A stretch of DNA of 64,000 nucleotides from Chiloscyllium plagiosum (taxonomy: Eukaryota): NCBI RefSeq assembly GCF_004010195.1, contig NC_057752.1, positions 2,393,334-2,457,333 on the forward strand, in the 5' to 3' direction. The number at the start of each line of letters is the position of its first letter. The first letter of the stretch is position 1. Shown in pieces: positions 1 to 64,000 of this stretch. Both the position numbers and the translations under genes were made by a program. Under the pieces are notes generated by a model. The model was not told the DNA's origin. It searched no databases and saw only the letters and a list, made by a program, of their open reading frames with translations.

Positions 1-150
1 CAGCTCCTCCCTCATAGCTCCATCGTTCCCTTTATTCAACAGAAATATTGTCACTTCCGATTGTACCCTCTCCCTCTCAAATTGCAGATTGAAGCTTATT
101 GTATTATGGTCACTACTTCCCAATGGCTCCTCCACTTCGAGGTCCCTGAA
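1..150 (-). mobile_element. CR1 LINE ORF2 endonuclease C-terminal fragment
   Basis: Minus-strand translation RDLEVEEPLGSSDHNTISFNLQFERE contains the APE-endonuclease SDH motif typical of CR1 ORF2. Confidence 0.75.
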
Positions 151-164
151 CAATTCTGAGATCT

Positions 165-965
165 GTGTATAGAGTCATACAGCACAGAAATAAACCCTTC
201 GTTCCAACCAGTCCATGCCGAACATAATCCCAAACTAAACTAGTGAACTCCACCACATCCGCCACCACTCCTGGCCCATGTCCCTCCAAACCATCCCTAT
301 TCATGTACTTATCCAAATGCCTTTTGAATGTTGTAACTGTAACCACATCCACCACTTCCTCAGGATGTTCACTCCACACATGAACCACCCGCTGTAAAAA
401 ATTTGCTCCTCATGTGTTTTTTAAATCTCTGTCTTCTCAACTTAAGAATGTGCCCCTGAGTCTTGAACTCCTCCATCCTAGGCAAAAGACACCTACCATG
501 AACCCTATCTATATCCCTCATGACTTTATAAACTTCTATCAGGTCGTCTCTCAACCTCCCATGCTCCACTGAAAAAAGTTCCAGCCTATTCAACCTTTCT
601 TTATAACGCAAACCTTCCATACCCGGCAACATCCTGGTAAATCTCTTGTGAACCCTCTCCAGGTTAATAATATCCTTCCTATAACAGGGCGACCAGAACT
701 GGACACAGTATTCCAGAAGAGGCCTCACCAATGTCCTGTACAACCCCAACATGACGTCCCAACTCTTATACTCAAAGGACTGAGCAATGAAGACAAGCGT
801 GCTAAACACCTTCTTGACCACCCTGTCTATATGTGACACAAATGTCAAAGAATTATATACCTGCACCCCTCGGTCCCTCTGTTCTACAACACTACCCAAG
901 GCCCTACCATCAATTGTATATGTCCTGCCCATGTTTGCTGTACCAAAATGCAACACCTTGCATTA
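165..965 (-). mobile_element. CR1 (HER1-like) LINE, 3' part of RT ORF plus 3' UTR
   Basis: ORF 369..956 has LYRTLVRPLLEYCVQFWSP...LERVHKRFTRMLPG, the CR1 ORF2 C-terminus; ends in a gactctat-type tail. Confidence 0.9.
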
Positions 966-1027
966 CTCCAGATGTGTTGAAATAAAAAGGAAATCTTAAA
1001 GACCCTGATAATTTTTACCTCTTGAGG

Positions 1028-1620
1028 AAATGACTTGGATGTGAGCATAAAAGGTACAGTTAGTAAGTTTGCAGATGACACCAAAATTGGAGGTGTCATG
1101 GACAGCGAAGAAGGTTACCTCAGATGACAACAAGATCTTGGTCAGATGGGCCAATGGGCTGAGAAGTGGCAGATGGAGTTTAATTTAGATAAATGCGAGG
1201 TGCTGCATTTTGGGAAAGCAAATCTTAGCAGGACTTATACACTTAATGGTAAGGTCCTAAGGAGTGTTGCTGAACAAACAGACCTTGGAGTGCAGGTTCA
1301 AAGCTCCTTGCAAGTGGAGTCGTGGGTAGATAGGATAGCGAAGAAGGTGTTTGGTATGCTTGCCTTTATTGGTCAGAGTATTGAGTACAGGAGTTGGGAG
1401 GTCATGTTGCAGCTGTACAGGACATTGGTTAGGCCACGTTTGGAATGTTGCATGCAATTCTGGTCTCCTTCTTGTCAGAAAGATGTTGTGAAAGTTGAAA
1501 GTGTTCAGAAAAGATTTGCAAGGATGTTGCCAGGGTTGGAGCATTCGAGCTATATGGAGAGGTTGAATAGGCTAGGGCTGTTTTGCCTCGAGCGTTGGAA
1601 GCTGAGGAGTGACCTTATAG
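1028..1620 (+). mobile_element. CR1 LINE RT fragment; 5' part of a copy split by the element at 1621-3036
   Basis: Encodes SKFADDTKIGG...WQMEFNLDKCEVLHFG...QFWSP; sequence resumes at 3037. Confidence 0.9.
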
Positions 1621-3036
1621 AGTCATACACATGTACAGCATGGAAACAGATCCTTCAGTCCAATCCGTCCATGCCGACCAGATATCCCAACCCAATCTAG
1701 TCCCACCTGCCAGCGCCCACCCCATATCCCTCCAAACCCTTCCTATTCATATACCCATCCAAATGCCTCTTAAATGTCGCAATTGTACCAGCCTCCACCA
1801 CATCCTCTGGCAGCTCATTCCATACATGTACCACCCTCTGCATGAAAAAGTTGCCCCTGAGGTCTCTTTTATATTTTTCCCCTCTCACTCTAAACCTATG
1901 CCCTCTAGTTCTGGACTCCCTGACCCCAGGGAAAAGACTTTNNNNNNNNNNNNNNNNNNNNNNNNNNNNNNNNNNNNNNNNNNNNNNNNNNNNNNNNNNN
2001 NNNNNNNNNNNNNNNNNNNNNNNNNNNNNNNNNNNNNNNNNNNNNNNNNNNNNNNNNNNNNNNNNNNNNNNNNNNNNNNNNNNNNNNNNNNNNNNNNNNN
2101 NNNNNNNNNNNNNNNNNNNNNNNNNNNNNNNNNNNNNNNNNNNNNNNNNNNNNNNNNNNNNNNNNNNNNNNNNNNNNNNNNNNNNNNNNNNNNNNNNNNN
2201 NNNNNNNNNNNNNNNNNNNNNNNNNNNNNNNNNNNNNNNNNNNNNNNNNNNNNNNNNNNNNNNNNNNNNNNNNNNNNNNNNNNNNNNNNNNNNNNNNNNN
2301 NNNNNNNNNNNNNNNNNNNNNNNNNNNNNNNNNNNNNNNNNNNNNNNNNNNNNNNNNNNNNNNNNNNNNNNNNNNNNNNNNNNNNNNNNNNNNNNNNNNN
2401 NNNNNNNNNNNNNNNNNNNNNNNNNNNNNNNNNNNNNNNNNNNNNNNNNNNNNNNNNNNNNNNNNNNNNNNNNNNNNNNNNNNNNNNNNNNNNNNNNNNN
2501 NNNNNNNNNNNNNNNNNNNNNNNNNNNNNNNNNNNNNNNNNNNNNNNNNNNNNNNNNNNNNNNNNNNNNNNNNNNNNNNNNNNNNNNNNNNNNNNNNNNN
2601 NNNNNNNNNNNNNNNNNNNNNNNNNNNNNNNNNNNNNNNNNNNNNNNNNNNNNNNNNNNNNNNNNGTCTATAGTTCCCTGGCTTGTCTTTACCGCCCTTC
2701 TTAAACAGTGGCACCACGTTTGCCAACCTGCAGTCTTCCAGCACCTCACCTGTGACTATCGATGGTACAAATATCTCAGCAAGAGGCCCAGCAATCACTT
2801 CTCTAGCTTCCCACAGAGTTCTCGGGTACACCTGATCAGGTCCTGGGGATTTATCCACCTTTAACCGTTTCAAGACATCCATTACTTCCTCCTGTGTAAT
2901 CTGGACATTTTGCAAGATGTCACCATCTATTTCCCTATAGTCTATATCTTCCATATCCTTTTCCACAGTAAATACTGATGCAAAATATTCATTTAGTATC
3001 GCCCCCATTTTCTGTGGCTCCACACAAAGGCCGCCT
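1621..3036 (-). mobile_element. CR1 LINE nested antisense in another CR1; spans a gap
   Basis: LNEYFASVFT...KSPGPDQVYPRTL...ANVVPLFKKGGKDKPGNYR on one side of the gap; WNELPEDVVEAGT and 3' UTR on the other. Confidence 0.88.
1942..2665. other. Assembly gap
   Basis: Run of N. Confidence 1.
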
Positions 3037-3390
3037 CATAAAATCATGAGGGGCATGGATTGGATAAATAGACAAAGTCTTTTTCCTGGGGTGGGGGAGT
3101 CCAGAACTAGACGGTGTAGGTTTAGAGTGGGAGGGGAAAGATATAAAAGAGACCTAAGGGGCAACTTTTTCACACAGAGGGTTTACGTGTATGGAATGAG
3201 CTGCCAGAGGAAGTGGTTGAGGTACAATTACAACATTTAAAAGGCATTTGGATGGGAATATGAATAAGAAAGGTTTGGAGGGATATGGGCTGGGTGTTGA
3301 CAGGTGGGTCTAGATTAGGGTGGGACATTTGGTCGGCATGGACGAATTGGACCGAAGGGTCTGTTTCAGTGCTGTACAAATCTATGACTG
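3037..3390 (+). mobile_element. CR1 LINE 3' end (continuation of 1028-1620)
   Basis: ataaaatcatgaggggcatggat... continues the ORF2 end; tail ggaccgaagggtctgtttc...ctatgact. Confidence 0.88.
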
Positions 3391-5412
3391 AACCATTGTG
3401 TATCCCCAACATTGCACTATTTGAAGGAAGTGCAGGGAGTTCTCCCCATGGCAACCATTTACCTCTCAGCCAACATCGTAGTTCTCATGTGAGAAGACAG
3501 ATCAGAAAGAGAGTATGTGGGGTTAAATTGAGGCAGTCTTGCTCCAGTTGGCTATGTGGGGGAGAGAATGAAAGGGTTCACTCCTATTTGCTACCCAGCA
3601 TCTCTGTGTGAAATCCCTTGTGCGCATGCCTAATGGGTGAGGCCAGACCCGTATGGACTGTGATTTCCTTTGAGAAGTAAACAGCACTGACACATGGATG
3701 ATCAAGCACAGGAAGATGATCCTGGGCAGATGCACCACACTGCAGGGGGGAAGGGATGATTAGAGAGATGAGAGACAAGTCGAGCAAGAATTAAAAATAT
3801 GTGAGAGATGCTGTTTGAAAAATCTTGATACCAGTCTTGTTTGAACCCTGACCTGTGGAATGTAGCTACTCAGCGATTAATAATGGATTGATCGCTGAGG
3901 GATTTTGGTTAGTTAACTTTTGGACATTAGGAAATTTCTATCACAACCAAGTTATACAGGTGGCTGCTGTTAAGAAGTTAAACGGGATTGAATTTGAGAG
4001 GTACACATTTGATGTGGACCGTGAGATTTAATTTGACTCTCTGGCCTCCCCCCAGCTTCACATATCTCCTCGTGAGTTATTAACGAAATAGCGATCACAT
4101 TCCATTTCGTCAATTTCCTGTGAATGCTCTGATTCAAAGTAGGAAAGCTAAGCTGGGGTTGCTGGAAATGGGACATTAAAGTCGAATCTGCGGGAAAAGC
4201 AGAGCAAAGTCCATCAGAAACTGGCAAAGAACGAGAATTCATCTGTCGGCTGTCAATTTGAAGCTAAATCTAAGTTCACCTGCTTTATTCCTGCATTGAG
4301 CCGTCCCTTTTTTCCCTTTTATGTGTGGTGACACAAGTAAAAAGGCGCCATTCTGCAGAGTCTTTATTCAGTATTAGCAGTCCTGTTCATAGTGTCGATT
4401 CTTTATCAGTTGCACTGAGTTTACACGATGGCTGTAATATGTCGAGTATTTTGTTTGCATTCTTCTGTGTGCGAGCACATTTACTGGACACCATCAGATC
4501 ACTTGGTTTGACTGGAACTTCCTCTCGGAACTGCTTTAGACGGAAAATGTCACTTTGTTTCAAAATACTTTGCGGCAAAACTAGCTTTAACAAAAATGAA
4601 TAAAAATCAGTCACCTGCTGTTTGGGCAGAGAATTGGGGGGGGGGGGGGGAAGTGGACAGAAATTTTTTGATGAATATTGAAATGTTTAAGTGCTAAGAG
4701 CGACTTTGTAATCCCTGGAATAAGATCTGGCACTTTATTTTACATCTCGGGCTTTAACGTTACATGGTGTGGCAGCTTGGTTTGGTGTCGAAGCACTTCT
4801 AAAACATGACGAGAATGATGAAAAATCCACGCTGCCTGGAGCAAAAATGCAGCACGTTCGGGGGTGTTATAAAGTTACGAGCCATAACCACAGGCTCCCA
4901 CTTACACAGCCAGTAAAACACGAACAGGAACAAATGTTGGCCTAACCGTTTAACCAAACTGAACTTTGACCCCGGCATCTGACCCGTCCCCGAGACTGCC
5001 CCCTTTCTGTGGCGGGCTTCATAGCCGCTGGCTCAGGAGTACCCGTGCGTCAAATCGCCATTGCTCCAGTCTTCAGTGTACGCTGAATAAAATCATGATT
5101 CTGGAAGGAGTTAATATTCCTGGGACATTGACAGTAAGCTAATATTCAGATGTTCATGGTCCAGTTAAATTCAGAAAGGTAGAATAGCAGCACAAATTCC
5201 AGCTTTTAAGGTTTTTTATGACAATGTCCATTCTGGGGAATGGAACTTCTAACTTTCACCACAGGTACAAAATTACTTGAATGTAGAGTGTAGTTTCATC
5301 AACCAATCCTTTTAGCACAGGTACAGGCCTGCCAGTTCAGTGACAAATTATGAATGGCTTCAAGCAAGTGGACACACAGGAGGAACAGCCAAAACCTTAT
5401 TCATGATTTGTA

Positions 5413-5702
5413 AAGTGCAGGTTAGGGTGGATTAGCCATGTTAAATTGTCCCAAAGTGCCCAGGGATGTGCAGGTTAGGTTAGGGTGGATTAGCCATGTT
5501 AAATTGTCCCAAAGTGCCCAGGGATGTGCAGGTTAGGGTGGAATTAGCCATGTTAAATTGTCCCATAGTGCCCAGGGATGTGCAGGGTAGGGTGGATTGG
5601 CCATGTTAAATTGTCCCATAGTCTCCAGGGATGTGCAGGTTAGGGTGGATTGGCCGTGCTAAATTGTCCCATAGTGCCCAAGGATGTGCAGGTTAGAGTG
5701 GA
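5413..5702 (+). repeat. Tandem array of ~53-bp V-SINE internal unit, about 5.5 copies
   Basis: Repeats of gatgtgcaggttagggtggattggccatgctaaattgtcccatagtgcccagg. Confidence 0.9.
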
Positions 5703-6947
5703 TTTTTTTTGTTTCAAAAATATACTTTATTCATAAAATAATTTGATGGTCTGTAAAGTTGGCCATGCCATACATATGTAAACATGTACATACAGAGATC
5801 AGAATTTATCATTTTTATACCGGTCTGTACATTTTTCAATCATATGCCCATATAATTAGCTGAGGCGTCAGCAGAGCCCAAATGACTGCATGGGCCCCCT
5901 GTTCTTCGTTAGGCAGGCAGACTTTACACAGTGGTCTTTCCACACTGCGCCTTGGCGGCAGCTGCCCCAAGCTTCAGCNNNNNNNNNNNNNNNNNNNNNN
6001 NNNNNNNNNNNNNNNNNNNNNNNNNNNNNNNNNNNNNNNNNNNNNNNNNNNNNNNNNNNNNNNNNNNNNNNNNNNNNNNNNNNNNNNNNNNNNNNNNNNN
6101 NNNNNNNNNNNNNNNNNNNNNNNNNNNNNNNNNNNNNNNNNNNNNNNNNNNNNNNNNNNNNNNNNNNNNNNNNNNNNNNNNNNNNNNNNNNNNNNNNNNN
6201 NNNNNNNNNNNNNNNNNNNNNNNNNNNNNNNNNNNNNNNNNNNNNNNNNNNNNNNNNNNNNNNNNNNNNNNNNNNNNNNNNNNNNNNNNNNNNNNNNNNN
6301 NNNNNNNNNNNNNNNNNNNNNNNNNNNNNNNNNNNNNNNNNNNNNNNNNNNNNNNNNNNNNNNNNNNNNNNNNNNNNNNNNNNNNNNNNNNNNNNNNNNN
6401 NNNNNNNNNNNNNNNNNNNNNNNNNNNNNNNNNNNNNNNNNNNNNNNNNNNNNNNNNNNNNNNNNNNNNNNNNNNNNNNNNNNNNNNNNNNNNNNNNNNN
6501 NNNNNNNNNNNNNNNNNNNNNNNNNNNNNNNNNNNNNNNNNNNNNNNNNNNNNNNNNNNNNNNNNNNNNNNNNNNNNNNNNNNNNNNNNNNNNNNNNNNN
6601 NNNNNNNNNNNNNNNNNNNNNNNNNNNNNNNNNNNNNNNNNNNNNNNNNNNNNNNNNNNNNNNNNNNNNNNNNNNNNNNNNNNNNNNNNNNNNNNNNNNN
6701 NNNNNNNNNNNNNNNNNNNNNNNNNNNNNNNNNNNNNNNNNNNNNNNNNNNNNNNNNNNGATGACCAGGTTTTTTCCCGCGATGGAGAGCGACCGTAGCT
6801 TCCATCTGCCCAGTTTCTGCCTCACTTTGCTGATACGCTCCTCCCAAGACTTGGCACACGCCCCAACCCCCCCGAACCAAATACCCAGCACCTTCAGGTG
6901 GTCGGTCCTGACGGTGAAGGGGATCGAGGATTGGTCGGCCCAGTTCC
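5703..6947 (-). mobile_element. L1/Tx1-type LINE, 5'-truncated, inserted in the V-SINE array; spans a gap
   Basis: LKVLGIWF...WEERISKVRQKLGRWKLRSLSIAGKNLVI (L1-clade post-RT region); ORF end LKLGAAAAKAQCGKTTV*; aataaa and A-rich tail at 5703-5731. Confidence 0.8.
5979..6759. other. Assembly gap
   Basis: Run of N. Confidence 1.
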
Positions 6948-7155
6948 GTCCCATGGTGTCCAGGAATGCGCAGGTTAGAGTGGATTGGCCATGCTAAATT
7001 ACCCCAAGGTGCCTAGGGATGTGCAGGCTAGGTGGGTTAGCCATGGGAAATGCAGGGTTACAGGGATAGAGTTGGTGGGTGGGATGCTCTTCAGAGGGTC
7101 GGTGTGAACTCGATGGGCCGCATGTCCTGCTCCCACTCTGGAGGGATTCTATGAC
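6948..7155 (+). mobile_element. HE1-type V-SINE 3' part
   Basis: Further 53-bp unit followed by ctcttcagagggtcggtgtg...ggattctatga tail. Confidence 0.8.
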
Positions 7156-7159
7156 TCAT

Positions 7160-7378
7160 GCCTGGTCCCCAGCCCATGGCCCAGGGCGGAGCACTGAACA
7201 AGAAGGACTGTAAAGTTGAACATTTTTTTCTTTATTTGTTCACTTTTCTGCCTTTATATTCTATGTTTTGGTTTATTTTTCTGTGTTTTAACATGGCGCC
7301 AGAGAGTGGTAACACCATATAACACTCTTCACTGTGTTTTGTAAAAAATACACCAGGCAATAAATAAATCAAATCAAC
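7160..7378 (+). mobile_element. Non-coding element ending in a Rex1/Babar-like 3' tail
   Basis: End ttcactgtg...caataaataaatcaaatcaa resembles the end of the Rex1/Babar LINE at 41896-41935. Confidence 0.5.
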
Positions 7379-7599
7379 TGCATTTGACTTCCTGACTTGA
7401 ACGCAACTAAACCACCAGGTAACTTTGCAATGGAACACCAGCTAGTGGGTGGAGACCTGTCCTGCAGCTCAGAAAGCTGAACAAAAGAAACTCTGTGTAT
7501 TATATCAACTGCAGAAGCTCCCAAAGCACCTTGCCACCAATGAGATCCTTTCAAAGTGTAGTCACTGTTTGTAATATAGGAAACACTATAACCAATTCA

Positions 7600-7670
7600 G
7601 GCAGCATGGTGGTTCAGTGGTTAGCACTGCTGCTTCAGGGACCCAGGTTCAATCCCTGCCCTAGGTGACT
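7600..7670 (+). mobile_element. tRNA-derived SINE head fragment (HE1 type)
   Basis: ggcagcatggtggttcagtggttagcactgctgc...ggttcaatcc (A and B boxes). Confidence 0.7.
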
Positions 7671-8067
7671 GATTGTTCACCCTGTGCAGATTTCTTCCTG
7701 CAGGCTGGCCCTCATAGTCACCTGTTTGTTGAACGTTTTATACTCTTGGCTCACTTCAGAGCAATGCAGGGCAGACACTGGCTTCAAATTGTGCAGCAGT
7801 GCTTTAAACTATGTCTGCAACCGCATAATATTGGCACAAGGCTTTATCCCAGCTCCAGCTCTCAGTGGCGAAAATTTACACATGATCTGAGTCAACATCC
7901 AGTCTCAACTAATTGAGCTCAGTGAGTATAGATAATTTCTGACACTTCTGGCATAGAGCATGCAGGCTGAAGAATTGAATGCTGTGATGTGAGAAACTAA
8001 TTCCACAGATTCCTTTCTTGCAATTGTGACTCTATCATGAGCTTTCTGATAAACTGAAGCAAATTGT

Positions 8068-8935
8068 AGATGTAGTGGACAGCGAAGAAAGTTACCTCAG
8101 ATGACAACGGGATCTTGATCAGTGGGTTGAGGAATGGCAGATGGAGTTTAATTTAGATAAATGTGAGGTGCTGCATTTTGGAAAAGCAAATCAGAGCAGG
8201 ACTTATACACTTTAATGGTAAGGTCCTAGGGAGTGTTGCCGAACAAAGAGACCTTGGAGTGCAGGTTCATAGTTCCTTGAAAGTAGAGTCGCAGGTAGAC
8301 AGGATAGTGAAGAAGGCGTTTTGCATGCTTTCCTTTATTGGTCAGAGTATTGAGTACAGGAGTTGGGAGGTCATGTTGCGGCTGTACAGGACATTGGTTA
8401 GGCCACTTTTGGAACATTATGTGCAATTCTGGTCTGCTTCTGATGTTGTGAAATTTGAAAGGGTTCAAATAAGATTTACAAGGATGTTGCCAAGGTTGGA
8501 GGGTTTGAATTATAGGGAGAGGCTGAATAGGCTGGGACTGTTTTCCCTGAAGTGTTGGAGACTGATGGGTGACCTTATAGAGATTTAAACAATCATGAGG
8601 GGCATGGATAGGGTAAACAGACAAGGTCTTTTCCCTGGTATAGGGGAGTCCAGGTTCAGGGTGAGAGTGGAAAGATATAAAAGGGACCTAAGGGGCATTT
8701 CTTGCAGAGGGTGGTGCATGTATGAAATGAACTGCAAGAGGAAGTGGTGGAGGCTGGTACAATTACAACATTTGAAAGGCATCAGGATGGGTACATGAAT
8801 AGGAAGGGTTTAGAGGGATATGGGCCAGGTACTGGCAAATGGGACTAGATTAGGTGAGGATATCTGGTCGGCATGGACAAGTTAGACCGAAGGGTCTGTT
8901 TCCATGCTGTATGTCTCTGTGACTGTCTGACTCTA
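8068..8935 (+). mobile_element. CR1 LINE 3' fragment
   Basis: ORF 8163..8588 is the CR1 ORF2 C-terminus; frameshifted; 3' UTR present. Confidence 0.9.
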
Positions 8936-9065
8936 ATTGTTAACAAATCCTGGGAATGGGGAGGGGGTAGTGTCAATTCATAACACTATGGCAAGCAGAT
9001 GCAGAAAAGAAATACCATCTGAACTTGTTTTGAAAAGATTGTTTCCTTTCATTCTCTCTCAAACA

Positions 9066-9250
9066 TACAGTAAGTTCTGATCTAACGTGATAGTTCTGCT
9101 CTCAGGCGCATGTTTGGAAAATTGCGCAATAGCCACGCCATTTAAACCAATGGGGCCAGAATCGCGTTATTGCCAATACAGGTAAGGAAAGTTCGCGTTC
9201 TACAAATAATGGTCTAAATTCGCATTGAAGAAACAACAGAATAGACTGTA
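9066..9250. mobile_element. Possible Tc1/mariner (Tigger-like) MITE remnant
   Basis: Begins tacagtaagttctgatctaacgtgatagttc; family assignment is from recalled resemblance only. Confidence 0.3.
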
Positions 9251-9469
9251 TGCATTTTTAGTAGGAACAATATATTTCAGGTGGTGGGGGTGGGAGGGGA
9301 GGTAATGAGGGAGTGGGAAAGAGGGCTGATCGATCGGGTGAGTCGTTTGGAGATACAAGGTTTTGTGATGGTTTCTCCAGTGACACATCATGGGAACTGC
9401 TCTCAGGAATGGGATTGTCCATTACAAACCATAATGAGAGCAGGAGTGGACTAACAGATCATTTCAATT

Positions 9470-9667
9470 AGAGTGGTGCTGGAAAAGCACAGCAGATCAG
9501 GCAGCATCCGAGGAGCAGGAAAATCGACGTTTCCGGCAAAAGCCCTTCATCAGGAATGACAGTATTGATTTTCCTGGATCTCAGATGCGGCCTGATCTGC
9601 TGCGCTTTTCCAGCACTACTCTAATCATGATTCTAATCTCCAGCATCTGCAGTCCTCACTTTCGCCG
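9470..9667. mobile_element. Palindromic non-autonomous PLE derivative with 14-bp TSD
   Basis: Inverted arms ~9467-9526 and ~9565-9625; TSD agatcattt(c/t)aatt at 9456-9469 and 9668-9681; arms resemble the tail of the PLE at 22650-22758. Confidence 0.8.
9526..9553 (-). ncRNA. Minimal type I hammerhead ribozyme motif; stem II closing pair mismatched
   Basis: Minus strand CUGAUGA-A-GGGC-UUUU-GCCG-GAAA-C-GUC. Confidence 0.6.
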
Positions 9668-10134
9668 AGATCATTTTAATTGCCCGCACCACTGCCTGCA
9701 TTCACAATGAGATGCTAATTCTGAATGTGAGCACCTGGCTAGTCTTTTCTCTTAAGAAAAAAGGGCTTATTTTTAATAGCTTAGCAGTAAAGGTTAACCA
9801 AAGCACCTGCTCTTGAGAAAGTGACTTGTGCATTTATCAAAGAGTCTCAGGATTGCTGATTACTCAGTATTGGAGGAACAGCTGCTCAGAGACAAGGCTG
9901 TGACAGCAGAAGAAACTTTTCCCAGGGAACCAGTGCAGAAGCTGTTTTTCTGACAACAATTCTAACCACTCCACACACCCCCATGGTTGGATCATGGGAT
10001 TCTGGAACTGTTCTCAAAATCACTGATGGCACCATGCCAGACTTTCGGACGTGGTATTCCGGTTGGAGTAGCTCACCATCACAATCCTCCTTTCTCGAGA
10101 GATTTTCCTGCAGCAACCAGATCAGGGATGCTAT

Positions 10135-10340
10135 GCCACACTGCTGGAGTGGCAGGGAGGGAATTGAACTCAGACCTTCTGATGTAGAGGTAGGGACAGT
10201 ACCACTGCACCATCACGATGAACCTGTGCTTATTCAACTTGTTCAACCATGTCACAACATGCTTCCAGTGCGGGTGGGACCTGAACCTAGGCCTCCAAGC
10301 CCAGAGGTAGGGACACTGCTACCTGACCATGAGACTCTTT
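10135..10340 (-). mobile_element. Two decayed tRNA-derived SINE heads
   Basis: Reverse complement reads tggtgcagtggtactgtccctacctct...gttcaattcc; similar heads at 14037-14130 and 44175-44270. Confidence 0.55.
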
Positions 10341-11302
10341 CCTCCTTTCTCTCTAGGGCTGGTCTAATTATTGGTGGTAGAGGATGGACCACTGGGGAGT
10401 CTAAATGTGTTTCTCATAGCAGGGCAGCTTATTGTATGGTAGCAGTAGGTACAGTTTACATTAACTTATGACACACTCTCAGGCACTGTACAAAAGACAT
10501 CTGCTTCTGTTCGATACTTGCACAGAGCTCAATTGTCCCGACCCCAGGACTGGGTGATAGCATCTGATTACGTGGAGCTCATTCTTAGAATCCCTACAGT
10601 GTGGAAGCAGGCCCTTCAGCCCAACAGGTCCATACCAACCCTCCGAAGAGTAACCCACCCAGACCCATTCCCCTACCCTATTATCCTATATTTAACCCTG
10701 ACTAATGCACCTAACCTACACAACCCTGAACACTATGGGCAATTTAGCATGACCGATCCACCCTAATCTGCACATCCCTGGGCACTATGGGGCAATTTAG
10801 CATGGCCAATCCACCCTAATCTGCACATCCCTGGACACTATGGGGCAATTTAGCATGGCCAATCCACCCTAATCTGCACATCCCTGGACACTATGGGACA
10901 ATTTAGTATGGCCAATCCATCTTAACCTGCACATCCCTGGGCACTATGGGACAATTTAGCATGGCCAATCCACCCTAACCTGCACATCCCTGGACACTAT
11001 GGGACAATTTAGCATTGCCAATCCACCCTAACCTGCACATCTCTGGGCACTATGGGGCAATTTAGCATGGCCAATCCACCCTAACCTGCACATCCCTGGG
11101 CACTGTGGGACAATTTAGCATGGCCAATCCATCCTAACCTGCACATTCCTGGGCACTATGGGACAATGTAGCATGGCCAATCCACCCTAACCTGCACATC
11201 CCTGGGCACTATGGGGCAATTTAGCATGGCCAATCCACCCTCGCCTGCACATCACTGGACACTATGGGCCAATTTAGCATGGCCAATCCACCCTAACCTG
11301 CT

Positions 11303-11645
11303 GACTGGGACAACACATCCATCCTAGGATACTAAGCAGAGACATGCACAAGAATTCCTAGAAGCATGGCATTCAAACTGGAATTCTGTCACCAAGCACA
11401 TCGACTTGGACCCCATTTACCACCTCTGAGAAAAGGGACAGGAAATGACATCAACACATGAAATGACATCACCAACCTAAACACACACATAAAAAGTGTG
11501 ACATAACCCAAGCATTTCACTGGAGGCTTACTGAAGATGTTACCTAGTACGGTGACAAAACGTCTGAAAATGAACCTTCCAGCTCAGTGAGCAAATCTAC
11601 ATCCAGAACCTCAACCTGAGCTACAAATCTTCTCAAAACTTACAA
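11303..11645 (+). mobile_element. PLE 3' fragment (ORF end and 3' region)
   Basis: DWDNTSILG../KQRHAQEFLEAWHSNWNSVTKHIDLDPIY resembles the C-terminus of a PLE GIY-YIG endonuclease; hammerhead motif follows. Confidence 0.75.
11528..11567 (+). ncRNA. Hammerhead ribozyme motif with G12>A decay
   Basis: uua-CUGAAGA-U-GUUACC-uaguac-GGUGAC-AAAA-C-GUC-uga. Confidence 0.55.
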
Positions 11646-12642
11646 ACTATGGGACAATTTAGCATGACCAGTCCACCCTAACTTGCACATCCCTGGACAT
11701 TATGGGACAACGTAGCATGGCCAATCCACCTAACATGTACATCCCTCGACACTATGGGTAATTTAGCATGGCCAATCCACCCTAACATGTACATCTCTCG
11801 ACACTATGGGTAATTTAGCATGGCCAATCCACCGTAACCTTCGCTGTGCTACCACTGGAGCGAAGGTCATCACTTTTGGGCACCATCTCACCTCCACCAA
11901 TGCACTCCCCACAATGAGTCTTTGCCAATGCCAGCAATGCTGCCAGGTTAAGGACTGGCCTTCCACTATGAGTCCGCTTCAGGCCTACCTCAGCTCTGCA
12001 GCAGCGGCCATGATTCAGCGCTAGGGCCTATGCAAGTCTGTGCTGGCCTCACTCACCGCCATTGATGCCATCACCAAGACTGAGCTCTTCAAAAAGTGGA
12101 AAGTAAAATAAAAAAGACTGAAAAGAATGAAAAACTGAGAAAGGAGAGAGAGAAAAAGGAAAAGAAAAGGAGAACGAGTGGACAAGCCCCAGGTTCAGAG
12201 ATCCTCATCCATCGTCACCACATGATGGAGGTTGTTCAGCCCCATCTTGTCTTTGGGCCTGAAACTACTCTCTTAAACTTACATAAAGGGACTTCCAAGG
12301 GCTTGAAGACAGAACTGGCAAAGGAGGACTGGGAAACTGGGTTAAAAGGTTAGAAGCAGAGTTAGACATTTAAGGTGAAATTTCTTAAGACATGTTTGAT
12401 TGAGAAAGAAAGCCTTCACAGGAAAGATGCAACATCTCTGGCTAATCAAGGAAATTCAGGAAATGTCAGATTGGCAATTGATAATTTGAGAAGCCAGCAA
12501 AGGATGACTGTTTCTGTGCTGTGACCTCTCCCAAACAGGTTCCTCCAAGATCAGTTGCGAATTTCACTGTTTGTTAATTTTCTCAGACACACTCCGATGT
12601 CCAGTGATACATGAATTCAAACAGCAAAGACAGTAACTGTGC

Positions 12643-12862
12643 AGATATAAAAGAGACCTAAGGGGCAACTTTTTCATGCAGACGGTGGTGCGTGTATGGA
12701 ATGAGCTGCTGCCAGAGGAAGTGGTGGAGGCTGGTACAATTACAATATTTAAAAGGCATTTGGATAGGTATATGAATAGAAAGGGTTTGGAGGGACATGG
12801 ACCGGGTGCTGGCAGGTGGGACTAGATTGGGTTGGGATATCTGGTCAGCATGGACAGGTTGG
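12643..12862 (+). mobile_element. CR1 LINE 3' end
   Basis: gatataaaagagacctaaggggcaacttttt...gggttgggatatctggtc. Confidence 0.85.
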
Positions 12863-13362
12863 NNNNNNNNNNNNNNNNNNNNNNNNNNNNNNNNNNNNNN
12901 NNNNNNNNNNNNNNNNNNNNNNNNNNNNNNNNNNNNNNNNNNNNNNNNNNNNNNNNNNNNNNNNNNNNNNNNNNNNNNNNNNNNNNNNNNNNNNNNNNNN
13001 NNNNNNNNNNNNNNNNNNNNNNNNNNNNNNNNNNNNNNNNNNNNNNNNNNNNNNNNNNNNNNNNNNNNNNNNNNNNNNNNNNNNNNNNNNNNNNNNNNNN
13101 NNNNNNNNNNNNNNNNNNNNNNNNNNNNNNNNNNNNNNNNNNNNNNNNNNNNNNNNNNNNNNNNNNNNNNNNNNNNNNNNNNNNNNNNNNNNNNNNNNNN
13201 NNNNNNNNNNNNNNNNNNNNNNNNNNNNNNNNNNNNNNNNNNNNNNNNNNNNNNNNNNNNNNNNNNNNNNNNNNNNNNNNNNNNNNNNNNNNNNNNNNNN
13301 NNNNNNNNNNNNNNNNNNNNNNNNNNNNNNNNNNNNNNNNNNNNNNNNNNNNNNNNNNNNNN
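12863..13362. other. Assembly gap (500 N)
   Basis: Run of N. Confidence 1.
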
Positions 13363-14164
13363 TGGTATAGAAAAGAAACTGTCCAGTATCTAAAGGGCAA
13401 AATATGTGAGTCCTGTGGGTCTTTGACGATGTCAGAAGGTTGCCAATCGCCCAAGAAGCATCATGCCCCAATGGCACACCGGCCTGGCACTCAAGTATGG
13501 TGCATCTGATATGCCCAGATGGCTGTGGGAGACCCACCTCCTGGAATCATCGAATCCCTACCATGTGGAAACAGGCCCTTCGGCCCAACAGGTTTTCCCC
13601 GACCCTCCAAAACGTAACCCACCCAGACCTATTCTTTACCCTTCCTGGGGAGTGGCAGAGTGGGATTTGGAAGTCTCCTGATTTCTCCAGACCCGGATTA
13701 TTTTTCTCTGCATCAAGTGCTACACTTGTTGCAATTGGGCCAGAGGCTGCAGTACACTTCTGTAAAACCATCCCCCTTTTTCATCGTGCATTCATTCCAC
13801 CAATGACAGTAGTGCCTTCAGCTCCCTGAATCCTGGAATTCCCTCCCTCAACCTTTCCGCTTCTTCCTTGCTCAAGCCATCGTTAAAAAACCCACCTTCC
13901 AGTTGGCGTTGTGGTGACCTACGAGACTTGAAATGAATTCTCATCTGATTCCACTCGGGACATTTCACCGCATTAATGTTGTTTCATCAAACGTCCTGCC
14001 TTCAATCTGTTTTAACAACAGGTACCGAGATGGGCGAGGGGTCCCTGTGGTGCTGTGGTAGTGTCCCTAGCTCTGGGCTAGATGTACTGGGTATAGGACC
14101 TATTGGCCCAGGACTGTACATTCACAATGTGGCCAAATAGATCAAATGCCAATCCTTCCAATAA

Positions 14165-16380
14165 ATCATAAAGGACAAAAGAGCAACTAGAGAGCAAATA
14201 AGGCCCCTTAAACATCAGCGAGGATGTCCTTCAGGTGGCACAGTGGCTCAGTGGTTAACACTGCTGCCTCACAGTGTCAGGGACCCGAGTTTGATTCCAG
14301 CCTCGGGCAACTGTCTGTGTTGAGTTTGCGTATTCTCCCTGTGTCTGTGTGGGTTTCCTCCGGGTGCTCCAACTTCCTCCCATAGTCCAAAGATGTGCAG
14401 GTCAGGTGAATTGGCCATGCTGAAATTGCCCATAGTGTTAGATGCATTAGTCAGAGTGAAATGGGTCTGGGTGGGTTACTCTTCGGAGGGTCGGTGTGGA
14501 CTTGTTGGGCCAAAGGGCATGTTCCACACTGTAGGGAATCTAACCTAATCTATGTGTGGAGCCACAGGAGATGGGTGAGATTCTAAATGAATATTTCACG
14601 TCAGTATTTATTGTGTGGAAAGACATGGAAACTAGGGAACTTGGGTAAATAAACAGTGATGTCTTGAAAACAGTCCACATTATAGAAGAGGGGCTGCTGG
14701 AGGTCTTAAAATCTATGAAGGTAAATAAATCCCTGGGACTTAGTCAGGTGTATCCCAGGACATTGTGGGAAGCTAGGGAAGAGATTGCAGGGCCTCTAGC
14801 TGAGAAATTTGTATCATCCACAGCCACAGGTAAGGTGCCAGAAGACTGGAGGGTGGCTAATATTATACCTTTATTTAAGAAAGACTGTAGGGAAAAGCCC
14901 AGGAACCGGTGAGTCTGACATCAGTGTGTATAGTTGTTGGAGGGGATTCTGAGAGACAGGATCAACATGCATTTGGAGAGGCAAGGACCGATTAGGGATA
15001 GTCAACATGGCTTTGTGCCTTCCACCAGGTTCCACATGGTAGATTCGTTAGTAAAATTAGATCACATGGGATCCAGGGAGAGATAGCCAATTGGATACAA
15101 AATTGGCTGGATGGTAATAGACAGAGGGTGGTTGTAGAGGGGTGTTATTTGGACTGGAGGCTTGTGACTCGTGGTGCTAGGTTCAAATGTGTTTCTCATT
15201 TATCCGAATGATTTGGATGAGAATATACAAGGCATGGTTAGTAAGTTTGCAGATGAGACCAAAATTGGTGGCATAGTGGACAGTGAAGAAGGTTACCTCA
15301 GAGTACAACAGGGATCTTGATCAGATGGGCCAAGGAGTGGCAGATGGAGTTTAATTTAGATAAATGCAAGGGGTTGCATTTTGGGAAGGCAAGCCAGAGC
15401 AGGCCTTATACCGTTCATGGTAGGGTCCTGGGTAGTGTTGTTCTGCAAAGGGACCTGGGGTTCAGGTACATAATTCTTTGAACGTGGCACCACAGGTAGA
15501 CAGGATAATGAAGAAGGTGTTTGGCATGTTTGCTTTCATTGGTCAGAACATTGAATATAGGAGTTGGGATGTCACGTTGCAGTTGTACAGGTTGTTGGTT
15601 AGGCTGCTTTTGGAATACTGTGTTTAATTCTGGTCACCCTGCTAAAGGAAGGATATTATTAAATTGGAAAGGGTGCAGAAAAGATTTACAAGGATGTTAC
15701 TGGAACTGGAGAGGAGGTTATAAGGAGAGACTGGATAGGCTGGGACTTGTTTTCCCCGGACGGTTGAGGGGTGACCTTACAGAGGTTTAAAAAATCATGA
15801 GGGGCATAGATAAGGTGAATAGCGAAGTTCTTTACCCCAGGGTAGGAGAATTCAAAATTTGTGGGCATAGTTTTAGGATGTGAGGGGCAATATTTAAAAG
15901 GGACCTGAGGGGGAATGTTTTCTCACAGAGGGTGGTTCGTGTATGAAATGCACTGACAGAGGAAGTGGTGGACACAGGTACGGTTACAATAGTTAAAAGA
16001 CATTTGGACAGGTACATAAATAGGAACACTTTAGAGGGATATGGTGTAAACACAGGCAACTGCATAGGGTGCACAACCAAGGTCTTTTCTCCAGGGTAGG
16101 AGAATCCAAAACTCAAGGGCATAGCTTTAAAGTGAGATTTAAAAGGAACCAAAGGGGAGACTTTTTCACGCAGAGCGTGGTGCGTGTATGGAATGAGCTG
16201 CCAGAGGAAGTGGTGGAGGCTGGTACAATGACAACATTTAAAAGGCATCTGGATGGGTATATGAATAGGAAGGGTTTATGGGTCAAATACTGGCAAATAG
16301 GACTAGATGAATTTAGGATATCTGGTCGCATGGATGTGTTAGACCGAAGGGTCTGTTTCCATGACGTGTGACTCTATGAC
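14165..16380 (+). mobile_element. Long decayed CR1 ORF2 with an HE1 insertion and two consecutive 3' ends
   Basis: VYPRTLWEAREEIAGPL, SQHGF, SKFADETKIGG and EYCV motifs; terminal segment occurs at ~15790-16060 and again at ~16065-16380. Confidence 0.88.
14233..14552 (+). mobile_element. HE1-type V-SINE, near full length
   Basis: tRNA head, V-domain gtgtctgtgtgggtttcctccgggtgctcc, CR1-like tail. Confidence 0.9.
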
Positions 16381-16532
16381 TTGCTAAACATGAATGGAAA
16401 TACCACTATTGGCAGTTTTGGAAGTGGAGATTGGAGAAAAGACAGATAAATAGGTACAGAACACTGCAAACGCTTGGTGAATTCACGAGCACAAAATGTT
16501 GAAGTACTCCTGTGGCATTATCTCAAATAACT

Positions 16533-16885
16533 CATAGAATCCCGACAGTGTGGAAACAGGCCCTTCAGCCCAACAAGTCCACACTGACCCTCTGAAGAGT
16601 ATCCCACCCAGACCCATTCCCCTACCCTATTGCTCTACATTTACCCTTGACTAAGGCACCTAACCTGCATATCCCTGAACACTATGGGCAATTTAGCATG
16701 GCCAATCCACCTAACCTGCACATCCTTGGATTGTGGGAGGAAACCGGAGCATCCGGAGGAAACCCACGCAGACACGGGGGAGAACGTGCAAACTCTACAC
16801 AGACTGTTACCCGAGGCTGAAATCAAACCAGGGTCCCTGGTGCTGTCAGGCAGCAGTGCTAACCATTGAGCCACTGTGCCACCCC
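16533..16885 (-). mobile_element. HE1-type V-SINE, full length
   Basis: tRNA head, V-domain and tail shared with CR1. Confidence 0.9.
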
Positions 16886-17319
16886 AATAATGCTCATTGT
16901 CAGCCTTCATTAGACAGGAAACTAAAGGCTTGTGTGTCTATTCTGTCCGTTAAGGTAATTAAAAAAACTGTTCTGAAGCAAGAGCAAAACAAAAAGGAAA
17001 CAATTCAGCCTTGCCAGAGAGACTGTCCTCCTTCACACACTTTCCAACTGAGCTGAGTTGGTTTTAATGGCAGGGCGAGCCTGAAATGTTGACCTGTGAC
17101 CTGAGACAGGAAGCCGGGTCTGCTCAAGTAACCAGTACAGATTCTGAAACCGAAGCAGAGGGTACACGAGGTCTGTCAGAACGATGATGAAAAATGTGAC
17201 AGAAGAATAAGATTTTTTTTATTAAAAAAGGGGTTTGAGAGCGGGGTTTGGAAAATTAATTGGAAAAATCAGGTTAAGTCGGAATGACAAAGCATTTTAC
17301 AAGTAGCTGAGTAAAAAGT

Positions 17320-17450
17320 AGCCATGATGTGGAGGTGCTGGTGTTGGACTGGGGGTGGACAAAGTCAGAGGTCACACGCCACCAGGTTATACTCCATTGG
17401 GCTGATTTATCACAGGCTTTTGGAGCACTGCTCCTTCATCAGGTGAAGTG
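17320..17450 (-). mobile_element. PLE 3' remnant with decayed hammerhead motif (17411-17446)
   Basis: Minus strand cac-CUGAUGA-A-GGAGC-agu-GCUCC-AAAAGCCU-gug. Confidence 0.55.
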
Positions 17451-17454
17451 AAGA

Positions 17455-18340
17455 GGTATATAATGAGTATTTTGCATCCGTGGTTATTAAACAGAAGGGC
17501 GATTGAGGGGAGTTGGTTGCTGAAGTGGTTGTGACAGAGATGAGCAAGATTGTGATGGATAATAGGAACATCACGGCTCAGTTAGTTATTCAAAAGGAAA
17601 ATAATTTATCAGGCTCCCCCCTCCCCCCCCCCCAACCCTCCTCAACCCCCGCTACAGAATAACCTTGAATTCTGGGAGAGATGAGGAAGGAAATTACCAA
17701 GGTCCTCACTGCAATTTCAGGAGTGTGAATATGTGTCAGCGGACTGGGGAAAAGCCAATGGAATGCCCATTTTTATGAAGGTAGGGAGGGTTGAATCAAG
17801 AATTTATGGGCCAGCTAGCTTAACATCTGTGCTCAGTGAAATGTTCGATCCTTTAATTAGGAATGAAATGAGCATGTATCTAAATAAAGAGAAAATAGTG
17901 AGCCTGCGTGGATTTCAAAAGGATGCTTCAGCATGAATTCTTCAGGAGGCTTCAGCATGGGAGATGGGCAATTTGCAGTGAATAGAGTGGACAAAGGTCT
18001 CTGAAAATGTACCACCCAGGAGATTATCAAAGATTCAGGACTATGGATGAGGAAAAGGATAGCAAGTTGGATTGGAAATTGGTTCAAAGGGCAAAAGTGG
18101 GGATGAGGAGTCGTGGAGAGCTTTTCAGAGTATGACAAAACATTTACAGCACAAAAGAAGACAATTTAGCATAACAGATTCATGCTGCTGTCAATGTTCC
18201 AAACTAGGACTGTGTGATGAGCTGATATAAAAGGCAGTGGTCTGTACAGTGTTGGGTTTCATACTGTAGGAAGGACACTGAGGCTTCAGAGAGGGGACAA
18301 CACTGGATTCACTGGAATGCTGCCCAGAAACATAACTACA
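17455..18340 (+). mobile_element. Ancient, highly decayed CR1 ORF2
   Basis: DWGKANGMPIFMK...YGPASLTSVLSEMF resembles DW..ANV.PIFKK...YRPVSLTSV. Confidence 0.65.
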
Positions 18341-18349
18341 AAGAAACAT

Positions 18350-18445
18350 CAGCAACAGAAGTGAAATACAGGTCAGGCAGCATCTGTGGTGAGAAAAACA
18401 GTTAATGTTTCAGATGACTGACCTTTCGTTAAAACTGGGCAGTGT
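18350..18445 (-). mobile_element. Decayed PLE tail remnant
   Basis: caggtcaggcagcatctgtgg...gttaatgtttc resembles the other PLE tails. Confidence 0.45.
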
Positions 18446-18924
18446 TGGGAATGAACAGCCTTTGAACAAATACAGGACCCTGGAAAAGAGCAAACATGGA
18501 AAATCTGTAACTGAGCTGAAGGCAGCAGTGATTAACTGCTTGAAAGGCTAATGGGGAGAGTATAGAAGCGGTAACTGGCTCCTAAGGAGATGGAAATACT
18601 GAGAGCTGACCAGCAGAGAGGAAGGTGAGCGTGGAAAAGCTGCAAAGAGTTTTCAACGTCCCGGGAATGTGGCGGAAGGAAACGAGAGAGACATTCCCCA
18701 CTTTGTAACAACAAGGGATTCCTACCCTAAATACTAGCTCTGCCCTCCCCCCATTCCCAGTGACTGTTTTTTTTTCAGCGCAAGAATACTGAGTGATTAT
18801 CATATCACTCAGAATTACGACACAGAGTGCTTGGAAACAGAATGTTGCAGTAGTTGAAAGGCGTTGACCAGGAACCGTGGGTACATGATAAAATGGAAGA
18901 GATTAAAATGTGAAAAAAAAATCC

Positions 18925-19020
18925 CTCTTCACACGAGACTGGAGATCACAGTGGGTCAGGCAGTACCCATCGTGCAAGCTAACGTTTCGAGTTTCAATGG
19001 CTCTTCATGGACAGCTGGCT
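18925..19020 (-). mobile_element. Decayed PLE tail remnant with broken hammerhead core
   Basis: Minus strand ccAUGAAGAG...CUCGAAACGUUagc. Confidence 0.4.
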
Positions 19021-19881
19021 AGATGAGAGTGAACAAATTTGTGTCAAATCGGGTAGAGAAAAGGGAAATGAAGGCTGGATTAGGCGAAGTGCATAGAGGC
19101 AGGGAAACCGTACCACATAAACATTTCAACATTTCCAAAACCTGTAGGAACTATTTCCTACGGCAGGAAGGAAACTCCACAGTTTCAACTTTTGCTTTTT
19201 CCGGAGCAGAGAGATTGGGCAGCACCGGAGGGAACCAAATCTCATCGTTAAAAGTGTCCTTGGATCTTTAAGTACCAGACGAAGGTTCTGTGCCATGCTG
19301 AATGAGCAATTAATATGAAAAGGCAGGGAGTTCTTAAACTTCAGGGGGAGCTTGAAGATGAACTGCCATTTTGATGAAGTGCTGATGTTCCTAGCCACAA
19401 ACAGTTTTCACACAAATGATTAAACTAACCTCATCAAACATATTTTGGATGCAGGGCCTGTGCACTGCTTCTGTCACTATATTCCCCCTGACAACTGCAT
19501 CAGAGGTACATGAGAAAGCTCATCTGCAAGTGGAGCATTTGCTGTGAATTGATGATAGCAGAAAGTCCGAACAAATTCTGGGCTTCTGTTTACTTTCTTT
19601 TACTTTCCATTATAGTGTAGGCTATACCTCAGCTAGTTTGAGTAAATACTCAACTTCTCAGCTTGTGTTGGTACCATTCAGAAGAGTTTGACCTTCAAGC
19701 TAACTAATCTACAAAGACGTTCTCAAGAGGAAGTCATCATATAATTAATCTGGCTTCATTTGGCATCTTTTTTGTACTGGCAGGGCTCAGATTAGGAACA
19801 TGCTGCAATGCAAAATGAGATCCTACCATTCCCTGGCATCATTCCCAATTGGCATAGGCCACAGCAATAGATATCTGTGAC

Positions 19882-20380
19882 TTGGCACTGGAATACTGTG
19901 TTCAATTCTGGTCTCCCTGCTATAGGAAGGATGTTATGAAACTTGAAAGAGTTCAGAAAAGATTTATAAGGATGATGCCAAGGCTGGAGGATTTGAGGTA
20001 TAGGGAGAGGCTGAATAGGCTGGAGCTGTTTTCCCTGGAGTGTCGGAGGCTGAGGAGTGACCTGATAGAGGTTTATAAAATCATGAGGGGCATGGATAGG
20101 GTGAATAGACAAGGGCTTTTCCCTGGGGTGGGGGAGTCCAGAACTAGAAGGCATAGGTTTAGGGTGAGAGGGGAAAGATTTAAAAGGAACTGAGGGGTAA
20201 CCTTTTCACGCAGAAGGTGGTGCATGTATGGAATGGGCTGCCAGAGGAAGTGGGCTGGTACAACTGCAACATTTAAAAGGCATCTGGATGGGTACGTGAA
20301 TAGGAAGGGTTTAGAGGGATAAGGGCCAAATGCTGGCAAGTGAAAGTAGATTCATTTAGGATATCTAGTCGGCATGGACC
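19882..20380 (+). mobile_element. CR1 LINE 3' fragment
   Basis: LEYCVQFWSPCYRKDVMKLERVQKRF. Confidence 0.9.
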
Positions 20381-21240
20381 GAGACAAGAAGGAATTTCTC
20401 TTACTCAGAGGGTTGTGACCCTTTGGAATTCTCTACCCCAGAGGCCTATGGAAACTCAGTCTTTGAGTCGGGTTAAGGCCTTCCCAAGTCTTCATGGCCT
20501 TCTTTTCGCTCAGTGCCCTGATCCCTCACTGCTTACTGTTCCCTGTGACAAGTGGGAGGAAGACCACGAGGGATTGCTCCCTTGTTGGCATCAAGGGAGA
20601 CAACAAAGTCAAGCAGGGCACTGAGTGGGGCACCCAAACGAGGGTGGCAAGGGTCCTTCAAGTCCCCAGTGCCACGGGTGGAGTGGGCGCTGACTTCAGG
20701 TTCCAGGCGCAGATTGATGACATCATCGGCGCCAGCTTCCAGTTCCAATGCAGTGCAGAAGGTACAGTGCTTTGAAATATGTTTTCACACTTACAGACGG
20801 GACTTCGAAAGTATGGTGTACTCCTCAGCAGTTCAGGCAATATGTGTTTCCAGCAACATACTTCTTCAACAGCCTTTGTCAATCTGGCCGCTCCTTTGTT
20901 CAACAATTCCCTGTAGGAATTCACGTAATTATAATCGGTGTCAGAAAGAATCATGGTCGGCATGGACTGGTTGGACCGAAGGATCTGTTTCTGTGCTGTT
21001 TGACTCCCTGACGCTATAACTATTTCTCTCTCCACACTGGAGTTTCTCCAGCATTTACTGTGTTTGTTTCCGATTTCCAACATCTGCAAGAAGTTGCCTT
21101 TACTAGGGGCCTGAATAGCTCCCCATTTGCACTTCATCATTGGGAAGCAAAAACTGCCAAATGCATTTCTTAAACTCTTTGCCAGAAATCTTAGTGATTG
21201 GGTTATGCTGCATGGAGAGATGTCCCTCTTTATTGACATG

Positions 21241-21490
21241 GAGACAGTGAGGTTTGCTGATGCTGGAGATCAGAGTTGAGAGTGTGTTGCTGGAAAAACA
21301 GGTCAGGCAGCATCCGAGGAACAGGAAAATCAACCTTTCATGCTGGAAAAACACAGCAGGTCAGGCAGCATCCGAGGAACAGGAAAATCGACCTTTCATT
21401 CCTGATGAAGGGCTCTGGTCCAAAACGTCGATTTTCCTGCTCCTCGCATGCTACGTGATCTGCTGTGCTTTTTCAGCAACACACTCTCAA
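21241..21490. mobile_element. Palindromic PLE derivative with internal tandem duplication and 15-bp TSD
   Basis: TSD ctctttattgacatg at 21226-21240 and 21491-21505; decayed hammerhead CUGAUGA-A-GGGC-ucug-GUCC-AAAACGUC at 21402-21429 (+). Confidence 0.8.
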
Positions 21491-21604
21491 CTCTTTATTG
21501 ACATGCCACATTTTCCATTCAAAAAAGCTGAGTGTCGCATTCTGGCATCGCACTGGGCGGCCGTGTCACTTTAAGAGTGGGATTACTAGGCATCGAGAAG
21601 ACAA

Positions 21605-22758
21605 TCACCACTCCCCACCTCTTCCTCCGCTACATTGATGACTGCAATTGGCGCCACCTCATGCTCCCGCGATGAGGTTGAGCAATTCATCAACTTCACC
21701 AACACATTCCACCCTGACCTTAAATTTACCTGGACCATCTCTGACACCTCCCTCCCCTTCCTGGACCTCTCCATCTCCATTAATGACGACCGACTTGACA
21801 CTGACNNNNNNNNNNNNNNNNNNNNNNNNNNNNNNNNNNNNNNNNNNNNNNNNNNNNNNNNNNNNNNNNNNNNNNNNNNNNNNNNNNNNNNNNNNNNNNN
21901 NNNNNNNNNNNNNNNNNNNNNNNNNNNNNNNNNNNNNNNNNNNNNNNNNNNNNNNNNNNNNNNNNNNNNNNNNNNNNNNNNNNNNNNNNNNNNNNNNNNN
22001 NNNNNNNNNNNNNNNNNNNNNNNNNNNNNNNNNNNNNNNNNNNNNNNNNNNNNNNNNNNNNNNNNNNNNNNNNNNNNNNNNNNNNNNNNNNNNNNNNNNN
22101 NNNNNNNNNNNNNNNNNNNNNNNNNNNNNNNNNNNNNNNNNNNNNNNNNNNNNNNNNNNNNNNNNNNNNNNNNNNNNNNNNNNNNNNNNNNNNNNNNNNN
22201 NNNNNNNNNNNNNNNNNNNNNNNNNNNNNNNNNNNNNNNNNNNNNNNNNNNNNNNNNNNNNNNNNNNNNNNNNNNNNNNNNNNNNNNNNNNNNNNNNNNN
22301 NNNNNNNNNNNNNNNNNNNNNNNNNNNNNNNNNNNNNNNNNNNNNNNNNNNNNNNNNNNNNNNNNNNNNNNNNNNNNNNNNNNNNNNNNNNNNNNNNNNN
22401 NNNNNNNNNNNNNNNNNNNNNNNNNNNNNNNNNNNNNNNNNNNNNNNNNNNNNNNNNNNNNNNNNNNNNNNNNNNNNNNNNNNNNNNNNNNNNNNNNNNN
22501 CTCCTTTTCCACCTATCCACTCCATCCTCTCCTCCCTGACCTATCACCTTCATCTCCTCCCCCACTCACCCATTGTACTCTATGCTACTTTCTCTCCACC
22601 CCCACCCTCCTCTAGCTTATCTCTCCACGCTTCAGGCTCTCTGCCTTTATTCCGAAACGTCGATTTCGAAGCTCCTCGGATGCTGCCTGAATTGCTGTTC
22701 TCTTCCAGCACCACTGATCCAGAAGCTGGTTTCCAGCATCTGCAGTTATTGTTTTTAC
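21605..22758 (+). mobile_element. PLE, 5'-truncated (RT core and 3' tail), 14-bp TSD; spans a gap
   Basis: FLRYIDD (YIDD at 21631-21642), frameshift, then IGATSCSRDEVEQFINFTNTFHPDLKFT...LPFLDL; TSD catcgagaagacaa at 21591-21604 and 22759-22772. Confidence 0.9.
21806..22500. other. Assembly gap
   Basis: Run of N. Confidence 1.
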
Positions 22759-23864
22759 CATCGAGAAGACAACAGCTGAGCTGCCCAAGTTGGACTTGAT
22801 GTTCATTACAGAAGTGGAAATGTTCCACAAATGAGGGCCAACTTTAGCAGTGACACTCCATAGGGCTTTCGTCAGTTTCCTGTGAGATTTGTGGGTTTTG
22901 CTTCCTTGTAGGATTCACTTGGTAGCGAAACTCGCGAGGTACCTGCCGAGCGGCAAATCAGGCCGGGATGTGTCGTCAGAGCGGGAGATATCCGCTTGTG
23001 AGCCCACTTTCGCGCCGCTGCCCATTTTCTGTGCCCCAGTCGATTTGGCCAAAAGCGAGCGGAGGCGCAGACCATCCTTATCGGCTGTGCTCACACAGTG
23101 AAACAAACAAGGCTTTTGTGATCGCACGGGAATCAGTTTCGAGGAGAAATCAGATCCAGTTATTAGAAGCAGAAGAACAAAAGCATTCTTCAGATCCCGT
23201 GCCAGAATATTGGGATGTGGTGAAAGGAAAGTGTTTCCTTTTGTTTTTCCTGGAAAAGAGCTACTGGGGGAAGAGAGAAAAAAAACCCGCCTATTTAGTG
23301 AGTTTCTTGCATAATCACCTCTGAGATTGATTTGAAGATAAATTATTTCCAGTCACTAAAAAGCAACGTGCTTGCATATATAGAGCCTCTGACTGCAGTC
23401 TCAAATGCTCCCCGTATTGGCGGACAAACATGGCAGCCATCCCATGGCAACACAGGCTGCTTATCGAAGACCAAGTAAATCTGGCTTTTGAGGGTCGGTC
23501 CAAGGACGAATCTTGGCTGGAACACTGAGAGACATCCTTTGCTTCCAGCCGGGCTGTAGTTGTTTTTTTTAAACGTAGGATATGATCTCCGTTTAACACC
23601 TCATCTGAATAAACAGGAGGTTTGGGTTACCCTGAATAGGTATGCAACTTCATCTCGCTCACCACCAAATGAATGCTCCGTTGACACAATTGAATTCAAT
23701 GCCTTGATCTCGTTGGTTGAGTGCACGTAAAACGTCAAAGTGTTAAATAACATCAAGCAATAAGCTCTGTCCATCAGGAATCGTAGAGGTCTCCAGCACA
23801 GAAAAAGGCCCTTCACTCCATCGAGTCTGCGCCAGTCAAAAACAACCACCTGGCTATTCCACTC

Positions 23865-24150
23865 CCAGGGAGTTCAAAACTAGAGGGCATAGGTTTAAGG
23901 TGAGAGGAGGAAGATTTAAAAGGGAACTGAGGGACAACTTTTTCACGCAGAGGCTGGTGTGTGTACGGAATGGGCTGCCAGAGGAAGTGGTGGAGGCTGG
24001 TACAATTACAACATTTGAAAGGCATTTGAACAGGTATATGAATAGGAAGGGTTTGGAGGGATATGGGCCGGGTGCTGGCAGGTGGGACTAGATTGGGTTT
24101 GGTAAACTTGGTCAGCACTAGCGAGTTTCTGAGCTGTATGACTCTGTGAC
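23865..24150 (+). mobile_element. CR1 LINE 3' end
   Basis: FFTQRLVCVRNGLPEEVVEAGT plus tail. Confidence 0.85.
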
Positions 24151-24366
24151 TTGGCCCTTTTAGCCCTAATAGCCAAGGGCACATCGAAATCCTGCTTCAA
24201 TGTGGTGAGGGTATCTGCTTCTCCCATCCTGACAGGAGACTGGTGCTGAGTTTATCCCGAGAGTCACCCACTCTTTAGGCGAGGGGAAGAGGTTGAGGAG
24301 ACTCCTTCATGGTAACCTCAGCTGACAAGGGAGTTGGACCCATGCTGTTGGCATCATTCACCAGCT

Positions 24367-24482
24367 TCTGGATCAGTGGTGCTGGAAGAGCACAGCAATT
24401 CAGGCAGCATCCAAGGAGCTTCAAAATCGACGTTTCAGGCAAAAGCCCTTCATCAGGAATCCTCGTTTTACCTCGTTTTTAC
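24367..24482 (-). mobile_element. PLE derivative, one arm nearly deleted, 15-bp TSD
   Basis: TSD catcattcaccagct at 24352-24366 and 24483-24497; arm is the reverse complement of 22655-22725; ends gtttttac like the PLE at 22751-22758. Confidence 0.8.
24429..24456 (-). ncRNA. Minimal hammerhead ribozyme motif with intact core
   Basis: Minus strand CUGAUGA-A-GGGC-UUUU-GCCU-GAAA-C-GUC; palindromic ACGU at stem III; stem I very short. Confidence 0.65.
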
Positions 24483-24537
24483 CATCATTCACCAGCTGTC
24501 CAGCTAATTGAGCACGCAGATGTAACGGAACTGGCTA

Positions 24538-25165
24538 ATCATCATCATCATTAATGGTTCCTCACAGACCAGGATGACTCTCTCCCACTCTCAGGCTGAG
24601 TCCGTAAGTGGCTGTAGAGACCAGTGTGGCTACCACATGCTCTGTTACACTTGGGGCAGGTGATGGTTGTGGGAAGGGGGTGGGTGGGAAGTTGGTGTAG
24701 CAACGCACTCCTTTCCCTCCCCCCCCCCCCACCCCTGGCTTCCACTTTTCCCTGACAGCAGGTCTTGAGGTGCTTGACGCCTTCCAGGATGCTCCCCCTC
24801 CACTCTGGACAGTCTTGGCCCAGTGATTCCCAGGTGTCTGTAGGAATGCTGCCGGTGAGGCCTTGAGGGTCTCCCTGAAGCGCTTCCTCTGTCCACCTGG
24901 GGATCAAGGAGTGGGGGTGGGGGGGGGCAGTGGTCAGTGCTCCGATGCTGGAGATGTTGGCCTGGTCAAGGACACTGCTGTTGGTGCATCTGTCCTCCCA
25001 GCGGGTTGGCGGGATTTTGTGCAGGCAGTGTTGGTGGGACTACTCCAGCCCCTTGAGGTGTCCACATCTTAGAGCCCTATAGGAGGGTCCGAACCACCAC
25101 AGCTCTGTATACCATGATCTTGGTGTCGGATCTGATGTTGTTATCCTCCAACACCCTTTTCTTAA
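24538..25165 (-). mobile_element. RTE-clade (BovB-like) LINE 3' fragment
   Basis: HQHCLHKI...WEDRCTNSSVL; IPTDTWESLGQD..EWR; CPKCNRACGSHTGLYSHLRT; (TGA)n tail. Confidence 0.8.
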
Positions 25166-25607
25166 GCTTGAGCCTATTTTCTACACTTCCTTTGCTAATT
25201 GGTATCAGTAAATTCGACTCATGTCAATTAGACAGACTGGTGGAAGTGAATCTATCTTGGACATCTCAGTTGGTTCCAGTGGAAATGACCATAACGGATA
25301 TCATTCTGACAGAGGGACCATATATGCCAGGGGCATGTCTTAGGGGTCAATTTTAACACTCAGAGACCAAATTGAATTTTTTAAAAAAATCAGAAGCATG
25401 TCATTCTTGAGCATGCATATTGTAGCACAATTCTTCAATAAACCACACAAAACATAGAATGTATGGAGCCAAACCAAAGGTGAATGCTGTGCCCAAAACT
25501 TTACAGTGGCTCATTGTATTGTGCTGTGGTGTGCTGGAAGCGAAGGGTTAACTGTACCACTATAATAACATACAGTACAAACCACAGTACATGATAGCTA
25601 CTGCACA

Positions 25608-26135
25608 TATATTGCGTGCAATTCTGGTCTCCTTCCTATCGGAAAGATGTTGTGAAACTTGAAAGGGTTCAGAAAAGATTTACAAGGAAGTTGCCAGGGT
25701 TGGGGGATTTGAGCTACAGGGAGAGGCTGAACAGGCTGGGGCTGTTTTCCCTGGAGCATCGAAGGCTGAGGGGTGACCTTATAGAGGTTTACAAAATTAA
25801 GAGGGGCATGGATAGAGTAAATAGACAAAGTCTTTTCTGGAACTAGAGGGCATAGGTTTAGGGTGACAGGGAAAAGATATAAAAGAGACCTAAGGGGCAA
25901 CTTTTTCACACAGAGGGTGGTACGTGTATGGGATGAGCTGCCAGAGGAAGTGATGGAGGCTGGTACAATTGCAACACTTAAGAGGCATTTGGATGGGTAT
26001 ATGAATAGGAAGGGTTTGGAGGGATATGGGCTGGGTGCTGGCAGGTGTGATTAGATTGGGTTGGGATATCTGGTCGACATGGACGGGTTGGACCGAAGGG
26101 TCTGTTTCCGTGCTGTACATCTCTATGACTCTATG
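25608..26135 (+). mobile_element. CR1 LINE 3' fragment
   Basis: QFWSPSYRKDVVKLERVQKRF; ctctatgactctat tail. Confidence 0.9.
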
Positions 26136-26199
26136 TGCACAAAAAGCTATCCCAGAGAGAGAAAGAAAAGATGGTAAATCTTGGGAACAAGTGTGAAGT

Positions 26200-26365
26200 A
26201 AACACAGAGAATGCTGGAGAAACTCAGCAGGGCTGGCTGCCTCTGTAGTGAGAGAAAACCTTTCGAGTCTTATAGAACTTAAACATTAACTCTGTCTCTC
26301 TCCACAGACTTGCTAAGTTTCTCCAGCAATTCTCTGTTTGCTTTAGATTTCTAGTAATTTGCCTC
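26200..26365. mobile_element. Older palindromic PLE-derived remnant
   Basis: aaacacagagaatgctggagaaactcagca pairs with tgctaagtttctccagcaattctctgttt as inverted arms. Confidence 0.5.
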
Positions 26366-27640
26366 TATCCTTCCATACGATGCTTCTGTACATCATTATA
26401 AATGTTAATGATTTGCACTAGCCTTGTGTTCAGCCCTCCTATATCTCAAAATCCAAGAAGCTCCCAACTATATTCCTGTGACTTGCGTTCAGAGTGCATT
26501 TGTAGTCAGATCCCACTGTCTGCTACACAACCAGCAAGTGGCTTTTCCCAAGGGTAGGAAATGGGTACGAAAGGCACTTTCAGCCCACTTGGCAGCCAAA
26601 GAGAGTCGAGGCCACAACGTTGTCTTTAATTTGGCACGAACCACAACTGAACTCCCTCAGGAAGGGTCACGTAAGCTGCCAGTGTGGGAACAGAGACATT
26701 TTAGCTGGTACAACAGGCTGACATTGGAGGTCAGGTTGCACTGGGGCAGAGAACAGAGTGAGATTTAATCTGTTTCTGATCGACAATTGCTCAGTGTTTC
26801 CAATGTTGAGGAGCTCACCATTGTCATTTTGAGAGTTATACTGATAGGACAGTACTGTTCGTTTAAACCCATGCTACAGAATATTTTGACATTAAATGCC
26901 GTTAGTCAGGGAGTCAATACACAGGGCAAATTGGCAATGTTCCATTGTATATTTGAAACGCATTTTTCTCAAGGTTATGTATTATGGCACAGATTTAACA
27001 GAATGTGTGGAATGAGAGTCAAGCAGAGGGATATTGCTGTTTTATGTTGCCTTGCGTTTGACATTGGAGATCCTGAATTCCAAGAGACCAACCGGATCGC
27101 TCAGTGATCCCAGTCCTCCTGGTTTGAGACTCAAAGTTGAAGAATGTTCTTTTTTCCCAAGAAAAAGCAAACAGGTTTAAAATGTTAACTGCTAAAGCCG
27201 ACTGATCTCTGTCAAGGATACACTGAGACTTATCGCTATAGAGCCTACACTGCTGCTGTTAAAGAAGGCAGGCAACACAATGGGTGGAATTTTATTTCTT
27301 AAGGCAAAGTGTGGAAGGGGGCTTAAATGCAAGTGGTACTGACCCCCCCCACTGGGACATTCCAGGCTCCAACCAGCCCCTGGACAGTGCTCTCTCTCTC
27401 TCTCTCTCTCTGCAACCCAGTAGCATCCATCATTCTCTGTCCATCTCTCACCATCCATCCCTGGAGATGGCAGAGACTGGGCACCATCCTTCAGTGATAC
27501 TTCTCAAGAGGTTTTCCAGTAGGCTGCCCAGAAGAGAAGGGAAGTTCTTTTCCCTGTGGCCACCCTGACTGATGGGAGGCAACCTGGACAGAGGTAGCTC
27601 TGATTGTCTGCCCCCCGCCCTCCCTCCCAAAGGGTGGCAG

Positions 27641-27895
27641 TGACAGCAAGCCAGGCTGCGTATGACTGAGACAGGGCATGAACTGATCAACATGGAGAGG
27701 CATCACCCCTAACACTATGAGGATTCAATGACAACAAGCCAGGCAGTGTATGACAGAGACTGCACGTGAGCTGATCCACATGTAGAGGCACCACCTCTGA
27801 CACTGTGAGGCTTCAATGACAACCAGCCAGGCTGTGTACGACAGAGACTGCACGTGAGCTGATCAACATGGAGAGGCATCACCTTTAACACTGTA
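27641..27895. repeat. 88-bp tandem repeat, ~2.9 copies
   Basis: Unit starts at 27641, 27729 and 27817. Confidence 0.85.
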
Positions 27896-28124
27896 AGTTT
27901 GTGTGCAGGAACACCTTGGTTATAAAGCAGCCAAGTATCTACCTAGCTAGGATTCTGAGAATGAATTAGCAAAACTTTGACCTACCACCAGAAAAGTGTT
28001 TTCTGGCATTTATTTTGTCCGACACTGTTAAAATGAGCAACTATAGGCCAAGTGGGAGCCATTTAAATTCAGAATGTTTGGAGAACAGAAAAGTGGTAGG
28101 AGTGGATTAAGAGTTGCCTTTCAG

Positions 28125-28300
28125 AAAGTTTTCTCATTCATACGTGGGATGTGGGTGTCACTGGCTGGGCCCAGCGTTTATTGTCCTGTCCATGGTTGCC
28201 CTGGAGAAGGTTTTGGGGGTGAGCGGCATTCTTGAATCGCTGTAGTCCATGTGCTGGAGGTAGACCCACAATGCTGTTGAAGTGGATGGATAGGAGCATT
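28125..28300 (-). mobile_element. 3' tail of the second (CR1/L2-group) LINE family
   Basis: Reverse complement of the tail at 57020-57145. Confidence 0.75.
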
Positions 28301-28539
28301 CAACTTTCTGATTGTTTCACAGACAAAGGAGCAAGATCTAAGAAACTGGTGGACATGTTGGAAAAAGGACACTTGGCATGTTAATGTGCAAAGAAAAAGA
28401 ACTGGGAATGTAACGTTGTTATTGTGTACTTTTAAAATTATATTTACAGATTTATTTAAAAGGAAAAAGGGATTCTGTTATCATTTATTAAAGCTTGAAG
28501 GAATGTCTGAAAACAAATGAAATGAGAGAACATTTTGAA

Positions 28540-29160
28540 CTCTTGCCTTGATTGCTCGGTCTTTTGAGTTTCGGAGTTGAGATGTCATGTTGAGGTTGTA
28601 CAGGATGTTGGTGAGGCCTTTACTGGAATACTGTGTCCAGTTCTGGTCGCCCTGTTGTAGGAAGGATATTATTAATCTGGAGAGGGTTCAGAAGAGATTT
28701 ACCAGGATGTTGTCTAGTATGGAAGGTTTCACTTATAAAGAAAGGCTGGAACATTTTTCACTGGAGTGTAGGAAGTTGAGAGGTGACCTTATAGAAGTTT
28801 ATAAAATCATGACAGGCATATATAGGGTTAATGGTAGGTGTCTTTTCCCTAGGATGGGGGATTTCAAGACTCGGGGCACATTTTAAGGTGAGAGGAGAGA
28901 GATTTTAAAAAAGAGGTTTAATAAGAGGTAACCTTTTTACACAGCGAGTGGTTCGCGTGTGGAATGAACTTCCTGAGGATGAACCTCTTGGATATGGGTA
29001 CAGATACATGTAAAAGATATTTGGATAAGTACATGACTAGGAAAGGTTTGGAAGGATATGGGCCGGGGGCAGGCAGCTGGGACTAGTTTAGTTTGGGATT
29101 ATGGTCGGCATGGACTGGTTGGTCTGAAGAGTCTGTTTCCGTGCTTTGGGTCTCCATGAT
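28540..29160 (+). mobile_element. CR1 LINE 3' fragment
   Basis: ORF 28587..28886 is the CR1 ORF2 C-terminus. Confidence 0.9.
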
Positions 29161-29539
29161 GAATATATTAATAAATGTTGATTGTCTAAGTATGGATATC
29201 TGAGGGGTAATGGGTCCTGGACCATGGATGGTGCAATTTGAATGCCAGTGACAGATTTCCGCATCATTTATCAGCTGTTTGCCCTGAGGCCATTAGTAAT
29301 GGTGAGAGTCACAGATCATGAGGTGGGTGGAAGTTTGGGGGGCATGGGAGATTATTCTTCCCAGAATAAGTTGCATCTAAGGTTGCCTTCAGAATTCTCG
29401 GCCATGATTCCAGTCTAAGTTGCCCTGTGGAGTGCACTTCCACTAGTCAGTGCTTTGTACATCCAGGCATATTTCCTTCTCATCTCTGTCTTCAGTTGGT
29501 GATCTCTTATTCCGATTCCCTTTGGTCGTAGACTCTCCC

Positions 29540-29820
29540 ACAACCTTTCAGCATCTCCCCTGTCAAGTCCCCGAAGAAAACTGTGTTTCACTAAGGTTGT
29601 CTCTCATTCTTCTAAACTCTAGTGAGTACAGGCCCAACCCACTCAACATCTCCTCATAAGACAGTCCCTCCATACCTAGGATGTTCTGTGCACCTTCTCT
29701 GGACTGCCTCCAATTTCAGGATATCTTTCCTTAGTTAAGGGACCCCAAAACCGTTCAGATTTCCAGCTGTGCTCCAACTAGTGCCTTGTATAGATTTAGC
29801 AAAACCTCCCTACTTTTACG
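29540..29820 (-). mobile_element. Decayed CR1 fragment
   Basis: tctctcattcttctaaactctagtgagtacaggcccaacc is the reverse complement of LGLYSLEFRRMR. Confidence 0.7.
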
Positions 29821-30709
29821 CAGCGTTGTGTGAAAGAGTTGCAGAGATGTGAGTCTGTGATTTTTCCCAACAACTCTGGTGACTTCCTCGCCAGACTCCT
29901 CATCAATAATGTACCGCACTATATTTCTCTTGTTTTGACTTTGTGTGCCCTGTCATATTTCCTGCCTGAACATGTCCTTTATTTAAAAAAAAATAGTTCT
30001 CAAGATGGTTTGAAATGTAAAATTATAGCTTTGGTAAAACGATCCTTTCCTGTAATCTGGAACTACTCTGGCTGCCGGGAATGTGTCAGGTTAACTTGCA
30101 GCAGAGGGCTTGCATACCACAATGCAATAAACAATAATTAGTGCAATATAATAGAACAGAAAGAAGACAACCCATCCTTAACTTAATCAGCAGATCGTAA
30201 AATAATCATAGTTTTTACTTGCTGCTGTGAAAGATTGCTGATATTGCAACATAATATGCAGCATATAATTTACAGGAACAATTCATTGAGGTAGAAGCAC
30301 AGGAATTTCATGATTCGCACATTCTCTGTCGCATTCCTGAGTGAGTAGGCCCCGAATTTAACTCCAGGCCTGTTTTTGGGGTGCAGGTTTTGATGTCTGT
30401 TCACAGCTCACCAAATGCAGGACGTATAAATGTGTCATTTCACATCTCAGGACTCATTTGAATGGGGCACCTTTTTGACCTGCAGGGCAAGTGGGTGAAT
30501 GGCACCCGCAGCTGGTTGGGCTGGCAGAAGGAGAGGAACTCCCTCACTATCGGGAGGGTCGGGGAACCAATGTATATTTTGTGGAGCCTGTAGGTTCTGG
30601 TCCACTTCCACACTGAGGGGGACTGCTTGTGACACCGCCCCCCCCCTTTCAGGTCCTCTGCCCAATGACACCATGGTAACGCAAAATGCCTATGTGAGAG
30701 AAGACTTTT

Positions 30710-31170
30710 TTTTAAGATTCATTCGTGGGCATTATGTTGTGTGAGTGTTGCTGGCTGGGCCAGCCTTTAATGCTTTGTCCCTAGTTGCCCCTTGAGAGGG
30801 TGGGGGTGAGCTGCCTCCTTGAACTACTGCAATCCATGTGCTGTGGGTTGACCCACTGACGCTGAAGGAACGGTGATATATTTCCAAGTCAGGATGGTGT
30901 GAGGCTTGGAGGGGAACTTGAAGGTGGTGGTGTTCCCATGTATCTGCTGCCCTTGTCTTTCTAGATAGAAGTGGTCATGGGTTTGGAAGGTGCAGTTTGA
31001 CGATCTTTGGTGAATGTCTGTACAGTACATCTTATAGATGGTACACACTGCTGCTACTGAGTGTTGGTGGTGGAGGGAGTGGATGCTTGTGGATGTGGTG
31101 CCAATCAAGGGCTGCTTTATCCTGGATGGTGTCGAGTTTCTTGAGTGTTGTTGGGGCTACACTCATTCAA
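30710..31170 (-). mobile_element. Second LINE family, 3' fragment
   Basis: IHSLHHQHSVAAVCTIYKM; matches 42555-42945 and 56880-57145. Confidence 0.8.
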
Positions 31171-31677
31171 CATTCAGTTTTGGGTGGGTGTCCTTTTCTG
31201 CCTCTCAGTCAAGGAGCTGGAAGTTTGAGCAGGTCAGTGACCTGGAAGATTTTTAGCTATATGTTTATTTGGAGACACTCATGAGACTTCACACATGATT
31301 ATCCTGCAGAGGACATTTCCATCTTAAGCTTCTCTTGCTCTGACCTTACAGCAGAGTCTCTGTCACATGACCCGGATGTTCTGTCACAGTACACCTCGGA
31401 GGCTTGTCTGCATGTTCCTCTAACCCGCTCCATCCAATTGACCTCGTCTTCCTCGTTCCCTCAGACACCCTGTACCATCTCCCTCTGGCACAGAGCATTA
31501 GAATCACTGCCTCAGACTTGACCTATTATGCTACAATTTCACTCTTGTGTACCCCAGACGGCATTGTTACAACTCACTGGGGAAACATGCTGGAAATCAA
31601 GCCCCAGCTTCCCAGAGTCATCATAAAAGTTGAAGATTTTAAAATGAACAAAATTCCCCAGTTTACCTGTTTTTCAG

Positions 31678-31749
31678 ACATAGGTTGCCACAAATCATGG
31701 ACATGGTTTCTGTACTTAACAAGAATCACTGTTCATGATAAAACTGCAG
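31678..31749 (+). other. Candidate 72-nt exon (unassigned)
   Basis: cctgtttttcag acceptor and CAG|GTAAGC donor; one open frame. Confidence 0.2.
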
Positions 31750-31759
31750 GTAAGCAGTT

Positions 31760-32035
31760 TTACACACACACACACTCTCACAGACTCTCTCACACGCACA
31801 ACACTCTGTCTCTCACACACAAGACATGCAGACACAAATACTCTCACACACACAGCACACACAACTCACACACACTGTCACACACACAGACACAAACACA
31901 CACACACACACACAAAAAGCTCTCTCACATACACACACACACATACATGCACTCTCTTTCAAACACACACAGACACACACACAACACACATTCACACACT
32001 CTCACACATACTCTCTTACCCCCACACACACACAT
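31760..32035. repeat. Degenerate (CA)n/(CT)n microsatellite
   Basis: Seen directly. Confidence 0.95.
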
Positions 32036-33929
32036 TGTACAGTGGTTTTTATTCATGGGTTGCTGAGATTGTGATTCTTAAGCTGGTCAAGACATTGTTT
32101 TACAATCCTCTTTCTCAGGTTGCATCCACTGATTTGCAGAAGGCACAAGGTGGCTTAAAGAAGGTCTCTGACTTATCAGTAAGGGCTCACAGCTTACAAC
32201 AACTGCTGAAGGAAAGATGAATTGGTTTTCTTCATGTTCAAAAATGGGCTTTTGACTGCAGAGAACAGAGAGACCGCTCCTAAGCTGATGGAGATCAAAA
32301 CACTGCTCCCTACCTCTTCCCAGTCCAAGCTGTTCAGTTACGTGGCCACTATTCATGTGGTTGTTTAGGGCAAAGGGCTCTTGTCATTGATAACTCATCA
32401 CTCGTCCGTGCTTCTTGTTATCAAATAGTTGCATATGTGCACAGATGCCCTCAGCTCCAGGTCATCTGCAACCACTTTAGCTTACCCCATTTGATGGTTG
32501 TTTACATGATGCCAGCCATAAGTGTTGGGTTATTTGCTTTTAAAAACAGGCAGTAACTCTTTAAAACATTCTTTTTAGATCAGTGTTTTCTCATTTCAGT
32601 CCACAATTTTCAAAAGCGCAAAAAATAAGAAGATGCAGCTATTACAGTATGTATGTCAAAAAATTCTCCCTGAATGTTATTCTGAAAGAACATTAACAAT
32701 CAACATAACTGGGACAGTCTTCTTGCTTTAGAATGCAGCTTCTATCTCTTCATCTCTGTTCTGTCCTCTTGTTGCTTTTGTCCTCATATCCCTCTCAGTC
32801 TCTCGCTCTCAAACAGGAGATCAGGGGAGAGAAGGTGCAAAGATACAAATTAGCAATGACCTATCGGTTTTCTTTTCCTGGGTGACGATTGTACGCAGTT
32901 GATGCTTTAAAAAGCCACAAGGTGATGACCGTGGTGTCAGTCAATTGGCACACTTCATGCAGTCTCCATTAGTGCTGATTGATCTGACTTCTGATGTGAG
33001 GAGGAATCGATATGTGGCACTTCCAGTAAATCCTGGGAGTTTGTAATGGAAAAACACTGAACTGCGCAACAGGTGAGCCAGCACCAAAAAGTGAAATGCA
33101 ATTTGCATTTATCTGCATTTCTTATGGGACAGAATTCAGTGCCAGTTTTCATGTTGACATAGGAAGGGCCCTTGCTGAATATGGTGCAGAGCAGAGCATT
33201 GGTGGTTGTTGTTGATAGCAACAGCTTTTCCATTGAGACAAGAAGCCATCAATTCATACCTGGTTGTGTACAGTATTGGTCCCCTGACCCAAGAGTAAAT
33301 ACACCTGCCATTGAGGTAATGTAATGGAGGTTCAGCAGACAAATCCCTAAGATGGCAGGATTTTCCTTTGAGGACAGACTGAGGAGATGGAGGTTTGTAT
33401 TCTCTAGAGTTTAGGAGAATGGGAGATGACCTCAAGTACAGGAAACCTTTTAGTAACCAGCATCTACGGGACCAGGAGTGTACCAGCTGATCAAATATTC
33501 CAGATAATCAAGGGGTCAACATAATCAATGTAAAAACACTCAGTAAGTAATAGAAACAGAAAGCAGAGGGGATCTACATCGTTATTAGACTTTATTTACA
33601 GCATGAATTACTTAAATAATGATGCAACTTTATAAAACTTACTGGCAGAGAGCCTTCTTACTCACACCCTCAACTGACCTCTCATATTCGAGGAGAAATT
33701 GACTCATGAATCAACTGTTGATATTTCGTTTGGCCATTCGATTGAACAAGTACATTTACAATGAGGTAAATAAATTTTTAAATGATAAGAATTGAACAAA
33801 ATAACACAATAAACGATATGGTATATAATTTTTGCTGGTTTATCAAGAGTGCCAATTCATAAGGTGCTCATTAAAACGTTTTCTGTATATAACATTCAGA
33901 ACAGGACAGATGCACAAAGGGTGCAGTCT

Positions 33930-34230
33930 AACACCAGAGAACACAGGCTCGGGAATGAGGGGCAGGCCATTTCAGTCTGAGATGAGGAGAGTTCTCTTCA
34001 CTCCGAGGGGGGTGAATCTTGAAAATTCTCTACCCCAGAGGACAGTGGAAGCTCACTCACTGAGTATGTTCAGAACTGAGATCAATAGGTTTCTAGAGGT
34101 TAAAGATCTCATGAAATGGGGATTGAGTAGAAAATGGTGCAAAGGCAGAAGATCAGCCATGGTCTGTTTGGATGGCAAGGCAGGCTCGATGGGCTGATTG
34201 GCCTACTGTTGCTCCACTTTCCTGGCTTCC
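33930..34230 (+). mobile_element. Older CR1 3' end
   Basis: FTPRGVNLENSLPQRTVEA plus UTR. Confidence 0.75.
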
Positions 34231-34239
34231 AATGTTAGT

Positions 34240-34820
34240 ACCTCATACTAACCTGAATACTAACACTACCCAGGTAGTCTTCTGGGTACTTAAGTTCAAA
34301 TCCCGTCCATGGCAAATCCATCTGGTTCAAAAGGCATTTGGATGGGTATATGAATAGGAAGGGTTTGGAGGGATATGGGCCAAGTGCTGGCAGGTGGGAC
34401 TAGATTGGGTTGGGATATCTGGTCGGCATAAACGGGTTGGACCGAAGGGTCTGTTTCCATGCTGTACATCTCTATGACTAATGTCCTGCAGGAAAGGAAA
34501 TCTGCCAATCTCACCTGGTCTGGTCTAATGTGACTCCAGACCCACAGCAATGTGGTTGACTCTCAACTGCCCTCTGAAATAGTCACTCAGTGCTACCAAT
34601 CGCTACAAAGTCTCAAAGAAATGAAATTGGAGGATCATCTGGCATCAACATTGGCACCGGTACAGCCCTGTCAACCCAGCAAAGTCCTCCTCACCAACAG
34701 CTGGGGGCTGGTGCCAAAATTAGGAGAGCTGTCTCATAACCTGCTCAGTGATGCCCAATTTGGGTTCTGCCAGGGCCACTGAGCTCCTGACCTCATTACA
34801 GCCAATTTTCAAACATGGTT
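34240..34820 (+). mobile_element. tRNA-headed, internally deleted copy of the second LINE family, interrupted by a CR1 3' end (34330-34477)
   Basis: B box gttcaaatcc; body shared with the SINE at 43505; then KVLLTNSWGLVPKLGELSH joined to NLLSDAQFGF, matching 55730-55810. Confidence 0.7.
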
Positions 34821-35275
34821 AGAGACAAAAAAATTGCAGATGCTGGAATCCAAGGTAGACTTATTATTCCAGCCTCCTACCTTGGCTCAAAGATGGACAA
34901 AAAAGCTGATTTCCAGCGGGGATAGGTGAATACAGGGAGACAGTACGACCTGGTTGGTCAACGGGAGGAATGAATCTAATTGGTGGCAGGGAGGTGGTGG
35001 GGCCTGGGAAGGGAGTCGGGGATGGAAAGGGAGAATATTTGAAATCTGACTCCCTTCCCAGCCTCTCCCCCTTCCTGCCACCAACCAGATTCATTCCTCC
35101 CATTGACCAACCAGGTCGTACCCTCTGCCTTCTTCACCTATCCCCATTTCTTCACCCTGCCCCTGCCACCCCCTTTATCTGCAGTTCGCCCCACACCCAC
35201 CCCCAGACATCTCCACTTCCTGATGCTGCCTGGCTTGCTGTGTTCTTCCAGCCTCCTGCCTGCCTCGTAGTCTGA
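34820..35275. mobile_element. PLE remnant with internal inverted repeat
   Basis: ~34918-35030 is the reverse complement of ~35048-35145; PLE-type tail gatgctgcctggcttgctgtgttcttccagc. Confidence 0.65.
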
Positions 35276-35384
35276 GGCTCACTATTTAGTAGAATTACCT
35301 CACGTAAAGTGCTGAAGTCAGACACTTTCCCAATCTATCTGTGATTAAAAACCTATACCAGAGAGAAACGATTTATCATTTATC

Positions 35385-35518
35385 AGTTTAGCCATGGGAA
35401 ACATAGAGTTACAGGGATAGGGTAGAGGGGGTGGTGAGTCCAGGTGGGATGTTCTTCAGAGGGCTGGTGTGGACTTGTTGGACTGAATGGCCTGTTTCCA
35501 CACTATAGGGATTCTGTG
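35385..35518 (+). mobile_element. V-SINE 3' tail fragment
   Basis: ggacttgttggactgaatggcctgtttccacactatagggattct. Confidence 0.7.
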
Positions 35519-35624
35519 AAAAGAATGATTTTAAACAAATGTTTATAATGGGACTATCTGAAGGCGAAGAACTGAGAGAATTTCATTGGGCTGGTCTATG
35601 TTGAGAGCACCCCACCCCCATTTC

Positions 35625-36290
35625 TCCATTGAAGTTGACAGGACAGGTGGAGAGAGCAGTTAATAAAGCACACAGTGTCCTCAGCTTTATTAATAGGGAC
35701 ATAGAGTACAAGAGCAGGGAGGTGATGTTGAACTTGTACAAGACCCTTGTTAGACCTCAGCTGGAGGGTTGTGTCCAGTTGTGGGCCCCACACTATAGGA
35801 ATGGTGTGAACACATTGGAGAGAGAGGGCAGAAGGGATTTACCAGAATGGTTCCAGGGATGAGAAACTTCAGTGAGGAGGAGAGATTGAAGATATTGGGA
35901 CTGTTCTCCTTGGAGAGAAGAAGGCTGAGAGGGAGATCTGAGAGAGGGTTCCAACATCATGGGGGAGGGGCTGGACAGAATAGATCGGGAGAAACTGTTC
36001 CCACATGGAAAAGGAACAGGAACGAGAGGGTCAGAGATTGAAGGGGATGAAGTGAGGGAGAGGTGAGGAAAACCTTTCTCCCCCAGCGAGTAGTTAGGGT
36101 CTGGAATGTACTGCCTGGGAATGTGGGGGAGGCAGATTCCATTGAGGTATTCAAGAGGGACATTGGATGGTTATTGGGATAGAAATGGGGTACACGGTTA
36201 CGGCACTAGGCAACAATGGTCATTTGAAGAGCTGAAGCAGTCACAATGGGCTGAATGGTCTCCTGTGTTGTGACAATTCTGTGATTCTGT
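35625..36290 (+). mobile_element. CR1 LINE 3' fragment, different subfamily
   Basis: LYKTLVRPQLEGCVQLWAPHYR. Confidence 0.85.
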
Positions 36291-37364
36291 CTCCACCTCA
36301 TTATCCCTCTCACCTCTTTTAAAGACGTTCCTTATGATCTACCTCTTTGACTGTCCTTTTACCCAGCTGTCCCTACTACCTCTTGATTTTTCCATTGACT
36401 CAGTGTTAAATAGTGATTGTTAATCCCTCGGGTGAAGCCCTTTGGGATGTTCTGCCATACTCTGGGAGCTGTCAGTTGTTGCTGGAAGCTTGGTTTGAAT
36501 CCAGACCACACCAAAAGCAGGCAAGTGCACATTCACATCCAGCATTGCAAGCCTGTTGTGAACTATTCCATAGGAGTCTTTCCCCACATGCCAGGGAGTG
36601 CAAATCCACGCATGTTGGCATAATGTTGGCTGGCATTCCTCGTCTGAGGGGCCACGGATTTGGCTGGGGCAGTAAGTGGAAATATCACACGTGGATTCAG
36701 CAGAGACACTGAAGTACAGTAGAGAGAGCTTTACTCTGCTTCTCATCTGTGTCAGACCTGACCGCAGCTCTGTCAGTCTTCTGTTCCCTCACACTGAAAC
36801 CCCGCACCTGCATGGGTGCACAAATTCAATTCAGGTTAAAAAGAAACAGCAAGTGGTGCAAATCCAGCTGCTACCAGCAGGGGGTTAAAAACAAAACTTG
36901 TAAAATTCAATGAACACCTGAAAGCTTGACTGAAGCTATGTAAAAGTCATTAGCTCCAACTCATTTGCAGGCTGTGCTTTTAGTTTGGGTTCAGGCAGCA
37001 TTTAGGAAGTGGGAAAGTGAAACCTGGCTGTCCTTCTCATAGCTTGTGAACGCTGGATCGCTTGCTGTTTGGATATCTTTCCCAGCACATCAATTTAATT
37101 CACTTCACAATGTTTCTTGGGAACTTCATGCAGGCATTCTGGTGGGGCAAATTCTTGAGAAACATAGAAGCTGCAAGCTTACTGTCAATGAAACAGACAT
37201 ATTTCTGACATGACTTGCCTTTCTTTTACTACCTCCACTTTCGTTAGGTAATGCGTTATTCACACTGTAATGTGTGAGAGTCCTTACTGTACAATTGTGA
37301 CCACTAAACATCAAGGGCTTTGAAACTGCACTCTAACTTACACACTTAATGGTCAGGTTCTGGG

Positions 37365-37710
37365 GAGTGTTGCTGAGTTCACCAAAGATCCTCAGACAGC
37401 ACCTTCCAAACCCAAGGCCACTTCCATCTAGAAGGACAGGGGAAGCAGGTACTTGAGTACACCACCCCCTGCAAGTTCCCCTCCAAGCCATTCCCCATCC
37501 TGACTTGGAAATATATCGCCATTCCTTCACTGTTGCTGGGTCAAAATCCTGGAATTCCCTCCCTAAGGGCATTGTGGGTCACCCCAGATCAGGTGGACTG
37601 TAGTGGTTCAAGAAGGCAGCTCACCCCCACCTTCTCAAGGGGCAACTAGGAATGAGTAATAAATGCTGGGCCCAGCCAGTGACGCCCACATCCCATGAAC
37701 GAATAAAAGT
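37365..37710 (+). mobile_element. Second LINE family, 3' end
   Basis: SKSWNSLPKGIV; tail gggcaactagg...aataaatgctgggcccagccagtgacgcccacatcccatgaac. Confidence 0.85.
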
Positions 37711-38857
37711 ACAGGTTGGATGGGCACATTGGCACTAACCTCAGGATGTTGTAGATACCACTGTATTTTGCAAATAAATGGTTCAACATGCAGGTAACTC
37801 CACAAACATTCAAAGATGTAAATCGCACCTGAACTCAGCGCTCTAAATTCCTGCTTTGTTCTCCCTGCAAAGCTGTTGTCTGAAGGGAGTGTTAATGTGT
37901 GACTGACTCACCAATAAGTTCGAAACACCATCAGAAGCAACAATTGCACAGCGAATGGTACAATCCCATTGTCTGGCGCACTGTCTCCACACAAACCAAT
38001 GGCTTGTCATCCTTTACTGAGCTCAGTGGTGTGCGTTACGGTACCATTTTCACAGAGAAAAGGATCGAGTCACAAATAGAATTCCCTGTATGTTGATAAA
38101 ATATACTGGAAACGGAATTTGACTTGTTGTGTTCGCTTCAGGCACTGATGGGCCTAATTAGAAACAGAATGTGGTCCCCAGTACTCTCTGCTGAAAATCC
38201 CATTGAATTAAAAATGGAAGTTGACTACTCCACTCACGTGAAAACTATGACCCTGTTTGTCACAGATCTTGCTGCAGAATATTTCACCTGACAGCTCCTT
38301 GCAGCTTTCCTGTATTCAGGCAGAAGGTCCCTGTCCTTTACAATCCAAAAGGACACATCCTTACCTTGCACTTTTTCAGCTTGGGGTGGGGGAGGGGTGC
38401 TTGGCCATTTTGGCACTTTCCGTATGGCAAAGCCTTGACCAATCAGAGTCAACTTGCCAATTTAAGCAAATGCTTGGAACTTAACATTTCCCTAATGCAT
38501 TCTCCACAACAACACTACTCCCAATCAGAGTCTTCTTGTCAGCCAATCAGCACTCAGGCAGTGTAAAGCATTGGTCCCATTGGTTTTTGGCATTCTTGTG
38601 ATTCTGTCCTGATGGCTGCGGGAATAAAATCTTTGACAGCTCTTTATTTCAGCGGCGCGGGTGATCCACGTCACCCCTACATCCCACAAATTATATTTTT
38701 GGGCTTTTACACTGGTCATTCCCACTTGTAAAAGGAACAAGAACAAGAAGGCCATAGATTGAAAGTGATGTGCAAATGAAGCAAGGGTGAAGTGAGGAAA
38801 AATATATTCACCCAGTGGGTAGTTAGGTTCTGGATTGCACGGCCTGCAATACACTGA

Positions 38858-39485
38858 TTGGCTCAGTGGTTAGCACTGCTGCCTCACAGTGCCAGGGACT
38901 CAGGTTCGATTCCAGCCACGGGTGACTGCCTGTGTGTGGAGTTTGCACATTTTCCACGTGTCTGTATGGGTTTGCTCTAGTTTCCTCCCACAGTCGAGGG
39001 ATATGCAGGGTAGGGTGGATTGGCCATGCTAAATTGCCCCATAGTGCCCAGGGATGTGCAGGTTAGGGTGGATTGGCCATGCTAAATTGTCCCACAGTGC
39101 CCAGGGATGTGCAGGTTGGAGTGGATTGGCCATGCTAAATTGCCCCATAGTGCCCAGGGATGTGTAGGCTAGGGTGGATTGGCCATGCTAAATTGTCCCA
39201 TAGTGCCCAGGGATATGCAGGGTAGGGTGGATTGGCCATGATAAATTGCCCCATAGTGTCCAGGGATGTGCAGGTTAGGGTGGATTAGCCATGCTAAATT
39301 ATCCCATAGTGTCCAGGGATGTGCAGGTTAGGGTGGATTGGCCATGCTAACTTGTCCCATACTGTCCAGGGATGTGCGGATTAGGGTGGGTTAGCATTGG
39401 GGAATGTGGGGTTACAGGTGCAAGGTGGAGGATAGGTTGCTCTATGGTGGGCCAGTATGGGCTTCCTTCCTCACTGTAGGGATTC
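38858..39485 (+). mobile_element. HE1-type V-SINE with ~7.5 tandem 53-bp units
   Basis: tRNA head at 38860, V-domain, units starting 39005, 39058 ... 39376, then tail. Confidence 0.9.
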
Positions 39486-40574
39486 ATTGGAAATGTGGGG
39501 GTGGCAAGTTCAATTGAGGCATTCAAGAGGGGCATTGGATGGTTAGTTGGATGGGGATGAAGTGCAGGGATATGGGAGAAAGGTAGGATATCGGCACTCG
39601 GTTAATGATGCTTGTTTAAGAAGCTGGTATGATCGGCCAAATGGCTGCATTCTGTAATTTGCTGTGAGTTTGGTTGGGCACAGCAGTGGGCAGATTTCAC
39701 CCTGCCCCATTGAGTTAGAATGTAACTTCCCCTGTGCAGCATCAAGGTAAGTACCCAGGAAAGCAATCCAACTTGCGGTGTATCTGACAGCAGCAGCCAA
39801 CCGCCTTTACACTGGCTGTGACTCAGGCTTTATACCAACAGGCAAACCTGTTGAACACGACCATCAAAGTCAAGAGCATTGAACATAACCGAGAAGATTT
39901 GCAGGCAACACAGACTCTCTCATTCTTCTCTGAATCGGCAGCACACTCAATGTTGCGTCTTTCGTTCGGAAGTGCTATCATGGATGTCCTGACCTTGCCT
40001 GCGATGGCTTCAGACTGACGGATGAACTAATCTCTTTCAGTGCATGATGTGGCTGGAAAATTAATTTGTAAATGGGAACATAACACATTGAAAACTGCAT
40101 TACTCACGATTACAGCTGCTGGTGAGACTTCCAAATACCAAAGATGTTTGCAAGGCACTATTTAACACCCTTCAAAGCTCAAACACTGGAATTGAATTTT
40201 TCAATGTTTCTGGATAGTTATGAAGGACACTGCTGAAGCAAACAATGCTCACGATTCTGCACTCGACAGATGTGAACATATTAAACCATGTCTCTGCTCC
40301 CCCAGGGACTGTTTGCAGATGCATCTTCCCATTTTCGATATGCCTGATGGCAATGCATATTCTCAGCAGTTCAGACAAACCAACTAACGGGAATGCGCAG
40401 TGTGACCACAACAAGGAAGAAGAGATTGGAGACCAAAGTGTTCTGTGCTTATCACTGGTCCCACTCCAGTCTCTGGTCAGGTCTGAAGATAGGAGCAGGC
40501 AAAGGCTTTTCTGCCCCTTGTACGTCTTCTGCCATTCAATTGGATCATGAAAAGCAATTTGTCTCTCAATGCCT

Positions 40575-41220
40575 ATAGAGTCTCAGAGTCATAGAGTCAT
40601 ACAGCACGGAAACAGACCCTGCGGTCCAACTCGTCCATGCTGACCGATATCCTAAATTAATCTAGTCCCAGTTGTCAGCATTTGGCCCATATCCCTCTCA
40701 ACCCTTCCTATTCATATATTCATCCATCTGCCTTTTAAACGCTGTAATTGTACCAGCCTCCACCATTTCCTCTGGCAGCTCATTCCATACACACACCACC
40801 CTCTGCGTGAAAACATTGCCCCTCAGGTCCCTTTTACATTGTTCCCCTCTCAACCTAAACCTATGCCCTCTAGTTCTGGAGTCCCCCAACTCGTGGGAAA
40901 AAGATCTTCCCTATTTATTCTATCCATGCCCCTGATGATTTTATAAACCTCTATAAGGTCACCCCTCAGTCTCCGATGCTCCAGGGAGAACAGCCCCAGC
41001 CTATGCAGCCTCTCCCTATAGCTCAAACACTCCAACCATGGCAACATCTTTGTTAATCTTTTCTGAATCCTTTCAAGTTTAACAACATCCTTCCTATAGC
41101 AAGGAGACCAGAATTGCACGCAGTGGCCCAAAAGTGGCCTTACCAATGTCCTGTACAGCTGCAACATGACCTCCTAACTCCTGTACTCAATGCTCTGACC
41201 AATAAAGGCAAGCATACCAT
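40575..41220 (-). mobile_element. CR1 LINE 3' fragment
   Basis: ORF 40850..41167; (gactctat)n tail. Confidence 0.9.
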
Positions 41221-41267
41221 GCCCGATATTGCTCCTTTTTATAGCTTTCATCAGATGTGGGTGTCAC

Positions 41268-41945
41268 TGGAGCTGGTCATTGACTTCAGGAAGCAAGGAG
41301 TAGGGCACGCCCCAGTCTGCATCAGTGGAGTTGAGATGGAGAGGGTCGAGAGCATCAAGTTCCTGGGAGTGACGATCACCAACAATCTGTCCTGGTCCAC
41401 CCACGTTGATATGATGGTCAATAAAGCACAACAATGTCTCTACTCCCTCAGGAGGCTATGGAAATTCAGCATGTCCTTGAAGACTCTCCCCAACTTTTAC
41501 AGATGTACCACAGAAAGCATTCTGTCCGGATGGATCACGGCTTGGTACGGCAACTGCTCTGCCCAGGACAGTGAGAAACTACAGGGAGTTGTGAGCACAG
41601 CCCAGTCCATCACCCAAACCAACCTTCCATCCACTGGCTCCATCTACACTTCCCACTGCCTCGAGAAGGCAGCCAACATCATCAATGACCCCTCCCACCC
41701 TAGTTATCATCTCTTCCAAACAGAAGAAATGAAAGTTTAAACACACATACCAACAGAAGGACCTCTCAAATTTAATGTTGACTTCGCTCTTTCTGTACCT
41801 TCTCTGCAGCCATAACATTGTATTCCTCACTCTATTCTATTACCCTGATGCACTTTGTATGATATGATCTGCCTGTACTGCACGCAAAACAAAACTTTTC
41901 ACTGTACCTAGGTACATGTGACAATAATAAATCAACACAAATTAA
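41268..41945 (+). mobile_element. Rex1/Babar-clade LINE 3' fragment
   Basis: ELVIDFRK...VESIKFLGVTI.NNLSWSTH...KAQQCLYSLRRL...ESILSG.ITAWYG...DPSHP (DUF1891-type C-terminus); aataaatcaa tail. Confidence 0.85.
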
Positions 41946-41949
41946 AATT

Positions 41950-42255
41950 AATTGCCACTTAAACCAAGAGGCTTGCTCAACCATCTTAAACGGTGCATCA
42001 ACCTTATTGCTGTGGGTCTGGAGGTAAAGAGTCTGGAGTCACATGTAGGCCAGACCGGGTAAGGACGGCAGATTTCTTTCCCTAAAGGACATTAGTGAAC
42101 CAAATGGGATTTTACAACAATCGATGATTGTTATCATGGTTACCATCACCAACATGGTTGTGTACTGGCCTTACATTCCAGATTTATGTATTGCATTTAA
42201 ATTCCACCGGATACCTCGGTGGGATTTGAACCTATGTGCCTGGAGCATTAGCCAG
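41950..42255 (-). mobile_element. tRNA-derived SINE of the second-LINE system; its tail (41235-41270) is separated by the Rex1/Babar insertion
   Basis: Reverse complement of the body at 43640-43760; B box rc ggatttgaacc. Confidence 0.7.
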
Positions 42256-42554
42256 TCAGGTGAGAATGGGTGGAATTTTCCCATTTTCAGTTACCATGTT
42301 TATTTTGTGTGATTTATGGCTGGTTCTGCCTTGACTTGGAGCATGTTCTCTCTCTGAATCTCCCATTCTTCACCGCATTCGTTCTGCAAGCCGGGTCTTT
42401 CCCAGGGAATGGTGCAGTCAGAGAGGTGGAAGTAGTCATTCCTTCCAGAATCTTCTGTTTAAGGTCCGGCTTCCGAAGCTGCGAGCCAGGAACTGAGTCC
42501 CTTAACATTCGGCACAAGGCCCAGAGCAAAGGAAAGCTCGCTCTGTGCTTCATA

Positions 42555-42945
42555 TTCCCTCCACCACTGATGCTCAGTAGCAGCAGCGTGTGCTATCTAC
42601 AAGATGCCCTGCAGAAATTCACCAAAGATCCTCAGACAGCATCTTCCAAACTCACGCCCACTCCCACCTAGAAAGACAAGGGCAGCAGATACTTGGGAAC
42701 ACCACCCCCTGCAAGTTCTCCTCCAAACCACTCACCATCCTGATTTGGAAATATATCGCTGTTCCTTCACTGTCGCTGGGTCAAAATCCTGGAATTTTCT
42801 TCCTAAGGGCATTGTGGGTCTACATACAGGACATGAACTGCAGCGGTTCAGGAGGCAGTTCACCCCCACCTTCTCAAGGGGCAGCTAGGGACGGGGCAAT
42901 AAATGCTGGGCCCAGCCAGTGATTCTCATATCCCGTGAGTGAATT
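42555..42945 (+). mobile_element. Second LINE family, 3' end
   Basis: Same ORF end and tail as 37365-37710. Confidence 0.85.
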
Positions 42946-43504
42946 TAATAGATGCACCTCCCCCCAAAGCCAATGGACCCTTCCTGAGGCAGAGTGCTCA
43001 AAAATTAACACAACATTCCCACTCGGGACTAGACCAAAGCCCTGTGCACTAAATAAAACCCCAAATCGTTACAATCTCTATCAGCAACAGCACCTTGAGT
43101 TAAAATGGACTTGCTCCAGTTGCAAGGAATGGCTCCAAGCCGGCAATTGGCAGCTTGCCAACAAGCCTCATTGCATTAGCAAGAGACTGCATGTCCTTTC
43201 GGAAACAATTCCAAGCAATTAAGGGATTCCTGCAGAAACTGTCGGACAAGCTCACCATGGAGCATCGGAAAATTCAATTGCAATTTTCTTTCTTAAACTC
43301 CCACAGATGGGTCAAAGGGTCTGAATGCGTTCAGGCCGTATTTTGGCCCCCAGAGCTGCAGGAGACCGAATTGTTAGCTGTTTCATAAGGGGATGGTTCT
43401 GAAAGGGTTAACCTTGGAGATTGTATCAGTCGGAAGATTTTTGTTAATTCATGCATGGGGCGTGGGTGACACTGAACGAGCCTCCATCTTAAATGTTTGG
43501 TGCA

Positions 43505-43795
43505 GGGGAGGTGATGGCCGAGTGGTATTATCACTGGATTGTTAATGCTGGGACCCAAGTTCAAATCTGGCCATGGTAGATGGTGAAATTTTAATACCAG
43601 AAATATCTAGAATTAAGACTCTAATGGTGATGGTGAATCTATTGTTGGGGAAAACCCCATCTGCCTCACTGATGTCCTTTAGGGAAGGAAACTGCCGTCT
43701 TCACCTGGTCTGGCCTACATGTGACTTTAGACCCACAGCAATGTGGTTGACGCTTAAGTGGCCAGCGGTGCCCTCATCTTGTGAATAAATAAAGG
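43505..43795 (+). mobile_element. tRNA-derived SINE with tail of the second LINE family
   Basis: A box tggccgagtgg at 43515-43525; B box gttcaaatc at 43559-43567; tail gccagcggtgccctcatcttgtgaataaat. Confidence 0.8.
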
Positions 43796-44659
43796 AAAAC
43801 AAAAAGCACGGTGCTATTACAGAGGGAATTTCAGGATTTTGACCCAGCCACACTGAAGGAACGGCATTATATTTCCAAGTCAGGATATTTCAGAAGGGAT
43901 CTTGCAGGAGGGTGGTGTTTCCGTATGTTCGGTGCTGTCACACGGTCCACAGGGTGGAGAGGAGGCTTTCTGGATTCCAAATGGAGACAAATGTGTCTTT
44001 TCTGGTTCCTGTGGTCTTCATCGAGCCAAAGTAGTCCGATTAACTTGCACCCATCGCTGTCGTGCAACAAATGACATTAAATGTTGAGGCAAGTATCTGT
44101 TCTCATTAAGAGCCAATGATAGTCCAACCCCCTAATGCTGTCAATCAGACAGGACCACATAGTCAGCACAAGAAAGGTGCTCTGGTGGTGCAGTGATAGT
44201 GTCCCTAGCTCTGAGCCAGAAGTTCTGGGTCCATTCTCAGCTACCCCAGAGGAGTATCATGACATGTCTGGATGGCTTCCAGAATTTCTACAGCACAGAA
44301 GAAGGCCCATTCAGCCCCTTGTGTCTGCATTGATTCTATTCCCTTGTGCCAATCTCCTGCCTTTTCCCCATATCCCCGCACCGCATTTCTATCCAAGTTA
44401 CTGTCCAAAGCCCAAGGTAAGCCGGGTACTGACCTTGCTCTGAGTCTGAGCGAGTGTGATTGTTAACAAGTGACTAGCTCCCTGCTCCCACGTCTGTGAC
44501 ACTTCAGCCTGTCTGAGCTGTTTACAGAGCACACAACGAGTGTCACCATGACAAAAGCAGGAGTGATTTGTTCCTGCTATATTTTTATACCGTTACTCTA
44601 TTTACAAGTTATAAATAGGTCCCTCGAGATGTAGTGCATTCACCCCAGAAGGTGCGCAT

Positions 44660-46770
44660 TCATCAAGTCACATCAGTTGTCAGAAAAATCCTGAAAACTA
44701 TTATTATCAAAGTTTTAAGAATAGACTCCAAAAATTGTACTGTGACTGTACAAAGTCAGCTTGGTTTGATGAAAGGGAAAATGGCATTTGGCGAATTTGT
44801 TAAGAGGCTTTCTAACAAGGGTAAATGAAGAGGGGGGAATGTAGTTTACATGTATTTCCAAAAGGCATTCAATAAAACATGCCTCACAAAATGTTAACAC
44901 ACAAGACAAAGGATTGGGTAATGGGTAGGAAGCAGCAAATTGATTAAATGTGGCATTGTCAAATTAGTAATCTAAGATTACAAAGAGATCTTGATCAATT
45001 GGGTCAATGGGCTGAGGAGTGGCAGGTGGAGTTTAATTTGGATAAATGCGAGGTGTTGTATTTTGGTAAAACATACAAAGGCAAGACTTATATAATTAAA
45101 AGTAGGGCCTTGGGTTGTAGAACAGAAAGACCGAGGTACATAATTCTTTGACGTTTGTATCACGTTTGACAGGGTGGCTAAGAAGGCATTTACCACACTT
45201 GCCTTCATTACTTGGTATCGGAGTTGGGACGTCATGCTGAGGTTGTACAGGATGTTGGTGAGGCCTCTTCTGGGGTACTGTGTCCAGTTCTGGTCACCCA
45301 GTTATAGGAAGGATATTATTAAGCTAGAGAGGATTCAGAAGAGATTTACCAGGATGTTGCCGGGAATGAAGAGTTTGAGTTATAAGGAGAGGCTGGATAG
45401 GCTGGGACCTTTTTCCCTGGAGTGTTGGAGGTTAAGGGGTGACCTTATAGAGGTTTATAAAATCATGACGCTTATAGATAAAGTGAATGGCAGGTGTCTT
45501 TTCCCTAGGGTGGGGGATTTCAAGACAAGGGGACATATTTTTAAGGTGAGAGGAGAAAGATTTAAAAAAGACATGAGGGGCATTTTGTTTACACAGAGAG
45601 TGGTTCATGTGTGGAATGAACTTCCTGAGGAAGTGGTGGATGTGGGTACAGTTACAATGTTTAAAAGACATTTGGATAAATACATGAACAGGAAATTTTG
45701 GAAGGATATGGGCCAGGAGCAGGCAGGTGGGACTAGTTCAGTTTGGGATTATGTTCGGCATGGACTAGTTGGACCGAAAGGTCTGTTTCCGTGCTGTATG
45801 ACTCCATGACTCTCTGGTGGAGAGTGTGGCAAGGATCACTGCTGGGTTTTAGATACTTACAACCGATATGAAGAACTTTGATGAGGAGTCAGAAAGGAAT
45901 GTATCAAAGTTTGCTGATGGTGGAAAACTGGGTGGGAATGTAAGCTGGACACAGAAATGGCAAAGTGAGATCCAGTCAGGTGAAAGTGAGTGGGCAGCAA
46001 GGGAGTATAATGTGGGGAAATGTGAGGTTATTCAGTTTGTTTGTGAGAATGGAATAACAGAATATTTTTTAAAAGGCATGCAAGTTGTAAAAGAGGGACT
46101 TGTGCAAGGGCTACAAAGTTAGCAAGCAGGTGCAGCAAGCATTGAGGCAGGCTGGCCTTGATTATAGGGATCGGAGGAACAGAATAAAGGAGTTTAGCTA
46201 CACATGTAAAGGGCTTTGGTTATTGTGTGCGTGCCTTGGCTACTGTGCACAGTTTTAATCTCCATATTTAAGGAAGGATGTACTTATATCAGAGATGGTA
46301 AAGCAAAGGGTCACCAGATTGATCCCTGGGGTGAGTGGCTTATCCTTTGATGAGAGACCGAGTAAATCGGGGTGATATTCTCTGGAGTTTAGAAGAATGA
46401 GAGGAAATCTCATTGAGACAGACACAGTTCTGAAGGGTTTCTTGACAGGGGTCAATGCTGAGAGATTGTTTCCCCCTCTGACTGCAAGAAGGGTGGCACA
46501 GTCTGAGGATAAAAGGCTGATCATTTGGAACTGAGATTACTAGATATTGCTTCCCTTTGGGTGGGGGGAGTGAATCTTTGGAATTCTCTCCCCCAGCGGG
46601 CTGTGAATGATCACACATTGAATATATTTAAGGCTGGGGAGAGACAGCTTTTTGGTCTCTTGAGGAATAGTAGGCTATGGGGAGTGGAAGGGAAAATGGA
46701 GGCCAAGGTCAGCCATGATTATATGGAATGGGCGAGCAGGCTTGATGGGCCGAACGTCCCACCCTTCCTA
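44660..46770 (+). mobile_element. Old CR1 copy containing a younger CR1 3' fragment (~44965-45812)
   Basis: TSVVRKILKTII..QSQLGLMKGK; ORF 45174..45809; SKFADGGKLGG resumes after the insert. Confidence 0.85.
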
Positions 46771-48264
46771 TTTCTTCTCGCACTTTACATTCTTAAGCCA
46801 CTATCTAGTGGCAAAACAGTGAGCGGAATGGGATCCTAAATGTGCTCATTTTTAATTGTGAAGTCAACAAGAGCCCATAACATCCACTGAATGTGATGAC
46901 CTTAACTTTGCTTGCGCCTATCAGACACCACAGGGAGCGATTGCCGTTCCGGTGTGTGTGCTGGCTGGAGTTTGCTGTTGAGGGTTCAAGTGAAGTACAT
47001 CCAATCTTGCAGAATGACTTCTTCAAAGTGTTTTCTACTTTCAGGATTGGACAGGTATAAGATATCAGTGTGTTGCAGTTTTGATCTTTTCAACTCGATG
47101 GGGAGAATAGTTCTGCAGATCCAAGTAAGTCAGTATGCATTGGGATTCAGAGGAATGCTTAATCCCAAAGTAAGTATTGATAGCACCGTCATGAGTTGGT
47201 AAAGGCCAAACGTTATAGCAAACCTCAGAGCCATCACGAAACAAAGTCTACTTAGCCAGAGTCGACACAAACGCCAGTAAACTGAGCTCGCTACCGGGAC
47301 AACAGCAGCATTTTCCTGATTAAAAGCATCATTCTTCCTGAAGTGGAGAACAGTTGTATTCGACAAGATGTCACTCAGGAAACCAATCCTTGCTGCCTAA
47401 TGGACAGCAGAATGAACCAATCCTCTCCATTCCAGCCAGGATTGCGATGTCACTGTCTGTAACCTTCATTTGTTTTGTTTCCGTAGGGAAAGTTACCAAA
47501 GATTTCAACTCCCTGATCTATCTGGCCAACCCTTTCATGTGCTGGTTTCAAAGCTATTGGAAATGATTTCAAGAACTGGCTATTACGGCGGAAGATTCTA
47601 TCAATGAATGAACCCGTTTGTTGGTTCAACCTCTTCTCTGAGTAGTAAGCATGACTACTTGGTTGTAATTGCTGTCTCGGTGTAAAATTTGAATTGTCCA
47701 TGTAATCCTAAAGGCCTATTGTCTGGCCAGGACATGCTGTCCCAGGTTATTGTGCACACCAAAGCCCTCTTTCAGTTCAGTCAAGATCCAAGTCCGATTT
47801 TCTGGCCTGGGATGTCTTATCGTCGAGGAACTGAATAGAGACATCATCGCAGAAAAATGCCTCAATTCAAGAGATGTAACAAATGAAAGCTCTTGTCTTC
47901 CTACTTTCTCTCATCGCTTCCCCCCCACCCCCCAAAAGGCTCAGGGAGACACCAAAAGCATTGAGCCACAGCAAAAATGGACACTGACTTTCATCCTGCA
48001 CACCCACATCCTTAACTACCCCCCCACCCCTAGAAGACCCCTGTTCCCGATTGAACAATGCCTCAATTTTAAATTCTCAGCCGTGCTTTCAAACCCTTCC
48101 AGGGCCTCTCGACCCTCCCCTGATTTCAATTGGCCTGTAACGAGGTGACTGGGCCTTCAGCTGACAAAGCCCAAAGTCAGAGCTTCTCTGTCTGTCCACC
48201 TCTTCTCTCACAATATTCATTAAGAACTCACCTCTTTGACTAAGTGTTTGCAGCTGGTGCAAGT

Positions 48265-48545
48265 TGAATCCAGTGATTAAATCTGGATTATAAAAGAAAA
48301 GGCTCCTCTCAGTGATGGTGACCATGGCAAGTATCATCAATTGTCATAAAAATCTATCCGGTTCAGTAATATCCTTTCAAGAGGAAAATCCAACTGTCCT
48401 TACCTGGTCTGGCCTACACGTGACTCCAGACCCACAATAATATGGATGACTCTCAACTGCCCTCTGAAATGGCCTAGAAGGGCACTCGGCTCAAAGGGCA
48501 ATTTAAGATGGGCAACAAATGCTGGTGTTGGCAGCAATGCTCATG
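48265..48545 (+). mobile_element. SINE of the second-LINE system, head truncated
   Basis: ccttacctggtctggcctac..gtgactccagacccaca joined to aagggcaatt..gatgggcaacaaatgctgg tail. Confidence 0.75.
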
Positions 48546-48549
48546 GAGA

Positions 48550-49590
48550 AAATGGGGCAAACTCCTGGCAGGTGCAACACAACATGGTGAGATGGGAAGT
48601 TATACACATCAGTGTGAAAAACAGAAAGCCACAGTATTATTTAAATGGTGATCTACTGGGAAGTGTGGGTGTACAGAGAGATCTGGGTATCCTTGTGCAG
48701 CAGACAATTAAAATAGAAAGGCAGCTGCAGTCAGCAATTAAAAATGTAAATAGTATATTGGCCTTCATTGCAAGAGGATTTGAGTTCAGACGTAAGGATG
48801 TCTTACTGCAGTTATGCAGGGCCTTAGTGAGACTACACACGGGTCATTAGTTTGGGGCTCCCTACCTACGAAAGGATATCCTTGCCATAAAGGGAGTGCA
48901 TTGGAGAACCACTAGGCTGGTACCGCGGATGGCAGGACTGACCTATGAGGAGAGATTGGTTTGACTGGGCCTATATTCGCTAGAGTTTAGAAGGATGAGA
49001 GGGGTTCTGATTGAAATGTGTAAAATTCTAACAGAATCTGGAAAGACCAGATGGAATGAGGATGTTTCTCCTCCTTAGGGAGTCTAGAACCAGGGTCATA
49101 GTGTCAGGAAACAGTGTAGCCCTTTAGGACGGAGGTGAGGAAACATTTCTTCACTCAGAGGGTTTTCACCATGTGAAATTCTCTAACAAAAGGCTGTGGA
49201 AGCCAAGTCACTGAATATATTCAGGAACGAGGTAGATACATTTTTAGATTTTAAAGACATCAAGGGGTATGGGGAGAAAGTGGGAATGTGGTATGGAGAT
49301 ACAGGATCAGTCATTAATCCTGTTGAATGGTGGAACAGACTTGAGGGGCAGAATAGATTAGAGTGATGCTGGAAAAGCACAGCAGGTCAGGCAGCATCCG
49401 AGGAGCAGGAAAATCGATGTTTCGGGCAAAAATCCCGAAACATTGATTTTCCTGCTGCTCGGATGCTGCCTGACCTGCTGTGCTTTTCCAGCACCACTCT
49501 CATCTTGACTCTAACCTTCAGCATCTGTAGTACCCACCTCCGCCTAGTTGAGGGGCAGCATAGCCAACTCCTGCTGTTCATTTCTATGTT
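48550..49590 (+). mobile_element. CR1 LINE 3' fragment with a PLE derivative in its 3' UTR
   Basis: ORF 48446..48850 carries VQRDLGILV..LAFIARG. Confidence 0.85.
49357..49547. mobile_element. Palindromic PLE derivative with 16-bp TSD
   Basis: 70-bp arms 49357-49426 and 49434-49503; TSD ttgaggggcag(a/c)atag at 49341-49356 and 49548-49563. Confidence 0.85.
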
Positions 49591-50429
49591 TCAAATATCA
49601 CCAGCATCATTTGGACGCAAAGCAAAGGTGGGAGAATTGATATTCCTTTGTTTGCTTCTGTAAGTGGCAGCTCCTAATCCTGAAGGAGGTTTTGCAATTG
49701 ACAACTTGTATTTATCTTGCCTCCATCCCCCTCCCCGCCCCTGCCCCTTCCCCTTCCCCACATGGAGCAATATCTTGGAGCAGTTTATAAAGCAGGAGGT
49801 TCTAACAGTAGAGAAGACAGTAACGTTGCCGGGGAAGGGGTTTGAAGGCACAGTTGAATAAAGAGGTATTTTAGGAGCCTGTTGGAGAATTGGGAAAAGA
49901 TATCGAAGCAAAGTGTTCCTGAGAATGAGAGAGAGCAAGAAAACCAAAGAGTGGGATCATAATGATCGAAGGATTGACCGTTTGACTCTGAAATCCAATG
50001 GGACTGGTGAAGATTCGTGGGAATGGTGGCCTTTTACTTAATTACAAGGAAGCTCCTCAATAAATGGCTGCTCACTTGGGACTGATTACAGGTTGTCTTG
50101 GAGAAGGAATATTAATGCTGCGTAAGAATTTCTCCTAATTAGCCACTGCAGACCCGTTCCCTCTCTGTAGAAGTCACGAAGATATGCCACATGGAAGTTA
50201 CATTTGCAGCAGGTTTTTGGAAAGTTTGAGAGAGTGCAATTAGTGTTTGTTTGAAAAGACTCTCAATGAATATTGGAGCGCGGGCCTGTCATTTTTGCAC
50301 TTGCAGCTTTTTAATTCCTTCAGAAAGACAGACTCACTCGATCCTTCTAGTGAAAGGTTACCGTTTGCATATTTGGTGAAGTTTAAATTTGCTTAACTGA
50401 TAAATAATGAAAATGCCAGCTTTTCAGAA

Positions 50430-50550
50430 AACAAAATCTGGTTTACTAATGTCCTTTAAGGAAGGAAATCTGCTATTCTCACCTGGTCTGGCCTACATAT
50501 GACTCCAGACCCATACTCAACATGGTTGACTCTTAACTGCCCTCTAGAGG
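50430..50550 (+). mobile_element. Fragment of the second-LINE-system SINE body
   Basis: gaaggaaatctgc...acctggtctggcctacatatgactccagaccca. Confidence 0.75.
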
Positions 50551-50744
50551 CCCAATGAGACAGTGGCAGAGAAAGGCACTGTCGGAGGAGGAAGCTCCGC
50601 CACATTTTCTTCAGCATTTCAAGAAAGCAACTTAGCACCGCGCTGTCAAGACGATTAATGATGAGCAGTGAATGCTAGCCTTTCCAGCAAAGGAAAACTC
50701 AAAACGTCACATCAAAACAGACTGGGACGGCTGTGCCCTCATTA

Positions 50745-51030
50745 GGCTGCACTCTGAACTCCTGAGTGAGAGAGCTGAGGTCCCATCCAGGCTGAGACCT
50801 CAGGGCAGTACTGAGAGAGTGCTACACCCCACTGTGACTAGAAAAGGAGCCCACAACACCATTTGAGGAAGAACAGAGAGTTCTGCCCAGTGTTCTGGCT
50901 AATATGTATCCCCCAATCAACTTCACAAGAATAAACAATCTCACGATGCTGTGTGGGAGCTTACTGTGCACAGATCGGCCTCCATGTTTCTAACCGTGAC
51001 GAGAGCACTTCAAGGGAAAGCACTTTGCAA
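50745..51030 (+). mobile_element. Possible decayed Deu-domain SINE (SacSINE1/AmnSINE1-like)
   Basis: atttgaggaagaacagagagttctgcccagtgttctggctaatatgtatcccccaatcaac resembles the Deu-domain as recalled; similar remnant at 3410-3480. Confidence 0.4.
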
Positions 51031-51425
51031 GCAATGAACTGAGTTTCTGAAAGCACCACATTTTTCCAATTCTTTTTTTTACTGCAGTATGTTGGACCAT
51101 ATTTGCCTCTGTGTATCATTTTTGTTGAGAAAGGATTATCTAAGTGGCCCCCATGTCAGGACATCCTGATGTATTTTATAGCCAGCTCATTAATTGTCAT
51201 CATTTTGCTTCTTTTTTTCTCATAGACAGAACACAGCAGCCCATTTGTACACAGCAAGCTCCACAAGAAAGCAATGAGATGGAGAATCAGATAGTCAGCT
51301 TTCTGCTGCTATTGGTTAAGGACTCACTGGGAGAATCCAAGGAGAGAAAATGCTGGAAATATAAAAATGTTGCGGGTCAAGCAACAACTATCAAGAGAGA
51401 AACAGTTAACTGGTCAGATAATTTG

Positions 51426-51765
51426 TGGGCGGTACGATGGCACAGTGGTTAGCACTGCTGCCTCACAGCGCCAGAGACCCGGGTTCAATTCCCGCCTCAG
51501 GCGACTGACTGTGTGGAGTTTGCACGTTCTCCCCGTGTCTGCGTGGGTTTCCTCCGGGTGCTCCGGTTTCCTCCCACAGTCCAAAGATGTGCAGGGTCAG
51601 GTGAATTGGCCACACTAAATTGCCTGTAGTGTTAGGTAATGGGGTAAATGTAGGGGTATGGGTGGGTTTCGCTTCGGCGGGTCGGTGTGGACTTGTTGGG
51701 CCGAAGGGCCTGTTTCCACACTGTAATGTAATCTAATCTAAAGGTGTAATCTAATCTAATCTAAT
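51426..51765 (+). mobile_element. HE1-type V-SINE, full length, CpGs retained (young)
   Basis: A and B boxes, V-domain, tail gttgggccgaagggcctgtttccacactgta plus (taatc)n. Confidence 0.95.
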
Positions 51766-51957
51766 AATTGCTTTTGTGGTGCATAGCTCATGCAGGGAAA
51801 TTTCACAAGTAGTTATTATAGAAACAAATAAAGCTGTATTCAGGTTCCATGCCAGTTAATTCTTTGATAGCTCTTTAAACCATTAAACTGTGAGTTCAGC
51901 ATCCCCTGCTGAGATAATTGTAGGTGTTGAGACTCAGCCAAGCATTCATAATGACAA

Positions 51958-52300
51958 TTAGAGTCATAGAGGTGTACAGCATGGAAATAGACCCTTCGGT
52001 CCAACACGTCCATGCCGACCAGACATCCCAATCCAATCTAGTCCCACCTGCCAGCACCCGGCCCATATCCCTCCAAACCCTTCCTATTCATATACCCATC
52101 CAAACGCCTTTTAAATGTTGCAATTGTACCAGCCTCCACCACTTCCTCTGGCAGCTCATTCCATACACGTACCACCCTCTGCGTGAAAAAGTTACCCCTT
52201 AGGTCTCTTTTATATCTTTCCCCTCTCACCCTAAACCTATGCCCTCCAGTTCTGGATTTTCCCACCCCAGGGAAAAGAGTTTGTCTATTTATCCTATCCA
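51958..52300 (-). mobile_element. CR1 LINE 3' end
   Basis: ORF 52038..52301. Confidence 0.9.
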
Positions 52301-52376
52301 AGTCCTTTGGGAAACATTAACAAAGAGCTGTATTGAATTGTTAATTTGATGCTAATGTTTCTTTCCTCACTTACAG

Positions 52377-52432
52377 CAGATGGCCTGTCAATCAAAGCAG
52401 TTGGGAAGAGGGCATTTCCTCAACTCTGAGTG
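52377..52432 (+). other. Candidate 56-nt exon (53 nt with NAGNAG acceptor), unassigned
   Basis: ctaat branch-like motif, pyrimidine tract, ttacag acceptor, G|GTAAGT donor. Confidence 0.25.
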
Positions 52433-52539
52433 GTAAGTGCAGCCTGTGTGCTCCAAGTTAAAGAGCAAGGAACATTTCCAAAAATCTTCAGGTCATGACA
52501 GATATACAGAACGTATCCACTCTTCAAGAGCATTTACAT

Positions 52540-53325
52540 CTGGAAAAATGCAAGATGTTGCATTTTGGTACAGCAAACATGGACAGGACTTATACAGTTA
52601 ATGGTAGGGCCTTGGGTAGTGTTGTAGAACAGAGGGACCGAGGGGTGCAGGTACATAATTCATTGAAGTTTGCCTCACATATCAACAGGGTGGTTAGGAA
52701 GATGTTTAGCACGCCTGCCTTCATTGCTCAGAGCTTTGAGTATAGGAGTTGGGACGTGTTGTTGAGGTTGTACAGGATGTTGGTGAGGCCTCGTCTGGAA
52801 TACTGTGTCCAGTTCTGGTCTCCCTGTTATAGGAAGGATATTATTCAGCTGGAGTGGATTCAGAAGAGATTTACCAGGATGTTGCCGGGTATGGAAGGTT
52901 TGAGTTATAAAGAGAGGTTGGACAGGCTGGGACTTCTTTCACTGGAGCTTAGGAGGTTGAGAGGTGACCTTATAAAGGTTCATAAAATCATGAGGGGTAT
53001 AGATAGGGTTAATGGTAGGTTTCTTTTCCCTAGGATGGGGGATTTCAAGGCTAAGAGGCACATTGTTAAGGTGAGAGGAGAGAGTTTTAAAAAGACATGA
53101 GGGGCATTTTTTGCACAGACAGTGGTTCATGTGTGGAATGAACTGCCAGAGGAAGTGGTGGATGCAGATACAGTTTCAACATTTAAAAGGCACTTAGATA
53201 AATACATAAATAGGAAAGGTTTGAAGGAATATGGGCCAGGAGCAGGCAGGTGGGGCTAGTTTACTTTGGGATTATGGACTAGTTGGACTGAAGGGTCTGT
53301 TTCCATACTGTATGACTCTATGACC
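52540..53325 (+). mobile_element. CR1 LINE 3' fragment
   Basis: ORF 52495..53100; same subfamily as 165-965. Confidence 0.9.
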
Positions 53326-54767
53326 CATTTGATTAACCCTGATCATATTGAATGATTGGACAGGCTAAAAGGGCTGAATTGCCGACTGCTGTTTTTTCTT
53401 CCCTAATTCATGACTCCCATAACATGTTGCACAGTTCAAATGGCCCTGCTAAAGTTTAGTTTTCTATCCTATGTGAATCACAACCCTTCCTCCTTCCAGC
53501 AGAAATTGGAACTGGGATGGGTCCTTCCATATCTGGATCCTAGCCACCATTTGTAAAGATCCAGGCTTCCTGATCCACTAAAATCTGGCCCAGTATTTCA
53601 ACTCAATTGTTTATCAAAGCAGGAGGGGGGCGGGTGTTAGTGATGTGAGAGATGGTAAGCAAGTACAGAAATGGAGGGAGGAAAGGACGAAAGAAAGATT
53701 TTGTGATCGGGTGGAGGAGAGGAGAGATGAAATGGCTCCAGGAATGGTGGCGCAATGCCAAATGGGATGGTCAAGGGGCAAACGGCACAGTACAAGACGG
53801 GGCTAGAGGAGGCAAAGCTGTCTGAAACAAATGGAAATTCAGGTCATGGTCTGAAACTATTGGGCTCAACATTGAGTCGATGATGTGATGCTCCCTAAAC
53901 TTGCATTGAGAATTGTTGGAAGACTGCTACTGGCCAAGGACAGAGAGGTCAGTGTGTGAACAATACTTCAGTCAGTTGGTTGAAGATCTCAGCAGCGCTG
54001 TTGTGGAACTTAAAAAACCCAGCATAAAGCAGTGGGATCACCAATGGCAAACATTGAGATTTTCGATGCAAATTGTTGTTGCCAGGCAGTATTTTGCAAT
54101 ACTTTGTACCATTTATCTAATGCTACTTTAAGCTTTTATAGATATATTGCAGGTTAATAGAAATCCTTCAGAAGGTAGGTTCCACCTCAGGTTGAGGAAT
54201 ACCTTGCAACATTGAAGCATTTTCTTGTTTTCTTTGCGTTGATATGTCAGTGACACCATTTATTTTGGCAGTGAATGGCCGCCACATGAAACATTATTCC
54301 CCAATCTCAAAAGATAGTCTGAAAAGACAGCAACCAAGATACCCTGGGCATTGAGCACCTGCAGCGAGGGTGGTCAGTATCCATGGCAACTACCTTGTAT
54401 TCTGGCACTCAAGAAAAGTTGCGCCACTCCAGAAGGACTAACGATCTGCGTTTATGAAGTTTGCCTCGAACGAAACACTGCATCTTTCCTCCCTGTTTCC
54501 TGGCTCAATGTCATTTTCTCAGCGTTCTTGGCAGGAGAGAGAGTGACACTCTTAATCCTTTGCAGAGATCGTTAGCAAGCTGGAACTGGGATGGGATAAG
54601 GTACGTGAGCAGGTAAGAACGATGTTTATGAGGCCATTCTTTCAGGTTTGCAGTGAGCAGTCCAGGTCACTAGTTCAAAAGTCAAATAGGACTTCCTCAC
54701 AATGGCGCAGAGTCAGCACAGACAAGCCTTCCTGCTGGATACACACTGATGCCTAACATATTGGTAA

Positions 54768-57150
54768 GAGCAACCACTGTACAGTCGTTGTGGAGACAAA
54801 GTCCCGCCTTCACATTGAGAATACCCTCTATCCTGTTGTGTGGCACTATCACCATGCTAAATGGGACAGACTTCAAACAGATCTAGCAACTCAAGACTGG
54901 GCATCCATGAGACACTGTGGGCCACTAACAGCAGCACAATTATACTCCAGCACAATCTATATCCTCACATTCTGGTATACCCCCCACTCAACCATTACCG
55001 TCAAGCCAGGGGATCAACCCTGGTTCAATGGAGAGTGCGGGAGTGCATGCCAGGAGCAGCACCAGATGTACCTGAGGTTGAGGTATCAACCTGGTGAAGC
55101 TACCAAACAGGACTACTTGCAAGCCAACAGCATAAGCAGCAAGTGATGGACAGAGCTAAGCAATCCCACAACCAACGGATCAGATCTAAGCACTGCAGTC
55201 CTGCCACATCCAGTCGTGAATGGTGGTGGACGATTAAACAACTCACTGGAGGAGGCGGCTCCACAAATATCCCCATCCTCAATGATGGAAGAGCCCAACA
55301 CAGCAGTGCAAATGATAAGGCTGAGGCTTTCACAGCAATCTTCAGCCAGAAGTGCTGAGTGGATGATCCATCTCAGCCCCCTCCCGTGGTCCCCAACATC
55401 ACAGAAACCAATCTTCAGCCAATCTGATTCACTCCACATGATACCAAGAAACAGTTGGAGACACTGGATACTGCAAGGGCTAAGGGCCCTGACAACATTC
55501 CAGCAAGTGTACTGAAGGCTTGTGCTCCCAACCTTGCCGCTCCCCTAGCCAAGCTGGTCCAGTTCAGTTACAACACTGACATCCAACCGACAATGTGGGA
55601 AATTGCCCAGGTATGTCCGGTACACAAACCCAACCTGATCAATTACCACCACATCAGTCTACTCTCGATCATCAGTAAAGTGATGGAAGGTGTCACCCAC
55701 TGTGCTATCAAGCAGCACCTGCTCAGCAATAACCTGCTCAGTGACACCCAGTTTGGGTTCCACCGGGGTCACTCAGCTCCTGACCTCATTACAGCCTTGG
55801 TTCAAACATGGACAAAAGAGCTGAATTCCAGAGGGGAGGGGAGAGGGACAGCCCTTGACATCAAGGCTGCATTCGACCGAGTGTAGCATCAAGGAGCCCG
55901 AGCAAAACTGAAATCAATGGGTAATGGAGGGGGAGGGGGGGGCGCAAACTCTCCAGTGGGTGGAGTCATACCTGGCACATCATTGTGTCTTGCATCATTG
56001 AGGATGGGGATATTTGTGGAGCCGCCTCCTCCAGTGAGTTGTTTAATGGTCCACCACCATTCACGACTGGATGTGGCAGGACTGCAGAGCTTAGATCTGA
56101 TCTGTTGGTTGTGGGATTGCTTAGCTCTGTCCATCACTTGCTGCTTATGCTGTTTGGCTTGCAAGTAGTCCTGTTTGGTAGCTTCACCAGGTTGACACCT
56201 CAACCTCAGGTAGACCTGGTGCTGCTCCTGGCATGCACTCCCGCACTCTCCATTGAACCAGGGTTGATCCCCTGGCTTGATGGTAATGGTTGAGTGGGGG
56301 ATATGCCAGAATGTGAGGGTATAGATTGTGCTGGAGTTGTGGTTGTTGGAGGTCAGTCATCTCAGCTCCAGGACATCTCTGCAGGAGTTCCTCAGGGTAA
56401 TGTCCTAGACCCAACCATCTTTAACTGCTTCATCAATGACCTTCCCTCCATCATAAGGTCAGAAATGGGGATGTTCACCAAAGATTGCACAATGTTCAGC
56501 ACCATTCGTGACTCCTCCATCAGTGAAGCAGTCCATGCCCATCTACAGCAACACCTGGACAATATTCAGGTTTGGGCTGACGAGTGGCAAGTACCATTCA
56601 TGCCTCACAAATGCCGGGCTATGACCTTCTCCAGTAAGAGACAATCTAACCACCACCTCTTGGCAGTCAATAGTGTTACCATCACTGAATCTCCTACTAT
56701 CAACATCCTGGGGTTACCATTGACCAGACACTGAACTGGACTCGCCACATAAACACAGTGGCTACAAGAGCAGGTCAGAGGCAAGGAATACTGCAATGAG
56801 TAACTCACCTCCTCACTCCCCAAAGCCTGTCCACCATCTACAAAGCACAAGTCAGGCGTGTGATGGAATACTACATCTCGAAGGACAAGGGCAGCAGATA
56901 CATGGGAACACCACCCCCTTGCAAGTTCCCGTCCAAGTCTCTCACCATGCTGACTTGGAAATATATCGCCATTTCTTCACTGGTTCAAAATGCTGGAATT
57001 CCCTCCCTCAGGGCATTGTGGGTCAACCTACAGCACATGGACTGCAGCGGTTCAAGAAGGCAAACTGACCTCCACCTTCTCAAGGGGCAACTAGGGACAG
57101 GGCAATAAATCCTGGGCCCAGCCAGTGACACCCACATCCCATGAACAAAC
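54768..57150 (+). mobile_element. Second LINE family (CR1/L2 group), long decayed ORF2 with internal inverted duplication
   Basis: KAKGPD-like ARAKGPDNIP, ISLLSIISKVME, QFGF, ALDIKAAFDRV, GVPQGNVLDP.IF..FINDL; 3' tail to ~57150. Confidence 0.88.
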
Positions 57151-57921
57151 ATATTTTTAAAAAGGTTGTTTACTTCTCAAGAAGTCAGTGCACCACTGCC
57201 TGATTTTGAACATCAGTGAAGCCCTGACCAATCTTTGCTTTGCGTTATATAATTTATTTTTAAAAAGTGTCTTGAAATTAAGATTAATTTATTTTTCCAT
57301 TCGGTCTGCTGCATCACCTTGAGACTTTTTAAATGTTTCACTGAAGCTGAACAAAACTTTTCCACTTTAGATAGAAGAAGTCACTTGAGAGAGTTTACGT
57401 GGGTGGATCAGCTGTAAGCCAAGAAACTGAGAGAGATTTATGACATTGTGATAAATGGAGCAGGCACGCCATTTCAATTGATAGTGTGGATACATTCAAG
57501 GGGAAGCTAGGAAAACACACAAGGGGGAACGGGATGGATGCGAACGCTGCCAGACTTTCAGATTTTCAACACAAGGCCTGGCAGCTCATGCACATGAATT
57601 CCAGGTCCCAACAACAACGTTGCATTGTTCTGTATTTCATGATGCAAGTCTGTTTACTGTTGACACTGACTGCGCTTGCTATTGGCTAACCCCTGAGAAA
57701 AGTCTCTCTTTTGACTTTTGACTTGTGTTTGTTTTCGGGTTGGTGCCCCAGGGAGAGGGAAGTCTTATTTTACCTTTGTTTCAATTTTGACCCCACCCCA
57801 GGAAGAGCCATGGGGAAGTTACTTTGTTGAGAAATGTTTGTTCCACATTTTAACCCCTTGATGTCCCTATCCCAAGAGTGCTTTTTCTCCTTTATTCATT
57901 CATTTGGAAATGAAATCATCA

Positions 57922-58600
57922 GAGGTTCAGGGACATAATTCTTTGAAGTTTGCATCACAGGGTGGTTAAAAAGGTGTTTAGTACACTTCCCTTCATCACT
58001 CAGCCCTTTGAGTATAGGAGTTGGGACGTGTTGTTGAGGTTGTACAGGACATTGGTGAGGCCTCTTCTGGAATACTGTGTCCAGTTCTGGTCGCCCTGTT
58101 ATAGGAAGGATATTATTAAGTGGATTCAGAAGAGATTTACCAGGATGTTGTCGGGAATGAAGGATTTGAGTTATAAGCAAAGGCTTGATAGGCTGGGACT
58201 TTTTTCACTGGAGTGTTGAAGGCCGAGGAGTGACCTTATAGAGGTTTGTAAAATCATGAGGGGCATAGATAAAGTGAATGGCAGGTGTCTTTTCCCTAGG
58301 GTGGGGGATTTCAGTTCTAGGGGGCATATTTTTTAAGGTGAGAGGAGAAAGATTTAAAAAAGACAGGAGGGGCAATTTCTTTACACAGAGAGTGGTTTGT
58401 GTGTGGAATGAACTTCCTGAGGAAGTGGTGAATGTGGATACAGTTACAACATTTAAAGACATTTGGATAAGTACATGAAGGGGAAAGGTTTGGAGGGACG
58501 TGGGCCAGGGGTAGGCCGGTGGGACTAGTTTAGTTTGGGATTACGATCGACATGGACTGGTTGAACCGAAGAGTCTGTTTCCGTGCTATATGACTCTATC
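57922..58600 (+). mobile_element. CR1 LINE 3' fragment
   Basis: ORF 57950..58219 plus UTR. Confidence 0.9.
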
Positions 58601-58789
58601 ACCTTTTTTTAAACACTGTGCCTATTATAAATTCTGAATTCTCTTCACCTCACAAGGCTGTTGAAGGTGAATTGGGGATTTAAAGACAAAGACAAATTGA
58701 TTTCTATTAGATTAAAGTATTGAGGGATATTGAACAAAGTCGGGTAAATTGGGATCGGATCAAATTAGATTGGGCTGAATAGGCCCCTT

Positions 58790-60140
58790 GACAAAAATAG
58801 AGTATATGAATGCAAAAAAGCAGGGATCTGATGCTGAATCTTTCTGAAGGTCTGGTTAGACCATAACTAGAATATCGGAGTCACCACATTTCAGGAAGGC
58901 TCCTCAGGAGGAGCTTAACCAGCATGATTTGCAGGATGAGGGATTTTAGCAACAAGTTGAAGGTTGGATGCAATTTTGCACACCAGTCCATCAGGAAGTG
59001 GTCAACACACAGAGTCCTCAAGACCCTGCAGGAAATGGAGAGGGTGGATCCTGTCATGTAGTTCCCTGAGCAGACGGTCAAAGTCATTTCGCAGAATGTT
59101 TTCTCACCAAAACTTTCCAACAAGCACCAAGACATCGTTTGGCTGGTGGCGAGACGGGCACTACCTGTGAGATCCTTCCTGAACACCTGGTTTGACTGCA
59201 TGCTGCCCTCGAAACGGCTGCGGGGAGGGCAGAGACTGCTGGAATGTGCTTTTACAAAGGAAGTTGAGAGAAAGATGCAGTGGTTTATGTCGAGGTTTGT
59301 CCCGAGCAGCCCCATGACTCAGGACTCTGTGCTCTACGGTCTGTTCCCCGGGTAGCACACCGAGAAAAACATCGTCTGCGCCTGGAGGACCATCAACTCA
59401 GTGAAAGACTCTCTGATCTGCCTGAAACTTGTTGGCCCTCAGAACAAGGAGTTGGCCCTTGATCGGGTGTTGCAGACTGGCACATTCCAAGGTCCAGGCC
59501 TACGTGCTGAGGGACGCACTAAAGCCTGGGCCAGCTACCGCCATGGCACACTGGGGAAAGTCCATTGGACTTAAATATATGTAAATATAGCTTTGTACAA
59601 GTAAGAGTTGCCTTTGGTTTGCTTGTTGGACAGAGTCAACCGCCAATGTTTGTTTGTTTCTTCGTACACTACTGTACTGAACTGAACTGCTTTAGTGACT
59701 ATGTATGTATATAAAGATATATTTAGGAATAAAGTATGTTTTTCAAACAAAATGAAAGAAGGTTGGAGAACCTGGGTTTGTTCTTCTTGAAGCAAAGCAG
59801 ATCAAGGGGAGATTTGATAGTGGTGCACCAGATTATAACAAGATAAGGGAGACAAAACTGCATTGGTGGATGGTACAGGGACTAGGAGACACAGACTGAA
59901 AGCAAGAGATGGAGGAGAGATGTGAGGAAGAATGATTTCACCCAAAGAGCAGGAACAGCCCCAAGGGTGGTGGAAGTAGAGATGGCGAATTTAACGGGCA
60001 TAGGGATAGACACAGGAATAAGAAACCTGCGAGGCTATAGGAATGGAGCAACGGAATGGACAAACTGGATTGCCAACAGAGGGCCAGCATGATCTCGAGG
60101 GGCCACACAGAATCCGTCTGTACCATAAATGACTCCATTC
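58790..60140 (+). mobile_element. Old CR1 3' fragment split by an L1/Tx1 insertion
   Basis: LVRP*LEY before the insert; LGLFFLKQSRSRGDLI after it. Confidence 0.7.
58969..59757 (+). mobile_element. L1/Tx1-type LINE 3' fragment with 10-bp TSD
   Basis: LSNKHQDIVWLVARRALPVRSFL (zf-RVT-like); ORF end related to 5924-5978; aataaa tail; TSD gaaggttgga at 58959-58968 and 59758-59767. Confidence 0.8.
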
Positions 60141-60334
60141 CTATGTTTTCAGCCGGTTCAGTCAACAGCATTGTTGAAAACATTCCTGGCAGTGCAAAGA
60201 TTGCTGAGAACGTGATGAGAACTCAATGGATTTAATTGGTATAAAGTAGAATCGCAGAGCCAAAAAAATTGTTTCCAGTGCAGAAGGATGCCAATCAGCC
60301 CATTATGTCTGCACTGGTTCCCCAATCAAGCATT

Positions 60335-60985
60335 ATAGAGTTATACAGATGTACAGCATGGAAACAGATCCTTTGGTCCAACACGTCCATGCCGACCAGA
60401 TATCCCAACCCAATCTAGTCCCAATTGCCAGCACTTGGCCCATATCACTCTAAACCCTTCCTATTCATATACCTATCCAGATGCCTTTTAAATGTTGTCA
60501 TTGTGCAATATTCCAACAGTGGCCTAACCAATGTCCTGTACAGCTGCAACATGACCTCCCAACTCCTGTACTCAATACTCTGACCAATAAAGGAAAGCAT
60601 ACCAAATGCCTTCTTCACTATCCTATCTACCTGTGACTCCACTTTCAAGGAACTATGCCCCTGCACTCCAAGGTCTCTTCATTTAGCAACACTCCCCAAG
60701 ACTTTATCATTAACTGTATAAGTCCTGTTCTGATTTGGTTTCCCAAAATGCAGCACCTCACATTTATGTGATTTAAACTCCATCTGCCACTCCTTGGCCC
60801 ATTGGCCCACCTGATCAAGATCCCGTTGTACTCTGAGGTAAACTTCTTTGCTGTCCACCACACCTCCAAGTTTGGTGTCATCTGCAAACTTACTAACTAT
60901 ACCTCTTATGCTCACACCCAAATACTTATATAAATGACCCAGTGGACCCAGCACCGATCCTTGCGGCACACCATTGGTTACACAT
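60335..60985 (-). mobile_element. CR1 RT fragment with internal deletion
   Basis: GVPQGSVLGP, SKFADDTKLGG; EYC joined directly to TMTTFKRHLD. Confidence 0.9.
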
Positions 60986-61034
60986 CGTGTCACTCTCCCT
61001 GCTGTTCCCCAGCCTGAACCTTTCTTCATTTAAA

Positions 61035-61430
61035 AATAATCATCAAAGCGAGGTATATGGAGATCTAATGGTGGTCTGTAAGGTGCTCGAGGGAGATTGA
61101 CAAAGTATGTGTAGCAAGGACGTTTCCTCATGTGGGGCAGTTTACAACGAGAGGTCATAGCTTTTAGATAAAGTGTAGCAGATTCAAAACAGAGATGAGG
61201 AGAAATGACTTATTGGAAAGGATCATGAATCTGTGGAATTCACTCCCCCCAGAGTGCAGTGGGTGCTGGTGCTCTGAATAAATGTAAAGAGGAGATAGAC
61301 AGATTTGAATTAGTCATGGACTGAAAGGTTATGGAGAGTGGGCATGAAAGTGGAGTTGAGGACAAAGTGAATTCAGCCATGATCGTATTAAATGTGGAGC
61401 AGGCTCCAGGGTCGGAATGGCCTATTCCTG
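61035..61430 (+). mobile_element. Older CR1 3' end
   Basis: MNLWNSLPQSAV plus UTR. Confidence 0.75.
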
Positions 61431-61451
61431 TAGAGTTGAGGATGTCGGAAA

Positions 61452-61790
61452 ATAGAATCCCGACAGTGTGGAAACAGGCCCTTCGGGCCAACAGGTCTAC
61501 ACCGACCCTCTGAAGAGTAACCCATTCGGACCCATTCCCTTACACTATTATTCTATATTTGCCTCTGATGAATGCACCTAACCTACACATCTCTGAGTAT
61601 TATGGGCAATTTGGCATGTCCAATTCACATCTTTGGATTGTGGGAGGAAACCAGAGCATCCAGAGGAAACACACGCAGACAGGGGAAGAATGTGCAAACT
61701 CCACACAGACATTCGCCTGAGCTTGGAATTCATCCCGGGTCCCTGGCACTGTGAAGCAGCAGTGCCAAACACTGAGCCGCCGTGCCACCC
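61452..61790 (-). mobile_element. HE1-type V-SINE, full length
   Basis: Head, V-domain and tail. Confidence 0.9.
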
Positions 61791-61792
61791 TG

Positions 61793-62300
61793 GAATGTAG
61801 GGTTAAGGATGTAGGGTTGAGGATGTAAGGCTGAGGATTTAGAGTTGAGGATGTGGGGTTCAGGATGTAGGGTTGAGGATGTAGGGTTGAGAATGTAGGG
61901 TTGAGGATGTAGGGTTGAGAATGTAGAGTTGAGGATGTAGGGCTGAGGATGTAGGGTTAAGAATGTAAGGTTGAGGATGTAGGGTTGAGAATGTAGAGTT
62001 GAAGATGTAGGGTTGAGAATGTAGGGTTGAGGATGTAGGGCTGAGGATGTAGGGTTAAGAATGTAAGGTTGAGGATGTAGGGTTGAGAATGTAGAGTTGA
62101 AGATGTAGCGTTGAGAATGTAGGGTTGAGGATGTAGGGTTGAGGATGTAGGGTTGAGAATGTAAGGTTGAGGATGTAGGGTTGAGAATGTAGGGTTGAGG
62201 ATGTAGGGTTGAGAATGTAAGGTTGAGGATGTTGGGCTGAGGATGTAGGGTTGAGGATGTTGGGCTGAGGAAGTAGGGCTGAGGATGTAGGGTTGAGGAA
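61793..62300. repeat. 14-bp minisatellite (GATGTAGGGTTGAG), ~36 copies
   Basis: Seen directly. Confidence 0.95.
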
Positions 62301-64000
62301 TTTGGGGCCAGTGTGCAGAATTGTTACCTAACTTGTAAGTGTTTCCATTACTTGGACTTCTGGTTAAATAAGAGGCGTTTTAGCAATTTGTCAGAAATTC
62401 AGCAATTGGTTATAAAACTGAGAGGATATGTGAATGGAGCTCAGTCCCATCATAAACTGTGTACAGGTCACAAGGACCATGCCCATTGCAAGCCTTGGGT
62501 GAAATTTTGGTTTGAGTTCCCTATAATTGTAGAGCCTCGATGTGTTCCCACATGATCACAATCCAGTCCTGTGTTAGAAATAGGACCAGGAGGTTATTCA
62601 GTCCATCAAGACTGTTCTGTCATTCAACTGGACTGTTCTGTTCAAGACTGTTCTGTCATTCCATGGCCTCAACTGTTTTCCATTCTGTCGTTAGAACCCT
62701 TGCTGATTTTTCAATATTTAATTTTATTCTTTTCTCAACGTTGCTTTGGAGCTGCGAGCCGAGAGCTAGCAGCTAAAGATGACCTGTGGATTGTGGGCAG
62801 CAGCTTGTGTTAAATAAAAGTTTTTTGCTAACGAGGCCAGGTCTGAAAGTTCATTGCAAGTTGGTTCTGGATCAAAGTGCTTCAAAGATGTTTCATCGCC
62901 TGGGAAAGTAGTTGTTTGGCCACTAACAAGGTCAGTACCTGGCAATTGATGCCAGCGAGTCTGGGAAGGGACCATAATCATCAAACAGAGGCAGGAGCTT
63001 GTTTTTTGGACTGTGTTTCAGGGAGAAGGAGTTTGACTATTGATGCCACAGCATGAAGGTTTGAAAGCTCCCTGCCTAACCTCCCATTAACAACCATTGG
63101 AAATTCAGAGCATAGAAACTAAGGTACAAGTATTGCTGAAACTTCCTCAGAGTGAGCTGGAAAGGTGGTCCTGTTCAATATCTTCAGAAAATCAACCAAG
63201 GAACAATCACCCATCGAGAAAACCGTTTCAGTAATCTGGCCAGTTTTCTTCATCCCTTAACTGTGTTGGTCTATCTGTCTTTTGTGTGAATAGAGCTGTA
63301 AACAAAGATTATTGGGTTTAAATCATAGACATCAATTAGCTGGCTTTGTTGTTTAATTTTGCTCTGCTAAAAGTACCGTACACAACTACAGTTTATAGAA
63401 TTGATTATTCACAGAGTCAGGATTGGTCATTCAAAATGTCTGGTTTGGCACAATTGAGGTCAATTTTGAGGGTCTTTGACAGTTTTAACTTTACTCCGTT
63501 GCAAATACGGAGGTAGGAAGGCTGATTTGATTCAAATGCCCTTCTCCGCGTCGTAACACCGTGTACTCATAGAGAATTATTTTAATGCCCAAGCCTTGTT
63601 TGAAGTTTGGTGACTTGAGCCACATTGTCACTTGAATCCTGTGCCCAACAGCCCAGCTTCCAGTCCTCGGGACACACTCCCGCACATTCACGGACCCACA
63701 AGCTGGTTGAAGCAATCCAAGTTGCGTCTCTCCCACCACTCCAGACCTTGTGTAACCCCGCCCTCCCTGCCAACTGTCCACCATCCAGTAGGGGGCAGGC
63801 TTCCTGAGCAGGTCCAAGGCAGGTATCCTCTGGATTAAGCAATGGGAAACATGGAGATCAATTGACCTGTACCATACGGGTTTCTTCGAGCACGTTGAGT
63901 GAGTGATTGGCCACTACACAGTATAGTGTGAATAAATGTGAGGTGATCCACTTTGTGGCAAAATCAGGAAGGCAGATTATTATCCGACTGGTGATAGATT

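Follow-up and report, generated by a model that had tools for sequence, protein, structure and literature searches.

The window analyzed here, a stretch of 64,000 nucleotides from Chiloscyllium plagiosum, contains four short inserts (e1 to e4) which very probably are stubs of Penelope-like element (PLE) ends from three subfamilies, each likely generated independently when both nicked strands of a target were primed and the short cDNAs from the two strands became fused, head to head, close to the hammerhead motif. They likely represent an ordinary insertion product of the PLE class and not a new self-spreading element, and their mirror shape was most likely built anew at every insertion.

Architecture of the four inserts

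The original prediction that each insert has its own TSD was confirmed, as repeats of 14, 15, 15 and 16 bp, mutually unrelated in sequence, bound e1 to e4, respectively (one mismatch in e1 and e4, exact in e2 and e3); among 3000 random flank pairs, exact repeats of at least 9, 11 and 14 bp were found in 16, 6 and 4. In e1 (9470-9667, TSDs at 9456-9469 and 9668-9681) an inverted, tail-less pLTR arm on the minus strand (9470-9562) ends 4-9 nt upstream of the sole hammerhead core (9526-9553), and is followed by a plus-strand direct arm (9563-9667) whose start either coincides with the predicted scissile site at 9567 or precedes it by 4 nt, and which carries a tail of 45 bp (9623-9667). The element in e2 (21241-21490, TSDs at 21226-21240 and 21491-21505) lies on the minus strand; inside its tail-bearing arm (21241-21391, minus strand; 35-bp tail at 21241-21275) a segment of about 58 bp is duplicated in tandem, the core not being part of it, and its inverted tail-less arm (21392-21490, plus strand) extends to about 10 nt upstream of the sole core (21402-21429). 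In e3 (24367-24482, TSDs at 24352-24366 and 24483-24497) the inverted tail-less arm (24367-24460, minus strand) terminates 4 nt upstream of its core (24429-24456) and falls 35 bp short of the PLE end, while the direct part (24461-24482, plus strand) comprises only 22 nt, two imperfect repeats resembling the end of the tail, which likely reflect an aborted, slipped first-strand synthesis. The arms of e4 (49357-49547, plus strand, TSDs at 49341-49356 and 49548-49563), inverted at 49357-49429 and direct at 49432-49547, meet inside helix II of the hammerhead, and a 44-bp tail is present on one side only; the opposite end lacks a tail in e1 and e2 as well.

The best 40-nt self-complement scored 36 in e1, 35 in e2 and 39 in e4, against 27 or less in 100 shuffles of e1, whereas e3 scored 23 (shuffle mean 22.6) and showed no palindrome. 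Thus, the description of the inserts as palindromic held for e1, e2 and e4 but not for e3, with its one inverted arm plus 22 nt resembling a repeated tail end. The junctions of e1, e2 and e4 lie at or inside the hammerhead motif, those of e1 and e2 being about 1 nt apart; the four inserts have four different left ends and junctions (n=4).

The hammerhead descriptor matched e1, e2 and e3, each of which contains a single CUGANGA; e4 has none on either strand. In all three core-bearing inserts the core was retained on the tail-less arm. Following the numbering of PMC4209133, the pair 10.1-11.1 is broken in e1 (G-G) and is a G-U wobble in e3, and e2 carries G12A. The back-to-back double hammerhead that had been proposed was therefore not found: no insert has two cores, but one damaged core (e1-e3) or none (e4). 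As judged from sequence, none of e1 to e4 has the undamaged core, with G10.1-C11.1, or the second copy for cleavage as a dimer that are expected of an active ribozyme; an intact hammerhead consensus was recovered from sequencing reads of this genome. An Rfam scan gave 16 matches, with no hammerhead family at E values up to 1 and with only hairpin matches below the gathering score, and the exact 23-nt motif had no match in metagenome and viral contigs.

The neighboring PLE and comparison with known systems

A 5'-truncated PLE with exact TSDs of 14 bp is located at 21591-22772 on the plus strand (element body 21605-22758). It comprises an RT fragment (21605-21805) with a frameshift near 21646, a gap at 21806-22500 in which 695 of the 1154 bases of the body are N, and a 3' end with a subfamily B tail reaching 22758 and its own hammerhead, which has a 19-bp deletion near 22653. 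The RT fragment matched, at 92% identity, an RVT_1 protein of Chiloscyllium punctatum that carries a DKG motif, and Pfam assigned no family to its 53 amino acids in the correct frame. A relative, P0004 (85% over the RT fragment), has a GIY-YIG-like C-terminus, read by eye, and a Neptune-type CX4CXXC linker between RT and EN, regions that are N in the window copy; the shark relatives look Neptune-like.

All four inserts are composed of PLE 3'-end sequence. We distinguished subfamilies A1 (e1 and e4), A2 (e2) and B (e3 and the neighboring PLE). Insert e3 is 96% identical to the PLE end over 77 bp, with the other arms at 80-87%, and its core region differs from that of the PLE at 3 of 58 positions, versus 12-19 from the arms of the other inserts. 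Hence, the proposed origin from the 3' end of the PLE at 21605-22758 or a close relative stands as to the PLE end for all four, but only e3 is close to that particular element. A subfamily marker is present in both arms of e2 and absent from e1 and e4, and one variant is common to both arms of e1; the inverted arm of e1 differs at 2 of 58 positions from the inverted arm of e4 and at 7 of 58 from its own direct arm. An open frame that begins at an ATG of the direct arm and extends as far as the end of the tail had no match among the 52 proteins compared.

This layout is the one published as usual for insertions of endonuclease-positive (EN+) PLEs, described as an inverted 5'-truncated copy, a pLTR and a one-sided tail of 30-40 bp (Arkhipova et al. 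2013 PMC3846280; Craig et al. 2021 PMC8557442). Both have head-to-head inverted arms, a palindrome at the junction, a tail at one end, TSDs and a hammerhead in the pLTR, and the inserts combine derivation from the 3' terminus of a PLE-type RT element, the inverted layout with its one-sided tail, TSDs and a minimal hammerhead in the pLTR. They differ in being the shortest form, without an ORF body, and in their TSDs of 14-16 bp, compared with 8-10 bp in rotifer copies; the parts of those two papers considered here draw no link between junction and hammerhead. The motif resembles the minimal type I hammerheads described in PLEs of metazoans (Cervera and De la Peña 2014 PMC4209133) in its CUGAUGA, one extra base, 4-bp helix II, GAAAC-GUC and absence of helix III. 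In the portions of that survey consulted, which do not cover sharks, these motifs are mostly single and dispersed, with mention of opposite-strand pairs 100-700 bp apart, whereas the cores of e1-e3 are single and damaged. Non-LTR retrozymes (Li, Clavereau, Pollet 2026 bioRxiv 10.64898/2026.07.22.740005) are likewise non-coding, derived from PLE pLTRs and endowed with a type I hammerhead; as far as the accessible text describes them, they form head-to-tail tandems with one core per unit, and identity with them was rejected on the head-to-head layout of our inserts, which have one core or none, and on the fact that the core is not included in the internal duplication of e2. Our search of the main texts of papers found no description of hammerhead-centered palindromic stubs in sharks.

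Inversion centers beyond the four inserts

A fifth inverted insertion, absent from the original prediction and belonging to another PLE family, served as a control (34818-35267, minus strand, tail on one side only). It is rearranged and lacks the hammerhead core, and no TSD was found around it; its center, at 35031, lies some 150 bp upstream of the position that corresponds to the hammerhead. Among metagenome loci of other PLE families, an inverted arm was present in 25 of 102 evaluable non-redundant loci, 16 of them with centers at -35 to +5 of the core and 9 with centers further upstream; as these loci were chosen by an intact hammerhead, centers downstream of it are hidden. Families F1, F2, F5 and F7 each yielded both proximal and distant centers, and genuine double cores, arranged back to back, are known from other families (L016 and L019). 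Five of the 25 inverted loci have TSDs of 12-15 bp and one-sided tails of 42-55 bp, with centers at -9.5, -13, -16, -143.5 and -225; in 18 the search found no TSD, and candidates of 8-9 bp at L060 and L080 were discarded as likely due to chance. Homology to shark PLE proteins was detected by tblastn in 24 of 121 metagenome loci, where longer relatives matched but the 53-aa RT fragment did not.

A binomial test against uniformly distributed centers gave P values of 6e-9 to 3e-7, which overstate the clustering because short products are favored and the loci were picked by their hammerhead. In these sequences, clustering of junctions at the ribozyme is real and general, without defining a family. 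Inserts e1 to e4 are all centered at the hammerhead; the fifth insertion and the 9 distant metagenome loci are not.

In reads and contigs of this genome, the loose-end consensus kept the hammerhead and decayed just upstream of helix I in four of four runs, with no single junction matched. At least one opposite-strand joint was present among those listed, too few for a genome-wide distribution of centers, and contig depths were not taken as copy numbers. The RNA reads came from one poly(A) short-read single-cell run, of a kind unable to map 5' ends, and no pile-up of read ends was listed. Transcription starting at the edge of helix I was discarded as an explanation, since it is unsupported by D. 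virilis Penelope, in which transcription begins 46 bp ahead of a 75-bp intron whose end maps to helix I.

Origin of the inverted arms

We propose that the PLE enzyme would use both strands nicked at a single target site as primers, with cDNA synthesis on one strand starting at the end of the tail and on its partner at a second site located 30-45 nt further in, by analogy with the lizard element PAc (PMC11167929); two start sites separated by this distance would leave a tail on one side only. Both cDNAs may tend to end around the hammerhead, where the template could end or the helices could stall RT, and the self-complementary helices might supply the short overlap that joins them, as in e4, joined inside helix II. 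Stubs formed in this way would be dead ends. At the boundary between inverted arm and target, the TSD shares 3 (e1), 4 (e2), 7 (e3) and 2 bp (e4) with the continuing pLTR (P of 1e-7 to 1.5e-6 under a geometric null), and this microhomology points to separate priming at each site. An independent origin is further supported by the three subfamilies, the marker shared by both arms of e2 and the core lying on the tail-less arm. Counting against it, the near-identical junctions of e1 and e2 are also expected from a shared parent, the inverted arm of e1 is nearer to that of e4 than to its own direct arm, and the window holds only four inserts. PAc (Poseidon from Anolis carolinensis; Frangieh et al. 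2024 PMC11167929) resembles the inserts, as interpreted here, in that both target strands are cut and extended, two RT starts bound the tail and a hammerhead lies near the ORF start. However, it belongs to the Poseidon clade, whereas the shark relatives have a Neptune-type linker; it was studied in vitro, its initiation sites are reported as non-homologous to the cut DNA, unlike the microhomology seen here, and in the text consulted two-sided priming into a single palindromic insertion is not demonstrated.

One of the two options in the original prediction was a MITE-like family descending from a discrete, non-autonomous palindrome with two back-to-back hammerheads, mobilized in trans, whose copies later lost central pieces. 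The centers at the hammerhead in all four inserts and the double cores of other families would agree with such a parent, as would the report that pLTRs alone suffice for trans-mobilization in rotifers (PMC3846280). We consider it highly improbable, and the family unsupported, given the three subfamilies, the e2 marker in both arms, the lack of any insert with two cores, the closer relationship of e3 to the ORF-bearing PLE than to the other inserts, the target-specific microhomology at each left end, the lack of a single upstream consensus in reads and contigs, and the mixed centers within F1, F2, F5 and F7. Neither do the inserts look like MITEs, as they share no ends or junction (n=4), have an unpaired tail of 35-45 bp at one end, and their TSDs of 14-16 bp are not of a fixed short length.

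Repeated generation during reverse transcription at the site, also suggested originally, is broadly supported, but simple fold-back leaves the ribozyme on the tail-less arm unexplained. A single cDNA folding back at the hammerhead hairpin and self-priming the second arm would suit the center of e4 in helix II and the 9-bp hairpin that segment 21392-21411 forms in a predicted fold, and self-priming has been proposed for inverted PLE junctions (PMC3846280). We regard it as improbable: folding of the tail-primed strand would put the core on the tail-bearing arm, when the other arm has it in three of three cases, no tail could be added if the other strand folded instead, and e3 has a whole inverted arm with almost no direct arm.

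A variant of independent two-sided priming, and not an exclusive rival of it, is that the junctions are a footprint of the hammerhead acting in vivo, the tail-primed cDNA ending where the ribozyme cuts and its partner at the 5' edge of helix I; the ribozyme would then set where the two templates end and join. The direct arms begin 0-4 nt (e1) and 2-3 nt (e2) ahead of the predicted cut, and the core is absent from the direct arm in the three palindromes. Still, the direct arm of e4 begins some 11 nt upstream of the cut, no loose end at 22662 appeared among the 24 listed (a further 883 lie beyond that list), PAc with a mutated ribozyme showed normal insertion in vitro, and its cut site coincided with neither the start nor the end of any RNA-seq read (PMC11167929, in the results consulted). 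We hold this variant to be rather unlikely.

In summary, e1 to e4 are mostly ordinary, the shortest form of an already published PLE insertion layout, and their remaining value lies in the non-random position of the junction at the hammerhead. The function of the hammerhead in EN+ PLEs has been called unclear (Craig et al. 2021 PMC8557442), and copies in this genome (14,453-20,509 matching contigs per DNA run) are numerous enough to distinguish between cDNAs stopping where the ribozyme cuts and cDNAs stopping at the edge of helix I. If the junctions were a footprint of the ribozyme in vivo, thousands of shark copies would make the function of PLE hammerheads testable by counting junctions.

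Structure of the short insertions

The four short insertions of a Penelope-like element (PLE) put forward by the original prediction, e1 (9470-9667), e2 (21241-21490), e3 (24367-24482) and e4 (49357-49547), were all present, bounded by direct repeats of 14 bp (1 mismatch), 15 bp (0 mismatches), 15 bp (0 mismatches) and 16 bp (1 mismatch), respectively. The neighbouring 5'-truncated, RT-bearing element (hereafter the PLE, 21605-22758) is flanked by an exact 14-bp repeat. Among 3000 random 30-by-30 flank pairs drawn from the window, 16 contained an exact repeat of 9 bp or longer, 6 one of 11 bp or longer and 4 one of 14 bp or longer. The palindromic form ascribed to all four insertions held for e1, e2 and e4 (self-complement of 36, 35 and 39 of 40; 100 shuffles of e1 reached at most 27), but not for e3 (23, against a shuffle mean of 22.6).

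In element orientation, each insertion comprises a TSD, an inverted arm, a junction, a direct arm and a second TSD. The inverted arm is shorter than the direct arm by the final 45 (e1), 35 (e2) and 44 bp (e4); that of e3 ends 35 bp before the PLE end, and its direct part is a 22-nt segment similar to a repeat of the tail end. The same combination of a one-sided 30-40 bp tail and an inverted 5'-truncated copy is described for PLE insertions in the accessible parts of PMC8557442, PMC3846280 and PMC8969392. The hammerhead motif CUGANGA occurs once each in e1, e2 and e3, always on the tail-less arm, and is absent from e4, which argues against the back-to-back double-hammerhead parent proposed for them. 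In e1-e3 the tail-less arm crosses the core and ends beyond it, 4-10 nt to the upstream side. The distance from the direct-arm start to the predicted cut downstream is 0-4 nt in e1, 2-3 nt in e2 and about 11 nt in e4, whose arms join inside helix II. The cores are damaged, with G-G at 10.1-11.1 in e1, G12A in e2 and G-U in e3. The direct arms at 49463-49546 and 9585-9667 hold an open frame of 28 codons from ATG through the tail end, as expected if the PLE end sequence (pLTR) plus tail is the ORF start; comparison of this frame with 52 proteins gave no match.

Relationship to the neighbouring PLE

The RT fragment of the PLE shares 92% identity over 53 aa with a Chiloscyllium punctatum protein carrying RVT_1 and a DKG motif; the element is frameshifted and 695 of its bases are N. 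According to the reads, 19 hammerhead bases are absent from its end. The core is missing both from the window's longer PLE ends (22653, about 35200) and from direct arms, suggesting that it is prone to deletion. Located 18 nt before the hammerhead position, a pyrimidine tract ending in CAG (22615-22636) has the appearance of a 3' splice site; in D. virilis Penelope an intron ends at helix I, as stated in the available text of PMC2377424 and PMC4209133.

Descent of every insertion from the PLE or a close relative was borne out for e3, which differs from the PLE end at 3/58 columns of a core alignment, and not for e1, e2 and e4, whose seven arms differ from e3 at 12-19. A marker of e2 lies on both its arms and is absent from e1 and e4, and one variant is common to both e1 arms; as counter-evidence, the e1 inverted arm differs from that of e4 at 2/58 columns and from its own direct arm at 7/58. 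At the inverted end, the final 3, 4, 7 and 2 TSD bases (e1-e4) equal the pLTR sequence due next. This microhomology, summing to 16 (P 1e-7 to 1.5e-6, geometric null), fits priming, separately at each site, on a template continuing towards the tail. The junctions of e1 and e2 are approximately 1 nt apart despite their different subfamilies, which we read as a recurrent breakpoint. With e3 so distant from the other arms and microhomology separate at each site, e1-e4 did not behave as the proposed discrete MITE-like family.

Matched at 80% likeness against three DNA runs, which stem from organisms A and B, and against one raw RNA run, 22501-22800 gave 16,822, 14,453 and 20,509 contigs and 1,085 raw RNA reads. 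Among the matches listed, loose ends before 22652 (180, 129 and 173 contigs; 127 reads) retained the hammerhead to helix I and continued into four differing low-agreement consensus strings, with no match to one junction and no clear match to the PLE body. Loose ends after 22714 among those listed (385, 349 and 311 contigs, agreement 0.42-0.43) entered unrelated DNA, as expected of tail-less arms, and one opposite-strand joint was listed. Raw-read depth was 61-65 over the body, rose to 177-209 next to the core and reached 733-875 over the arm. Several subfamilies contribute to the arm value, and depth in RNA does not measure copy number.

Position of the inversion centre

A centre at the hammerhead in every copy, as predicted, agrees with the junctions of e1-e4, but not with 34818-35267, an inverted insertion of a different PLE family with a one-sided tail, whose centre (35031) sits about 150 bp upstream of the core-aligned position. 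A TSD was sought for this insertion and none was found. Its tail-side arm is rearranged, and the insertion as a whole lacks a hammerhead core and gave the strongest Rfam hairpin matches of the window.

A degenerate core pattern retrieved at least 121 metagenome loci; homology to shark PLE proteins was found for 24/121 of those listed, and 102 were evaluable once duplicates and short-flank loci were dropped. Among these listed matches, an inverted arm reached the hammerhead arm in 25/102, with centres at -35 to +5 from the core reference base C3 in 16/25 and at -54 to -227 in 9/25. Four families (F1, F2, F5, F7) each yielded near and distant centres among the matches listed. Centres downstream of the core are invisible in this set because loci were picked by an intact core. 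TSD candidates were found in 7/25 of the listed inverted loci; the five whose candidates measure 12-15 bp carry a tail of 42-55 bp on one side and show microhomology of 3, 2, 2, 3 and 0. L016 and L019 are genuine back-to-back double cores, with two intact pattern matches each. Together with L036, they are TSD-bounded inserts of 237-259 bp from other PLE families, with back-to-back hammerhead motifs and tails of 52-55 bp.

Elsewhere in the window, 11303-11645 (+) is the non-inverted 3' end of another PLE family. This stretch contains the degenerate remnant of an ORF and a hammerhead-like core (11531-11564) whose helix II is longer, and it adjoins a 53-bp tandem array where that array ends. Older PLE-like 3'-end remnants lie at 26170-26306 (apparently head-to-head), 18320-18430 (-) and 21020-21090 (+). 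A 350-bp inverted repeat (54944-55292 / 55988-56337; 96.6% identity, spacing 696 bp) is enclosed in sequence that we take to be LINE-like, and tandem arrays, with repeat units of 53 bp and 14 bp, occupy 5460-5710, 10631-11372, 38944-39448 and 61697-62400.

Origin of the two arms

In the lizard element PAc, both target strands are cut and extended, RT starts at two tail-bounding sites, and ribozyme mutants insert normally in vitro (accessible portion of PMC11167929). Applied to the shark stubs, this scheme would have one target strand prime at the tail end and the other 30-45 nt inside, aided by microhomology, and the two short cDNAs would then be joined near the hammerhead. Synthesis might end there at the template 5' end, by helix stalling or through cleavage; a transcription start at the hammerhead is not the pattern in D. 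virilis Penelope, as far as the sections available of PMC2377424 and PMC4209133 describe it. The original prediction had also offered repeated generation by fold-back during reverse transcription at this site. Repeated generation is broadly supported, but simple fold-back of one cDNA fails, since the core would then lie on the arm that bears the tail, or else no tail could be supplied, and e3 combines a complete inverted arm with a direct arm that is all but missing.

Retrozymes, as characterized in the part available of bioRxiv 10.64898/2026.07.22.740005, were likewise rejected: the arms of e1-e4 are arranged head-to-head, not as head-to-tail units that each bear a hammerhead. In the main texts of open-access papers, we found no account of the shark stubs or of hammerhead junction clustering. 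In their derivation from a PLE 3' end, inverted copy with one-sided tail, TSDs and minimal hammerhead in the pLTR, e1-e4 behave as EN+ PLE insertion products.
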